Source: a virus (taxonomy: Duplodnaviria; Caudoviricetes). From it: DNA of 57,345 nucleotides. The notes under the pieces are model-generated. The model had not been told where the DNA came from and did no database searches. It was given only the letters and a program-made list of their open reading frames with translations. Position 1 is the stretch's first letter; each line of letters opens with the position of its first letter. This document shows positions 1-57,345 of this stretch, piece after piece. Both the position numbers and the translations under genes were made by a program. The DNA lies in the IMG/VR virus record IMGVR_UViG_3300009418_002352, positions 1-57,345 of that record; one strand, written 5' to 3'.

Positions 1-282
1 CGATATGCGTCGCTATCTGATAATCAGCGTGTCGTTTCCATCAATCCGCCTGCTGCTACTACGAATTCCGGAATTCGTAATTGGTTCAAAACTATCACTA
101 GTCCGGAAAACGTAACACATCAGGTAGTTATGAAAACCGAAACCACAATGGATTTGGATAAATTGACGGAAATCGTCGGCGTTGATTTCAAAAAGGACAA
201 AAACGGTCATAGCCTATCCCATGTAGGAAAACAGAATCTGTTGAAATCCAAAAATTGGACGTGGGAAAACGACCATGAATAA
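1..282 (+). CDS. 5'-truncated hypothetical protein (not in ORF track)
   Basis: Frame 1 open from base 1 to TAA 280-282 (RYASLSDNQRVV...KSKNWTWENDHE), followed by a strong hairpin. Confidence 0.65.
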   Translation, partial: RYASLSDNQRVVSINPPAATTNSGIRNWFKTITSPENVTHQVVMKTETTMDLDKLTEIVGVDFKKDKNGHSLSHVGKQNLLKSKNWTWENDHE

Positions 283-315
283 CGAATAAACTCCGAAATC
301 CGTCACCTAGGGCAC

Positions 316-359
316 GGGGTGGAAATAGAACGAAAGTTCTGTTTCCACCCCAACATTTT
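316..359 (+). terminator. Hairpin, probable intrinsic terminator
   Basis: GGGGTGGAAATAGAAC-GAAA-GTTCTGTTTCCACCCC: 16-bp stem with one U-G pair and a GNRA loop, then AACATTTT. Confidence 0.7.
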
Positions 360-431
360 GCCAGCAGGCAGGAACTTTTTCCAGGAGATGAAGTTTTTCT
401 CACTTACTTTAATAGGCGAAATCTAAACATT

Positions 432-803
432 ATGTTAACTAGAACAAGAGAGGAAGATGTGAATACTTACAAACCACCAATGCGTTGCTCAGAATGTCAG
501 ACTATCTTATACAGAATAGAATCAAATAGTGGTGTATGGTTTCGCTGTAGCCATTGTGAGATTTACTATCAAATGAAACACAAACCAAGAATCACTACCA
601 CAAACACTCAAGACCCCGTATGCGACAGCTGTCTAGATGCTATCTGGCATGACGATACTGGCCTGATGGAAGATATGGAACAGGAAGTTGTTTCTATAGC
701 TTGCCGAGAGATGGGCGATATGGTAGCAGACCACATTTGCGATACCGTGGAACCCGATTCAGGAAGGAAGGAATGTCTATGCGCTTGCCAGTCTACCAGT
801 TAA
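432..803 (+). CDS. Cys-rich (zinc-ribbon) hypothetical protein
   Basis: CxxC pairs CSEC, CSHC, CDSC and C-terminal CLCAC. Confidence 0.6.
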   Translation: MLTRTREEDVNTYKPPMRCSECQTILYRIESNSGVWFRCSHCEIYYQMKHKPRITTTNTQDPVCDSCLDAIWHDDTGLMEDMEQEVVSIACREMGDMVADHICDTVEPDSGRKECLCACQSTS

Positions 804-844
804 GCTGGTACTGAAGAGATCTAAAATAAAGGAAGGTAAATCAA

Positions 845-3800
845 ATGGAGAAATCAATTATTTTACGTCATGTCTTTAATGCATTTAGCTCATTATCAGA
901 TACACAAGAATTCCTTTTTGACATAAATGAAGAAAGTGAAAGCCTAAATATGGCAAAAGAGGATTTATATAAAATATTAATTGAAGAGGAAGAGGAGTTA
1001 ATTAAAGTGATGATAGATTATATTAAGGAGTAGAAAAATAGGAAAGAAAATACATATAATTAAGTTTCAAACTAACATTAACGTACTAAGTCAACAAGAT
1101 TATTTTATTAAGTACCCACATAAATCTTACTCTGTTGATTACTATAGAGAGGACATGTTAAGAAGAGTATGTTATTTTGCGTCCCAGTTCACAGTAACTT
1201 GTACTGTTAATGCGACCCACATCTTATTTGGAATAGCCCAATCTGGAAGAGGAGTTGTTGTATGCAAAGAGTGTGCTGACAAGGCACATGGATTAATGCC
1301 AGATTCTACATTTATAGAAGAAAGAGAAAAAATAACTCCAGTGAGGTTTTAATGCCTAACTACTTTCAATTCAAGGATAAAGACGGAGAGCCAATTAAAA
1401 TATCCAAATTGGACGATGACCTGCGAGAATTAATAGGCGCAGAACCAGATGAAGATAGATGCCATCCTGCTTTTGGCTATCTTCAAATGGCTGCTGCTGT
1501 TGGATGGTCAATAGACAAGATGGTTGAGGAGGCTAAAAACGAAGCACATCACATGGCTCTATGGATGAAAGATCAAGGATATACAGTCGATGCATGGTAC
1601 ATGAGAAGATAATGATTCAGATTCGTTGTCCAAGAGAGGACGAAGGTGAAGCCAAATGAAAGAGAAATATAATCAATGGAACCTAGATGACTCATTGACA
1701 TTAGAAGAGAAACGTGTACAATTAAGGAGGTATTTGTCCAAAATTTATAGGCGGGAAATCAAGGAGAACGAAGTTAACAGATGTTTATCTCAATTAGAGC
1801 ATAAACAAAGGACAGGTCTTATACGTTGAAAATGGTTAGTATTAGAGAAGATTACTCTGGTTATATTATCACTCAGTGTATGCCATTACATGAGTGGATT
1901 GAAGGACAAATCGCTTACTATGATGAACAATGGCAAAGACAAGATTTCACTGAAAAGGAATGGGAGGAAATAAACAACGAATTAATCACCGAGTTATACA
2001 ATGCTAACACATTAGAAGTAGGACAAAGAACACAATTTGGAGACAAGGAGGCAGACTTATATTTGTTTCGTTTGATAGATGATACATATTGGGATACTTG
2101 GTTACAAAGATTGGAGATTAAAAGATGACTGATCTCAAGTTTACAGAGCCTATTACATATACATGTAGTGGATGCGATAAGAAAGTTACAACAAAATCCT
2201 TGCCTAAAGATTATCAAGTTTACTGTGCAAACACAAGACAGAAAGAACAAATTCTGTTGGAGATTTAACAATGAAAACAATGACAGAAATAAGAAATATA
2301 CGCGAGCAAAGGTCTAAAGATTCTTCAATATTTAATAAACGTTTAGACCTTTTAGCACACCTTGCTCCAGTATTAGACAAAATACCAGATGAGATTTTCT
2401 CTAAACAATTATTGTATCCAAGCAAAATAAAGTTAGTCGCATTTTATGGTTCTCACACAGATTTAGAAGTTAGAGAATTAAATGCGATAGTCAGGTCTGC
2501 TCTTCATGTTAGAAGAACAGATAAAGCAATGGGTTCTGATGGTGAAATGGTATGGACTACAGAAACTGAAGATATCATAGCAATAGTTTATGGAGGTGAT
2601 ATACCAGCAAATTGCAAACTTATATCTAAAGAGATATCTCACACAGTATATACAATGGAGTGCAAATGAAAAGAACATTAAAGTGGTATCAAAGATTAGA
2701 AATTAGAGGTTAAATATGGACATAATCTTAAAAGAGTCAATAACTTACATATGTGGAGGTTGCGAAGAAAAGGTTAACGTTAAAAAGTTAATCCCAAGAG
2801 ACTGGAAAACATACTGTGCAATAACAAGACAGAAAGAATTAATTCTACCAGAAGATTGGAAGATATTGAGACTATATGGATTTTTAAAGTGGAGGAAAGC
2901 AAGTGACTAATTCAGAAAAAGAAAGACATTTAGAAATGATGAAGTATCCAGTTTTATGGCCTCATGATATTCTTCCATTAAAAAGAAGAACTAAGGAAAC
3001 TTGGCCTGAGCCTGGATTTCTTGTAGATAATAGGCCAATTATTTACAAGGCAAACATCTTTGAACTACCTGATACTCTCAAAGAGATAGAAAGAGAAGAA
3101 TTCAATTCACATGAAGAACTAATGGAGGCAGGATGGGAAATAGACTAAAAAGATGTGGTGGTGCTGTTGTGTTCAACAAAAGTTCAAATGGAGTCAATAA
3201 AAGAATTTGTACAAGATGTGGATATGGTTACTCTTCTCGAAAAAGAGCTAATTGTACAAGAATAATAGGATAATGTTAAAAGGATACACTCTTAGATGTC
3301 CAGAATGTGGAAGTAAGAATACTTTCTTTGCTATATCACTGCTCTATTCACGTGGTTCTTGGTATTGCATAGATTGTGAGACTTACTTTAATATAGTTAC
3401 ACAGACAATTCAAGAAGAACTCAATGAAATTAATGAAATCCTCAACAAATTAAAGGAATAATATGGTATCACAAATCAAAGTCGATAAATTAATAGAGAA
3501 TTTCACAAATCCTACAGAAGTAATAATGCCATTAGTTAAATGGTATTCTTTATTTTATGGAGTATCATATATAGAATCAATAAAGTCTATACGTTCTGCT
3601 CTCCAGTCTATGAAAAAAGATGAAGAGTTATTTAATAGAACATATCCATGAGAGAGTACTTAATATTTAAGGTAAAGATTGACAATGAAGTTTATATAGA
3701 TGCTTATAGGATAGACGATAAGCCTATAGATTGGATTCCTTTCTGGCAACTAGATAAGTTCGCATATGTATGCTCTCCTTCTAGAATAGAAGCTAAGAGA

Positions 3801-3893
3801 GCAGCATGGGTAAATTGGATTTCATCAAGCTTAAATGGATTTGATGAGTGGCACAAAAGAGCAATGAACAAGAAAGAGAGTAACGTAATATAA
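845..3893 (+). other. Run of about 13 small co-oriented early-type hypothetical ORFs (845-1033, 1155-1352, 1352-1612, 1826-2128, 2125-2268, 2271-2669, 2716-2910, 2903-3148, 3252-3461, 3463-3651, 3648-3893 and others)
   Basis: Closely packed or overlapping ORFs, several with SD-like motifs and CxxC motifs. Confidence 0.7.
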
Positions 3894-3908
3894 ACAAGGG
3901 ATGAAGAT

Positions 3909-4733
3909 GTGGAGATAATAGGTAATGAAGACTTTATTAGAATTGTTGAGCTATCAAAACACAATCAACCGTTTCCTCATACTCTAATTTATGGCCCATC
4001 TGGAGCAGGAAAGACAACATTAGCAAAGTATATTGCAAGTGCAGTTAATACTCCAAACTATAATAACCTTTATGCTCCAGACTTAGAAAAAATAGTCTTG
4101 TCTATGATATTGAGTCAAGTTCAAGAGAATAGCTTAGTAGTCATAGACGAGATTCATGCACTCAAGAAAGGACTTGTTGAACAGATTTATCAACCTATCG
4201 AAGAATTCATATATGGAGGTGAAGCAATAAATCCCTTCACTTTAATAGGGATTACAACAGACTTAAATATGCTTCCAGATGCTTTAATTAGGAGGTTTAG
4301 ATTAGTATATCGAGTTACTCTTTATACTATTCCTCAATTATATCAAGTAGTTGAAAGTATATCAACTGGAGATTGGTCTAGTGAAGCAATAGAATCAGTA
4401 GCTACATTTTCAAGAGGAAGTCCAGGATTAGCTCGAAATCATGTTGAGTTAATCCAAACCATGTTTAAAGAACCAATTGATGAAGCAGAAATAACTGAAT
4501 ATATGCGTTTAAAGCATATAGATACACTAGGTTTAGAGGAGGTTGATAGAGAATATATGAGAGTAGTAGGTAGATTTGATGCACTTGCTTTATCTACCTT
4601 ATCTTCAATGCTATCAGAGAGGGAAAAAACTATTGAAGAAAACATAGAACCATTTCTGTTTCGTTGTGGATTCGTAATGAAAACAAGTAAAGGTAGAGTC
4701 TTAACACCAATAGGAAAGAGTTATATACGATGA
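3909..4733 (+). CDS. ruvB: RuvB-like Holliday junction branch-migration ATPase
   Basis: HTLIYGPSGAGKTTLA, VIDEIHAL, PFTLIGITT, RRF, SRGSPG, GLEEVDREY, IEENIEPFL, TSKGRVLT follow the RuvB layout. Confidence 0.85.
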   Translation: MEIIGNEDFIRIVELSKHNQPFPHTLIYGPSGAGKTTLAKYIASAVNTPNYNNLYAPDLEKIVLSMILSQVQENSLVVIDEIHALKKGLVEQIYQPIEEFIYGGEAINPFTLIGITTDLNMLPDALIRRFRLVYRVTLYTIPQLYQVVESISTGDWSSEAIESVATFSRGSPGLARNHVELIQTMFKEPIDEAEITEYMRLKHIDTLGLEEVDREYMRVVGRFDALALSTLSSMLSEREKTIEENIEPFLFRCGFVMKTSKGRVLTPIGKSYIR

Positions 4734-5017
4734 GTACTGAAGATAATACAGATATAAACAATTCAAAAACTCTAAGAGGAAGGTTTTATGAATTTGCAAT
4801 AGATAAATATGAAGGAAGATATTGGAACTCTAACGGGTATGGATGTGCCGTTGTAGCTTCAATAGGATACGGAGGAGATTGGTCTGCATATATTGGTGGA
4901 TGCGACCCAAAAAGCGAAGAAGTAGGATTAAAATTTATTGCTGAACATGGTTCAAAGCTTACAGAGAAGGATACTAGATATTTCTTTCCAAATCTTGATT
5001 TACCATATAGGAGATAA
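4730..5017 (+). CDS. Hypothetical phage protein
   Basis: ATGA overlap with ruvB; DWSAYIG...HGSKL...FFP...PYRR. Confidence 0.7.
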   Translation: MSTEDNTDINNSKTLRGRFYEFAIDKYEGRYWNSNGYGCAVVASIGYGGDWSAYIGGCDPKSEEVGLKFIAEHGSKLTEKDTRYFFPNLDLPYRR

Positions 5018-5019
5018 CT

Positions 5020-5419
5020 GTGGTTACAAAACAAGAAAGAAACATCAAAAAATTAGTTACTTCTGCTATATCTGAAAAGCTAGAGAAGATAGCACCAATA
5101 TTTTCAGATGGAAATTTATATGAGGTAGAAACTAAACAAGTAGATGAAAATGAAATTCAATTAAAGATCAAAACAGATGAGGGAATAAATTATTATCTAA
5201 GTCTTAAAATCACAGCACCTTGGAGTTGAAATGATACCTCAATCAGCAATTAGTAAAGATGGTACAAGAGTTAGTAGGAGGAAATTAAGGTTATCTTTAG
5301 GTGGAAGGAGAGGAAGAAAAGCAAACACAAAATCTAATATAGTACAACTTAGACCAAAAATTAAGTTGAATAATCTAGTTCAAGAAGCATTAAAATCAGG
5401 ATACATAATAGGAAGTTAA
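5020..5419 (+). CDS. Two small hypothetical ORFs (5020-5229, 5231-5419)
   Basis: Adjacent co-oriented ORFs; second is very basic. Confidence 0.55.
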
Positions 5420-5632
5420 ATGGAATGTCCTGAGTGTTATAGAGAGCTAGAACCATTAGACGGATTACAAGACAGACAATTTCAAGAGTGTTCTAGTAAA
5501 CTAAAGTATAGGTTTACTAAACTTGCAATGACTACGAGTAATATTCATGAAAGAGCAACCTAAGAAAGGAGATATATTTTATTTCCAAGCAGAGGTAATT
5601 CATGTAAAATACAAGAAAGATTACATAGAGGT

Positions 5633-5666
5633 TAGACTGAGAGAGAAATACTCTCAGTCTAGTTTT
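5633..5666 (+). terminator. Probable intrinsic terminator
   Basis: TAGACTGAGAG-7 nt-CTCTCAGTCTA followed by GTTTT. Confidence 0.65.
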
Positions 5667-5697
5667 AATCTAAAGTACTATCAACAGGAGCTTACTA

Positions 5698-5922
5698 ATG
5701 ATAACATTAGATCAAATTAGAGAACTCTCACATGGATATATAATTCACGATCAAAGGTGTAGGAATTGGAGAGTAAATGGTAAAACTAAATGGTGGAAAC
5801 GTAGTCCAAGTAGAGTATCAGTGCCATTAAAGTATGGACTCTACAATTATTCATACCTTAATAATAGGACACAAGAAGATTTTCATCTAATATCAGAAGA
5901 AAATTGCAAGAAGGAGGTGTAG
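5698..5922 (+). CDS. Hypothetical phage protein
   Basis: AGGAG SD; WRVNGKTKWWKRSPSRVSVPLKYGLY. Confidence 0.65.
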   Translation: MITLDQIRELSHGYIIHDQRCRNWRVNGKTKWWKRSPSRVSVPLKYGLYNYSYLNNRTQEDFHLISEENCKKEV

Positions 5923-5995
5923 ATGTTTTTTGAGGTGTTTCTTTTTTAAAAATTTTAAATTTTGCTCTTAGTTAATAGCGATTTTTGGAGGTAAA

Positions 5996-7513
5996 ATGGA
6001 GACTATAGGTAAAATATCAGAGATGGTTAAAGCTGGATTTCCATGCTTCTATATTTACACAGAAGATGAGGTATCTGTAAAGAGACAATTAGAAATGCTA
6101 TCAAAGTCATTTGAAAGAGCAGTATTTGGAATAGAATACTGGACTGTTAATACAGGAGAATTACAAGAATTTTTGGAATCAATCTCTAAACAAGAAAAGC
6201 CAGCATTCTGGATAATGACAAATGTGCATTTCTATTTAGAGCAACCTGGGGTAATTCAAGCGATCAAGGATGGACTGTTAAAATGGAAGAATCAACAACA
6301 CAAAGTATTCTTTCTAGAAAATGATAAGAAAATACCACCTGAGATTAATAGAAATATCACGTATATAGAGTTTGATCTGCCTAATGAAGAAGAACTATCA
6401 AGTGAGGTACGATTTATTGAAGAATCTGCTCAAGAAGATGGTTTGTACTTAAATACAACTGATGAAGAAATATCAACTTTAGCAAAATCTGCATTAGGAC
6501 TTACTACTCAGCAGGCACAAGATGCATTTTCCTTGTCATTAGTGCGTAGTAGAACACTATCTCCTGGTGTAGTTACAGAGGTGAAAGCAGCAGAATATTT
6601 AAAGTCAGGATTACTTGAACTAGAACAACCAGTGCCTATAGAAGGTTTACAAGGATATGATAATTTAAAAGAATGGATTTATGATATCAAGGATGGTTTC
6701 TTCGGAGAGTCTAAGTTTGGGTTGCCAGCACCAAAAGGAGTACTTTTACTTGGTCCTCCTGGTGTAGGAAAGACAATTGCATCTAGAGCCTTTGCATCTA
6801 TCTTTAATCTTATGTTGTTAAAATGTGATTTGGGGAAAGTTTTTGGCATGTATGTAGGTGACTCTGAACGTAATTTCAGAACACTTATTAATATTGCCGA
6901 GAGAATGTCACCTATAGTAATGAGAATAGATGAAATTGAAAAGCAACTTTCAGGTTCAGGTGGAGCTTTAGATGGAGGTGTATCAACAAAGGTATTAGGT
7001 GGGTTGTTAACTTGGATGCAGGAATCTACTTCACCTGTCTTTCGAATAGCTACTGCTAATAGAGTAGAAAGTCTACCTCCAGAACTACTACGAAAAGGAA
7101 GATTTGATGAAATATTCTTCCTAGACTTGCCAGATGAAGATGAAAGACTATCTATATTTGATTACCACTTAACTAAAAGAGTAAAAGAGATAAATTGGAC
7201 TGTCCATTTTAATCACTCTAATTGTCAAGATTTACTAAATATGACAAAAGGTTGGTCTGGAGCAGAGATTGAACAGGTTGTAATTCAATCATTAAGAAAA
7301 CACGAAAAAGTAGTAATAAGTGGACATGAAATTATGTATACTGTTGAGTCTGAAGCAGAAAAGACTGTACCATTGTCAGTGATTAGAAAGGAGGATATAG
7401 ATAAAATAAGAAATTGGGCTGTAGATAATGGATGCCGTATGGCAAGTGAAAACAAAGAACTACAACAAAGACAAGAACAAAATAGAAATGGTAGAAGGAT
7501 AATGATAAATTGA
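5996..7513 (+). CDS. Ycf46-like AAA+ ATPase
   Basis: Degenerate N-terminal AAA domain plus PKGVLLLGPPGVGKT, YVGDSE, IDEIEK, ATAN, LPPELLRKGRFDEIFFLDLP, C-terminal VPLS...IRNWA. Confidence 0.85.
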   Translation: METIGKISEMVKAGFPCFYIYTEDEVSVKRQLEMLSKSFERAVFGIEYWTVNTGELQEFLESISKQEKPAFWIMTNVHFYLEQPGVIQAIKDGLLKWKNQQHKVFFLENDKKIPPEINRNITYIEFDLPNEEELSSEVRFIEESAQEDGLYLNTTDEEISTLAKSALGLTTQQAQDAFSLSLVRSRTLSPGVVTEVKAAEYLKSGLLELEQPVPIEGLQGYDNLKEWIYDIKDGFFGESKFGLPAPKGVLLLGPPGVGKTIASRAFASIFNLMLLKCDLGKVFGMYVGDSERNFRTLINIAERMSPIVMRIDEIEKQLSGSGGALDGGVSTKVLGGLLTWMQESTSPVFRIATANRVESLPPELLRKGRFDEIFFLDLPDEDERLSIFDYHLTKRVKEINWTVHFNHSNCQDLLNMTKGWSGAEIEQVVIQSLRKHEKVVISGHEIMYTVESEAEKTVPLSVIRKEDIDKIRNWAVDNGCRMASENKELQQRQEQNRNGRRIMIN

Positions 7514-7724
7514 TAACTCAGAAAATACAAAGTAGAGTGGATAAATACATAGTAGAGAATTACGCAGCAGCTATCAAAGTTGGAATCCTTTGGAGGGTAG
7601 CAAGATGAGCCCAAAAATACTGCAAGAGTTAATAGATTATTTTCAAAATATTGTAGAGATACAACATCACGAAGATACTCTAGAACATAGCTTTTTATTA
7701 GAATTGATATCATACCAGAAAACT

Positions 7725-7753
7725 TTGACAAGCTAACAAGAATCCACTATAAT
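7725..7753 (+). promoter_or_regulatory. Consensus sigma70/sigmaA promoter
   Basis: TTGACA-17 nt-TATAAT, exact match. Confidence 0.8.
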
Positions 7754-8004
7754 TGATGGGTGGAGGTGGGGGACGGGAGGCCTAGCAGGGATTCAATTAA
7801 TTTTAGGAGCAGAAAGATGAATTGGTCAGATATTAAAGTAGGACATGACTATATAGTTAAAGAAGGAGTGGATTAGATATGGATATTGTGAGCATGGTAA
7901 ACCGGAGGTGGTCTACACAAACTATAACAACACACCTATAAAGTATATATTTGATATTTGCAAAATACATAGAACTAGAGAATGTAGTAAAGGAAAGGAG
8001 TATC

Positions 8005-8940
8005 ATGGCATTGAAAGAACAGGAAACTCAAACTAAAAAATCTATTTTCATAGATGGAGTACTATTTGACTTAGATAGTTATTGGTGGAAGGGATTTGTT
8101 CAACTAGAGGCAGAAGATATTGAAGTAATAAAAGCAGAGGTTCCTGATGTAGTACAACTAGGCAGAGTTAGACTACTTAAACATGCAGCTTTTCAAGACT
8201 TTCAGTTAATTGAATCTAAGGCAAGACTTGCAGTAGATAAGTTTAGCTATCCATTTATGATATCTACTGTACGCTTTGTTCCTTATACTGTACTACCAGA
8301 TTTGATGGATGTACTAGAAGGTCTAAGAAAGGCATTCTTGGTATATGTAGATGACTTTATTTTTCGATATGAGAGTAATAGAAATGATTATCTACTCCAG
8401 TATGAAAAGTTATCAGAGCGTATTAGAGACAGATATCCAGATGTAATGTCATTACGCTCTAGATTCTACTTTGGTTGGACATTCTTTGAAATGGCTATGC
8501 CAGAAGGTATTAGAGCAGAACTAACAGAGGATTTAAAGTTAGACAGACTTAAAAATGCATGGGATGATAGTCAAAGAGAAGTGTCTCGTCGTCTTGACAA
8601 ATGGGTAGATGATGTTGGTGCTGCTATGAGGAAGGAAATCTTAAATACCTGTAAATCTATGAAGGATTCATTGGATGAAGGTAAAGTAATACGTGAATCT
8701 ACCTTGGATAGAGCACGAGAGACTGTTCGTAGATTACGAAGTATGAATTTTATAGGAGATATTCAGGTTGAGGAGATGGTTAATGACTTATCTAAATCAC
8801 TCCCTGGTAACTCTGAACGTGATATTCCAGCAGTAGCACTTGCTTTCAAAGGTAGTCTAGAAAGCATAGTTAAAGAAGCTGGAGATTTATCAGACATTAG
8901 TGAATCTACTGGAGAGTATAAGAGAAGGTTTATACTATAA
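8005..8940 (+). CDS. DUF3150-like helical protein
   Basis: AAGGAG SD before ATG 8005; size, RFVP and YP...LRSRF motifs and proximity to the AAA ATPase. Confidence 0.55.
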   Translation: MALKEQETQTKKSIFIDGVLFDLDSYWWKGFVQLEAEDIEVIKAEVPDVVQLGRVRLLKHAAFQDFQLIESKARLAVDKFSYPFMISTVRFVPYTVLPDLMDVLEGLRKAFLVYVDDFIFRYESNRNDYLLQYEKLSERIRDRYPDVMSLRSRFYFGWTFFEMAMPEGIRAELTEDLKLDRLKNAWDDSQREVSRRLDKWVDDVGAAMRKEILNTCKSMKDSLDEGKVIRESTLDRARETVRRLRSMNFIGDIQVEEMVNDLSKSLPGNSERDIPAVALAFKGSLESIVKEAGDLSDISESTGEYKRRFIL

Positions 8941-8973
8941 TTTAAATTAAGTATAAGAGAGGATATTACGGCA

Positions 8974-9786
8974 ATGACAGAAGAGACAGGATTCAAAACT
9001 GAGCTTATTTTGGTGACTCCAGAGTTAGCTCAAGTATGGTTAGATACCATGCTCAAAAATAGAAGGGTATCTAAGATGACTGTAGATGATTATGCATTAA
9101 GTATAATGTGTGATGAATGGAGAAGAACAGCAGATTTTATTAAATTTGATGAAGACAATCATCTAGTTGATGGACAACACAGATTACTAGGAGTTATTAA
9201 AGCAGAAAAAGCTCAATATTTTGATGTGGCTTATAATTTATCTAGAGACGTTCAACAGTTTCTTGATATTGGGAGAAAGCGTACTGTTGGAGATACCTTA
9301 TCAATGGATGCTATCCAATATCCAAGTCAAACTTCAGCAGCATTAAGATATCTGAACAGTTATAAAGGTGATAATCCAAATTTCTCATCTGAATCGAAAA
9401 ACAAGATCAGTAATAGGCAAATATTGGAGTTATTTCAACTACATGGAGGTATTGAAAGAAGTGCTAGGATAATTATGTCCTTAAACTTTATACGTAAGTA
9501 CACTAGAGCAAGTATTTCAATTGCATGTCACTACTTAATGTCTATATCTAACTCAAATAAGAATGATGTATTTTGGGATAATCTAGAGAAAGGTGTAAAT
9601 TTAAGTAATATAAGTCCAATACTTTGTTTACGTGAAAGATTAATAGATAATAGAATATCTAAATCATCATTACCTCCAGAAACTATGGGAGCATTAATAT
9701 TAAAGTCATGGAAAGCCTTTAAAGATGATAAACAAATGAGGGTATTAAAATACAATAAAGGCGAGTCCTTCCCAATAGATATTTAA
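8974..9786 (+). CDS. ParB/Srx-fold protein (DGQHR motif)
   Basis: VTPELAQVWL..NRRVS, IKFDEDNHLVDGQHRL, LDIGRKRTVGD. Confidence 0.75.
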   Translation: MTEETGFKTELILVTPELAQVWLDTMLKNRRVSKMTVDDYALSIMCDEWRRTADFIKFDEDNHLVDGQHRLLGVIKAEKAQYFDVAYNLSRDVQQFLDIGRKRTVGDTLSMDAIQYPSQTSAALRYLNSYKGDNPNFSSESKNKISNRQILELFQLHGGIERSARIIMSLNFIRKYTRASISIACHYLMSISNSNKNDVFWDNLEKGVNLSNISPILCLRERLIDNRISKSSLPPETMGALILKSWKAFKDDKQMRVLKYNKGESFPIDI

Positions 9787-9799
9787 AAGGAGTAAATAA

Positions 9800-10057
9800 A
9801 TGCCTTGTTATTTGCGCGGCAGAGTACTAGTAACAGATGAAGAATTATTAATTAAAGAGGCATCAAAAGTAGGAATTGTTCTTGATAGAATAGGTGCTAG
9901 GGAATGGACTCAATTAGCAAGAGAAGGTAAGATTAATACTAAAGAAGTACTACGTAACTACAGTATTACTAAGGTCAAACTAGCAGCACAAAAGAAAGGT
10001 TGGAAGAGTTCAGTTAAACAAGAGGGCGATAAAATTGTAATTACTTTGAGGGAATAA
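9800..10057 (+). CDS. DUF1257/Ycf35-like small protein
   Basis: DEELL near N-terminus; C-terminal Y...VKLAAQKKGW...EGDKIVITL pattern; AAA neighbourhood. Confidence 0.55.
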   Translation: MPCYLRGRVLVTDEELLIKEASKVGIVLDRIGAREWTQLAREGKINTKEVLRNYSITKVKLAAQKKGWKSSVKQEGDKIVITLRE

Positions 10058-10187
10058 TGGATGATGTTATGATACGTTGTAGGAGTTTAAATAAATCATG
10101 GCCTAAAAGACAATGTAAAAGGGAAGGTAAATATTTAAGAGAAAAGAATTGGTATTGTGAACAACATATACCAGAAAGGATAAGAAA

Positions 10188-10454
10188 ATGGAGCAGACTA
10201 TAGATTGTAAAGGATATGTATGTGGAAAGTTTCCACCTGAAGAATGCGTCTGCAAAACAAGAAACGTAGAAGTTAGATTAGAAGAACTTAGGGCAGAATT
10301 AATTAACGTAGTCAGAATGACTGATGAAGTTACTAAGTACTTCATTGACCAGTTAATTGACGAGATACTTGAAATTAAAAATTTGGTGGAGAAATTTGAT
10401 GGCGAACAGGAATCAATCAGAAAAGATACACAGGAAGCAGATAAAGAGGAATAA
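10188..10454 (+). CDS. Hypothetical protein
   Basis: Cys-rich N-terminus and acidic helical C-terminus. Confidence 0.55.
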   Translation: MEQTIDCKGYVCGKFPPEECVCKTRNVEVRLEELRAELINVVRMTDEVTKYFIDQLIDEILEIKNLVEKFDGEQESIRKDTQEADKEE

Positions 10455-10689
10455 AAAACATAATAAAGAAGTAGACAGGTTAATTCATGAAGGTAAGTTT
10501 GAATTTAAACTAAGGAAGCGGTAATATGTCTGCTCACTTTGAAGTATCATATGCAAAAGTAGGAGACCAAATACCTAATCTTGGAACTCATATAATGAAG
10601 AGTCCAGCAGAGGATAGACTACACAAAACAGTTCTAACATTATCTGAAGAAGCTTTCAAAGAATATGTTATAGCAACTACGGAGAAGTA

Positions 10690-10878
10690 ATGCCTAGAGA
10701 AATAAAAATCACAATCAATGATGACCTAAGTATGGAAGTTGAAGGTTTAGGACTTCAACCAGGAGAGGAAATTAAAGATGTTGCGAAATTCGTAACAGAT
10801 AGCATTGCTGAGGTAACAGAAACTGGACATCGGCACACGCATTTTGTAGCAGAAACCAATCGAGAAATTGCCCAATAA
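10690..10878 (+). CDS. DUF2997-like small protein
   Basis: MPREIKITINDDLSMEVEGLG beta-hairpin pattern, 62 aa, AAA neighbourhood. Confidence 0.55.
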   Translation: MPREIKITINDDLSMEVEGLGLQPGEEIKDVAKFVTDSIAEVTETGHRHTHFVAETNREIAQ

Positions 10879-10905
10879 TTAGGGTTGATATAGGGACATA
10901 AACGC

Positions 10906-10933
10906 TTGACAAGGTATAAAACTATGATAAACT
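10906..10933 (+). promoter_or_regulatory. Sigma70-type promoter with extended -10
   Basis: TTGACA-16 nt-TAAACT, preceded by TGn. Confidence 0.6.
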
Positions 10934-10970
10934 AACCCTAGTGGTTAATAATTTCGGGAGGTTAAATTCT

Positions 10971-11564
10971 ATGTCTAGACCACGTAGTAGACCAAAACAA
11001 CCAGAAACTAACGTAGCAACATTAGAAGATAAAGGAGAAGATATGACTACAGAAGCTACAGAGACTAAAGAACAACCAGAGGTAAATACTACATTTCCAC
11101 AAACCATTGGAGATAAAACCTTTCAGACTCCGGGTGAACTTGCAGAGTATGCAGCTAGCCTATCTAAGCTAATGGCTGAGGTAAAGCCAATTGTCAAGGC
11201 TACTAAGCCTGGTCGTCCCACTCCTCAGAAAAAGCTTGTCTCAACAGCTGTTGCTGAATTCCTGAACTCTGAAATGGATGATGTTCTTCGAGAGGCAATT
11301 GGAAAGGTAGAAGGTGACTTCATGCTTAGATTGAATCTAAGCGAAGGCAAGTTCTCTATGCCAGTAGCTGCCCCTCGTGCTGAAGGCTCCGGAGGTAATC
11401 GTGGTGGACGAGCAATCAACGTTGATGAGCAAGATTATCCTTCAGCAAAGAATGCTCGTGACACTCTACATCCTGATATGAAGGAAAAGAGTCAGAACTA
11501 CGATGCCATTGTTAGGTATCTGCAAGCTCAAGGACATAATGTTGTAGTAAGTCCAAAGTCATAA
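10971..11564 (+). CDS. Stand-alone hypothetical protein, possibly DNA-binding
   Basis: GGAGG SD before ATG 10971; own promoter and terminator; basic N-terminus and RGGR linker. Confidence 0.7.
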   Translation: MSRPRSRPKQPETNVATLEDKGEDMTTEATETKEQPEVNTTFPQTIGDKTFQTPGELAEYAASLSKLMAEVKPIVKATKPGRPTPQKKLVSTAVAEFLNSEMDDVLREAIGKVEGDFMLRLNLSEGKFSMPVAAPRAEGSGGNRGGRAINVDEQDYPSAKNARDTLHPDMKEKSQNYDAIVRYLQAQGHNVVVSPKS

Positions 11565-11582
11565 CCAAATTTTAGGAGGAAT

Positions 11583-11624
11583 GAGGGTAGGAAGTAGAGT
11601 AATCTGCTTGCCTACCCTCCTTTT
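11583..11624 (+). terminator. Intrinsic terminator
   Basis: GAGGGTAGGAAGTAGA-GTAA-TCTGCTTGCCTACCCTC then CTTTT. Confidence 0.75.
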
Positions 11625-11626
11625 AT

Positions 11627-12520
11627 ATGTACGAACAACTTTGGAAAGAATTGGAAGATACAAAAGAAATTCCTCATCGCTTTAATCGTTTACATATCAT
11701 GCCTTGGTATTGGATCAAAGCAGAAATATTGAATGGGATGGCACATAATATAATAAATAATCTTTATAAAGGTGATGCTTATTTAATTAAAGATGCTTTT
11801 CCTAGAGAATTTATGACTGACTTGATTAGTGATGTACATGACTATTGTACAATTAATGAAGAGTCATTCCATAAAATGCTGGAAGGTACGCCAGACTTTC
11901 ATAGAAGAATAACACCAGAACTTAGTAAGAAATATAGTATAGGTTCTTGTAAGCATTCATGTTATTTTTATCATTGGAATGAAGATCCATTTAGTATCTT
12001 CCCTGATATTAATGCGCGTTGGCGTGTACTCAAATCTCTAATGGGGTTACAGTACAATGAATACGAGGATAATACACCAAAGGATGGAGTAGTAGACCGT
12101 ATTCAAGTAGTAAGATATCCTCCACAGATAGGCTACCTAGAACCCCATGTAGATGCTCATCAACATCAGCGTCTTATTTTTTCAGGCTATATGTCAAAAA
12201 GAGGTGTTCACTATCAAGATGGAGGATTCTACTTAATTAATGGCTCAGATGAAGTAATAAATATTGAAGATCAAATAGATGTAGGAGATATACTATTTTG
12301 TTATGCAAGTGTTTATCATGGTGTTGCTCCCTGTGATTTAGATGTAGAACCAGATTGGACTAAGAAAGATGGTCGATGGTTCTTATCTATGTATAGTAAT
12401 GCTAGTGATGAGTTAGTAGACCATCAAGGTAATCCTTTCCCACCTAGAGCTACTGCTGCTCCCACTAAGCTATATATCCCAGAGGTATTACCTCATTATG
12501 AGCCAAAGACAACAAAGTAG
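11627..12520 (+). CDS. 2-oxoglutarate/Fe(II) oxygenase
   Basis: RYP..GYLEPHVD (HxD), GGFY, GDILF, YHGVAP, GRW. Confidence 0.8.
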   Translation: MYEQLWKELEDTKEIPHRFNRLHIMPWYWIKAEILNGMAHNIINNLYKGDAYLIKDAFPREFMTDLISDVHDYCTINEESFHKMLEGTPDFHRRITPELSKKYSIGSCKHSCYFYHWNEDPFSIFPDINARWRVLKSLMGLQYNEYEDNTPKDGVVDRIQVVRYPPQIGYLEPHVDAHQHQRLIFSGYMSKRGVHYQDGGFYLINGSDEVINIEDQIDVGDILFCYASVYHGVAPCDLDVEPDWTKKDGRWFLSMYSNASDELVDHQGNPFPPRATAAPTKLYIPEVLPHYEPKTTK

Positions 12521-13397
12521 CAGAGGTCAACACAAAAGAGTTAGACAAGGAAGAATGGATCTTGAAGCTACCTTTGCTATACCAGAGGCTAAGAAAGAAA
12601 GAATAAAGGATGGCATATATACTTTATTCGATGATGATTTCCTTCCATCAACCAGGGCAATTAAAGATTGGATACTAGAGTCACATGAAGCATTAGCATC
12701 ATATTGGATGCGCCCATCTAAAAAGGAAGAAGCATTACGCAAGCATGTAGGTTTTATGGATGGCATGAAGTATATGGCAACAATACTTCTATCAGAGTTA
12801 GTAGCAGACCAAGGTAAGTCATTAGAAGAAATGATAATGATAGACTTGGCTCCATTAGTATCAGATAGCATAGAAGGAGAGTAAAATGATTTTAATAGAA
12901 ATTAAAGCCATGCAAAGTAATGAAGTAGAATGTTGTTTAGAATGTCTTTATTTTTGCATAGATACTATTCAAATTGATTGTAAGTGTAGATGCCATCCAC
13001 AAAATCAAGATATTGATTAAGTCTTAAAGTTATGTTAATTGATATAACACAAGATATAAAGGAGGGAAAATATGACCATCCATCTCTATCTTTCTTTTCT
13101 AGAAAGCTATTTGGTAGACGTGTCTTTGCTAAACTCGAAGATTCTGTTCTTTTAGGACATATACAATATACATTTGACAAAGAGAATCAGAATATTATAA
13201 TTTATATCAATTTTGATTTTCGTAAAAACAAGGAACATAGAGAATATGAATCACACAATTTAATCATAAAAGAATATCCATATGAAGATGGAATGGACTT
13301 AGATAAATACCATATCGAAATTAGAAAGGAGATTATTAAAGACAGTCCTCAATCTGAAGGTTTTACTTGGTCATTCTCAGCTAGAGACTTAATATGA
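12498..13397 (+). CDS. Hypothetical ORFs 12498-12884, 12887-13021 (Cys-rich) and 13032-13397
   Basis: Co-oriented packed ORFs. Confidence 0.55.
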
Positions 13398-13840
13398 TAT
13401 ATTATTTTGATAGAAGAGAACAAGACAAGAAAATATTAGAATCTTTACATTTAACTGAAATTGATAAACTTTCCCTCATTAATGATAACCATAACTACTT
13501 AGGTGAGAAGATAGAAAAGCCTTGGGGTTATGAGTACGAAATTTACTCCAGTAATAGTTTATCAATATGGATTTTAAACATTAAAGAAGGTCAATCAACT
13601 TCATTTCATTGCCATCCTAATAAGTTTACGTTATTACATGTTCTAAGTACAGAAACAAGAGTAGTATGTAATGATGCTTTAACTTATCATTTTTTATATA
13701 AAGGAGATCAGGTATTAATAGACAAAGGAGCATTTCATCAAACTACAGCATGTTTGGCTCCAGCAGTGGTTATGGAGATAGAGAGTCCTAATAACAAGAA
13801 CGACTTAATTAGATTCAAGGATAAATATGGGAGAGTCTAA
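13394..13840 (+). CDS. Cupin (mannose-6-phosphate isomerase type II C-terminal-like)
   Basis: EKPWGYE, TSFHCHPNK, GAFH, EIESP, DLIRFKDKYGR. Confidence 0.8.
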   Translation: MIYYFDRREQDKKILESLHLTEIDKLSLINDNHNYLGEKIEKPWGYEYEIYSSNSLSIWILNIKEGQSTSFHCHPNKFTLLHVLSTETRVVCNDALTYHFLYKGDQVLIDKGAFHQTTACLAPAVVMEIESPNNKNDLIRFKDKYGRV

Positions 13841-14084
13841 GATATTATTACAATTAAATTATCAGGCTTTTGATGGAAATATAACCCAAAATGATATTGA
13901 TGGTGCAATAGGAATATGCGATGAAGACTATGGAGGTAATCCTTTAAATCTAAATGAGGATCAACTTAAAGAAATATTTACAACTGATATAGTTATATCA
14001 TGGTTAAAAGAAAATCATTCAGATGAGCAGTGTTGTGCAATTGACGAGATATGTCACATGATTTATAGTGTTCTAAAAGAATAA
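13827..14084 (+). CDS. Hypothetical acidic protein
   Basis: ORF overlapping the cupin stop. Confidence 0.55.
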   Translation: MGESKILLQLNYQAFDGNITQNDIDGAIGICDEDYGGNPLNLNEDQLKEIFTTDIVISWLKENHSDEQCCAIDEICHMIYSVLKE

Positions 14085-14219
14085 TGATATTTCTGATATG
14101 TTTAAAGTGGGGAACATTTGCACTCTATGATACATTTGAGTTCATAATGAAAGGTACTAATGAATGGGCACAGAACGCGAGTTGTACTTGGCAATGGTTG
14201 ATTTAAGAGAGGATATTTA

Positions 14220-16130
14220 ATGAGATTAGCAGACTATGTAATCCAATTCCTTGAAGAGTATGGAGTAGAACATATCTTTACAGTATGTGGAGGAGGCTCA
14301 GTATTTCTAAACGATGCACTTGGACAGTCAAAGAAAATAAAATATGTAGCAATGCACCATGAACAAGCAGCGTCAATGGCAGCAGAAGGATATGCTCGTA
14401 TTAAGAATAGCTTGGGAGTTGTTATGGTTACCTCTGGCCCTGGTGGTACTAACTCTATCACTGGTTGTGCTGGTGCTTGGACTGATAACATCCCGCATCT
14501 CACGATTAGTGGGCAAGTTTTTCTAAATCAGACAATTAACGAGCATCCAGGATTAAGAACATTAGGTATACAAGAAATTAATATCATTGATATAGTCAAA
14601 CCTATTACTAAGTATGCAGTGCAAATTAAAGATCCATTAAAAATAAGATATCATTTAGAGAAAGCTCTCTATTTAGCAACTCATGGAAGAAATGGCCCTG
14701 TATGGCTTGATATTCCTGCTAACATACAGAATGCTAACATCAATCCAGAAGCATTAGATAAATGGTTAGGACTTTTAACATATCCGTCCGATGAAGCGAA
14801 TGTACATAAAGCTCTATCAGAACAAGTATCAAGGGTAGTAGAGCTTTTAAAAACATCTAAACGTCCTATCTTTCATATTGGACAAGGTATACGCTTTGCA
14901 GAGGCAGAGGAATACTTTAAGAATTTAGTTGAATACCATAACGTGCCTTTCTTAACAGCAAGAAATGGTAACGATTTATTTAGCTTTGACCATGTTCTTA
15001 ATATAGGTAGACCAGGTACTTTTGCCCAAAGAGGAGCAAACTTTGCAGTACAAACCTCTGATGTTTATATTGCTATAGGAACACGTCTATCTCTAGCACA
15101 AACTGGGTATAATGCCAAGGACTATGCTCGTAATGCTAAAATAGTTATGGTAGATATTGATCAAGCAGAACTAGACAAAGATACTGTTCCTATTGATATT
15201 AAGATTAATGCTGACGCTAAAGACTTCTTGATAGAATTAGACATACAAATGTGTGAAAAAACAGCAACAGTCTGGAGTTACTATGAGTGGTCAGATTGGA
15301 TTAATCAATGCCAAGAATGGAAACTTAAATATCCAGCAATAACAGATGAACAGAGAGAACAAAAGTCATTTGTCAATACATATCACTTTATAGATGTACT
15401 ATCAGACTTATTAGAGCCAGATGATGTTATAGTAACTGACATGGGATTTGCTTTTCAGTGTACTCATCAAGCCTTTAGAAATAAAGAAGGGCAAAGATTA
15501 ATAACTAATTGTGGCCTTGCTTCTATGGGATGGGGATTACCAGCAGCAATTGGAGCAGCTTTTGCTAGTGAAAAACCTTGTCCACATGATAGTGATGGTG
15601 CAGCCTCTGGAAGTTGTCCTTCTTGTTTAGCTATTAGTAAGGCACCACATAATAAGATTAGAGGTAGAGTTATATGTATAGCAGGTGATGGTGGACTTCA
15701 AATGACGATACAGGAAATGGCTACTATTAATCATCATCAACTACCTATTAAGTTATTCGTATTTAACAATGAAGGTTATACTACACTTAAGCAAACATAT
15801 GAACTTGGATTTGAAGGTAGATTAATGGGTGTTAATGAAAGTTCCGGGCTTTCATTTCCTAGTTTTGGACAAATTGCTTCTGCTTATGGGTTTAAACATC
15901 TGATACTAGGAGACCATATAGGATTAAAAGAAATTACAAAAGCAGTTATTGATGAAAGAGGACCAATATTGTGTCAACTGCTAGTAGACCCTGATCAAAG
16001 ACAGATGCCAATGGCTATTAACAGAAGAAATGAAGATGGCAGCTTTAATCCTACTTCAATAGAAGATGCGTGGCCCTTTCTAGACCCTGAAGAAGTTAAA
16101 CAAAATCTGGAAATAGCGAATGGAATGTAG
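14220..16130 (+). CDS. Thiamine-pyrophosphate enzyme, acetolactate synthase superfamily (YerE-like type found in sugar loci)
   Basis: HHEQAASMAAEGYAR, TSGPGGTN, SMGWGLPAAIGA, GDGG...NNEGY TPP motif. Confidence 0.9.
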   Translation: MRLADYVIQFLEEYGVEHIFTVCGGGSVFLNDALGQSKKIKYVAMHHEQAASMAAEGYARIKNSLGVVMVTSGPGGTNSITGCAGAWTDNIPHLTISGQVFLNQTINEHPGLRTLGIQEINIIDIVKPITKYAVQIKDPLKIRYHLEKALYLATHGRNGPVWLDIPANIQNANINPEALDKWLGLLTYPSDEANVHKALSEQVSRVVELLKTSKRPIFHIGQGIRFAEAEEYFKNLVEYHNVPFLTARNGNDLFSFDHVLNIGRPGTFAQRGANFAVQTSDVYIAIGTRLSLAQTGYNAKDYARNAKIVMVDIDQAELDKDTVPIDIKINADAKDFLIELDIQMCEKTATVWSYYEWSDWINQCQEWKLKYPAITDEQREQKSFVNTYHFIDVLSDLLEPDDVIVTDMGFAFQCTHQAFRNKEGQRLITNCGLASMGWGLPAAIGAAFASEKPCPHDSDGAASGSCPSCLAISKAPHNKIRGRVICIAGDGGLQMTIQEMATINHHQLPIKLFVFNNEGYTTLKQTYELGFEGRLMGVNESSGLSFPSFGQIASAYGFKHLILGDHIGLKEITKAVIDERGPILCQLLVDPDQRQMPMAINRRNEDGSFNPTSIEDAWPFLDPEEVKQNLEIANGM

Positions 16131-16237
16131 TAATTGCTTATCTAACATTAATATAATATATTGCCCGTTAATGAAAGTATGGTTTTGCAAACCTTGTCAT
16201 AAAGCAATCTGCCACTTAATATAAATGGAGGTATAAA

Positions 16238-16774
16238 ATGACTAGCGCAATCATAGTAACTGGAGCCCAGGTACAAGATCACGAGTTTATATATCCATAC
16301 TATCGACTACAAGAGGAAGGATATACGGTAGATGTAGCTGTCAGAGGTGGGCAAGAAGTACTTGGATATTATGGAACTAAGATACCTGTGACTTGTGATA
16401 TACCAAATGTTGATGAATTAGATATAAGATCTTATTATGATTTACTTGTCTTGCCTGGTGGAGCTAAGGCAATGGAATATATGAGACAAGACCTTGAAAT
16501 CATAAATTTTATTGCGGAATTCCATGCCCAAGGCGGAATTATAGCAAGTATATGTCATGGGGCACAACTTTTAATCTCTGCTGGACTAGTTAGAAATAAA
16601 GTGATATCAGGTTATTATAGTATAAAAGATGATATTATAAATGCAGGAGGAGTATGGGGTAATGATCCAGTTACTAAGGATGATAGAATAATTACTTCTC
16701 CACATTATAAATACTTAGGTCAGTGGATGAAACAAGTAATTACTGAAATGAATTTTGCTGGAAGAAATTTTTAA
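16238..16774 (+). CDS. DJ-1/PfpI family protein
   Basis: QDHEFIYPYYRLQEEG, LVLPGG, SICHG nucleophile elbow. Confidence 0.9.
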   Translation: MTSAIIVTGAQVQDHEFIYPYYRLQEEGYTVDVAVRGGQEVLGYYGTKIPVTCDIPNVDELDIRSYYDLLVLPGGAKAMEYMRQDLEIINFIAEFHAQGGIIASICHGAQLLISAGLVRNKVISGYYSIKDDIINAGGVWGNDPVTKDDRIITSPHYKYLGQWMKQVITEMNFAGRNF

Positions 16775-17232
16775 TGAAAATTTTATTTGTATGCTATGCT
16801 AACATAGGTAGAAGCCAAGTAGCAGAGGAATACTTTAAACAACTTACTAACCATGTATATGGATTTACAACATGCTCTGCTGGTATAGGAGTTGACCAAC
16901 TAAGTTATCAAAACAATGAAATTAGTTTTAAAGTAGAGGATTCACCTTATCATCGTTCAATAGACTATTGCAAAGAAAAACTTCATATAGATATATCTGA
17001 AAAACTTAAATTGCAATTAAGTATAGATTTATGTAGACATGCTGATAAAGTAATAATGATATGTGAGAAACAACTTTGGCCCAGTTATTTATATGGACAA
17101 GATCATTCTTTTACAGATAAGTTAATCCACTGGAATATACCTGATACACCAGGATTAAGTGATGAAGAGTCTTGGAAGATATGGGATAGTGTAATGATAA
17201 AGACAGAAGAACTAGTACAGGAGATAATATGA
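16774..17232 (+). CDS. Low-molecular-weight phosphatase/ArsC-fold protein
   Basis: ILFVCYANIGRSQVAE (CX5R), SAG, HWNIPD. Confidence 0.85.
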   Translation: MKILFVCYANIGRSQVAEEYFKQLTNHVYGFTTCSAGIGVDQLSYQNNEISFKVEDSPYHRSIDYCKEKLHIDISEKLKLQLSIDLCRHADKVIMICEKQLWPSYLYGQDHSFTDKLIHWNIPDTPGLSDEESWKIWDSVMIKTEELVQEII

Positions 17233-17936
17233 GAGAATTTAATCTACTACAAGACCTCCCACAATCTACAGAACCTCGAATAGTTAGCCCTACTACTAGA
17301 ACAATTAAGAATAGAATTATTGCTTCAGAACGTGAAGGAGAATTCTATGATGGAGATAGAAACAATGGATATGGAGGATATGAGTATGATGGAAGATGGA
17401 ATCCAGTAGCAGGAAGAATCATTAAAGAATATAATATAGAGAATTATGATAATATATTACATGTTGGAAGTGATAAAGGATTTTTGTTGTATGAACTTCA
17501 CAACAGAAATGATACTTTATACTTAAATGGTATAGAAGTATCTGACTATGCTTTTGACCATACTATTGATGAAGCTTATCATGCTATCCGTAAACAAGAT
17601 TCTTTTAGAGAAATCCCATCTATAGATCATGTGTTTGACTTTATAATAGCCATTGGGCCAGTATACTCTCTAAGTCTACCAGATGCTATCAATTTACTAA
17701 AGGAAATACAACGAACAGGAAAGGGTAAGAGCTTTATAACATTAGGTGCATTTGAAACAGAGGAAGAGGAAAGATTATTTAGACAGTGGACTCTATTAGG
17801 TACTACTATACTATCAAAGGATGATTGGAGGGAAGTATTAGAGCATGTAGGTTATACAGGAGACTACTGGTTTAATACAGCTAAAACACTTAATCTTATT
17901 GAAGAGTATGATAGATTGTCAGAACTACATGAATAA
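17229..17936 (+). CDS. Class I SAM-dependent methyltransferase
   Basis: FYDGDRNNGYGGYEYDGRW, ILHVGSDKGFLL, GIEVSDYA. Confidence 0.8.
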   Translation: MREFNLLQDLPQSTEPRIVSPTTRTIKNRIIASEREGEFYDGDRNNGYGGYEYDGRWNPVAGRIIKEYNIENYDNILHVGSDKGFLLYELHNRNDTLYLNGIEVSDYAFDHTIDEAYHAIRKQDSFREIPSIDHVFDFIIAIGPVYSLSLPDAINLLKEIQRTGKGKSFITLGAFETEEEERLFRQWTLLGTTILSKDDWREVLEHVGYTGDYWFNTAKTLNLIEEYDRLSELHE

Positions 17937-18699
17937 TAAGCTAAAAGATAAGAACATCTTAATAACAGGAGCTTCTAGAGGTCTAGGAGCTGTTGCCGCT
18001 GTAGAATTTGCTAAGCAAGGAGCTAAATTAGCATTAATAGCTCGATCTGAAGATAAACTTTATGATGTTAGAATGAAATGTGAAACTCCTTCATTACATA
18101 TAAGTATCTCTGCTGATTTAACAATTGAAGAAGACTTTTTTAGAGCTATGACTGCTGTACAAACATGGTTTGGAGATACAGATGTAGTATTACATTGCTT
18201 AGGAGGTGGACTAGGATACAAAGATTATCTCTTAAATAATATTCAACTAATGGATCTCTTTAACTTAAATATAGGAGTTGCTGCAAGAATTAATAACCAT
18301 ATAGTCCCTGATATGATTGCACAAAAGTCAGGAAATATAGTGCATGTAGGTTCTATAGCTTCAAGTGAAGGAGTAGGTTCTGTAGGATATAATACAGTTA
18401 AATCAGCACTGGCAGGTTATGTTAGAAGTTTAGGAAGAGAGTTAGCACATCACAATGTCATCTGTACCGGAATTCTTCCAGGTGGTTTTATCTCCCCAGG
18501 AAATTCAATGGCTAGACTTGCAGAATCAAATCCAGAAGTATATAATGATTTCATCATCGAAAGGCTTCCAAGGAATAGTATGGGGCAAACCGACGAACTC
18601 CTCCCTATGTTATCCTTACTATGTTCCGAGGATGCATCAATGATGAGTGGATGTATGGTTCCTATAGATGCTGGAGAAGGTAGAGCTTATGCTTTATGA
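17908..18699 (+). CDS. Short-chain dehydrogenase/reductase (start 17908 or 17929)
   Basis: ITGASRGLG, catalytic Ser and YNTVK, PGG, IDAG. Confidence 0.9.
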   Translation: MIDCQNYMNNKLKDKNILITGASRGLGAVAAVEFAKQGAKLALIARSEDKLYDVRMKCETPSLHISISADLTIEEDFFRAMTAVQTWFGDTDVVLHCLGGGLGYKDYLLNNIQLMDLFNLNIGVAARINNHIVPDMIAQKSGNIVHVGSIASSEGVGSVGYNTVKSALAGYVRSLGRELAHHNVICTGILPGGFISPGNSMARLAESNPEVYNDFIIERLPRNSMGQTDELLPMLSLLCSEDASMMSGCMVPIDAGEGRAYAL

Positions 18700-18779
18700 T
18701 ATTATACTACATCTCTTTTCTGGAAGTGGAGTAGCACTGTGGGTTATGTATGGAATTGGTTGGATGAAGTTTGTGTGAT

Positions 18780-18992
18780 ATGCCATCAATACGTAGTTCT
18801 GAGTTAACTAAAGAACATATCAAGTTACTAACTCTTGTTTCTGAAGGATATGAAGGAAAAGATTTAAGCAGAATATTGTTTTGTCATAACTCAACTGTTA
18901 AACGTCTCATGTCTGACATATTCGAAAAATTAGGAGCAAACAATCGTGCCCACGCTGTAGGGATTGCCTACCGAACTGGCAAACTAACCTAG
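18780..18992 (+). CDS. LuxR/GerE-type HTH regulator
   Basis: LT...LLTLVSEGY...TVKRLMSDIFEKLGANNRAHAV. Confidence 0.85.
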   Translation: MPSIRSSELTKEHIKLLTLVSEGYEGKDLSRILFCHNSTVKRLMSDIFEKLGANNRAHAVGIAYRTGKLT

Positions 18993-18997
18993 TAGGT

Positions 18998-19106
18998 GCC
19001 AAAAAACGTTTTCTAGGGCGATTCTAGGGGGTCAAACCTGGTTTCAGGTATCAACCGTCACCTAACCCAAAATTAGGCCGTAAATCGACTGACATGCAAA
19101 TTCTCT
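18998..19106. repeat. Dispersed periodic intergenic element, copy A
   Basis: AAAACGTTTT 19003, GGGGTCAAACCTGG 19028, CAGGTATC, ACATGCA 19092. Confidence 0.75.
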
Positions 19107-19115
19107 GGGGTATTA

Positions 19116-19721
19116 ATGGAAGGACAAGAGAGACAGAAATTAATAGATCTTAACTTACTTATTAAGAATTGTACGGATTGCAAACTCTATAAGGTTAGAA
19201 ATAATACTGTTCCAGGCTCTGGCCCTGTACCAGCAGATATAATGTTTATAGGAGAGGGACCAGGTTATAACGAAGATAGAGAAGGAGAACCTTTTAGTGG
19301 CCCATCTGGAAGATTCTTAATGAGATTGCTATCTTCAATAGGACTGACCAGAGCAGAAGTATTTCTAGCAAATATGATTAAATGTAGAGCGCCAGGTGAT
19401 AGAGATCCTCAAGTGGATGAGATATTAGAATGCAGTAAATATTTAGATAGACAAATAGAGTTAGTTGACCCTAAGTTAATCGTCACTCTAGGTAGATACT
19501 CAACATCTAAATTCTTAAAGTTTAGTAATATGACAGACGTTAGAGGTCAAGTGAAAGAGTTAAACGGGAGGTACATTCTTCCTATCATGCATCCTGCTGC
19601 TGCTCTTCGTAATATTAGATTTGAAGAACCAATAAGAGAGGACTTTAAGTTAATACCAAGGATAATGGAACTACCTAAACTAAAAGTAGTACAACCTACA
19701 AAACAAATGGAGCTATTCTAA
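19116..19721 (+). CDS. udg: Uracil-DNA glycosylase, family 4 (Fe-S)
   Basis: CTDCKL, MFIGEGPG, PFSGPSG, KCR, HPAAALR. Confidence 0.92.
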   Translation: MEGQERQKLIDLNLLIKNCTDCKLYKVRNNTVPGSGPVPADIMFIGEGPGYNEDREGEPFSGPSGRFLMRLLSSIGLTRAEVFLANMIKCRAPGDRDPQVDEILECSKYLDRQIELVDPKLIVTLGRYSTSKFLKFSNMTDVRGQVKELNGRYILPIMHPAAALRNIRFEEPIREDFKLIPRIMELPKLKVVQPTKQMELF

Positions 19722-20392
19722 TGACTGAACGTGACCCAAAATATGATTTTATACATCAATACTTAATAGATATTTCTAATCTTGCTTTATCTATTTCTCA
19801 TAATGAATTAGAAATGATGGTAGATAGCTTGGTTAACCTTCGAAACAGAGAAGGAAGATTATTTTGTATAGGAGTAGGAGGTGGAGCAGCTAATGCGTCA
19901 CATGCTGTTAATGACTTTAGAAAGATATGTAATATAGAAGCTTATGCTCCTACAGACAATGTAGCAGAGTTGACTGCTCGTACTAACGATGAAGGATGGG
20001 ATACTATCTTTGAAGAGTGGTTACGTGTTAGTAAGATAAATTGGAAGGATGGAATATTTGTTTTCTCTGTAGGAGGTGGTGATTTACTTAATAAAGTAAG
20101 TGTTCCTATATGTAATGCTTTTAATACTGATAAACACCCTTTGATACTTGGAATTGTAGGACGTGATGGAGGTGAGACAAAACGTCAAGGTGATAGAGTA
20201 ATAGTAATTCCAACATTTAATGAGGATTTAGTAACAGCATATACAGAGTCATTCCAAATCATACTTTTACATGCTATAGTATTTCATCCTAAGTTAATGG
20301 TTAATAAAGGTAAATGGGAGAGTATAGAAAAACAATCGCCTTGTCCATTTTGTGGAAAAGATTTTTGTATGGAGAGACATTATGAACATTAA
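19721..20392 (+). CDS. SIS-domain sugar-phosphate isomerase (GmhA/LmbN-like)
   Basis: GVGGGAANASHAVNDFRK, LTARTNDEG, FSVGGG, GRDGG, TESFQ. Confidence 0.85.
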   Translation: MTERDPKYDFIHQYLIDISNLALSISHNELEMMVDSLVNLRNREGRLFCIGVGGGAANASHAVNDFRKICNIEAYAPTDNVAELTARTNDEGWDTIFEEWLRVSKINWKDGIFVFSVGGGDLLNKVSVPICNAFNTDKHPLILGIVGRDGGETKRQGDRVIVIPTFNEDLVTAYTESFQIILLHAIVFHPKLMVNKGKWESIEKQSPCPFCGKDFCMERHYEH

Positions 20393-21083
20393 GATATTTG
20401 CAGATGGTGCTGTACTAGAAGACTTTATAACACTAGACCAAGATGACATTATAAAAGGCTTTACTACTAATCCCTCTTTAATGAGAGCGGCAGGTGTCCC
20501 AAACTATATGGACTTTGCTCGCATATTAACTCGTCTCATCAAGGATAAACCAATCAGTCTTGAAGTATTTGCAAATGATTGGACTGAAATGGAAAGACAA
20601 GCTCGAATACTTGCTCAGTTAGGAGATAATGTATATGTAAAAATACCAATTACTGATACATTTGGAGATTCTACAGAGTATGTAGTCCATAGATTAAGTG
20701 CAGAAGGTATCAAGGTTAACGTAACTGCTATAATGACTACAGACCAAGTTAAAGATATTATAGGATTTACTAATGTAGATGTACCTTGTTACATTTCAGT
20801 CTTTGCAGGACGTATAGCTAATACTGGTATAGACCCTATGCCTATAATGAAGAGATGTGTAGAAATACTAGAGACTAATAACTCTAATGCAGAACTAATA
20901 TGGGCTAGTCCTAGAGAACTTTTAAATATATATCAGGCAGATGAGGTTGGTTGTCACATCATTACAGTTACCAATACTATACTTAGTAACATGTATTTAA
21001 TAGGGAAAGACTTAACGGAATATTCTTTGGAAACTGTTAAAATGTTCTATGACGATGCGGAAGCTTCTAAATATGTGATATAA
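20382..21083 (+). CDS. Transaldolase (TalC/FSA-size, LmbR-like type)
   Basis: IFADGA, GFTTNPSLM, NVYVKIP (Schiff-base Lys), SVFAGRI, WASPRE. Confidence 0.9.
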   Translation: MNIKIFADGAVLEDFITLDQDDIIKGFTTNPSLMRAAGVPNYMDFARILTRLIKDKPISLEVFANDWTEMERQARILAQLGDNVYVKIPITDTFGDSTEYVVHRLSAEGIKVNVTAIMTTDQVKDIIGFTNVDVPCYISVFAGRIANTGIDPMPIMKRCVEILETNNSNAELIWASPRELLNIYQADEVGCHIITVTNTILSNMYLIGKDLTEYSLETVKMFYDDAEASKYVI

Positions 21084-21094
21084 CTATAAATTCA

Positions 21095-21145
21095 TTGACA
21101 CTGTAGGAGTTATATGGTACAATGGATAGACAGTTTTCCTACAGT
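21095..21145 (+). promoter_or_regulatory. Sigma70 promoter with overlapping 9-bp inverted repeat
   Basis: TTGACA-17 nt-TACAAT with TG extension; ACTGTAGGA 21100-21108 and TCCTACAGT 21137-21145. Confidence 0.75.
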
Positions 21146-21159
21146 TTTCAGGGAGTACA

Positions 21160-22851
21160 ATGACAACAGAACAAGTAGACAATTTTGACATTAAATCAGA
21201 TACAGAAATAGTATATGATGAAACATCAAAGATCAGAAAGAAATATACACTAGAAGAAATTGAGGATAAATTAAGAGTAATTGTTCCTGGGTTATATCCA
21301 GAGTGGCGTCCTAATCAATTAACAGTAATACAACAAGTAGTAAACAGTGATAAACAAATAATAGGACTGCAAGCTCCTCCAGGTTATGGTAAATCTGCTA
21401 CAGCCATTGGTGATATGATAATGGGAGATGGCAGAGGAATAGCAGTTACACAGACCAAGCAACTTGGAGATCAATATGTTAGAGATTTCTTTCCAGTAGG
21501 ACTAAAGACAGTTAAAGGACGTGGAAATTTTGCCTGTACTATAATACCTGAAAAAACAGCAGACGTGGCCCCTTGTGTAGCGGGAATTAAATGTATGTAC
21601 AAGGGTGGTGGATGTGACTACTACGATCAAAAGAGAGACGGAGTAGACGCAAAACTATCATCAATGAACATACATTATTTTCTTTATGAGGTAAATTTCT
21701 CAGGACAATTTTCGGATGTAGATGTTTTATTTATAGATGAAGCTCAGAAACTTGAAGGGGCAATGATGAACTTCATCGAAGTTAGATTAAATAAGGCACG
21801 TTATTTCGAAGAGGGTATACCTCTACCTGATAAGATTTCACTTGATACACTGTCAGCATGGGCAGAGAGTGCTGAACCATTAATAAAACGAGAACTACAA
21901 GAAGTATTAGAGGAACTAGAGGAAAATAACACAAATGAAATATTAGCTCTTAGAGGTATTAGATTACAGACAGCTCATAGAAATATTACTAAGTATATTA
22001 ATCTAGTAAATGATACATGGATTATTGAGACAGAAGAGAACAATATTGTTATCAAGCCTACTTTGGTAGGCGAGTACATGGAAAAGTATATTTTCAGACA
22101 TGCTAAAAAGATTGTCTTAATGTCAGCAACACTACCACGTTCTATTATTGAGTCATTTAACATAACAGATTATGAGTATCTCAATGTCCCATCTAGTTTC
22201 TCTCCAACCCAAAGGCCAGCTATATGGATACCTGTTGCTAATTTAGCTCGTTCAGCAGCAGACCCAGGTATGGAGCTAAAGAAACTTACTAATGCTATTG
22301 ATGCTATCCTTAACAAATTTCCAGACCAAAAAGGAATGATACATACTGTTAACTATAAGATTGCTACTCATTTAATGAATAATTCTAAGAATACAAAACG
22401 ATTTAGAACACACAAAGATTCTAATGAACGGTCTGATGTGTTAGAGAAGTTCAAAAATGATAAAGACAATAGTGTGTTGGTTTCTCCCTCCTTTACCGAA
22501 GGTGTGGATTTGCCTTATGATTTATGTAGATTTCAAGTTATTGCTAAGATTCCTTATGAGTCACTAGGTAATCCTCAAGTAAAAGCTCGTATGGATGTAG
22601 ACCCTCAATGGTATGCTACTAATGCTATAGTAACTATGATTCAAGCATATGGTAGAGCAATGAGAGCAGAGGATGATGAAGGTATCACTTATATTTTGGA
22701 CTCATCTTTGATGAACTTAATTAATAGATGGAGGACAGTATTTGATAACATGACATATTTCCTAGATGCTTTATGGATTATGGATGAATCCAAATTAATT
22801 CCATTTAGCGAGTTCGACTCTAGGCCAAAAAATAATAGGAGGAAGTATTGA
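21160..22851 (+). CDS. DinG/XPD/Rad3-like SF2 helicase
   Basis: WRPNQ Q-motif, APPGYGKS, KGRGNFAC with four Cys, DEAQ, MSAT, EGVD, QAYGRAMR. Confidence 0.9.
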   Translation: MTTEQVDNFDIKSDTEIVYDETSKIRKKYTLEEIEDKLRVIVPGLYPEWRPNQLTVIQQVVNSDKQIIGLQAPPGYGKSATAIGDMIMGDGRGIAVTQTKQLGDQYVRDFFPVGLKTVKGRGNFACTIIPEKTADVAPCVAGIKCMYKGGGCDYYDQKRDGVDAKLSSMNIHYFLYEVNFSGQFSDVDVLFIDEAQKLEGAMMNFIEVRLNKARYFEEGIPLPDKISLDTLSAWAESAEPLIKRELQEVLEELEENNTNEILALRGIRLQTAHRNITKYINLVNDTWIIETEENNIVIKPTLVGEYMEKYIFRHAKKIVLMSATLPRSIIESFNITDYEYLNVPSSFSPTQRPAIWIPVANLARSAADPGMELKKLTNAIDAILNKFPDQKGMIHTVNYKIATHLMNNSKNTKRFRTHKDSNERSDVLEKFKNDKDNSVLVSPSFTEGVDLPYDLCRFQVIAKIPYESLGNPQVKARMDVDPQWYATNAIVTMIQAYGRAMRAEDDEGITYILDSSLMNLINRWRTVFDNMTYFLDALWIMDESKLIPFSEFDSRPKNNRRKY

Positions 22852-23113
22852 TACATACCAGGTAAATAAAGAAGAACGAGGTGCAAGCAAACCAGCTAGA
22901 GAATCAACCAAGGCATTTTATTTCAGGGATACATTGAGAGAAATACAGGTAGGAACTACTGTCAATCTAGACCACAAGAAGTTTTATTGTGAAGGTTGGG
23001 GACAAAGATGTACTCTTTCACATTATGCATTTCAGTTAAAAAGGAAAGGAGAAGGTGAGTGGAAAATTAGACATATCGAATCTGGACTAGCTGAAGTAAC
23101 TAGAATTAAGTAG
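22847..23113 (+). CDS. Hypothetical protein with probable ATT start (not in ORF track)
   Basis: GGAGG SD then an 88-codon open frame (IDTYQVNKEERG...AEVTRIK) filling the gap. Confidence 0.55.
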   Translation: MDTYQVNKEERGASKPARESTKAFYFRDTLREIQVGTTVNLDHKKFYCEGWGQRCTLSHYAFQLKRKGEGEWKIRHIESGLAEVTRIK

Positions 23114-23120
23114 AGAAATA

Positions 23121-23552
23121 ATGTCCGAAGAAGAACTTAGAGAATTAACAGTATTTGGTGAAAAAACCTTCAAGATTAAAGTTTCAAAGGATTCTAAAAT
23201 AACATTTAGTCCTTGGAGTCCAGGAGATAAGTACGGAAACAGTGGTAAAAATACAGGTACTTTAAGAATTTATGAAAAAGGAGAAAAAAGCACAGTATTA
23301 GCTATGTTTTCAGGTGTAACATCTTTCAGAGATACCGAGTTAGATTATATGGAACAAGTAACTATTGAACAAGGAGCAACAGTATGGCATAGCGACCAAA
23401 ATGGATATTCAAGAGAAGATAAGTCATCTAGTGAGAGGCAATGGGTTGACCCAAAGGATGAACATATAGCATTACCAGAGCCTGAATCAATTGAAAGTTT
23501 AGGACAACGATTAGATTTATTGAAACAAATAAAACAAATGGAGAGTGCATAA
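23121..23552 (+). CDS. Hypothetical phage protein
   Basis: 143 aa ORF in operon context. Confidence 0.7.
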   Translation: MSEEELRELTVFGEKTFKIKVSKDSKITFSPWSPGDKYGNSGKNTGTLRIYEKGEKSTVLAMFSGVTSFRDTELDYMEQVTIEQGATVWHSDQNGYSREDKSSSERQWVDPKDEHIALPEPESIESLGQRLDLLKQIKQMESA

Positions 23553-24273
23553 CATGGTAATGGACAATCTTAGTTTAGATATTGGTGAACTTAACGCTCA
23601 GGCTGAACTAGAGTCTCTTATGCCAGCAGAATGTGTTGGTAGCGAGTATAAGGATATTACTTTTACTAATAGGGATGATGGAAGTACTGGAATTCGTAGA
23701 GCTTGGCAGCTACAATGGGATAGACTTGATATAGACACTACAGGAGCTTCTGGACAAAAATATCTGTATCAATCTACTCATAACTTTCCAGCAGAAGGTC
23801 AAATGAGAAGGTCCACACTAAAGAAGCAAGTTGATAGTTTTGCTAAGGTAGGGTTGAAAGGGAAGAATCCAGAGGACTTTCTTGGTGTTAAGCATTGGAT
23901 TAGAGAAATGGTAGAAAGTGCAGGAACTCAGTATGAAAAGTCTTGGTGGAGGTCAGAAGCCTTGTATGTAGAAGGTCAAACTTATGAAGAGGCAATGAAT
24001 GGTGGAGCAGTATCAGTTAATCTCAATCCTCCAACTTCTAGTAATGGTGCTACTGAATCTGAGCCTGAAACAAGTGAAGAAGCACAATCTCAATATGACC
24101 TTTTATTGCAAACAGTCGATGGAAAAACTATGAGGACAGCACTAACAGCATTGCGTGCTGAAGAGGGAATACCAGAAGAGATGGTTAACGCCTTCCAATC
24201 AGGAACACTCCAAGATGATCTCATTGCTCAAGGCTTTATGACCGAAGTCGACGGTAAGTACGCAAAAGTTTAA
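23545..24273 (+). CDS. Hypothetical protein, possible ssDNA-binding protein
   Basis: Beta-rich aromatic N-domain, acidic linker, downstream of helicase; function inferred only. Confidence 0.45.
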   Translation: MHNMVMDNLSLDIGELNAQAELESLMPAECVGSEYKDITFTNRDDGSTGIRRAWQLQWDRLDIDTTGASGQKYLYQSTHNFPAEGQMRRSTLKKQVDSFAKVGLKGKNPEDFLGVKHWIREMVESAGTQYEKSWWRSEALYVEGQTYEEAMNGGAVSVNLNPPTSSNGATESEPETSEEAQSQYDLLLQTVDGKTMRTALTALRAEEGIPEEMVNAFQSGTLQDDLIAQGFMTEVDGKYAKV

Positions 24274-24473
24274 TTAAAGGAGGTGGCTATTATAGAGGAC
24301 TCAACTCCTCAGGTAATAATGTGGGTGGTGTCAAGAGTGTCCACCTTAATCATAAGTCTCGATTAATACTTAGGCCCACATATTAAATATAGGAGAAAAT
24401 TCTAAGAATTAACGAAAATAATTACGCCAGAATAAATCATATTAATAAGTATAAAGAAGAAGTAGATAAAGAT

Positions 24474-24689
24474 GTGTCATTAGAAATGGAAAGAGCTATA
24501 ATACTTAATGGAGGTTTTCATAGCTATCACGAAGGATATGTAGTTTTACTAGAGGAAGTAGATGAACTATGGGATGAAGTTAAAGCTCATGAACATGACC
24601 CTAACAAGATATACAAAGAAGCAATACAAGTAATAGCAATGGCTAGAGAACTAGCTTTGTGTGCTATGCACGATATAAAAGAGGAATAA
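24474..24689 (+). CDS. MazG-like all-alpha NTP pyrophosphatase
   Basis: FHSYHEGYVVLLEEVDELWDEVK...EAIQVIAMA. Confidence 0.65.
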   Translation: MSLEMERAIILNGGFHSYHEGYVVLLEEVDELWDEVKAHEHDPNKIYKEAIQVIAMARELALCAMHDIKEE

Positions 24690-25309
24690 ATGATTAGCGA
24701 TGAACGTAAGGCAGAAATAGCTTCCTTAAAAAATAAAGATATGATAGAGGAAGGAATATCTTTACAAGATAAAGCAAACGCATTTTATGAAGAATTAAAG
24801 TTTTTAAAATTTCAACTATTAAGGCGTATGAGAGATGACAAGGCTACTACTTTTCCACATCCTGAAATAGAATGCACAGCTAAAAAGGATAATACATCTT
24901 GGGACTATAATACTCTCAGACCAATATTAGAGTTATTAGATAAATCTGATATCGAAGCATTTTACTCTCCAGAACATGAAGAAACCATAATAGTGGAAGA
25001 GAAATATGATATGAGAATAGGAAAAGGATATTTAAAATATGGAGGTGAGGTCAAGGAAATAATAGAACGTGCTACTCAACCAGGTGAAATTAAGGATGTG
25101 ATTCTTAAACGCAAGGGTTAGTCATGGTCATGGAACTACAAGTATTTTTAAAAGAGTGTCCACATTGCAAGACTGGTGATTTATTCATAGAGGAATCTAT
25201 AAATAATGATATTGGTAGAATGTATTACTTAAAATGTATTCAGTGTGGATGGGATAAGGATATTACAAATCAAGTAAGGGGTTTTGATGCCACACCAAAC
25301 CAAACCTAA
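24690..25309 (+). CDS. Hypothetical protein (24690-25121) and zinc-ribbon protein (25124-25309)
   Basis: Second ORF has CPHC...CIQCG. Confidence 0.6.
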
Positions 25310-26141
25310 AGTCTTTTGCATTGGTGAAACTAAGATTAATCGTGATGAGCTAAAGGCTTATCTAGAATCGCTAGGAGTTCCAGAATGGGAGTCTGATGCT
25401 ACAGATGATGTATCAGAACTTATAGAGATAGAAGGTAGAGGATGTTATTTAAGCTTTGGAACTGAAATGAATGATAACATTAATAGAGTACGTAAAACTA
25501 ATGAAGACTACATTGATAACATTATCAAAGTAAAACATGGCTCTGTATTAGAACATGCCTTTCTTAACTTTCAAATACTAGATGCATCCCGTGTCTTTAC
25601 ACATGAAGTAGTTAGGCATTGAGCAGGTACAGCAAAGAGCCAGGAGTCTCTTAGATTTGTTAGAGCTAATGATTTAGGTTATTGGATTCCTAAATGTTTT
25701 CAAGGTGAAATGTTCAGGGAATATGAGGAACTTTTTGAAAGACACTTTATGTTTAGTGAATCAACGTATAAAGAAGCATTAATACTTGCTTCAAAAGAAG
25801 AACTATTTCAATCTGGTAAAGAATGGTTAGGAAAAACTAACGAAGATTATATAGAACACTTTAATACCTTATCTATGTCTCTTAAAAAGAAATATACATC
25901 TGCTGCTCGTAGATTCTTACCAATAGGTATGGCTACTAAGATAGGATATTCATGTAATATAAGAAGTTTACGTACAGTATTAGAACAGCGTACACATCCT
26001 GAGTCAGAAGAAGAAATTAGATTTGTATTTGATAAGATAGGTCAGATAGCTCAACTACGCTGGCCTTTCCTTTTTAAGGACTACACGCCAGAATTAGTAG
26101 ATGGATATCTTTGGTTCAAAACAGAAAATGTGAAGGTTTAG
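25287..26141 (+). pseudogene. thyX: Flavin-dependent thymidylate synthase interrupted by one in-frame TGA (25620-25622)
   Basis: HGSVLEH, SRVFTHEVVRH*AGTAKSQESLRFVR, ARRFLP, NIRSLR, EEEIR all in one frame. Confidence 0.88.
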
Positions 26142-26322
26142 ATATGAAGGAGATAGCTGAAACGCTACCAGAAACTGATGACTTTACACAAACATGTGGA
26201 GTAGGAGAATGCTTTCATTGTGGAATAACAAGAGAAGTATCAGAATGCAAGCATTGTGAAGTTATTATCTGTAATGAGTGTAGACCAGACCATATGTTTA
26301 GTTCAAGTGAGGGACACAGATA

Positions 26323-26700
26323 ATGGATGAATTGAAAGTATTTATAGCAGCACCTTATCCTCTAAAAGATTTAGCTAAAGGTCACTCAAAGTTTATAGAA
26401 TCTCATGGAATAGAGGTAGTATCTCGATGGCATAATGTTCCACCATTAAAAGACTATAAACAAGCAGCATTAGATGATATATATGACCTAGATAGAGCAA
26501 ATACTTTTGTAATATTAAAGGACAATGATTTAGGAAATGGTGGAAAGGATATAGAGTTTGGTTATGCTATAGCAAAAGGGTATAACTTATGTGTAGTCTC
26601 GTACTCTGGGCCTAAATGTATATATGACTATTTAGAACAAGTAACAGTTGTGCCCACTCAATCATCAGTGATAAATTGGTTGGACACATTAAATGAGTAG
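26323..26700 (+). CDS. Nucleoside 2-deoxyribosyltransferase-like protein
   Basis: VFIAAPY, DIYDLDRA, GKDIEFGYAIAKG. Confidence 0.7.
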   Translation: MDELKVFIAAPYPLKDLAKGHSKFIESHGIEVVSRWHNVPPLKDYKQAALDDIYDLDRANTFVILKDNDLGNGGKDIEFGYAIAKGYNLCVVSYSGPKCIYDYLEQVTVVPTQSSVINWLDTLNE

Positions 26701-26986
26701 TTCATACTATATACATGCAACAAGAGGAGATTTACCTCACTATCATAGATACATTGGTGGAAATTCAGTTGGTATAGATTTACAACAACTCTTTGATAAA
26801 CAAAGATACACTGAAATAAAAATAGAGCCAGGATGGGATATATTTGTAACAACTTACTCAGATATAATAGATATGCTAGAAAATATGAGTTCCAATTATG
26901 TTGGTGTATCTGAAAGAGAAATAATTATTCAAGAAATAAAAAGCAAGGACGAATATTGTAAATGGTGTATATGGTATGAATACTAA
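26693..26986 (+). CDS. Hypothetical protein
   Basis: Overlapping ORF in operon. Confidence 0.55.
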   Translation: MSSSYYIHATRGDLPHYHRYIGGNSVGIDLQQLFDKQRYTEIKIEPGWDIFVTTYSDIIDMLENMSSNYVGVSEREIIIQEIKSKDEYCKWCIWYEY

Positions 26987-27305
26987 GAATACAGTAGTTG
27001 AACAACTATATGAAGTATTAAAGTTGACTGAAGGTCAATTATCTAAAGAGTATATTTATATAGTGTTAGAGGATATCAAAACCTTTGATAAGAAACAACA
27101 TGATTATGGCCCAGGTAACATAGCAGGTTTTGGAGAGCAAGGTGTTCTAGTAAGAGTTAGTGATAAGATAGCCAGAGTAAAGAACTTAATATGGGGAGAG
27201 AAAAGAACACCCGCAAACGAATCAATAGAAGATAGTTGGGGTGATACCTCTGTATATGGAGTAATAGCTAGACTATGTAGGCGAGGCTTGTGGCCCGGAG
27301 CTTAA
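26976..27305 (+). CDS. Nucleotide-modification-associated domain protein (Nmad1/DUF1599-like)
   Basis: KKQHDYG, GVLVRVSDKIARVKNL, NESIEDSWGD...YGVI. Confidence 0.75.
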   Translation: MNTKNTVVEQLYEVLKLTEGQLSKEYIYIVLEDIKTFDKKQHDYGPGNIAGFGEQGVLVRVSDKIARVKNLIWGEKRTPANESIEDSWGDTSVYGVIARLCRRGLWPGA

Positions 27306-27508
27306 ATGGAAAATTCTGTTTTAGCAGACGTAGAAGTAATAAGAATCCATATCAAGAACATTATTGAAGGAAGAAGACTAGAGGACTTACCATCATATCC
27401 ACATGTAATACTAATTGGTTTCTTTCGTAGGATATACTTTGATGAAGAATTATCAGCAGTAATAGAGATTTTACAAGACAAAGAAAGGTCAGACTACTAT
27501 GAGAAGAA

Positions 27509-28228
27509 ATGAACAAACAACACTTTAAAGATGATTTAATAACTCTATATACTAGAACAGACCATTCTATGCCAGAGATAGAAAGTAAAACTATTGATGT
27601 TATCTTATGTGACCCACCATATGGTGTCAAGTATCAAAGCCATACCCGTGTTGCTACTCCTCTCTTTTCAAATATGGCAGATGATGATAATCTTTCTTGG
27701 GTTCCTGAATTCTTAACAGAGGCATATCGGGTTCTTAAAGATCCAGGAGCTTTAGTTCTTTTTACTAGATGGGATGTATATGGTGATTGGCAAGGATATG
27801 TTGAGGAAGCTAAGTTTAATCTTAAACAAGTATGGCACTGGGACAAGAGCGACAGCGCAGGCGGCACAGGAGATCTTGATGGAGCACTCTATGAAGTCTT
27901 CGAATGGATAATATATGCTACCAAGGGACGTTATAGAATGCATAGCAAGCGGCGTTCTAATGCTTTTAGGTATCAACGTGGTTCAAATAAAGAACGATGG
28001 CATCCTATACAAAAGCCAGAAGCCTTACTACAAGATATATTACAAGTGTTGTGCGAGGGTAAAGACAAACCAATTATACTAGACCCATACTCTGGTAGTG
28101 GAAGTACCCTTATGGCAGCAAAGAAATTAGGTGTTAGAGCAGTAGGATATGAATTACCTCCAGATGAAAATCAGCAGTATGCTGATAGAATGAAAGAGAG
28201 ATTTCAGCAAAGTGTGATGATGTTATGA
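27509..28228 (+). CDS. N4/N6 DNA methyltransferase (beta class)
   Basis: DPPYG, HPIQKP, ILDPYSGSGST. Confidence 0.9.
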   Translation: MNKQHFKDDLITLYTRTDHSMPEIESKTIDVILCDPPYGVKYQSHTRVATPLFSNMADDDNLSWVPEFLTEAYRVLKDPGALVLFTRWDVYGDWQGYVEEAKFNLKQVWHWDKSDSAGGTGDLDGALYEVFEWIIYATKGRYRMHSKRRSNAFRYQRGSNKERWHPIQKPEALLQDILQVLCEGKDKPIILDPYSGSGSTLMAAKKLGVRAVGYELPPDENQQYADRMKERFQQSVMML

Positions 28229-28444
28229 AGATTAATCAGACTACTACAGAATCTATACAAAATACACTTAAAGATATTATTACTCCTGAACAACTAAATG
28301 CATAGAAGTAAGATCAGCAGCATGGAATAGGACACATGATAGAATAATGCATGATTCAAATGGTATGCGCTCTGATATATATGCTCTAGTAATTCAAAAT
28401 GATGGAGTCTATTACGAACCACCCCTAGATTAGCTAGGGATAGG

Positions 28445-28550
28445 TCATAAAACGTTTCTAACGTTGTTTTAGGGGGTTAAATATGTTCCCAGGTATCCTA
28501 GACCGCAAATCCAGGAAATCGCCTGTACGGGCGTTACATGCAGGCTCTCA
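28445..28550. repeat. Dispersed periodic intergenic element, copy B
   Basis: AAAACGTTTCTAACG 28449, TAGGGGGT, CAGGTATC, ACATGCA 28536; colinear with copy A. Confidence 0.75.
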
Positions 28551-28553
28551 GTT

Positions 28554-29123
28554 ATGCTAGGATCAAAAGGAATAGAAAAAGCTCTTAGCAAAGGTGAAAT
28601 AGAAATACTCCCATTTTTTCCTAGACAACTTAATCCTAACTCATATGATATTACATTAGGTAACTGGTTCGCTCTACCTAATGTTTATAACTCCCCAATC
28701 AATTTAGACTTAGAAGAAAGTGTATACTATGTATGGCAAGATCCAATTTTCGTTAGTAGCGAAAATACATTAGTATTAGAGCCTGGTATGTGTATCTTAA
28801 CTCACACTCAAGAATTTATTGGTTCTCGTAAACATGCTATGTTACTTAAAGCTCGTAGTACATTTGGTAGACTCTTTATAGATGTATGTCCTTCTGCTGG
28901 TTTTGGAGATATAGGATATGTTAATAGGTGGACATTAGAAATAAAGAATAACTCTGATAACCACTATATATTGAAACCTCATATGAGAGTAGGACAAATA
29001 TCATTTTTAGAAATTAAAGGAATAGGTATTACCTATTCAGGAGCTTATGTTCAAAGAGAATATATTCATAATTGGAAACCTGAAGATATGTTACCTAAAC
29101 TTGGTACAGATAGAGTATTTTAA
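28554..29123 (+). CDS. dcd: dCTP deaminase
   Basis: LNPNSYDITLG, ARSTFGR, GDIGY, TLEIKN, VGQISF. Confidence 0.88.
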   Translation: MLGSKGIEKALSKGEIEILPFFPRQLNPNSYDITLGNWFALPNVYNSPINLDLEESVYYVWQDPIFVSSENTLVLEPGMCILTHTQEFIGSRKHAMLLKARSTFGRLFIDVCPSAGFGDIGYVNRWTLEIKNNSDNHYILKPHMRVGQISFLEIKGIGITYSGAYVQREYIHNWKPEDMLPKLGTDRVF

Positions 29124-29360
29124 ATGTTAACTTCTGTAGTATCTTATCCAGATAGAGGCCCATAAGTGTGGTTAGTTAATAAGTTATTCCCATGTAGTAT
29201 AGAAGTATTAAAACATAACTTTGCACCTCATGTTTCTGAGGTTGCAATAATAAGATATGAAAATATATATAATGATAATGCAATAATGCCTATATACAAT
29301 AATTATGAAGATGCAGTAAAAGATTTTCCTAATGAAACTATTATAGAGATCAAAAAATAA

Positions 29361-30251
29361 ATGGATGATATTTTAGTTCAAAGTCATCATCGTAAACAAG
29401 CTTGGAATAGATGTAAGTTCAAGCACTGGGTTCATTATGAGTTGCGTAAACGTAAACCTCGTAATAATGTTGACTTTATATTTGGAGAATCTATACATGA
29501 TGCTTTGCGTTTATATTACTCAACTAACAGAACAGAACCATTTGAAAGTGTATTAAAACAATTCAAGCTTAGAATGATAACCGAGTCTGATGATATGGTA
29601 CTCAATAATGAGATAGAGGTATGGACTAAATCAGGAGCAACCATATTAGATAGATATTACTCTCAGACTAAAGACGCAGAAACATTTAAAGATATTCAGA
29701 CAGAACATTCTTTCTTTTTGTGCATAACACAAGAAGGCAGAATACTATGTGACTCTAGAGATATACCAAAAGAAACATTTACTGTACTAGCAGGAAAGAT
29801 TGATTTAATAATTGATACTCCAGACGGTATATATTTAGTAGACCATAAGACTACTAGGCAAAAATACGATGACTTCATGAATCAATTTGCTATTGATGAG
29901 CAACTACTAGATTATTCTATTTGGGGAAGGTGGAAATATGGTGATAGATTTAAAGGAGTAATGGTTAATGGTATCAATAAAGACATATCATCACCCAATA
30001 CAATCTTTAGAAGGTGGTTTGGATTTACTGATTATGAAATAGATTATGCATTAGAGTCTTATATAGATTCTGCACAAGAGTATTATATATTGCGTCAAGC
30101 TCCTCATTTAATGCAACAAAGAGAGATTCAATTCGACTGTACACGATGTGAAGATTTAGATGTCAGTATGGCATATAGAAAAGGAGAAGACTTCCATCAG
30201 CTACTCGATTTGTATTATGAGGACATAGAAGTATTTGACTGGGAAGAGTAA
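29361..30251 (+). CDS. PD-(D/E)XK exonuclease (RecB/Cas4-like)
   Basis: FGESIH, GKIDL, LVDHKT, QLLDY, C-terminal CTRC. Confidence 0.8.
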   Translation: MDDILVQSHHRKQAWNRCKFKHWVHYELRKRKPRNNVDFIFGESIHDALRLYYSTNRTEPFESVLKQFKLRMITESDDMVLNNEIEVWTKSGATILDRYYSQTKDAETFKDIQTEHSFFLCITQEGRILCDSRDIPKETFTVLAGKIDLIIDTPDGIYLVDHKTTRQKYDDFMNQFAIDEQLLDYSIWGRWKYGDRFKGVMVNGINKDISSPNTIFRRWFGFTDYEIDYALESYIDSAQEYYILRQAPHLMQQREIQFDCTRCEDLDVSMAYRKGEDFHQLLDLYYEDIEVFDWEE

Positions 30252-31177
30252 TGACAACCGAGAAAAAGATTTTCAAACCTAGTAGAGTAATAACACCACT
30301 ATCAGACGAATTAAAATCTAAGCACAAAATTCAATCAACTGGAGAAAGACCAAAATTTGCTAGGCTACTTTTATCAGCACTTGGTGGACAAGGTAAAACA
30401 ACTATTATTGGTACAGCATCACGTAGAGTATTTATAAATGATGAGTGGACATTACCTTATAACAATGTCCTGCTTATCGAATATGACCCGGATGGAGACG
30501 ATACCATTGTGGCTATGGGAGCAGAAGTAGATAGAATACAGTCTCCTAGCGAGAAAGAATTAATAGATGTTCTAAGATTTGCTGCAACTAGCAGAGAAGC
30601 AGAACAATATGATGTAGTTGCTTTAGATGCATATAATAGGTTACAAGATATAGAAATTGATACTGTTCTTCCAGTAGGAGCATCACTAAGTGCTCAAAGA
30701 AAAAGACCAAGAATAGATACAGAAACTATGGAGATACAAGACTATCAGAGGTTAAATAAAAGATGTAGAATAATTAATGACCATATTCATGCTATAAAGA
30801 AACATATAATAGTAACTTGTATTATGGGATTTAAAGACCATCCATTAGATATGGATAAAAAGAAGGAGGATAGAAAACAAATAACATCATTAGCATTAGA
30901 TGGTAAAACTGCTCACTTGTTATCTACACAATTCTCATTGCATGGGATAATGACAAAAGAAGGTGGAGGTGTTAACCAAACCGTTAAAACAGTCTTTAGT
31001 CAGTATAACTCAGAAGCTAAGACTAGATTTAGAATGGAGCATGATTGTACAAATATAACATTCCCAGAGATCTTAGAAATGATTGGTATTAATGACCCTA
31101 ACTTTAACAAGATACAATGGGTACAGGATTATAAGGGATTCTTGCCACATATAGTAGGTAGAAATGGAACCAGTTAA
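30251..31177 (+). CDS. Sak4-like P-loop ATPase (AAA_24)
   Basis: GGQGKTT, YDVVALD, AKTR; coupled to the exonuclease. Confidence 0.7.
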   Translation: MTTEKKIFKPSRVITPLSDELKSKHKIQSTGERPKFARLLLSALGGQGKTTIIGTASRRVFINDEWTLPYNNVLLIEYDPDGDDTIVAMGAEVDRIQSPSEKELIDVLRFAATSREAEQYDVVALDAYNRLQDIEIDTVLPVGASLSAQRKRPRIDTETMEIQDYQRLNKRCRIINDHIHAIKKHIIVTCIMGFKDHPLDMDKKKEDRKQITSLALDGKTAHLLSTQFSLHGIMTKEGGGVNQTVKTVFSQYNSEAKTRFRMEHDCTNITFPEILEMIGINDPNFNKIQWVQDYKGFLPHIVGRNGTS

Positions 31178-31767
31178 AGCATATCACTGGATAACATCAT
31201 ACTTAGAAGATAATAGTCCTTTAATTTGTGATTGGAAATGTACTATATGTAGAGAAATAGTATTGTGTAACAGTATATCAGATTATTGGAAAATTGAAGA
31301 ACATAGAAAAAGATGTTTGGATAAACCTATGACAGATTCTAAAGCAAGAAGTATATTAGAAAGAAAATGTGCAGCTTTGAATTGCTGGCATAGAACTTTA
31401 AGAGGTTATATTTATTGTTCTCATTGCCTATATAGAGGATGTTCAACAATAAAAGAGGAGGATAGACCACAAATCATAGAAGCTATGAAAATATTAAATG
31501 TTTAATTGGTTTTTAAGATTTCATCCAAGGAGATTTATTAATATGAGTGAAGTTCCAAGTGTATTTCATCAAGGCAAATCTAGTGATTTAACACAAGACA
31601 ATGCCAGAATAAAATGGTGCATGGAAGAAGCTAGATGTAAGAATTGCAAAAGTTTAGTTACTATGCAAATACTAGCTGGCGACAAACCTTGCATGTCTAA
31701 ATGTATGGTTTGTGATGAAGTATATCTCTATACTGAAAATGACTTGAAGGAGTTACATTTGATATAA
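31164..31767 (+). CDS. Two Cys-rich zinc-finger ORFs (31164-31505, 31498-31767)
   Basis: Multiple CxxC motifs. Confidence 0.6.
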
Positions 31768-32477
31768 TGAATCCTTTAATGGATATCTCGGGCAGTGAGC
31801 CTTCACTATTAAAGACTAAGTTAAGTGATATATCTATAGTTAAGAACGATATGATATATCCAGACTACAAGATTTATTCAAAGCAAGGTTATACAGTTGG
31901 AATTGCTAGAGGTAGGATTAATGACATAGTATCTAATAAGCTAGATGTAGCATCACATATAGCAGAAGAATTAAAAGATTGCAACACTGACATTAAAATA
32001 TTCCTATCTGAAGATTGGATGGGAATGGACCACAGAGGAAAGATTTCTTTGCCAGGAGGTATAAGACGTAACTGGCCTTATACTCTAGTTGTGAATACTA
32101 TAATGATAGCATGTATAGCTAATGGAGCTATTTGGGTTCCGTCTGCTTCTTTAAATGCTACAGCAGAGCTACTAAGGTTATGGAACAATGAAGTGTTTCA
32201 GAGAGAAGAACATCAGTCACTAAAGATTAGACCAAGACCAGTTGATACTTCATTTGAGTTCACATTAGACGAAGAAGAAATGAGATTGAATGATAAGATT
32301 CATTGGCTTGCTCAAATGCCAGGATTACAGTTTGGGCAAAAGAGAGCAACATCATTAATGGAAGCATCTGGAGGTATACTATTATCTGCGTTTATTAAGA
32401 CTAGGGAAGAATTAGCAGATGTGCCAAGTATAGGAAAGGACATAGCAAACAAATTTAGATTATTCTTAGATAGATAA
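31767..32477 (+). CDS. ERCC4/XPF-like nuclease-fold protein with HhH tail
   Basis: PDY motif and HhH signatures LAQMPGLQFGQKRA and LADVPSIGKDIA; ERK motif degenerate. Confidence 0.6.
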   Translation: MNPLMDISGSEPSLLKTKLSDISIVKNDMIYPDYKIYSKQGYTVGIARGRINDIVSNKLDVASHIAEELKDCNTDIKIFLSEDWMGMDHRGKISLPGGIRRNWPYTLVVNTIMIACIANGAIWVPSASLNATAELLRLWNNEVFQREEHQSLKIRPRPVDTSFEFTLDEEEMRLNDKIHWLAQMPGLQFGQKRATSLMEASGGILLSAFIKTREELADVPSIGKDIANKFRLFLDR

Positions 32478-32720
32478 ATGAAAACAAAAGAAATAGGTAA
32501 TATAGAAACTTCAAATCTTATTTGGGAATATAAATGTGTATGTGACTTCTTATTTTTTATTACAGGAAATAAACCTTTAGACTGCATGAAAGCATATTTA
32601 GTATGTCCTTAATGTGAAAGTATGTGGGGATGGCAACCTACAGGTATAGTAGTATTTTATGACTCAAAAGACCATTTAGTTAAAGATTATAAAGAAATAA
32701 TGGAGAATTATGACAACTGA
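32478..32720 (+). pseudogene. Zinc-ribbon ORF interrupted by in-frame TAA (32610-32612)
   Basis: MKTKEIG...CVC...VCP*CESMWGW...ENYDN exactly fills the gap before nrdJ. Confidence 0.55.
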
Positions 32721-35067
32721 ACTAACTAAGATAGATTTTTCAGATAATGCTAGGAAAGTTCTAGAACTTAGATTTCTTTCTGAAGGTGAGACTGCTGAAG
32801 AAAGAATGTGGGATATGTGCGAATATGTGGCTAGTGCAGAAGTATCTTATAATTTTAATAAGACAGGAAGCTTTTTAAATCAAACTGAGCAAAGAGCAGA
32901 GAATATAAGAACTTGGACTGAAAGATTTTATAACGAACTAATAGTTCCAAAGAAGTTCTTTCCTAACTCTCCTACTATAAAGAATGCTGGTTCTAAAGCT
33001 AAGAAAGGTGGCCTACAAGGTTGTAATGTAATCTCACCAGAAGATACTATGGAGTCTATTTATCAGACAGTTAAAGATTGGGCATTAACAGAAAAGTATG
33101 GAGCAGGTATTGGTGCATACTTTGGAGACATACGTGCTAAAGGTTCTCCAATAGGAACTACACATGGCAAAGCTCTTGGTCCTATAGCAGTAATGAAGAT
33201 TCTATCTGAATCATCTAAGTGGATAACCCAAGGTGCATTTAGAGAAGGAGCCCATATGGCTATCCTTCCTATTGACCATCCAGATATTTTAGAGTTTATT
33301 CATTGCAAAGATGAGTGTAAACTTCCATCTGATATGTTAGCTAACTTTAATATTTCTATACAGATGCCTGATTGGTTTATGGAAAGTCTTACTCAAGGAG
33401 CTTCTATAGTAGACAATGAAGGAAGTAAGTATTTAGTAGATGTTTCGGCAATATGGGAAGAGATATGTGAGTCAGCTTGGAAAACTGGAGACCCAGGGTT
33501 ATTCTTTATAGATAGAATTAGAGAGACAGAACCTAATCCTCAACTTGGATTGATACAATCTCCTAATCCATGTGGGGAGCAACCTCTAGAGAATTATAAT
33601 TCATGTAATTTAGGTTCTATAAACTTAGGAAAGTTTGTATTACCTATACATGAAGAGAAGATAAACAATAATGGAATAGCTTGGAATGAACTTAGAGAAA
33701 CAATTCATCTAGCAGTTAGATTCTTAGATGATGTAATTGATGTAAATACCTTTCCAGAAGATGTACCGCAACTCCAGGAAATGAATCAAAAGACTAGACG
33801 TATTGGTCTTGGAGTTATGGGATGGCATGATATGTTAGTTAAATTGGAAATACCTTATGAATCAGCAGCAGCTATTGACTTAGCCATACAGGTGTCTGAA
33901 TTTCTAACTAAAGAAGCATGGGTAGCTTCACATGATTTAGCAGAAGAAAAAGGAGAGTTTCCAGAGTGGGCCAACTCAAGAATTGGTAGAGGCACATCAC
34001 TTTCAAAACTAGAAATTGAACAAGGAAAACACTTCAGTCTGAAAACTAGAAATTCTTGTGTAACTACAGTTGCTCCTACTGGAACACTTAATATACTAGC
34101 GGGGTGCTCTAGTGGTATTGAACCATATCATAGTCTATATACAGAACGTAAAGCTTTATGGAGCCAAGGTGAAGCTCAATCTACTATCATTGAAGTTCCA
34201 CAAGCAGTTATAGAATATATGCAAAATCAAATGCCTAGAATAGAATTAAAAGATCTTCAAGATCAAGATTTATTCAAGACCGCCTTAGAGATTTCTCCTA
34301 AATGGCATATTGAACATCAAGCAGCTTGGCAAACACATATTAGTAATGGCATTAGCAAGACTATTAACCTGCCTAATGATGCAACAGTAGAAGATATATC
34401 TAAAGCATATATACTAGCTTGGAAATCTAAATGTAAAGGTGCTACTATATATCGTGATGGTAGCAAAGACGTACAAGTATTAAATCTATCAGAACAAGCT
34501 GCTCGAAAAATGGGACATGACGAGGGTGCTACTTTAGATTCAAGGATTAATAATCTCTTTACTAATAATGAAACAGTTATACACCCAATAGAAAGACCTC
34601 AATCTGTAGAGGGAGTTACAGATAAAATACTTACTGGTCATGGTAAAGTATATGTTACCGTTAATAAATTAAATGGAACTCCTATAGAGGTATTTTGCAA
34701 TGGAGGAACAGCAGGAGGATGTGATAGTGCCAATACAGAAGCAATAACAAAACTTATATCTCTTTGCTTACGTTCTAAGGTAGACCCTATGGAAGTAGTA
34801 GAACAACTTAGAAATATAACTTGTTGTCCTATATGGGATAATGGCTTTCATATAATGTCATTACCAGACGCTATATCAAAAGTACTACATGATCATATAG
34901 AAAATAAACTAATAAAAACTATCAGGTACACTGGGAATGGTGAGAAAGCACAATTTATACCGGGATTCAAGTTAGATGCAACTCCTTGTTATAATTGCGG
35001 GGGAAAGCTTATTCATTCTCAGGGATGTGTAGAATGTCAATCTTGTGGTTGGAATAAGTGCGATTAA
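32710..35067 (+). CDS. nrdJ: Class II (adenosylcobalamin) ribonucleotide reductase
   Basis: FPNSPT, NPCGEQ, SCNLGSINL, RRIGLG, APTGT, SKTINLP, YRDGS, C-terminal TSCPD-like and zinc-ribbon domains; no small subunit nearby. Confidence 0.92.
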   Translation: MTTELTKIDFSDNARKVLELRFLSEGETAEERMWDMCEYVASAEVSYNFNKTGSFLNQTEQRAENIRTWTERFYNELIVPKKFFPNSPTIKNAGSKAKKGGLQGCNVISPEDTMESIYQTVKDWALTEKYGAGIGAYFGDIRAKGSPIGTTHGKALGPIAVMKILSESSKWITQGAFREGAHMAILPIDHPDILEFIHCKDECKLPSDMLANFNISIQMPDWFMESLTQGASIVDNEGSKYLVDVSAIWEEICESAWKTGDPGLFFIDRIRETEPNPQLGLIQSPNPCGEQPLENYNSCNLGSINLGKFVLPIHEEKINNNGIAWNELRETIHLAVRFLDDVIDVNTFPEDVPQLQEMNQKTRRIGLGVMGWHDMLVKLEIPYESAAAIDLAIQVSEFLTKEAWVASHDLAEEKGEFPEWANSRIGRGTSLSKLEIEQGKHFSLKTRNSCVTTVAPTGTLNILAGCSSGIEPYHSLYTERKALWSQGEAQSTIIEVPQAVIEYMQNQMPRIELKDLQDQDLFKTALEISPKWHIEHQAAWQTHISNGISKTINLPNDATVEDISKAYILAWKSKCKGATIYRDGSKDVQVLNLSEQAARKMGHDEGATLDSRINNLFTNNETVIHPIERPQSVEGVTDKILTGHGKVYVTVNKLNGTPIEVFCNGGTAGGCDSANTEAITKLISLCLRSKVDPMEVVEQLRNITCCPIWDNGFHIMSLPDAISKVLHDHIENKLIKTIRYTGNGEKAQFIPGFKLDATPCYNCGGKLIHSQGCVECQSCGWNKCD

Positions 35068-35068
35068 T

Positions 35069-35446
35069 ATGAAAGTTATAGACCCAGGACATATGTATAA
35101 GGTAGATATGTTAGATGGTTACTTAAATGACCCATCAAACTTTCTAGTATTTGTAAAACGTAATAACCCACCAGAAAAGTATCCAGGAAATCTTAATTCT
35201 TATCCAGGAACCACCATACAGGAAGTTTTAAGAGCTTTAATAAACAGAATTAAATACCTACAAAATCAGAAAGGATGTGAAGAAGATGTAATATTATTAA
35301 ACATATTCAGAGAGGGTATTCTTCTATTAGAACAAAGGAATGCTCGAGAAAAAGGAAGAGGTTTATTGGTTCCAACTGATATCGTTATAGAAGATATTCC
35401 CACTTGTCCAGAATGCCTACATATAGGTTGTCAAGAGCATGACTAA
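35069..35446 (+). CDS. Acb2/Tad1-like helical-hairpin protein
   Basis: GHMY...FVKR...PGTTIQEVLRALINRIKYLQ...C.E...LLEQR pattern. Confidence 0.5.
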   Translation: MKVIDPGHMYKVDMLDGYLNDPSNFLVFVKRNNPPEKYPGNLNSYPGTTIQEVLRALINRIKYLQNQKGCEEDVILLNIFREGILLLEQRNAREKGRGLLVPTDIVIEDIPTCPECLHIGCQEHD

Positions 35447-36968
35447 TGACTACAAACGTAAGATTAAGACAATAGAAGAATTAAAGGAAATAATAGGTGG
35501 ACGACCTAGAGTTAGAAAAGTAATAATGTGTCATGGTACTTTTGACTTAGTACATCCTGGACATATACGTCATTTAATGTATGCTAAGAATAAAGCAGAT
35601 ATATTAATAGTAAGTTTAACTGGTGATGCATTTATTACTAAAGCAGACTATAGACCTTTTGTTCCATCAGAACTTAGAGCAATGAACTTAGCAGCACTTG
35701 AAGTGGTAGACTATGTAATTACAGATGAGTCTCCTACACCTGAAGAAAACATTATTACTCTACAACCAGATTATTTTGCTAAAGGATATGAGTACTCAGA
35801 TGATAATAATGTATTAAATCAAATAGAAAGAGCAGCTATTGAATCATATAATGGTGAGATGATTTATACTCCTGGTGATGTAGTATACTCTTCATCTAAT
35901 ATTATTAATAAAAATCCACCGAACTTGTCAGTTGAAAAGCTACATGTACTAATGGAGTCTAATAGTATAAGTTTTGATGACTTAAAGTATTGTATTAAAG
36001 ATTTTACAGACTTAAGAGTACATGTACTTGGTGATACCATAGTAGATACTTATATTTACTGCAATCTTATATCTAGTGGTATGAGTAAGAATCCTAATAT
36101 AAGTGTTGCACATGAACATGAAGAGAACTTTATTGGTGGTGCAGCAATAGTAGCTAAACATCTCAAAGCTGCTGGTGCAGATGTTAAGTTCTCTACAGTT
36201 ACAGGTGATGATGATTTAGGTTCTTGGGTGACAGGAGAGATATGTGGTAATGGAATAGGTTTTCAATGCTCTATAGATAGAGATAGAGTGACCACACAAA
36301 AACAAGTATATATAACTAATGGGTATAGATTACTTAAAGTAGACAAAGTTGATAATCGTCCTATATCTCAAAGAATCATAGACAGGTTTAGTGAATCTTT
36401 AAGTTGGACAAAACCAGACGCTTATATATTTAGTGACTTTAGACATGGCATATTCAATAGAGATACTATCCCTAAATTAATAGATTGTCTACCAGAGCAT
36501 GGTTTAAGAGTAGCTGACAGTCAAGTAGCTAGTAGATGGGGTAACATTCTAGAATTCAAAGGGTTTGATTTAATTACACCTAATGAAAGAGAAGCACGGT
36601 TTGCATTGGCGGATCAAGATTCAGTAATAAGACCTTTAGCATTAGAATTATTTAAGCAAGCTCAATGTAAAACATTAATACTAAAGCTTGGTAGTAAAGG
36701 AACTTTGACTTATAGATACCCTAATGATGCATCTGGTTCATTCTTTAGTCTAGATACATTTGCTGACAATGTAGTGGATTCTATAGGAGCAGGTGATGCG
36801 TTACTAGCTTATAGTACATTAGCTCTGACATTAAGTCCTAGTGCTCAAGTTATAGCATCTATATTAGGTTCTATGGCTGCTGCTATAGCTTGTGAGACAG
36901 AAGGAAATAATCCAGTTAAGCCAGAAGATGTTATTAAAAAGTTAGAAAGGATTGAACAAAGTTTATGA
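35439..36968 (+). CDS. Bifunctional nucleotidyltransferase / PfkB sugar kinase (HldE-like, reversed domain order)
   Basis: N-terminal GTFDLVHPGH; C-terminal GGAA, SDF, TPNEREAR, DSIGAGD. Confidence 0.9.
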   Translation: MTNDYKRKIKTIEELKEIIGGRPRVRKVIMCHGTFDLVHPGHIRHLMYAKNKADILIVSLTGDAFITKADYRPFVPSELRAMNLAALEVVDYVITDESPTPEENIITLQPDYFAKGYEYSDDNNVLNQIERAAIESYNGEMIYTPGDVVYSSSNIINKNPPNLSVEKLHVLMESNSISFDDLKYCIKDFTDLRVHVLGDTIVDTYIYCNLISSGMSKNPNISVAHEHEENFIGGAAIVAKHLKAAGADVKFSTVTGDDDLGSWVTGEICGNGIGFQCSIDRDRVTTQKQVYITNGYRLLKVDKVDNRPISQRIIDRFSESLSWTKPDAYIFSDFRHGIFNRDTIPKLIDCLPEHGLRVADSQVASRWGNILEFKGFDLITPNEREARFALADQDSVIRPLALELFKQAQCKTLILKLGSKGTLTYRYPNDASGSFFSLDTFADNVVDSIGAGDALLAYSTLALTLSPSAQVIASILGSMAAAIACETEGNNPVKPEDVIKKLERIEQSL

Positions 36969-37092
36969 GAATGCCATTTCTTTTTATAATAATGTTAACT
37001 TTCTTTCCATTAATAATATTATACGAAATACATAAAGACTTAAGTAATATTAAGAAAGGTAAAAGTAAATCATTTATTGTAGGAGGTAATTA

Positions 37093-37983
37093 ATGAGAAC
37101 AATTATAGTTGGACTAGGTAATCAAGGTAAAAAGCATAGAGATATAATAGATAATGATTTAGTAGGAATAGTAGACCCAATATACCCACTAGCTTTAGAT
37201 AGTATAAAAGATGCTTCATTAGACCACTATGATGCTGCTATAGTCTGTACCCCTAACCAAGAAAAACAAGAAATTATAAAATATCTTTTATCTAATAAAA
37301 AGCATGTAATGGTTGAAAAACCATTAATAGGTACGGCAGTAGAGTTAGAGATATTACGTCAATTACAGATTAAAAACGAAGTAGCTTTACAAACAGCTTA
37401 TTGTTATAGATTTGAGCCTCTTGTAATAAAATTAAAAGAGTTAATAGATAATGGTATTCTAGGAGAGATATACCTTGTAAGGATATTCCTTGGTAATGGA
37501 ACAGCTATAAACGTAAAAAACTCTCCATGGAGAGATCGAAGCAGAGGTGTATTAGAAGAAATTAGCTCTCATCAATTTGACCTTGTAAACTATCTATTTG
37601 ATAGAAAGGATATAACTTTTCCTTATATAGTTGCAGGTATGTTAGAAAACAAGGCATTTGACCATGTTATATTACATTCAGAAGGACTTCCACATATTTC
37701 TATAGAGTCAACATATTGCTATTGGAAGAATACTTTCACTATAGATGTTACAGGAGAACTAGGAAGTGCTCATGTTAATGGATTACTAAAATGGGGATGG
37801 AGTCATTTAACTACTAGAAAGAGGATATTCCCAAGTGGAGTACCAGAGGAACAGTATTACTTTTTAGATTCTCCAGACCCAACTTTAACACTACAGTATG
37901 AACACTTTAAAGAACTATGTAAGACTGGTGGAACTAATATAGAGACTGATATTTGGATTAACAATATATTTAACGAGGTTTAA
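37093..37983 (+). CDS. Gfo/Idh/MocA oxidoreductase (LmbZ-like)
   Basis: IVGLGNQG, VCTP, HVMVEKP, WR, H..D. Confidence 0.88.
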   Translation: MRTIIVGLGNQGKKHRDIIDNDLVGIVDPIYPLALDSIKDASLDHYDAAIVCTPNQEKQEIIKYLLSNKKHVMVEKPLIGTAVELEILRQLQIKNEVALQTAYCYRFEPLVIKLKELIDNGILGEIYLVRIFLGNGTAINVKNSPWRDRSRGVLEEISSHQFDLVNYLFDRKDITFPYIVAGMLENKAFDHVILHSEGLPHISIESTYCYWKNTFTIDVTGELGSAHVNGLLKWGWSHLTTRKRIFPSGVPEEQYYFLDSPDPTLTLQYEHFKELCKTGGTNIETDIWINNIFNEV

Positions 37984-37985
37984 GT

Positions 37986-39227
37986 ATGGATATAGGAACT
38001 ATAGGATTTGTCGGACTTAATCACTTAGGTATAGTATCTGCTATCACGACAGCTTTTAAAGGACACTCAGTTTGGGGATACGATTCTAATGAAAGTTTAA
38101 TAAATGACTTACAAAATAAGCGTTTTCCGTTTTATGAACCAGACTTAGAAAATCTATACGAGGAAGTAAAATACAGTATTGATTGGACTATACATCCTGA
38201 GATACTTAAAGAATGTAAGTTAATATTTATTACAATAGATACACCTACAAATGAACAAAATGAAAGTAATTATGACCTTATATTTTCATACTTAGATTTA
38301 ATTACTAATCATATATCACATGAAACTGTTATAGTTATATCAAGTCAAGTATATCCAGGATTTACTCGTAGTTTATTGGGTCAATACCATAATCCTATAT
38401 TCTATCAACCAGAGTTCTTAGTAGTTGGTAATGCTATGGAGTTATCTTGTAATCCAATACAAGTTACAGTAGGATGTGAAGATAAAAATGAACCTTTGCC
38501 AGTTGTATACAAAGAGTATCTAAGTAACTTCGAAACATATGAAACACAAATGATTAGAAAAGTATCTTACGAATCTGCCGAAATGGCAAAGATAGCCACA
38601 AATATATATTTAGCTGCACAAGTATCTACTACAAACGTTTTAGCAGAGGTTTGTGAAAAAGTAAAATCAGATTGGAGAGAAGTAAAATCTATTATAGAAA
38701 ATGATAGTAGAATAGGTTCTTATATTAATCCAGGATTAGGAATATCTGGTGGACATTTAGAAAGAGACATGTATACCATTGAAAAGTTATCTGAACATAT
38801 AGAGTTTGATTTATTATATAGAAAAGATTGGGTTAATAACTTAATCCATTTATATGGACAGAATTTAACAGTTGCCATATGGGGGCTAACTTATAAGCCT
38901 AATACTAATTCAATGAAGAATTCTCAAGCATTACATACTTTAGGTTATCTAAAAACTCTTACTGGAATTAAGATTAAAACTTATGACCCTTATAATATTG
39001 TAACATGGCAACCTTGTCATTCTTGTAACTCACCAGAAGAGGCTTCACACAATGCAGATATACTATGTATCTTAACAGCAGACAAACAATACTCTGAACT
39101 AAGTTTAGAAAATCTTACGGAACATATGAAAGGTGGTATCATAATAGACCCATACGGTATGCTTAATCATGAAGAGTGTATTGAAATGGGATTTAAACAC
39201 TTTCAATTAGGAGTACCAAATGAGTAG
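37986..39227 (+). CDS. NDP-sugar dehydrogenase-like protein lacking the catalytic Cys (LmbL-like)
   Basis: YEPDL, IDTP, PEFL, ESAEMAK, DSRIG, GLTYKP; GGHLERD in place of GGxCLPKD. Confidence 0.85.
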   Translation: MDIGTIGFVGLNHLGIVSAITTAFKGHSVWGYDSNESLINDLQNKRFPFYEPDLENLYEEVKYSIDWTIHPEILKECKLIFITIDTPTNEQNESNYDLIFSYLDLITNHISHETVIVISSQVYPGFTRSLLGQYHNPIFYQPEFLVVGNAMELSCNPIQVTVGCEDKNEPLPVVYKEYLSNFETYETQMIRKVSYESAEMAKIATNIYLAAQVSTTNVLAEVCEKVKSDWREVKSIIENDSRIGSYINPGLGISGGHLERDMYTIEKLSEHIEFDLLYRKDWVNNLIHLYGQNLTVAIWGLTYKPNTNSMKNSQALHTLGYLKTLTGIKIKTYDPYNIVTWQPCHSCNSPEEASHNADILCILTADKQYSELSLENLTEHMKGGIIIDPYGMLNHEECIEMGFKHFQLGVPNE

Positions 39228-39324
39228 GTTTATAGAAGGAGAAATACAAGAGGATCGTTATAAACAAGTATTAAGACGCATTCAGCAATTCATACGAGAT
39301 ATAGAATTACAAGTCAAAGTCTAA

Positions 39325-39430
39325 CGTCACCAAATCGTTTTTACTGGGGTCAAACCTGGCCCGATTAACCATAGGTCAGCCGGGCCTATTTATGTCAGGA
39401 AACAGCGTTAGAAACGTTTTTTTCGTAGGT
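39325..39430. repeat. Dispersed periodic element, copy C, at the convergent junction; contains a GC hairpin (possible bidirectional terminator)
   Basis: GGGGTCAAACCTGG 39346 identical to A; 39401-39420 reverse complement matches B at 19/20; GGCCCG/CGGGCC stem 39358-39386. Confidence 0.75.
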
Positions 39431-39452
39431 CTAGGCGTGGAACACTACCCAG

Positions 39453-39785
39453 TTATGGACGTAATCGAAGGTATTCTTTAACATCAGATAAAGTAGCTGT
39501 ATCATCATCTATCTTACATTGCAAATTTTCAAGGCGCGTTGGTGCTTTAGCTGCAACTTGAACAACATTTATGCTAACTGATACTGTTTTAATATCACCA
39601 TTAGCACCAAAGGTTTCTATTTTATTATCTCGTTCAGCTTGTGATGACCATATAAATCCTGGTGGCACTATAGCACGAACAAGACCCTTTGCTTCACAAT
39701 TAGCATTTATAGAAAGTTTAGCACTCTCGAAATACGCTTCAATTTGCTTTGTAGATGGGTCATAATAAACATAGCTAACTGACAT
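39453..39785 (-). CDS. Putative tail-fibre-associated small protein
   Basis: Last gene of virion arm, directly after fibre gene; GAGGAG SD. Confidence 0.55.
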   Translation of the reverse strand: MSVSYVYYDPSTKQIEAYFESAKLSINANCEAKGLVRAIVPPGFIWSSQAERDNKIETFGANGDIKTVSVSINVVQVAAKAPTRLENLQCKIDDDTATLSDVKEYLRLRP

Positions 39786-39798
39786 TTGCTTACTCCTC

Positions 39799-40644
39799 TT
39801 AAACCTCGATTCCGATAGCCAGGTAGTTGTAGACTTCGGTATTCTTGTTGGGAGCAGCGTCTACCCCTGCATCATCAACGGTGAACCCATCGGACCCCAG
39901 AGCTATCAGAGCATGGAAAGCGAACTGGGTGCCTCCACCCCAACGGTAGGACTGACCAGATGCATTGTCATCAACTATCGTGTCAGTGGTCACGAACGTG
40001 TTGATATTGGGGGTCTCAGCAGTACCCCTAGGCCATACCCAAAGGAACTTGACAGTGAACCCAACGCCAGTAATTGCCTGTGAAGTAGAACCATCTCCGG
40101 TGTAGGACCCAGTAGCAATCTTACATGCGTCAGCCCCATCTGAGTGTGAAAGTACGGTATGGGTGTGGGTATGTAAGGATGTGTTGGAGCCATCAGTCAG
40201 AGTGTTAAGTTCTGCCCCGGTACCGGTGGTGTCGCTGTGACTAGCAACGGTATGAGCATCAGCGTGGTGAGCAGAACCTGAGTGGGTTCCGTCCACAGTT
40301 GGTGAGGCCCACGTACCACCAAGCTCTCCAGCAGGTGCTGTACCTGCAACAATCTCAGAAGATAGGTTTCCAGTTGCAGTTCCTACTAAGAAATCAATAC
40401 TGTTAGGGACTCCAAGAGCATCTATAGCTTGTTTAACTCTTAATGGAGTCCATCCTGCTATTACTGTTGAAGTACCAGCAGTAGCTAATGCTTGAGTAAT
40501 AGCTGTCCTTACTGTACCAGCATCATTCCCTGTAGATACGAATACTTCATCAGCAGCAGTAAACTGTTGAATTATATCATCACGAAGATCATTTTGTTGT
40601 GAGGCAAGGATCGTGTCCCCAGCAGAGACATCACTACTCCCCAT
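39799..40644 (-). CDS. Tail fibre / receptor-binding protein
   Basis: VSAGDTILASQQNDLRDD anchor, TPLRVKQAI, Gly/Thr/His-rich shaft, C-terminal TGSYTGDG...GVGF domain. Confidence 0.75.
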   Translation of the reverse strand: MGSSDVSAGDTILASQQNDLRDDIIQQFTAADEVFVSTGNDAGTVRTAITQALATAGTSTVIAGWTPLRVKQAIDALGVPNSIDFLVGTATGNLSSEIVAGTAPAGELGGTWASPTVDGTHSGSAHHADAHTVASHSDTTGTGAELNTLTDGSNTSLHTHTHTVLSHSDGADACKIATGSYTGDGSTSQAITGVGFTVKFLWVWPRGTAETPNINTFVTTDTIVDDNASGQSYRWGGGTQFAFHALIALGSDGFTVDDAGVDAAPNKNTEVYNYLAIGIEV

Positions 40645-40955
40645 GATATATTTCTTCTTTCACTCCCATTCCAGTAATAATAACATGAACACCAGATTTG
40701 TGAGGACATACTCCTTTATTTTGATAACGTGCCATATTACAAGTCCAACACATTACTTGATAACCATTAGGAAAATTATTATTAAACAACCATCTATATA
40801 TCTTCCAAGCTTTATTATCATTATCTCTATGTTTTGACCCATTGTTATCAATTGGAATAACTAGTTTGTTGTTTCCTGTGATAATCACAGGTTTTATAGG
40901 GAGGATTAGAAGGTTTAGAGCACCTTGTACATTTTAGAACTTCTAAAGCACTCAC
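40634..40955 (-). pseudogene. Degenerate HNH endonuclease remnant
   Basis: Zinc-finger N-half (40955-40848) out of frame with HNH C-half (IDNNG...YQVMCWTCN...VCPH). Confidence 0.6.
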
Positions 40956-40962
40956 ATCTGAA

Positions 40963-41349
40963 CTACCCATTAATTGCCTTCCCTGCTATACTTGATTCAT
41001 ATTTCTGAGATTCATCAGTTTTCTGTTCAACAGTAATTTGATTAGAGTTGTGACTTACCTTAAAAGTCATATATATATTTGCAGAATGAACAAAGAATTC
41101 TTTCCATGCAGTAATCACATTGTCTTTATCATGTGACCTAATTAGTATTTGCGTAGAAGAATGTGCAGAAAGAATTGGCTTTAATTCTCTTATATCTCTA
41201 CAATAACTATCTTTACATATCAAAGTAATTATATTAGGCTTAGGAAAGGGACACTCTTCATATAAAACTTCTACAGATTCTCCTTGCCGAATAAGTTCTA
41301 CCATTTCTTCTATAGTTATCTCTAGAAAACCATCATCTTTATCAGTCAT
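40963..41349 (-). CDS. Hypothetical protein
   Basis: ATG 41349 immediately after the upstream stop. Confidence 0.6.
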   Translation of the reverse strand: MTDKDDGFLEITIEEMVELIRQGESVEVLYEECPFPKPNIITLICKDSYCRDIRELKPILSAHSSTQILIRSHDKDNVITAWKEFFVHSANIYMTFKVSHNSNQITVEQKTDESQKYESSIAGKAING

Positions 41350-41351
41350 AC

Positions 41352-42194
41352 TTACCATCCTACACAACCAATGGTATTTACAGGAGCAGCAGCAGTACCA
41401 AGAGCAGTACCCCATACACTGATTGTAGTTATAGATATTTCCTCATTAAGTAGCTCTAATTTTTCTCCATCTGCTAACCTACCATCATAGTCAGCTGGAG
41501 GATCAGCACCATCTAATGCCTCATTAATTTTAAAAAATATTTGTGTTCCTGTATTATTAGTTAACATTACTATTGTAACAGCACTTGAAAACGTTAATGT
41601 TACAGGAGTGCTATTAAAGAATGTTCCAGTGGCAGCAATACTTGCTCCAGATTTAATAGCCACGTCAAGACTCCTATCAAATATTATATACCAATATATT
41701 GTTAATCGCTCTGAGGAAGTTTTAGTAATATTAACTGCTACCCTTGCCCATAAATTACCTGAATCAGCAGCTGAAAGTAAAGCTAGTTCTCTTATTGTAG
41801 CATTAGCTTCAGTAGTAGCAAATTGAACAACAAACCTAGCAGTATATAGAGATCGAATAGACTTAGAGTCAACTGCTTTAGCATCATTAGAACCGTTATA
41901 CTGAGATACTGTTTCAAGATCAGTATCATCAGCAGCAGGAGTAGTAGTACCTGTACCAACTCCTATAAATCCAGGAAAAGTAACAGAACCACCAGTAATA
42001 GCTGAAGCTAGTTCCTCTCTGGTTTTGTTAACTAATATATTCTCTTGTCCACCAGAATTTTTAAGCTCACCAGTTTCTATATCAGTTAAAAGCCAACGTA
42101 CATACCCTTTAGGTTCCATTGATTCTTTAATTGCACCACGAGAACCCGGAAGCATTAATTTGCTATTAGGATTCATCTTCATATTTAACCCCAA
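41352..42194 (-). CDS. Tail tip / baseplate-associated structural protein
   Basis: NILVN...IGVGTGTTTPAADDTDL...EANATIRELAL...KTSSERLTIYW motif typical of tail-tip proteins. Confidence 0.7.
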   Translation of the reverse strand: MGLNMKMNPNSKLMLPGSRGAIKESMEPKGYVRWLLTDIETGELKNSGGQENILVNKTREELASAITGGSVTFPGFIGVGTGTTTPAADDTDLETVSQYNGSNDAKAVDSKSIRSLYTARFVVQFATTEANATIRELALLSAADSGNLWARVAVNITKTSSERLTIYWYIIFDRSLDVAIKSGASIAATGTFFNSTPVTLTFSSAVTIVMLTNNTGTQIFFKINEALDGADPPADYDGRLADGEKLELLNEEISITTISVWGTALGTAAAPVNTIGCVGW

Positions 42195-42445
42195 CTACCT
42201 CCTTCGCTCCAAACTCCTTGTATATTATCTAATGCTAAGTGATGTGAAACTCCAGATTGTCCCCATAAAGTCTTATTAGTAGCAGTAGTTAATACAGTAA
42301 AGAAATCTTCTTTTAATGTCATTCTATCCTGCTTATGAGATGATTTAGAAAGAGGCTTGTTTTCTTCTTTAACGGTTCTTTGAAACACCTCAGTATAAAG
42401 AATACCTAGCAACCTTGAAAGTTCTATTTCATCTTCTCCAGGCAT
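42185..42445 (-). CDS. Small tail-associated protein
   Basis: Coupled between tail genes. Confidence 0.55.
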   Translation of the reverse strand: MPGEDEIELSRLLGILYTEVFQRTVKEENKPLSKSSHKQDRMTLKEDFFTVLTTATNKTLWGQSGVSHHLALDNIQGVWSEGGSWG

Positions 42446-42446
42446 A

Positions 42447-43868
42447 TTAAAAAGCTATTCCATAAGGTAAGTTAGAATATACTATATTGCTTTGAATAAT
42501 TGTGTCTGATAAGTTATTACTAGTATCTGGAGTCAAAACTATTTTAGTCACAGAGATTACAAACATAGACTCTGACTGAAGTTTGTGCGAATCCCATTTG
42601 CGTTGAAACACTTGTCCAGCTTGCCAGCCTTTAGTCCATGATGAAAATGAGCCACGCCTTAATATTGTAGACTTTTTTGCTCTTAATAATTGAATAACAT
42701 GTTCAGCATCATCTAAATTTTTAAATCTCATTCCAGAAGTTTGAGAATACATAAACTGATGTTTTCCATCTCCTCCTGTACGACGTGCTAATTCATCAAC
42801 TGCTGCAAAGTCAGGACCTTCTAAATCATCTGTTATTACATATTTATAAGTTACTTTAATTATATCAGTATCAGCCACAGCATTGGCAGATGCAAATCTT
42901 ACATACGATCCTTGGTCTTTAACATATATAAATACATCTGTTGCTCCACCTGTCCCATCAGCAGTTTGACCATCTACATCTTCATATTTAAATGTTTGAT
43001 TTACATCTCCTCCTCCAGTATCTTTAGAAACACTTGTAACACCTAAAAATCCATATGGAGTACGTGGCAGCATGAATATCTTATTAGTTTCACTTAAATG
43101 ATCAAGACCCTGAGAACCTAAAAACTTATTTGTCTCAGATTCAGTAGATTGAAGTTTTATATCTCTTAAGATTATTTCTGATGCTACACCATCAATGCTT
43201 TCTAGCTCTTTCCAATCAAAATATTCAGTAATATCATTATTTAAATCTAAAGTTAGTAAATTTAAATGTGTAGCTTGTGACGTATTTAATATTTTAAAAT
43301 ATACTTTCTTATCAAAATCAATCCACCATTGCATACCAGTAGATTGAGCTATCATGTCAAATGCTTGAGATGGTACTATTTTATCAAATGTGAAAGCTGC
43401 TAAGATAGCTCCATCAGTCACATTTTCAACATTATCTTTAAAGAATGAATAATGTATATCAGAATCACTTTTACCATGTAAATCTGTGAGGATATCTTTA
43501 ACTGTTTGTCCAGCAGCTTGTGAAGCGTAAAACTCATTAACCAATCTACGATTTAAAAAATATACATAGTCTTGACAAGTACAAAGTATTTCAACAACAT
43601 TTCTCTCAACGCCAAATCTCCTTTCAATAGAAGTTAAAACACCTCCAAATTCTATAGTAGATCCATCTTTAAATATTACTTCATTTCCAGGTTCTGGTTC
43701 TTCTATATCTTGGTTTACAATTACTAGAGTAAACTCCATAGTATCAGCAGCTATCTGTACACTATTTTGAATTACAATAGTAGAAAAGTCAACATAGGGA
43801 AGATAAGAAGCAGGGCTATTAGCTCCCTGGGATGTAGCCGGTACTCCTATTGTTAATGTTAATGCCAT
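42447..43868 (-). CDS. Tail hub/Tal-like minor tail protein
   Basis: Follows tape measure; FGGV...CQDY, WWIDFDKKVYF. Confidence 0.7.
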   Translation of the reverse strand: MALTLTIGVPATSQGANSPASYLPYVDFSTIVIQNSVQIAADTMEFTLVIVNQDIEEPEPGNEVIFKDGSTIEFGGVLTSIERRFGVERNVVEILCTCQDYVYFLNRRLVNEFYASQAAGQTVKDILTDLHGKSDSDIHYSFFKDNVENVTDGAILAAFTFDKIVPSQAFDMIAQSTGMQWWIDFDKKVYFKILNTSQATHLNLLTLDLNNDITEYFDWKELESIDGVASEIILRDIKLQSTESETNKFLGSQGLDHLSETNKIFMLPRTPYGFLGVTSVSKDTGGGDVNQTFKYEDVDGQTADGTGGATDVFIYVKDQGSYVRFASANAVADTDIIKVTYKYVITDDLEGPDFAAVDELARRTGGDGKHQFMYSQTSGMRFKNLDDAEHVIQLLRAKKSTILRRGSFSSWTKGWQAGQVFQRKWDSHKLQSESMFVISVTKIVLTPDTSNNLSDTIIQSNIVYSNLPYGIAF

Positions 43869-43879
43869 TTCACATCCGT

Positions 43880-43996
43880 TGCATGTTTAGTTAGGAACCG
43901 CCAAAAATGGTTTTTCTAGGCCGTTTAATAGGGTTCAACCCAGGTTTAGGTAGATACCATCGGTCATGGTATCAAACGTCCACAAAAACGTTTTCC
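43880..43996. repeat. Dispersed periodic element, copy D
   Basis: GCCAAAAATGGTTTTTCTAGGCCG aligns with A; AAAAACGTTTT near 43984; TGCATGT 43880. Confidence 0.72.
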
Positions 43997-46485
43997 TACG
44001 CAACTAACGGCGCTCCAGAAAATGTTCCACCCCTAGTAATTCCTTTCAAGATAGCTCCTGCTGCTGTCCTACCAGCAACTTGTGGGTCGTTAGAGAAACC
44101 TCCACTCACGTTGACATTAATACTTATACTATTAGAGGTTCTACTTGAACCAGTGAAACCTTTATTCATACCAATCATAAGTCCTTCAGTAATATTCTGA
44201 CCTAATCCCATCATTAATTTAGAAGGAGAATTAAGACCAAAGAAATTCTTTATTACTCCTGGTATGATATCAATTTGACTAGTTAACCATCTGACAAAAT
44301 CTCCCCATCTTCCACTAACACCATTCCATAGACCTTGAACAATTTGAACTCCAAAGCTAAACATGTCAGGAAGTATCATCTTAGCTACATTTACTAATCC
44401 ATTAAAGCTATCCCTCCACCTCCCAACAATAAATTCAAGTAAAACAGTACCAACCTTCTTAGTAAAACCTACTATACCATCAACCATTAAATTCCATCCA
44501 CCTTGGAGAATACCGCCTAATCTATTGGTTGCAAAGTTAAATAACCTTACTAATGTAACTTCAAATAACTTTTTAATAGCTGCATGAACTAACCTTGTAA
44601 AACCTACTATATCATCAACCATTGCACTCCATGCATTTGATAGTATTTCACCTGATTTACTCATAGCACTTACAAAAAGATCCGGTATTGTCTCTGTAAA
44701 TGTATTTTTTACAAGTTCAATAACTTTCTTTCCAGGTTCTATAAAAGGCTTAAGAAACATATTAAATGCAATTTTGTGCATTATTCTAGTAGGTGCCATG
44801 AATAAATCATCAAGTATTGCCCCGGTACCTTGAAGTATATTTGTTAAACCTTTCTTCCAATCACCTTCAGCAAGTGATACAAATCCGATAGCTAATTTCA
44901 TCCATGCTGATTGGAAACCTTGCCACCAATTTCCAGCACTTGCAGCAGGCCCACTTATTACTTCTCTAAATGCATTGTTTAACTCATTCATTTGCCTTTT
45001 CTTGATACCAAGTTCACTTTTATCAAACCTTTCAAACTGTTCATCTAGCTCTTCAGCAGAAAAACCTAATTCATTAAGTATTTGGTCAAGAGTCTTTCCT
45101 TCGTCAAGTAAACTAATAAACTTGTCTATTAATTCATCTGAGCTTTTAACTCCTTTCACTAACCCTACATCTGCTAATGCTAGCAATTTACCAAACGTAT
45201 CAAACTCTTCATTTAATGGCCCTGTCTTTTCTATCAAAGCAGCTAATTCAAATTTAGTAAGATCATTAATTTTCAAACCATATTTCTCTACTAAAACTCT
45301 AGCAGCATCAAGAGCTAAACCTGAAGCTTCTGTAGAACCAGTCAAGATAAAGAATTTATCTGAAAGTGATTGCAATCTTAAACCTTCAGCTATTAATCCC
45401 TTGAAGCCAATTCCTATTGCACCTACAGCTGCTAAAGCTCCAGCTACAGCAAGTGACAGCTTTAAGAATCCAGAGAATTGTAGAAAGATTAAGCTAAAAG
45501 CTAACCCAGTAACATTTCTCTGTAAGAGAGACATTGCTATCATTGCACCTTGAGAAGCAGATGACAGCTGACGCATACGAGTAGCGGCACCATCACTCAC
45601 ATCTGTCATCATTTGAAAGCCACCTGCGGGGGCTCCAGCTTTTCGAGCCTCTTGCTCTGTAATCCGCAATTGATTAGAAAAGGAAATAAGTTCACCAGAT
45701 GTAATTTTTAAACTGGTACTAAATTTCGGATGGACACTTTGAGACAAAGTATCTAATTGATTTGCCATTTTAAGGATTGTTCCGCTAGAAGCACCACCTA
45801 TAATGCTAAATCTAGTTAAAGAATCAGCTAGTTTTTGTGTTTCATTATGAGCTAAACGTTGGGAATCAGACAGACTTAAATTAGAATTACTAAGTCTCCT
45901 CGCATCACCTTCAGCTGTTTTCATTTGGGCAGAAGCTTGTATTAATCTATTTGATAAATCCGATATTTGTGCAGAAGCTGCACTTCCAGTATTTTGAGAA
46001 AACAGTTGTAATGTTTGAGATAAAGATGATAATCTAGCAGATGTAATTTGACCAGTTGCTCCTACTGACCTAATAGATTCTGCCACATCAAAGAATGCCT
46101 TAGCAGTAGACTTGTTTGCTTCAGTAAGATTCAAACCTAAGTTCAATAGTATACCTTGTTCAGAAGTTAACTGCACAGTTGCTTCTGTTAAGCCTGTAAC
46201 ATCTGTTCCAAGAGTTTTCAGAGCGGAAGCTGCTTCTAAAATAGTGCGTTGTAAAAAGGAAGCCTGAGCATTAATTTGCTCTATAGAAGATTCAAATCCT
46301 CTAAACTGAGACATTCTAGAAGCTGCATTAACCAAACTATCCATTCCAGTGCCAACACGGTTAAGCGAAGGAGCTAACTGAGAAGAAGTTTGAATTAACT
46401 TACTTGAAGCAGTATTCATTTCTTCAAGCACAGGTACAGCATTACCACCTGCACTAAACATCATTCTAAATAAGCCAAAAGCCAT
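43996..46485 (-). CDS. Tape measure protein
   Basis: 829 aa helical Ala/Ser/Leu-rich, hydrophobic segments, Trp/Phe periodic repeats, GLNSPSKLM. Confidence 0.9.
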   Translation of the reverse strand: MAFGLFRMMFSAGGNAVPVLEEMNTASSKLIQTSSQLAPSLNRVGTGMDSLVNAASRMSQFRGFESSIEQINAQASFLQRTILEAASALKTLGTDVTGLTEATVQLTSEQGILLNLGLNLTEANKSTAKAFFDVAESIRSVGATGQITSARLSSLSQTLQLFSQNTGSAASAQISDLSNRLIQASAQMKTAEGDARRLSNSNLSLSDSQRLAHNETQKLADSLTRFSIIGGASSGTILKMANQLDTLSQSVHPKFSTSLKITSGELISFSNQLRITEQEARKAGAPAGGFQMMTDVSDGAATRMRQLSSASQGAMIAMSLLQRNVTGLAFSLIFLQFSGFLKLSLAVAGALAAVGAIGIGFKGLIAEGLRLQSLSDKFFILTGSTEASGLALDAARVLVEKYGLKINDLTKFELAALIEKTGPLNEEFDTFGKLLALADVGLVKGVKSSDELIDKFISLLDEGKTLDQILNELGFSAEELDEQFERFDKSELGIKKRQMNELNNAFREVISGPAASAGNWWQGFQSAWMKLAIGFVSLAEGDWKKGLTNILQGTGAILDDLFMAPTRIMHKIAFNMFLKPFIEPGKKVIELVKNTFTETIPDLFVSAMSKSGEILSNAWSAMVDDIVGFTRLVHAAIKKLFEVTLVRLFNFATNRLGGILQGGWNLMVDGIVGFTKKVGTVLLEFIVGRWRDSFNGLVNVAKMILPDMFSFGVQIVQGLWNGVSGRWGDFVRWLTSQIDIIPGVIKNFFGLNSPSKLMMGLGQNITEGLMIGMNKGFTGSSRTSNSISINVNVSGGFSNDPQVAGRTAAGAILKGITRGGTFSGAPLVA

Positions 46486-46492
46486 AATTAAC

Positions 46493-47110
46493 CTACTTTA
46501 AAGAAATGAATCTTCCACCAGGCCCACGAGCAGATATCTGACCTGTTCTTGGATTAGTATAAATGTTAACCAAGTTATCCATTATCTTTTGAGACTCTTC
46601 TTCTGAAATAGCCTCAGCTAATGATGTTAAGCCTGCAACTTCACCATCTGGAGGAGTTAATACAAATATGCTACTTAATATAGGATGTGGGTTTATACCA
46701 CGAGTGCGTATGCTATTTGCTATCCTAAACCCATCTGCACCAGCTCCAAGCTTAACATTAGCCCATTCAACTATTGGAGCAGATAAAACATTTGGACTTG
46801 GTGCAGCACCAAACTCTAGAACTTTCCAATATATCGGAAGTCTAGCAGCTTGTGGGCCAGTTGGGTCTAAAACTAATGACATAGTAGGGTCATCATCAGA
46901 GCCACCTTGCTCTATCTTAACACTCTGTTCATAAGTTCCAGTATATCTGATATTTTGTGTTAATATTTCACTCTGAATAACATTACGATACCTAGTCATT
47001 ATACTTCTTAATAACAAAGATTTAGCAGATGGAATTGAGTTTAAGAGACTTCTCAAACCACTATTTAGTTTTACTAAATCCTCAAAGTTATATGTAAATT
47101 GAACAGGCAT
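46493..47110 (-). CDS. HK97 gp10-like tail completion protein
   Basis: YTGTYEQSV, YWKVLEFG, GINPHPIL. Confidence 0.6.
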   Translation of the reverse strand: MPVQFTYNFEDLVKLNSGLRSLLNSIPSAKSLLLRSIMTRYRNVIQSEILTQNIRYTGTYEQSVKIEQGGSDDDPTMSLVLDPTGPQAARLPIYWKVLEFGAAPSPNVLSAPIVEWANVKLGAGADGFRIANSIRTRGINPHPILSSIFVLTPPDGEVAGLTSLAEAISEEESQKIMDNLVNIYTNPRTGQISARGPGGRFISLK

Positions 47111-47747
47111 TATAGTTGTGACTTAATATCAGATAGTGCATCTTTCATTTTAGATGCTTTGTTTCGAGATTCATTCATAGCACTTAATCTATCAATATCC
47201 CAATATCTAATATTCTCTCTTACATCCCAAGGAGTGGTATTAAACTGTTCCGCTATAAAGATATCCCAATACTCTTGTCCTACCCAACTGAATCTTCCTG
47301 GATTTGGTTTTCTTCCGTTGACGACTGCGATAAAGTATTGGTCAAGCTCGCTACCCCTTGAGATAAAAAATCAGAGCCAGTTGGGTCTTTTTGAATTGTT
47401 GCTACTATATAAGTCATATAGTAACCTGGAATTTCCATCCATATGCCTTCTTCAGCAGACGGTATAGGTAAAGGTTCTCCAGATTTTTCATGTTTAGAAT
47501 GGTAAACCAAGTTCCAACCTGTAATTAATTGAAGAATCCATTCAAACTCAGCTTCACCTTTACTTAAGGCATCAGCCATAGTTGCAGTTTCACCTAATGC
47601 CATGACTTTTGTATTAAATAACTTATGTTTCCTCATAAATGCTTGACCTTCTTTGTAAGGCAAGAGGCCAGGACGACTATAAGTTACCCACAAATCTGGA
47701 GCACCAACTTGTTCTAATGTAAAAGTTTGGTCATCTGAGTAGCTCAT
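47110..47747 (-). CDS. Tail assembly chaperone G (47747-47280) and -1 frameshift product GT (to 47110)
   Basis: Slippery T TTT TTA at 47370-47364; -1 frame open to a TAA overlapping the next ATG; contains IAEQFNTTPWDV. Confidence 0.8.
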
Positions 47748-48084
47748 CTAAATTTTCTCTCCTTGTGATTATTATACCCTTATTTGTATAGAATGTCAAT
47801 CTGTACTTTCCGTTATATTCTTTAGGTTTCTCTACTATATATCTATATACATTAAAAGAGTTTCCTTCTATTGTATATATGAATATAATATCTCCTATTA
47901 ACCTACTAAACTTATTACATAATTCCTTTATATCATTTATAATTTCTAAATCGTAACCATAATGAATGCCTTCTTGTTGTAATTTTGGAAGTAGACCAAC
48001 TGACCTCCAGTATCGTAAAGTTCTTATCCCTAAATCATATCCATCCCCATTAAGTAAGTCAACTATTTCTGATTGAGATAACAT
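47731..48084 (-). CDS. MerR-like HTH protein
   Basis: LGIRTLRYWRSVGLLP...Y. Confidence 0.7.
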   Translation of the reverse strand: MLSQSEIVDLLNGDGYDLGIRTLRYWRSVGLLPKLQQEGIHYGYDLEIINDIKELCNKFSRLIGDIIFIYTIEGNSFNVYRYIVEKPKEYNGKYRLTFYTNKGIIITRRENLDELLR

Positions 48085-48984
48085 TTACATCTTAATAGTT
48101 TTAACTTGGTCTTCACCTATCTCTTCCTTTTCATCAAATAGTTCTTGTGCTATTGCATCCATTGGAACACGTTTCTCAAAGATGTGACTATATCTTTCTT
48201 TATTCATTGCTACTCTAGCTTCATACGACATACTATCTGGACGTGTAGGAGGAGTTAAAGTGTGTAAAATAGAACTTGTATCTATATGTACAGTATGCTC
48301 CCATATGGCAAATCTTTCATAGAATATACCTTCTGTATCCGAATCAACAAACTTAACTCCTGGCAATTGCAATAAAGAAGTTTTAATCAATAATGCAGAC
48401 ATAGAAGCCCACTTCTGATTATATACTCCAGAGTTTTTTTCTCTAAAAGGCCCACCTAACATTTCTCCACTTTTACTATCCATAACCATTGGAGTTATCA
48501 TAGGTACGTTAAATTCTATAAGATCCACTAAAAGATTAGGTTCAGGCATAGCATCATTATCAATAAAGAATGTAAATTGTAGACCACTTTTAATAGCGTT
48601 CATTGCTCCATGTTCACGAGCAGATGCTACCGATGGATTTGGGAAAGCACCAAACCAAACTGGAAACTCTTCAAATGATACTTTGTATCCTCTCTTTTGA
48701 GTATAGATACACATATCTTTAACTAATTGTTCACAGTCGATTCCTTTTTTTTCATCTCTCTTCCAACGATTTCCAACTGCTACTATATAAACAGAACCAG
48801 GACTTGCATGAGGCCAGCTATAATGATCTTGTTCAAAGTATCTGTCTTTCTCTAAATCATTACTAAATGTAATTCTCTTTAAGCAATCTCCATTATGGTT
48901 TTGTATAATGTCAACACCGTCCTCTCCTTCCTTACTAGCCATTAACATTTTATGATAAACAGTATCTTTATTATAATCCGTCAT
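48085..48984 (-). CDS. GT-A fold (GT2-like) glycosyltransferase, paralog 2
   Basis: SVASARE, FFIDND (DxD), SALLIK, EGIFY. Confidence 0.7.
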   Translation of the reverse strand: MTDYNKDTVYHKMLMASKEGEDGVDIIQNHNGDCLKRITFSNDLEKDRYFEQDHYSWPHASPGSVYIVAVGNRWKRDEKKGIDCEQLVKDMCIYTQKRGYKVSFEEFPVWFGAFPNPSVASAREHGAMNAIKSGLQFTFFIDNDAMPEPNLLVDLIEFNVPMITPMVMDSKSGEMLGGPFREKNSGVYNQKWASMSALLIKTSLLQLPGVKFVDSDTEGIFYERFAIWEHTVHIDTSSILHTLTPPTRPDSMSYEARVAMNKERYSHIFEKRVPMDAIAQELFDEKEEIGEDQVKTIKM

Positions 48985-49861
48985 TCACATCCTCTTTAGC
49001 TACTTTAGTAACATCAAATTCTGAGACTTGTTGCTGTTGTAGAATTTTATTATCTTCTGATTCACCTAAGACTGCTATATATGTATCATTAGATAAAGCT
49101 TCGTCATATTCTTCTTGAGATACCCAATTTCGTGTAGGCTCTCTATCATATCTTTCCTTTAATCTTTCCATTCTAGTATCCCATTTTACAGAGTCTGGTC
49201 TACCAGGAGGACTAGCTAAAGTTAATACTTGAGAAGTATCAATCTGTTGAGTTAAGCCATATAGAGTTGTTCTATGAGCAAAACCATCTTCAGCTTCATC
49301 ACTGCTAAAATGAATCTCTGGATTATTAAATATAGCAGTCTTGCACAAAAGAAAACACTGAGGTATCCACCTTTGTTCAAATAGACCTGAGTTTATTTCT
49401 CTAGTTGGACCTCCTAATTGTAAGTTAATAGCAGGGTCTATAACATATGGAGTAATAATTGAAACATTATGTGCCAGTAATTTAGCAAGCATATCTTCTT
49501 GTGGAAGCACATCAGTATCTAACATACATACAAATTGCACTCCACCTATTCTTGCTTCGTTTTTAATAGCATTACGAGTTGCCGCATGAGAAGCCTGCGG
49601 AAAAGTATTATGATATACTTGGAACTCTACATATTGAGCTACATAACCAGCTTCTCTAGTATAATCCTTCATTGCTATTATCTTTTCTTTAGATTCACCA
49701 GTAAAGTCAGTACCAACTGTAGCTATTAAGACAGAGCCAGGACTAAAGTGTGATGTACTATTCAAGTCATGAGAAAAGTACCTTTCAGCTACAATCTGAT
49801 TTTCAAAAGTTAAGGACTTGTCAGCAGGGTTTTTCTGCCTTTCTATTTTTGGTTCATCCAT
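48971..49861 (-). CDS. GT-A fold (GT2-like) glycosyltransferase, paralog 1
   Basis: AATRN, CMLDTD (DxD), FLLCK, EDGF; likely start MDEPK at 49861. Confidence 0.72.
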   Translation of the reverse strand: MDEPKIERQKNPADKSLTFENQIVAERYFSHDLNSTSHFSPGSVLIATVGTDFTGESKEKIIAMKDYTREAGYVAQYVEFQVYHNTFPQASHAATRNAIKNEARIGGVQFVCMLDTDVLPQEDMLAKLLAHNVSIITPYVIDPAINLQLGGPTREINSGLFEQRWIPQCFLLCKTAIFNNPEIHFSSDEAEDGFAHRTTLYGLTQQIDTSQVLTLASPPGRPDSVKWDTRMERLKERYDREPTRNWVSQEEYDEALSNDTYIAVLGESEDNKILQQQQVSEFDVTKVAKEDVNDGL

Positions 49862-49907
49862 ATCTCTTCCTTTAAAATTTAGTGTGCCAACTGTCACTAG
49901 TAGCTTT

Positions 49908-49952
49908 AAAATTAAGGGGAAGCAGTAACCTCGCCAAAGAAACTGCCTCCCC
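49908..49952 (-). terminator. Terminator after tail tube gene
   Basis: GGGGAGGCAGT...ACTGCTTCCCC then TTAATTTT on the - strand. Confidence 0.7.
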
Positions 49953-49973
49953 AAAAAATTAGGGGATTGTCTT

Positions 49974-51074
49974 TTAACCAGTACTTGTGTAAGTTGCTGT
50001 TTTCAAATCAGTAAGTCTAACATGTACTGGGCCAGCATTAAGACTCATACTAGCATCACCTGTTATAGAAGCATCTGTTACTATTACAGAAGCATCTGTG
50101 TTATATAACGCTCTAGCACCTAAAGCAATAGTAGCATGTTCACCCGTTATATCTACTGTAACAGGGCTGTCAATCAAAGAAAATGTACTATTACCAATAA
50201 TAAAGCGTCTTATTGTAGAATTATTACTACTTCTATTTCTAACGAAAGCATTTGTTATTTTAACCTCAGAAGCTGCTCTGTACTTTACTAGTTCTACAGT
50301 ATTATCAAAGTCCATTACCATAGCTACTGTACAAGATAATGGGCCAAGCATAATTTGTTCAGCAGTTTGAGTATTTTGCCCAGTATATAAAACTCCTACT
50401 GGTCTTGATAAAGTCCACTCAGCACTGATTAACTTAGAGAACTCAATTGTGCCAGGATTGTAGGCAGCATCAAAGGCTACTTCTGGAAGCCAACCTTCTA
50501 AAGCACTCTCAATAGTTGCTGCTTGAGCACTCAAATCTGCCACAGCACCGATATTAACATCTGCACCAGTTAAAGTAGCAGTATAAGTTAATATACCTTC
50601 TCCAGCATTCCAAGCAAATACTAGTTCCTGGACTCTACAACCTACAAAAGTTCGATTGCCTGCTGCTACTTGATTATCTGTTTCAATTGTAAGATACTCT
50701 ATAGCGGGGTTAGCAGGCAGTTGAAAGTCATGATTCCATAAGTCGTTAGTTAATGAAGTAGCAACATCTACTCCACCAAATATATTTCTTAGAAATAAAC
50801 CCACTCCAAACCCAAGTGCAACACCTGGGTCTGATTGGACAGCTCCTTCAATTGTAATATTAACTAATTTAACTCCAGCAGGTTGCCTAAAGTCTGCCGC
50901 ATGAGGCCCACGCCGACCATTATCAAGGAGTGGAGTAACTAACTCTTCAGCAGTAAAAGCAGTTACAGGTATTAGGTGACTAGCAGTAGCCTCGCTATGA
51001 ATTGAATTATTAGTTTGAGGCCCACCTACTTGAACTACTTGTCTATGTGAGTGAACAACATCTGTGCCAGCCAT
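49974..51074 (-). CDS. Major tail tube protein
   Basis: Position, size, LTIE...TFVGCRV, beta-rich; followed by terminator. Confidence 0.8.
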   Translation of the reverse strand: MAGTDVVHSHRQVVQVGGPQTNNSIHSEATASHLIPVTAFTAEELVTPLLDNGRRGPHAADFRQPAGVKLVNITIEGAVQSDPGVALGFGVGLFLRNIFGGVDVATSLTNDLWNHDFQLPANPAIEYLTIETDNQVAAGNRTFVGCRVQELVFAWNAGEGILTYTATLTGADVNIGAVADLSAQAATIESALEGWLPEVAFDAAYNPGTIEFSKLISAEWTLSRPVGVLYTGQNTQTAEQIMLGPLSCTVAMVMDFDNTVELVKYRAASEVKITNAFVRNRSSNNSTIRRFIIGNSTFSLIDSPVTVDITGEHATIALGARALYNTDASVIVTDASITGDASMSLNAGPVHVRLTDLKTATYTSTG

Positions 51075-51337
51075 TAATTAACCTCCTCTAAAGGATTACC
51101 TATCTCCACTGGTTCTTCAGTTACTGGGACTGTTATTGACTCTCCAGGCATACCAGTTTTTGGATAAACATGAAAGTTTAAAAATCTAGGTTCTTTTCCA
51201 ATTCTATCTGAGAAATTATCTAGTAAATGCTTACCTTCTTTAGTGTCACAATCAATATATCCAGTAGCGATAATATGTTGACCATGCTCCTGGCAATCTA
51301 CAGTTAGATGTTCTCCTTGTAGTGTATATAATCTCAT
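51074..51337 (-). CDS. Small hypothetical protein
   Basis: TAATG-coupled to the tail tube gene. Confidence 0.6.
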   Translation of the reverse strand: MRLYTLQGEHLTVDCQEHGQHIIATGYIDCDTKEGKHLLDNFSDRIGKEPRFLNFHVYPKTGMPGESITVPVTEEPVEIGNPLEEVN

Positions 51338-51346
51338 AGTTAATCC

Positions 51347-51841
51347 TTATGATGGTGTGATACCAAATGTTTCTAAGACATACATATTGAAGATTACATG
51401 ATGTACAAAGTAATCTCCAAAGAATTGATGGTCTATACTATAATTAACTGGCCCATGCATATTTGCTGTGTTATTTAAAGAGATGTTAGCTTCTAATTTA
51501 TCTAGTACAGCATCTATTAAATCTTGAAATCTACTGTCTGTATCATCATCTGTAAAAGAAGCCCAACCCTCTATTCTAAAGTCATATCTTTCAAGTGACT
51601 GATGTGTTGTTACAGGATATGAAGTACCTAATCCTCCGTTATTTGGCCCATATGCCATTCCGCCTTCAACTCTGTAAATCATCCAGGTACGAATCTCTGC
51701 TTGGTCTTCTATACCAACAATAAAGTTTTGTATAAATTTATCTTCATACTTTGTCCATCGAATGCTAGCATGTACTTGACCAATATCTGTTACAGTTTCA
51801 AGTATGGTCTTGATTTCTGCCTGTATTAGCTTACGAGACAT
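51347..51841 (-). CDS. Tail terminator-like protein
   Basis: Position; IDAVLDKLEANISL motif. Confidence 0.6.
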   Translation of the reverse strand: MSRKLIQAEIKTILETVTDIGQVHASIRWTKYEDKFIQNFIVGIEDQAEIRTWMIYRVEGGMAYGPNNGGLGTSYPVTTHQSLERYDFRIEGWASFTDDDTDSRFQDLIDAVLDKLEANISLNNTANMHGPVNYSIDHQFFGDYFVHHVIFNMYVLETFGITPS

Positions 51842-52569
51842 TATCTATTGTTAAATGAACGATGAGTTAGAAATGGTTGATTATCAGCAAAACCAAAACC
51901 AAAGTCTATATCTCTTACGATACTAGCACCTTTAATAGGGTCAGATATCCACTCCATATATGCATCACGATATTCTTTAGCTACTCTCATATAGTCTGAA
52001 GACTTGGTTTTATAATTAACTACATCTGCTCTTAATGTAGGGTCAGATGTACCAGCAAATCTAGAGGCCAGCATCATACAAGCTAAGTTAGAAGCCCATA
52101 ATACTACAGCCTCAGAGTCTATACTTGGTACACTATCAGCAGTTTCGCTATCAAGATTATTAATGGTGTGTGGTACTGTATAAGTTACCGATATAGTATC
52201 ACTAGATGAAGGACAGTAACCTATAAAGTGAACATATAAAGCAGTTGAGTTTCTATAATATTCCCATTCATCCCTCTGTATGTATCTTGGGTCTTCATTG
52301 CTTGCAACTGTAGGTGCCTTGGCTTCTATAGATTCAATGGAACTCCAATACTCTACGAAATCAGGTAGATTAGTAGTATTTACTATAAAGTATTCACTAC
52401 TAGTACCAGTTATAGAAGCAGACTTAATTAATGGCTTATCTATAGAATACTTACGAAGTGCTCTACGAACGAAATCTTCATATACATTAACACCAGAATC
52501 ATAGTTAGGAGAATTAGCTTCTCTAACCATAACCCTAACACTTTCTATATATGCTTCTAGTAAGGCCAA
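51841..52569 (-). CDS. Head-tail adaptor-like protein
   Basis: Position; helical N- and C-ends with a beta insertion. Confidence 0.6.
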   Translation of the reverse strand: MALLEAYIESVRVMVREANSPNYDSGVNVYEDFVRRALRKYSIDKPLIKSASITGTSSEYFIVNTTNLPDFVEYWSSIESIEAKAPTVASNEDPRYIQRDEWEYYRNSTALYVHFIGYCPSSSDTISVTYTVPHTINNLDSETADSVPSIDSEAVVLWASNLACMMLASRFAGTSDPTLRADVVNYKTKSSDYMRVAKEYRDAYMEWISDPIKGASIVRDIDFGFGFADNQPFLTHRSFNNR

Positions 52570-52597
52570 TTTAACCTGCCTGGGGGATTGAATGGTT

Positions 52598-52710
52598 TGC
52601 CAGAACCCGTAAAAACGTTTTTTCAGACATTTCTAGGCCCATAACCCGGATTTCCTGTGTTCTAGGTCATTTAGATGGATTATAGGCCAGAAAATGATTT
52701 CTGTGCATTT
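52598..52710. repeat. Dispersed periodic element, copy E
   Basis: AAAAACGTTTTTT 52611, TTTCTAGGCC, TTCTAGG, TAGGCC with ~10 bp phasing. Confidence 0.65.
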
Positions 52711-52782
52711 TATACTTCTCCAGTTAAACTTACTAGTGGATTACCATTTACATCTACAAGTTTAACATCTTGTATCATTTAA

Positions 52783-53064
52783 TTATACCGGAACCTCTAT
52801 TACTTCAGACTCATTAATCTCTGGTTTTAAATTAGCAATTCTAAATAGTTGAGTTCCTTCAGTATTTAAGATGTACATACCGACATCAGGAATAACCACT
52901 ACTGGAGCATGAACTCTACTATCTTTGAAAAGTAATTGGACACCAATCATTAATAATGGATTGTCAATCATTATTTCTCTAATGGTGTGACCTTGTGATT
53001 CTAGCAATTCTCTTGCCTTATCACAAGCATCACACCCTTCGAGTTTGTAGAGGAAAACCTCCAC
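52783..53064 (-). CDS. Glutaredoxin/NrdH-like protein
   Basis: LY...GCDACDKARELL and APVVVI. Confidence 0.8.
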   Translation of the reverse strand: MEVFLYKLEGCDACDKARELLESQGHTIREIMIDNPLLMIGVQLLFKDSRVHAPVVVIPDVGMYILNTEGTQLFRIANLKPEINESEVIEVPV

Positions 53065-53065
53065 T

Positions 53066-54466
53066 TTATGCAGCAGCCAAAGTAGCGTTGTCAGCCAACC
53101 GTCGGCACAGGAGATAGACGTTAACTACTCCTGCACCAGTACAACTAGATGATGTACATTTAGCTGTTACTTTCTTGCCAGATTCCATTACTACGCTCCT
53201 ACCCTTGTCTGCTGTCTTTTTGTCCATGACAATAGTAGAACCCATTGTGCTCACACTATCTTCACAGAAGGTCTCAGAACCAGCAGCATTGTCTACTTCC
53301 ATCGTAAACAGTGTGCCAGCAGCAAGTCCAGTACCATCACATTGCATTACAAAGTCTTCAATAAGGATCTCTCCAACTGAAGAAGTCCCAGTTACATCCA
53401 CTCCACCTGTAGTAATAGCAGATGAAGTTAATGCTTTCTTTATAATAAATGTAGTGCCCTGCATAGTCCTTAACATACCAGCAGAAGCCGCTACAACAGC
53501 AGTACCATCAAAGCCTATAGCATCATATACATCTTTATTAGCAGCAGGGCCATTACCGGAGGCAGGAGTTCTTGGTGAATGAACAGAAGCTTGGTCAATT
53601 GCATCAGTTTCCTCATTGTCTACACAGAATAAAGAGCCTGGGTCAAAAATTGTACCTAGTGTATCTCCAACAAGCCTGTTACCTACTGCCTGGCCAGTAC
53701 AAGCTGAAACTAGCTCGACAGCATGATCTCCAGTTTGGAGATTTCTTACAAAATTGTCTTTAAGGGTAAGATTAGTACAAACTTTGCCAGAAGGATTATG
53801 GATTCCAGCATCAGAAAAGTCACCATAGATATGGCAATCGTCAATTAATACTTGATCTTGTACTTCAGTTAGTTTAATACCACTATTTGCTCCAGCAGTT
53901 TGCATGTTAATCGTGACACGTCTAAAAGTAGCACGGTCACAAGCATTTGCAGTACCACCATCTACATCAGCAAAGATCAAACACTGAGCAGAGCCATCTT
54001 CTCTAAATTCAACATCTTCTAATGTAAAGTCAGTAGAGTTAATATCAAATAAGGCAGTTAAACTGTCAATAGTAGAAGTAAATAGTATATTCTTTATAGT
54101 AATGTCAGCCGCATCAATGTCAATATCAGCAGCTGTAAGTGTAGCAAGAGTAACAGTTGGTCTTTGCTCACCACGACCCATACCAATAACTGTAATACCA
54201 GCTACATCTAAGTCAAGAGCACCAGCACTAGCTAGAGTCTCAGCATGATTTGGCATTACAATAATATGGTCACCTTGATTAGCAGTACACTTACCAACTG
54301 CAACATCAAGTGTGGCCAAGGCACGATCTTTATCCTTGCCATCATTTGTATCAGACCCATTTACAGAGTCTACAAAGTAGAAATCACCTGTAGAAAATAT
54401 AGGGCCGTTGCCTATCATTGGCATTCCTAAAACAGAAATGCCATTTGGAAAGTTAGTCAGACTCAT
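53066..54466 (-). CDS. Beta-helix-like virion protein (head fibre/decoration candidate)
   Basis: LTNFPNGIS, FVDSVNGSDTNDGK, beta-solenoid-like repeats; located after capsid. Confidence 0.65.
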   Translation of the reverse strand: MSLTNFPNGISVLGMPMIGNGPIFSTGDFYFVDSVNGSDTNDGKDKDRALATLDVAVGKCTANQGDHIIVMPNHAETLASAGALDLDVAGITVIGMGRGEQRPTVTLATLTAADIDIDAADITIKNILFTSTIDSLTALFDINSTDFTLEDVEFREDGSAQCLIFADVDGGTANACDRATFRRVTINMQTAGANSGIKLTEVQDQVLIDDCHIYGDFSDAGIHNPSGKVCTNLTLKDNFVRNLQTGDHAVELVSACTGQAVGNRLVGDTLGTIFDPGSLFCVDNEETDAIDQASVHSPRTPASGNGPAANKDVYDAIGFDGTAVVAASAGMLRTMQGTTFIIKKALTSSAITTGGVDVTGTSSVGEILIEDFVMQCDGTGLAAGTLFTMEVDNAAGSETFCEDSVSTMGSTIVMDKKTADKGRSVVMESGKKVTAKCTSSSCTGAGVVNVYLLCRRLADNATLAAA

Positions 54467-54468
54467 TT

Positions 54469-54771
54469 TTACTCAACCTCCTTGAAATTATCATGCGTAA
54501 TTTCATTTGCTAGTAGATATTTAGTCAAGGTAGTCTTTTCTTTAAAAGTCAAGGTTCCCATCGTATCACCTTGCCCTGTACTACCACTATTCCATATCTT
54601 TATTCCGCTAGAGTATCCTACTCTCTTTGTCATGTTACCAGCAAGGTCATAGTTCTGATAACGGTATTCTCTTTTGCCTTCTTCTGAATCAATAACTAAA
54701 ACAACTTGAGCATGATATTCATCCTCCATACCTTCATTCTCATGTTGCATTTCACCAACTGGAGTTGCCAT
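54469..54771 (-). CDS. Hypothetical head-module protein
   Basis: AAGGAGG SD; follows capsid gene. Confidence 0.7.
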   Translation of the reverse strand: MATPVGEMQHENEGMEDEYHAQVVLVIDSEEGKREYRYQNYDLAGNMTKRVGYSSGIKIWNSGSTGQGDTMGTLTFKEKTTLTKYLLANEITHDNFKEVE

Positions 54772-54784
54772 ACTTCTCCTCCTT

Positions 54785-54834
54785 AAAATAAGGTGTAGGA
54801 ATAACGGCGCTCAAGCAAGCATTACTCCTACACC
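54785..54834 (-). terminator. Terminator after capsid gene
   Basis: GGTGTAGGAGTAA...TTATTCCTACACC then TTATTTT. Confidence 0.7.
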
Positions 54835-54847
54835 CATTCAGTTAGAC

Positions 54848-57343
54848 TTATACTATAGAAGCAACCGAGCCACGATAGTCAATCCAGCCTCCACCATAAC
54901 GGTGGCGAATCTTGTACGCTATCACATCATGAGTGAAGTGCATACCTGCTGTTGGGTCACTTTGAACGAACAATTCAGGGTCTCTACGTCCATTCAAGAA
55001 ACCCATCTCTATCATTTCTACCTGTTCAGGACTAGACATCAAATACCAGTTATTAACATCAGTAAACTGAGGTACAACAATAGTCTGGAAGGTTCCAGAA
55101 AAAATATTAACAGCATTGTTAGCAGAGTCAGGTACAGAAGATGAACGCTGCAATTGGAGTGCTACTTCACGTAGTTCAACAGGAACCAAAAGGAATCGTT
55201 CTTCCAAACCAATACGCTTTGAAGATTTATCACGCATGGTACGGATTCTGTTAGCAGCATCATTAAATGATGTTCTATTCAAGGCAGAAGTGATACGGTT
55301 GTTATGCTCAGCAGTACCACTACCTTGGAAAACATTTTCTGAAGCTGATTCAGTGTTACCAGCTTGGTCAACATCAATGAAAACAGGGCCATCACCAGAA
55401 TTTTGAGTAAACAGGTTATCTACATACTCATTAAGAGTAATACCAGCAGAACGACCCATTTCATCAGAGGTACGAGTCAAAGCACCAAGGTCATCGTCTA
55501 CAATAGCCCTTTGAGCAACAGTAAGTAGATTACCATACTCAGTAGGTGTGTAGGTATGCTGGAATTCAGCCCAAGTCAGTTCTGCATACTCTGCACCAGC
55601 AGTAGTACGTTCACTCAAAGCACCAAGAGACTCCAGACGGTTTCTATCTTGCTGTTTCAAGTCATTTAGACTGATAATGGTAGTAAATGGCTCCCACCAC
55701 ATATTCTGACGCTGATATTGTTTAATCAAGCGCCTGTTCATAGAAGTACCTAGAACATTAGCAAAGGTTACAGTAGAACCACCAGTAATCTTGGAAGCAG
55801 TAGGTGTACTACCAGCACCTTCACGAATTCTCTGATCTAGAGGAACAGAACCCCAATTGAACTCCCAATCATCAGTTACAGCAACATATGCTTCTCTGAT
55901 ACCATGCAACCGTGGCACATCAGAGAATTTCTCATCTACTTCCAGACCAAACAATACGTCCATTGCAGCCTGCATTCTCTCATCACTATCAATGATTTGA
56001 TGAGTAGCAGGAAGAACGAAACTATTTTCAGGTTGCGCTAGTCGACCACCAGAGTTATATCCAGCAACCATCGAAGCAGACTCTCGATACATTTCTACAG
56101 TAGCATCAAGATCAGCTTGCTTAAATACAGTATCTCCATACTGCTTGACAACAGCATCCTTCATAGGCTGAGGAAGATTAGACTCGCGTAGCACTTCAGA
56201 AAGAATACTATTACTCTCCCTAATATCTAACCGACGGATCTTTTCCTCTAGTTCCTCATATCGATTAGGATTAGAGTTATTAATCATTTCTACTTTTTCA
56301 GGAGGATCTTCCACCTTCTCAGCAGGTGCATTTAGTTTCAGAATCTCCTCGTACAATGTAGGATTAGCTTCTTTAAGCTCCTCAATAGTCAGTCCTTCTA
56401 TTTCCATTAGTTCGCTCCTAACTTTATTATCATCTGATTCCTTTAGATTTTCAATAACCTTTCCACCAGCACCAGGAATATCTACAAGGTCAACAGACCT
56501 AACATAACTTATTCCTTCACTATATTTAACTGTTTTACCATCTACCTTTTTAAAGGAGTTTTTACCTAAACCTAATAGTGATAGTCCAATTAAGTCTAGT
56601 TTACCTTCATCTGAAAGTTCTAGCAGAAGTGGCTTTAACCAAGGCACTCCAGAATTAGTTAGGATATGCCAATCAGCGTAAAGTCCATCACCCTCCTTAA
56701 GTGTGACATTCTCGTACCACCCTACTAAAGAATTTATTGGCCTATCTCCACCATTATAATCTTCGGCTGGATGGTTAACGTAAGAACGAGTACCCTCAAA
56801 TAGAGGCATTGCTTCTTGGAGTACACTATCTGGAAAATACCTTCCTGATTGTGTATGTCCAGAGACAATCATCCTTACATTCCATACTGAGCCATCTTCA
56901 TTATCAGAAGCAAGCTTCATAACCTTAGCTTCTGTAATGATTTCCTCTTGGCCTTCAAGATCAGTGGGTGGTTGAGCAACTTTCATCATTGCTCTTTCCA
57001 TCAACAATGCTTCTTTCATCTTGCTAGGGTTTGAGTCTTTATCTTCTTTCTTAGACTTTGTATTGTCTTTCTTTTTATCTTTGTTTATTTGTTTGAAAGC
57101 TTCATCCGCCTCAACTAATGATTTAGCTTTGTCTTTAATATCATCAGAGACATTTAGAGATAAAACTTTTTCATATAATGCAGTAGCAGCTTCTTGTACA
57201 CTAGCATTGCTATTAGAAGAGTCTCCAGTTAATGGGAATTTACTAAGAATTGAGCCTAGTCCCTCTGGATCATCTTTAGCAGCAGCAATAATATATCTGG
57301 AAAGTGCATATTCTAGCTCATACTTTAAAACATAATCTAAATC
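54848..57343 (-). CDS. Prohead protease-scaffold-major capsid polyprotein (Mu gpT-like capsid), 5'-truncated by the window edge
   Basis: YVNH, GLS, SVDLVDIPGAGG protease; C-terminal AIVDDDLG, LLVP, WYL, FLNG, YKIRH, DYRG; frame open for 108 codons upstream of ATG 57019. Confidence 0.88.
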   Translation of the reverse strand, partial: DLDYVLKYELEYALSRYIIAAAKDDPEGLGSILSKFPLTGDSSNSNASVQEAATALYEKVLSLNVSDDIKDKAKSLVEADEAFKQINKDKKKDNTKSKKEDKDSNPSKMKEALLMERAMMKVAQPPTDLEGQEEIITEAKVMKLASDNEDGSVWNVRMIVSGHTQSGRYFPDSVLQEAMPLFEGTRSYVNHPAEDYNGGDRPINSLVGWYENVTLKEGDGLYADWHILTNSGVPWLKPLLLELSDEGKLDLIGLSLLGLGKNSFKKVDGKTVKYSEGISYVRSVDLVDIPGAGGKVIENLKESDDNKVRSELMEIEGLTIEELKEANPTLYEEILKLNAPAEKVEDPPEKVEMINNSNPNRYEELEEKIRRLDIRESNSILSEVLRESNLPQPMKDAVVKQYGDTVFKQADLDATVEMYRESASMVAGYNSGGRLAQPENSFVLPATHQIIDSDERMQAAMDVLFGLEVDEKFSDVPRLHGIREAYVAVTDDWEFNWGSVPLDQRIREGAGSTPTASKITGGSTVTFANVLGTSMNRRLIKQYQRQNMWWEPFTTIISLNDLKQQDRNRLESLGALSERTTAGAEYAELTWAEFQHTYTPTEYGNLLTVAQRAIVDDDLGALTRTSDEMGRSAGITLNEYVDNLFTQNSGDGPVFIDVDQAGNTESASENVFQGSGTAEHNNRITSALNRTSFNDAANRIRTMRDKSSKRIGLEERFLLVPVELREVALQLQRSSSVPDSANNAVNIFSGTFQTIVVPQFTDVNNWYLMSSPEQVEMIEMGFLNGRRDPELFVQSDPTAGMHFTHDVIAYKIRHRYGGGWIDYRGSVASIV

Positions 57344-57345
57344 AC

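Follow-up and report, generated by a model that had tools for sequence, protein, structure and literature searches.

The marine phage represented by the virus record analysed here (57,345 b, hereafter the window; CheckV completeness 61%, with 39% of the genome outside the record) probably carries a conserved bacterial surface-glycan operon in reduced and rearranged form. The sugar genes of the window are no chance collection; six of them are operon neighbours in bacteria. An earlier note on this DNA had read these genes as a single pathway to an activated higher-carbon sugar, a reading borne out by their co-occurrence as an operon in bacteria and on other phage contigs. All the enzymes it named were recovered through Pfam matches (39 window ORFs scanned first, 49 in all) and operon orthologs, the 2OG oxygenase as a structural lead only. 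The genes are the following:

11627..12520, + strand: 2OG-Fe(II) oxygenase-like protein, probable tailoring hydroxylase (lead from a structure match to Fe2OG-dioxygenase clusters)
13394..13840, + strand: small cupin, candidate sugar epimerase/ketoisomerase-type enzyme (sub-cut-off Pfam match; operon orthologs)
14220..16130, + strand: YerE/JanthE-like thiamine-diphosphate carboligase, candidate C-branch-adding enzyme (three TPP domains)
16238..16774, + strand: DJ-1/PfpI family protein (Pfam, 1.5e-36)
16774..17232, + strand: low-molecular-weight (LMW) phosphatase/ArsC-fold protein (Pfam LMWPc, 4.7e-10)
17229..17936, + strand: SAM-dependent methyltransferase (weak Pfam match, Methyltransf_25, E 0.007)
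17899..18699, + strand: classical short-chain dehydrogenase/reductase (SDR), candidate ketoreductase (adh_short, 2.3e-29)
19721..20392, + strand: divergent GmhA-like SIS sugar-phosphate isomerase (NCBIfam, PDB and operon orthologs)
20352..21083, + strand: transaldolase, TIGR02134 type (TAL_FSA, 1e-37; the ATG at 20382 is the likely true start)
35439..36968, + strand: fusion of an N-terminal nucleotidyltransferase and a C-terminal PfkB sugar kinase, the HldE domains reversed (Pfam)
37093..37983, + strand: Gfo/Idh/MocA oxidoreductase (Pfam; EKP motif present)
37986..39227, + strand: NDP-sugar dehydrogenase-like protein without the catalytic Cys (His254) (UDPG_MGDP_dh N, central and C domains)

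We compared the 66 ORFs of the window with the genes lying up to 10 kb from the fusion gene in 80 bacterial loci, examined among 424 matches, and in 10 viral loci. Ten window ORFs had a match, nine of them sugar genes and the tenth an AAA ATPase ORF with a single match. The six operon genes seen in the 80 loci encode the SIS isomerase, the transaldolase, the reversed fusion, the Gfo/Idh/MocA oxidoreductase, the Cys-less dehydrogenase and the methyltransferase. Among the 48 loci flanked by at least 8 kb on either side (full-flank loci), the Gfo gene was present in 48, the dehydrogenase-like gene in 47, the SIS and methyltransferase genes in 34 each and the transaldolase gene in 33, the TPP enzyme (7), cupin (3) and SDR (2) being rarer. 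The bacterial order runs SIS, GmhB-like HAD, transaldolase, two extended SDRs, fusion, Gfo and dehydrogenase-like, followed by SDR, NUDIX, SDR, a split transketolase or E1 alpha/beta, and methyltransferases; the phage retains it for SIS-transaldolase and for fusion-Gfo-dehydrogenase. The operon is widespread in bacteria and biochemically unsolved, and its surroundings there include genes for Wzm/Wzt-type ABC-2 exporters, GT2 and DegT. On a marine metagenome contig (L100), one cluster holds cupin, DJ-1, SIS, HAD, transaldolase, fusion, Gfo, dehydrogenase-like, TPP enzyme, methyltransferase, SDR and 2OG-like genes.

Three weakly scoring assignments gain support from orthologs within the bacterial operon. 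The cupin reaches 19.8 bits with Cupin_2 (cut-off 27.2) and 19.8 bits with the MannoseP_isomer C-terminal model, likewise under its cut-off, and is 43-46% identical over its full length to genes in operon loci L035, L043 and L047 and 41% identical to that of L100. Orthologs of the methyltransferase (31-38% identity) are found in 40 of the 80 bacterial loci and also in L005, L006, L096, L100 and L101. The SIS isomerase has no Pfam match, scores 28.9 bits vs. a cut-off of 209 with NCBIfam gmhA and matches phosphoheptose isomerases in the PDB (E 1.4e-6); its identity to the operon isomerase is 45-59% (48/80 loci). The 2OG-like protein matched nothing in Pfam, PHROG or PDB sequence searches or in the 80 bacterial loci. 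Its family is suggested by a language-model/structure lead (TM 0.87, Atlas) to Fe2OG-dioxygenase clusters and by an HxD...H visible in the sequence, and the assignment is rescued by relatives (32-38% identity) adjoining the operon in three metagenome contigs (L100, L101 and L102). The SDR has a 42% identical relative adjoining the L100 methyltransferase and a 34% identical one in L084, and is matched in 2/80 bacterial loci. For DJ-1, with matches in none of the 80, the link to the operon comes through one marine contig, L100, where a copy with 56% identity lies directly upstream of the SIS gene. The LMW phosphatase, absent from the earlier note, has an intact CX5RS motif and a counterpart in none of the related loci compared; it may be a stand-in for the missing GmhB-type phosphatase.

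The remaining enzymes are assigned more directly. The transaldolase passes the TIGR02134 model (310 bits, cut-off 282), fails the TalC/FSA model (94 bits, cut-off 246) and is of a family that adjoins the isomerase in sampled genomes, which speaks against a grouping with housekeeping TalC; it has the VKIP lysine motif and is about 52% identical to the operon transaldolase (46/80 loci). In the fusion, Pfam places CTP_transf_like at residues 31-156 and PfkB at 195-491, and the rfaE models place domain II at 24-158 and domain I at 186-502, both under their cut-offs. The fusion is 58-66% identical to its bacterial homologs and 75% to that of another viral contig (L095), and its HxGH and GAGD motifs fall in invariant alignment columns. 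The Gfo gene (42-51% identity) adjoins the fusion in 78/80 bacterial loci and in every full-flank locus. The lack of a catalytic Cys in the dehydrogenase-like protein, already claimed from the sequence, holds in alignment to 4a7p and 3gg2, whose UGDH motif GGSCFPKD aligns with SGGHLERD, a His taking the place of the Cys. Over the 74 rows of the alignment this column holds Asn in 62, His in 4 and Cys in none, and in seven variant clusters it holds Thr in 7/7 and Cys in 0/7; the gene is present in 73/80 loci. The TPP enzyme, with TPP_enzyme N, M and C domains (Pfam, E 6e-33 to 4e-28), has JanthE (8rph) as its best PDB match (391 bits, E 6e-116) vs. about 225 bits for acetolactate synthases and 220 for 5ahk, and lies under the ALS equivalog cut-offs (365 vs. 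538), in agreement with the YerE-like nature first ascribed to it. It shares 62% identity with a gene of operon locus L047 and occurs in 8/80 bacterial loci as well as in L098, L100 and L101.

No epimerase or HAD phosphatase had been noticed in the window, and none was found there by tblastn (E ≤ 1e-3) or by profiles on six-frame window pieces (E ≤ 1). The same two kinds of search found in the window none of the operon's HAD phosphatase, extended SDRs, NUDIX or aminotransferases. Judged by the window alone, the pathway is incomplete.

The kinase and nucleotidyltransferase (HldE domain II type) of the phage resemble the heptose enzyme HldE. By description, the closest characterised relative is an O-antigen gene rather than one of lincosamide synthesis: cbu0678 of the Q fever agent, whose product CBU0678, as portrayed in the available published text, corresponds to the reversed fusion. 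There, a reversed-domain HldE paralog, encoded next to a phosphoheptose isomerase and two epimerase/dehydratase genes, is needed for full O-antigen, its function being given as unknown (PMC5843353; PMC13252051). JanthE is described as a YerE-like ketone-accepting carboligase (PMC12188165, in the text available), and YerE and AviB1/B2-type E1 pairs as putting two-carbon branches on keto-sugars (PMC4753412, likewise).

From these assignments we infer the chemical steps and the carbon number. There is good support for an activated higher-carbon sugar that bears a TPP-added branch; it is probably a C7 (heptose) or C8 (octose) sugar and methylated. The transaldolase would form a ketose phosphate (sedoheptulose-7-P, C7, or octulose-8-P, C8), which the GmhA-like SIS isomerase would convert to an aldose phosphate and the PfkB half of the fusion would phosphorylate at C1. 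The distal phosphate would be removed by a host GmhB-type enzyme, by an enzyme encoded in the 39% of the genome outside the record or, possibly, by the phage LMW phosphatase, and the cytidylyltransferase-like half of the fusion would then yield the NDP-sugar. Oxidation or rearrangement of the exocyclic side chain may fall to the Cys-less dehydrogenase-like enzyme together with the neighbouring Gfo/Idh/MocA oxidoreductase; no Cys would be required here, because a secondary C6 alcohol takes one oxidation only. The YerE/JanthE-like ThDP enzyme would attach a carbon branch at a keto group, and the product would be tailored by the SDR, methyltransferase, cupin and 2OG-like oxygenase.

A tentative alternative is that the product is strictly an NDP-octose derivative, the transaldolase extending ribose-5-P to octulose-8-P like LmbR, the isomerase playing the role of LmbN, and the dehydrogenase-like/Gfo pair that of LmbL/LmbZ in a C6/C8 dehydration. 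The TIGR02134 family occurs in 12 of 121 sampled Verrucomicrobiota genomes, where all 12 copies adjoin an operon-type SIS gene; each of five operon genomes has one TIGR02134 gene, the operon copy, and transaldolase and isomerase are tied in 43/80 loci. The adjacency in 12/12 genomes favours a dedicated chain-building step, and a dedicated transaldolase would be hard to explain with the common metabolite sedoheptulose-7-P as substrate. Also consistent with an octose are the DegT genes (18/80 bacterial loci, 2/10 viral loci, two in L100), the GHMP and NTP_transferase enzymes employed by variant clusters, the scores of SIS and fusion far under the GmhA/HldE equivalog cut-offs, and a second, canonical SIS_2 gene in L100. 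In the available text of PMC5843353, the organism with the reversed paralog retains a separate normal HldE. The enzyme-family composition agrees with the lincosamide sugar genes, listed as transaldolase, isomerase, kinase, phosphatase, nucleotidyltransferase, epimerase, dehydrogenase, oxidoreductase and aminotransferase (PMC4351081, as far as Table 2 goes). However, the Lmb/Ccb likeness is one of enzyme families and not of sequence, for kinase, nucleotidyltransferase, phosphatase and isomerase alike the nearest solved or curated relative is a heptose enzyme, and Kdo is the only octose named for the lipopolysaccharide of the Q fever agent in the available CBU0678 literature.

Use of the sugar by the virus itself, for virion-protein glycosylation or DNA hypermodification, appears unlikely. 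In its favour, DNA-metabolism genes (UDG, ThyX, dCTP-deaminase-like, DNA methylase and RNR) lie between the sugar genes, as does a weak match to DUF1599 ('nucleotide modification'). No glycosyltransferase, flippase or other sugar sink was seen among the 49 Pfam-scanned window ORFs, and a GT2 profile search of the window returned no glycosyltransferase. The absence of a host-type envelope glycosyltransferase would suit a use by the virus, but a DNA or protein glycosyltransferase is equally lacking in the window, and the bacterial operon with its ABC-2 exporters and GT2 points to envelope polysaccharide.

[quoted passage not shown] Transaldolase is a known cyanophage gene, and cyanophage records contain HldE-like nucleotidyltransferases. 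Viral NDP-heptose enzymes lacking the phosphatase have been reported (Tang et al. 2024, according to the available text of the commentary PMC11461863). Such a module fits poorly, however, with the Gfo (48/48), dehydrogenase-like (47/48) and methyltransferase (34/48) genes that accompany the fusion, with the recurrence in the L100 cluster of every 'unrelated' gene but that of the LMW phosphatase, and with the reversed domain order and sub-cut-off scores.

The phage version of the operon looks domesticated, as had been proposed. Its genes, for about ten enzymes, sit in three separate blocks among phage genes, those of replication included, with tape-measure, tail-tube and capsid-protease genes downstream. 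Contigs of four other marine runs tile 19500-39400, with 0-3 differences in each listed piece, and span the junctions between sugar and phage genes (SIS-transaldolase-helicase in 4/4 runs, RNR-fusion in two). The tree of fusion proteins groups the window, L095 and eight close proteins in a phage-only clade (SH-aLRT 99), L095 has the RNR-fusion-Gfo arrangement too, with 63-75% identity, and terminase-bearing contigs from another lineage likewise carry the operon. The claimed coupling to phage genes stands as far as coordinates go: the SIS start overlaps the stop of UDG (19116-19721), and RNR, 35045-35446 and the fusion overlap. The label 'Acb2-like' for 35045-35446, which matched nothing in Pfam or PHROGs, is a 0.78 lead only. 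No RNA runs containing the region were found. GC across the sugar region is even (0.33-0.37). An assembly chimera or host contamination is scarcely credible: the metagenome origin and bacterial homologs of 50-66% identity would allow it, but the junction-crossing contigs, the even GC, the three separate blocks and the recurrence of the RNR-fusion junction in L095 all speak against it.

The destination of the sugar can only be inferred, since no glycosyltransferase was found in the window. During infection, the product would most likely enter the envelope polysaccharide machinery of the host, changing or sustaining its surface glycan.

The sugar enzymes that the earlier note had named among the middle genes of the window were for the most part recognizable in library searches. 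Strong Pfam matches were obtained for the TPP (ThDP) enzyme, DJ-1, SDR, transaldolase, Gfo/Idh/MocA oxidoreductase (Gfo) and the three-domain NDP-sugar dehydrogenase-like protein, while the fusion protein matched a cytidylyltransferase-like family in its N-terminal half and PfkB in its C-terminal half. Library scores were weak for the cupin, methyltransferase and SIS isomerase, and the ORF that had been called a 2OG oxygenase has a fold lead from the Atlas and no sequence-library match. A gene with a low-molecular-weight (LMW) phosphatase fold and an intact CX5RS loop had been overlooked.

Sugar genes of the window, with the identity of each product to its counterpart in L100, a low-GC marine contig from a scan of JGI metagenomes
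11627-12520, 2OG-like protein, 32%
13394-13840, cupin, 41%
14220-16130, TPP enzyme, 38%
16238-16774, DJ-1, 56%
16774-17232, LMW phosphatase, no counterpart in any related locus compared
17229-17936, methyltransferase, 36%
17899-18699, SDR, 42%
19721-20392, SIS isomerase, 42%
20352-21083, transaldolase, 41%
35439-36968, nucleotidyltransferase-PfkB kinase fusion, 51%
37093-37983, Gfo, 30%
37986-39227, dehydrogenase-like protein, 31%

The same reversed architecture is seen in thousands of database homologs of the fusion; 120 were listed, all of them with the same two domains, about 515 aa in length and 60-76% identical. Scanning one genome for each prokaryote species with the fusion yielded 461 candidate stretches, 424 of which were confirmed. 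We kept the best 80 of these 424 loci, with flanks of up to 10 kb; they span about 15 phyla (Verrucomicrobiota, Acidobacteriota, Planctomycetota, Omnitrophota and about ten others) and their fusion homologs are 58-66% identical to that of the window. When the 66 ORFs of the window were compared with the 80 loci, ten matched anything at all, and nine of the ten were sugar genes. Where at least 8 kb was available on each side of the fusion (48 loci), Gfo was found in 48, the dehydrogenase-like gene in 47, SIS and the methyltransferase each in 34 and the transaldolase in 33; the TPP enzyme (7 loci), cupin (3) and SDR (2) were rarer, and DJ-1, the LMW phosphatase and the 2OG-like gene occurred in none of the 48.

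Neighbour clustering, together with annotation of representatives, gave a typical order for this bacterial operon: SIS, a GmhB-like HAD phosphatase, a TIGR02134 transaldolase, two extended SDRs, the fusion, Gfo, the dehydrogenase-like gene, an extended SDR, a NUDIX gene, another extended SDR, a split transketolase or E1 alpha/beta pair and finally one or two methyltransferases. Its variable companions include DegT aminotransferases, YerE-like TPP enzymes, GT2 glycosyltransferases and ABC-2 (Wzm/Wzt-type) exporters; with such companions, the operon looks like a modular one belonging to envelope polysaccharide loci. The phage retains two parts of the order, SIS-transaldolase, which adjoin and overlap in the window, and fusion-Gfo-dehydrogenase-like. 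The two extended SDRs directly upstream of the fusion and the GmhB-like HAD gene are present in the bacterial loci and missing from the window. Searches of the window by tblastn with the operon proteins, and with profiles built from them, found neither an extended-SDR epimerase nor a HAD phosphatase, as the earlier note had remarked. GmhB and HldD themselves had no match in the window, from a genome 61% complete, and no glycosyltransferase or exporter was found there, 39% of the genome lying outside. No RNA run holding the region was listed among the sequencing runs.

A fuller set of the phage genes occurs in L100, which has counterparts of eleven of the listed genes and, in addition, a HAD gene, two extended SDRs and two DegT genes that have no counterpart in the window. 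Two further contigs (L101 and L102) repeat parts of this cluster, the 2OG-like gene included. The GC content of L100 is about 0.26. Just upstream of its cluster, at 482-2254, lies a gene of the NeuB family together with another SIS_2 isomerase, this one canonical, which points to a large envelope-sugar island. Each gene named in the earlier note is therefore linked to the core somewhere, whether in L100, L101, L102 or the bacterial loci, and the co-occurrence in relatives on which its proposal depended was found in the bacterial loci, in the marine contigs and in the phage relative L095 (see below). Taken together, these neighbourhoods support the view that the sugar genes belong together, and they support a coherent pathway, encoded by the phage, to an activated, higher-carbon and probably branched and methylated sugar. 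The octose that had been put forward as its product is only plausible.

Evidence can be cited for a C7 and for a C8 sugar. The isomerase, kinase, nucleotidyltransferase and phosphatase of the operon are homologs of GmhA, HldE and GmhB, which act in heptose synthesis, and the curated or solved relatives are heptose enzymes throughout, which speaks for a C7 product. The scores of the phage proteins are nevertheless far below the equivalog cut-offs for heptose enzymes (29 vs. 209, 129 vs. 345 and 90 vs. 181.5). SIS scores 28.9 bits with the GmhA model TIGR00441 (cut-off 209.45), its bacterial ortholog in locus L014 45 bits, and the fusion has its domains in reversed order (nucleotidyltransferase 24-158, kinase 186-502; 146 vs. 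521 with PRK11316). The phage set thus shares homologous isomerase, kinase and nucleotidyltransferase domains with the canonical ADP-heptose pathway (GmhA, HldE, GmhB, HldD), but differs in domain order, in these sub-cut-off scores, in lacking HldD and in having Gfo, a Cys-less dehydrogenase-like protein and a dedicated transaldolase as obligate partners.

The alternative is a C8 product (octose) made by a transaldolase-isomerase route, which we consider possible but somewhat short of probable. In its favour, the transaldolase passes TIGR02134 (310.4 bits, cut-off 281.95) and not the TalC/FSA model (93.9 bits, cut-off 245.95). The operon copy is the sole TIGR02134 gene in all five operon genomes looked at, and 14 control genomes gave no gene above the cut-off. 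In 121 evenly drawn Verrucomicrobiota genomes, TIGR02134 was found in 12, each time beside an operon-type isomerase; in the bacterial set, transaldolase and SIS are both present in 43 of the 80 loci. From so strict a pairing it would seem that the transaldolase supplies the isomerase with its substrate, as in lincosamide octose synthesis, for which the gene roles are tabulated in PMC4351081 (Table 2). The transaldolase is not exclusive to fusion-bearing genomes, since 11 of the 12 Verrucomicrobiota genomes that have it lack the fusion. These 11 (L104-L114) carry a sister cluster with the same transaldolase-SIS pair, a distant Gfo and a distant Cys-less (Thr) dehydrogenase-like protein; the one looked at, L107, has a GHMP HddA-like kinase and an HddC-like NTP_transferase instead of the fusion.

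The dehydrogenase-like protein resembles UDP-glucose/GDP-mannose 6-dehydrogenases in having all three domains and in scoring 100 bits to solved UDP-glucose dehydrogenases (UGDHs). It differs in its first glycine-rich motif, GL[SNT]HLG, and in replacement of the catalytic Cys (by His in phages and by Asn or Thr in bacteria). In alignment with the solved enzymes, the motif GGSCFPKD falls on SGGHLERD, with His254 at the Cys position in the window, so the earlier description of the protein as Cys-less was correct. Among 74 aligned rows, this column holds Asn in 62, His in 4 and Cys in none, the remaining 8 being poorly aligned; in seven sister clusters it is Thr in all seven. The classical two-step oxidation to a uronic acid in the UGDH family proceeds via a Cys thiohemiacetal, and with no thiol in the protein this route is impossible. 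A natural alternative would be to oxidise the secondary C6 alcohol of a heptose or octose just once.

Among solved relatives of the TPP enzyme, JanthE scores highest (391 bits), ahead of acetolactate synthase (ALS; about 225 bits) and 5ahk (220 bits), which we take to be a YerE homolog; ALS equivalog cut-offs were not reached. The CDG motif of JanthE is not found in the phage enzyme, which has the usual GDG. JanthE is a YerE-like enzyme that couples 2-oxoacids to ketones and has no known physiological substrate (PMC12188165), and YerE and the AviB1/AviB2-type E1 pairs add two-carbon branches onto keto-sugars (PMC4753412). The bacterial operon similarly has a YerE-like enzyme, an E1 alpha/beta pair or a split-transketolase pair at the same position, which speaks for a carbon branch. 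Tailoring steps would be the task of the SDR, methyltransferase, cupin and 2OG-like protein. On a more far-reaching reading, to which we give well under even odds, phage and bacterial operon alike would make a sugar of at least eight carbons: a dedicated transaldolase would lengthen the chain, isomerase, kinase and nucleotidyltransferase would act next, and the Cys-less dehydrogenase/Gfo pair would rework the side chain before a ThDP-dependent branch is added.

The likeness to lincosamide synthesis (LmbR/N/P/K/O/M/L/Z/S) lies in a list of activities, compared by description and not by sequence: a transaldolase, a GmhA-like isomerase, a kinase, a phosphatase, a nucleotidyltransferase, an epimerase, an NDP-sugar dehydrogenase-like and oxidoreductase pair and, in part of the bacterial loci, an aminotransferase (PMC4351081, PMC12945683). 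The operon differs in that its PfkB kinase is fused to an HldE-type nucleotidyltransferase, in its ThDP, methyltransferase, cupin and DJ-1 tailoring genes, and in occurring not in an antibiotic cluster but in phages and in the polysaccharide loci of many phyla. By comparison with published descriptions, the nearest known system would be not the lincosamide cluster but the cbu0678 O-antigen operon of Coxiella burnetii, the Q fever agent. CBU0678 combines kinase and adenylyltransferase functions in an 'unconventional, reversed domain arrangement'; full-length (phase I) lipopolysaccharide depends on the gene, its biochemical role is unsettled, and the bacterium retains a separate normal HldE for the inner core (PMC5843353). 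According to the same paper, cbu0678 is closely preceded by cbu0674, annotated as a phosphoheptose isomerase, and by cbu0676 and cbu0677, annotated as epimerase/dehydratases, an arrangement that is also that of our 80 bacterial loci. A review and a preprint, both of 2026, likewise call the role of cbu0678 unclear and infer acquisition from Alphaproteobacteria (PMC13552124, PMC13252051), a class also represented among our loci (L073, L074 and L076). We found no description of the families of cbu0675, cbu0679 and cbu0680 in the texts searched on that region. The phage set differs from the Coxiella region in being split into three blocks and in having no epimerase/dehydratase or HAD genes. The phosphatase is likewise absent from viruses in which NDP-heptose enzymes occur, according to a commentary (PMC11461863) on Tang et al. 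2024. A limited literature search found no description of this operon in a phage.

The IMG/VR virus record itself (57345 bases) is classed as 'linear', with a CheckV completeness of 61%. GC content remains between 0.33 and 0.40 along the whole window, and the coding strand changes near 39.3 kb: the minus-strand portion contains a tape-measure protein, a tail-tube protein and a protease-capsid fusion, and the plus-strand portion genes of replication and nucleotide metabolism (UDG, helicase, a split ThyX, a DNA methylase, a dCTP-deaminase-like protein, a PD-(D/E)XK nuclease and a class II-like RNR). Logan contigs from four other marine runs together cover 19500-39400, each listed piece showing 0-3 differences; a single piece covers SIS, transaldolase and helicase in all four runs, and in two runs pieces span the end of the RNR, a small ORF and the start of the fusion. 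At least half of the sampled words occur in 14 or more runs; these runs may come from one campaign, and four may be the source. L095, a 3.3-kb metagenome contig, repeats the order of the window, from the RNR (63% identical) through the fusion (75%) to the start of Gfo.

In a fusion tree of 108 rows, from which loci with a match of less than 450 residues or with a stop were left out, the window groups with L095 and eight database proteins (SH-aLRT 99), and this clade is nested in a Bipolaricaulota/Acidobacteriota/Planctomycetota group. Five other viral contigs fall with the marine contigs in a separate clade with proteobacterial sequences, whose inner order is unsure owing to long branches (L002-L004, L097); two of those viral records, L005 and L004 (G004 and G003), have a large-terminase gene (Terminase_6N). 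The two separate viral clades imply that the operon entered phages at least twice. The window's lineage has kept the operon and rearranged it. Compact versions of the operon are found in other IMG/VR contigs (L005, L004, L002 and L006); in L005, L006 and L002 the dehydrogenase-like ORF as called is 220-229 aa and no Gfo gene matched.

Relatives of the phage as a whole were few. An INPHARED DNA search with 32710-39227 found no cultured phage resembling the window at the DNA level, viral contigs scanned with the fusion protein alone or the helicase alone gave no match, and ten ORFs of the window without assignment had none in PHROGs. The 723-aa protein encoded at 54848-57019 (minus strand) matched both head-maturation-protease and major-head-protein PHROGs and so looks like a fused protease-capsid; a scan with it found three other viral contigs with 78-82% identity, of 10-17 kb and too short for the sugar genes. 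In the tail region, the adjacent ORFs 48085-48984 and 48971-49954 (minus strand) are mutual paralogs, with an additional copy upstream of the capsid gene in the relatives L092-L094 (28-37% identity).

Three plus-strand ORFs also deserve mention. ThyX (25284-26141) is one frame broken by a single in-frame TGA at 25620-25622, which falls on the second Arg of the conserved RHR motif, and none of the four other marine runs has a differing letter there. Global TGA recoding was rejected, as 10 other ORFs end in TGA; the interrupted gene may be a pseudogene, a case of local read-through or something else. A 133-aa ORF (35045-35446) lies between the RNR and the fusion and overlaps both; its resemblance to Acb2/Tad1 is no more than a lead from a feature score of 0.78. 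L095 lacks this ORF, its fusion match beginning 12 bases past the end of its RNR match. The 270-aa ORF at 8974-9786 has no Pfam match and contains a DGQHR motif, reminiscent of ParB/sulfiredoxin-type nucleases.

The phage may rely on an operon-bearing host, or may have the remaining genes elsewhere on its genome; it is the bacterial context only that hints at a destination for the sugar, be it the host envelope, the virion or DNA. Nucleotide-sugar genes in phages are already known; here we have a ten-to-twelve-gene version of a biochemically unsolved operon, one member of which is indispensable, on genetic evidence, if an important pathogen is to make its full O-antigen. The operon is widespread, with 424 confirmed matches in species-representative genomes, occurs in at least two phage lineages and is modular, with a fixed core and, after it, tailoring genes (ThDP, methyl, amino and reductase) that can replace one another. 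If the C8 reading were true, envelope sugars would commonly be made by a chemistry that lincosamide antibiotics alone have so far shown, viruses would carry it as well, and it would explain the role of the reversed HldE in a pathogen's O-antigen. The homologs from the phage and from environmental bacteria offer a harmless source for working on the sugar. Solving the product would show why a lytic-looking marine phage spends about 9 kb on a host envelope sugar.
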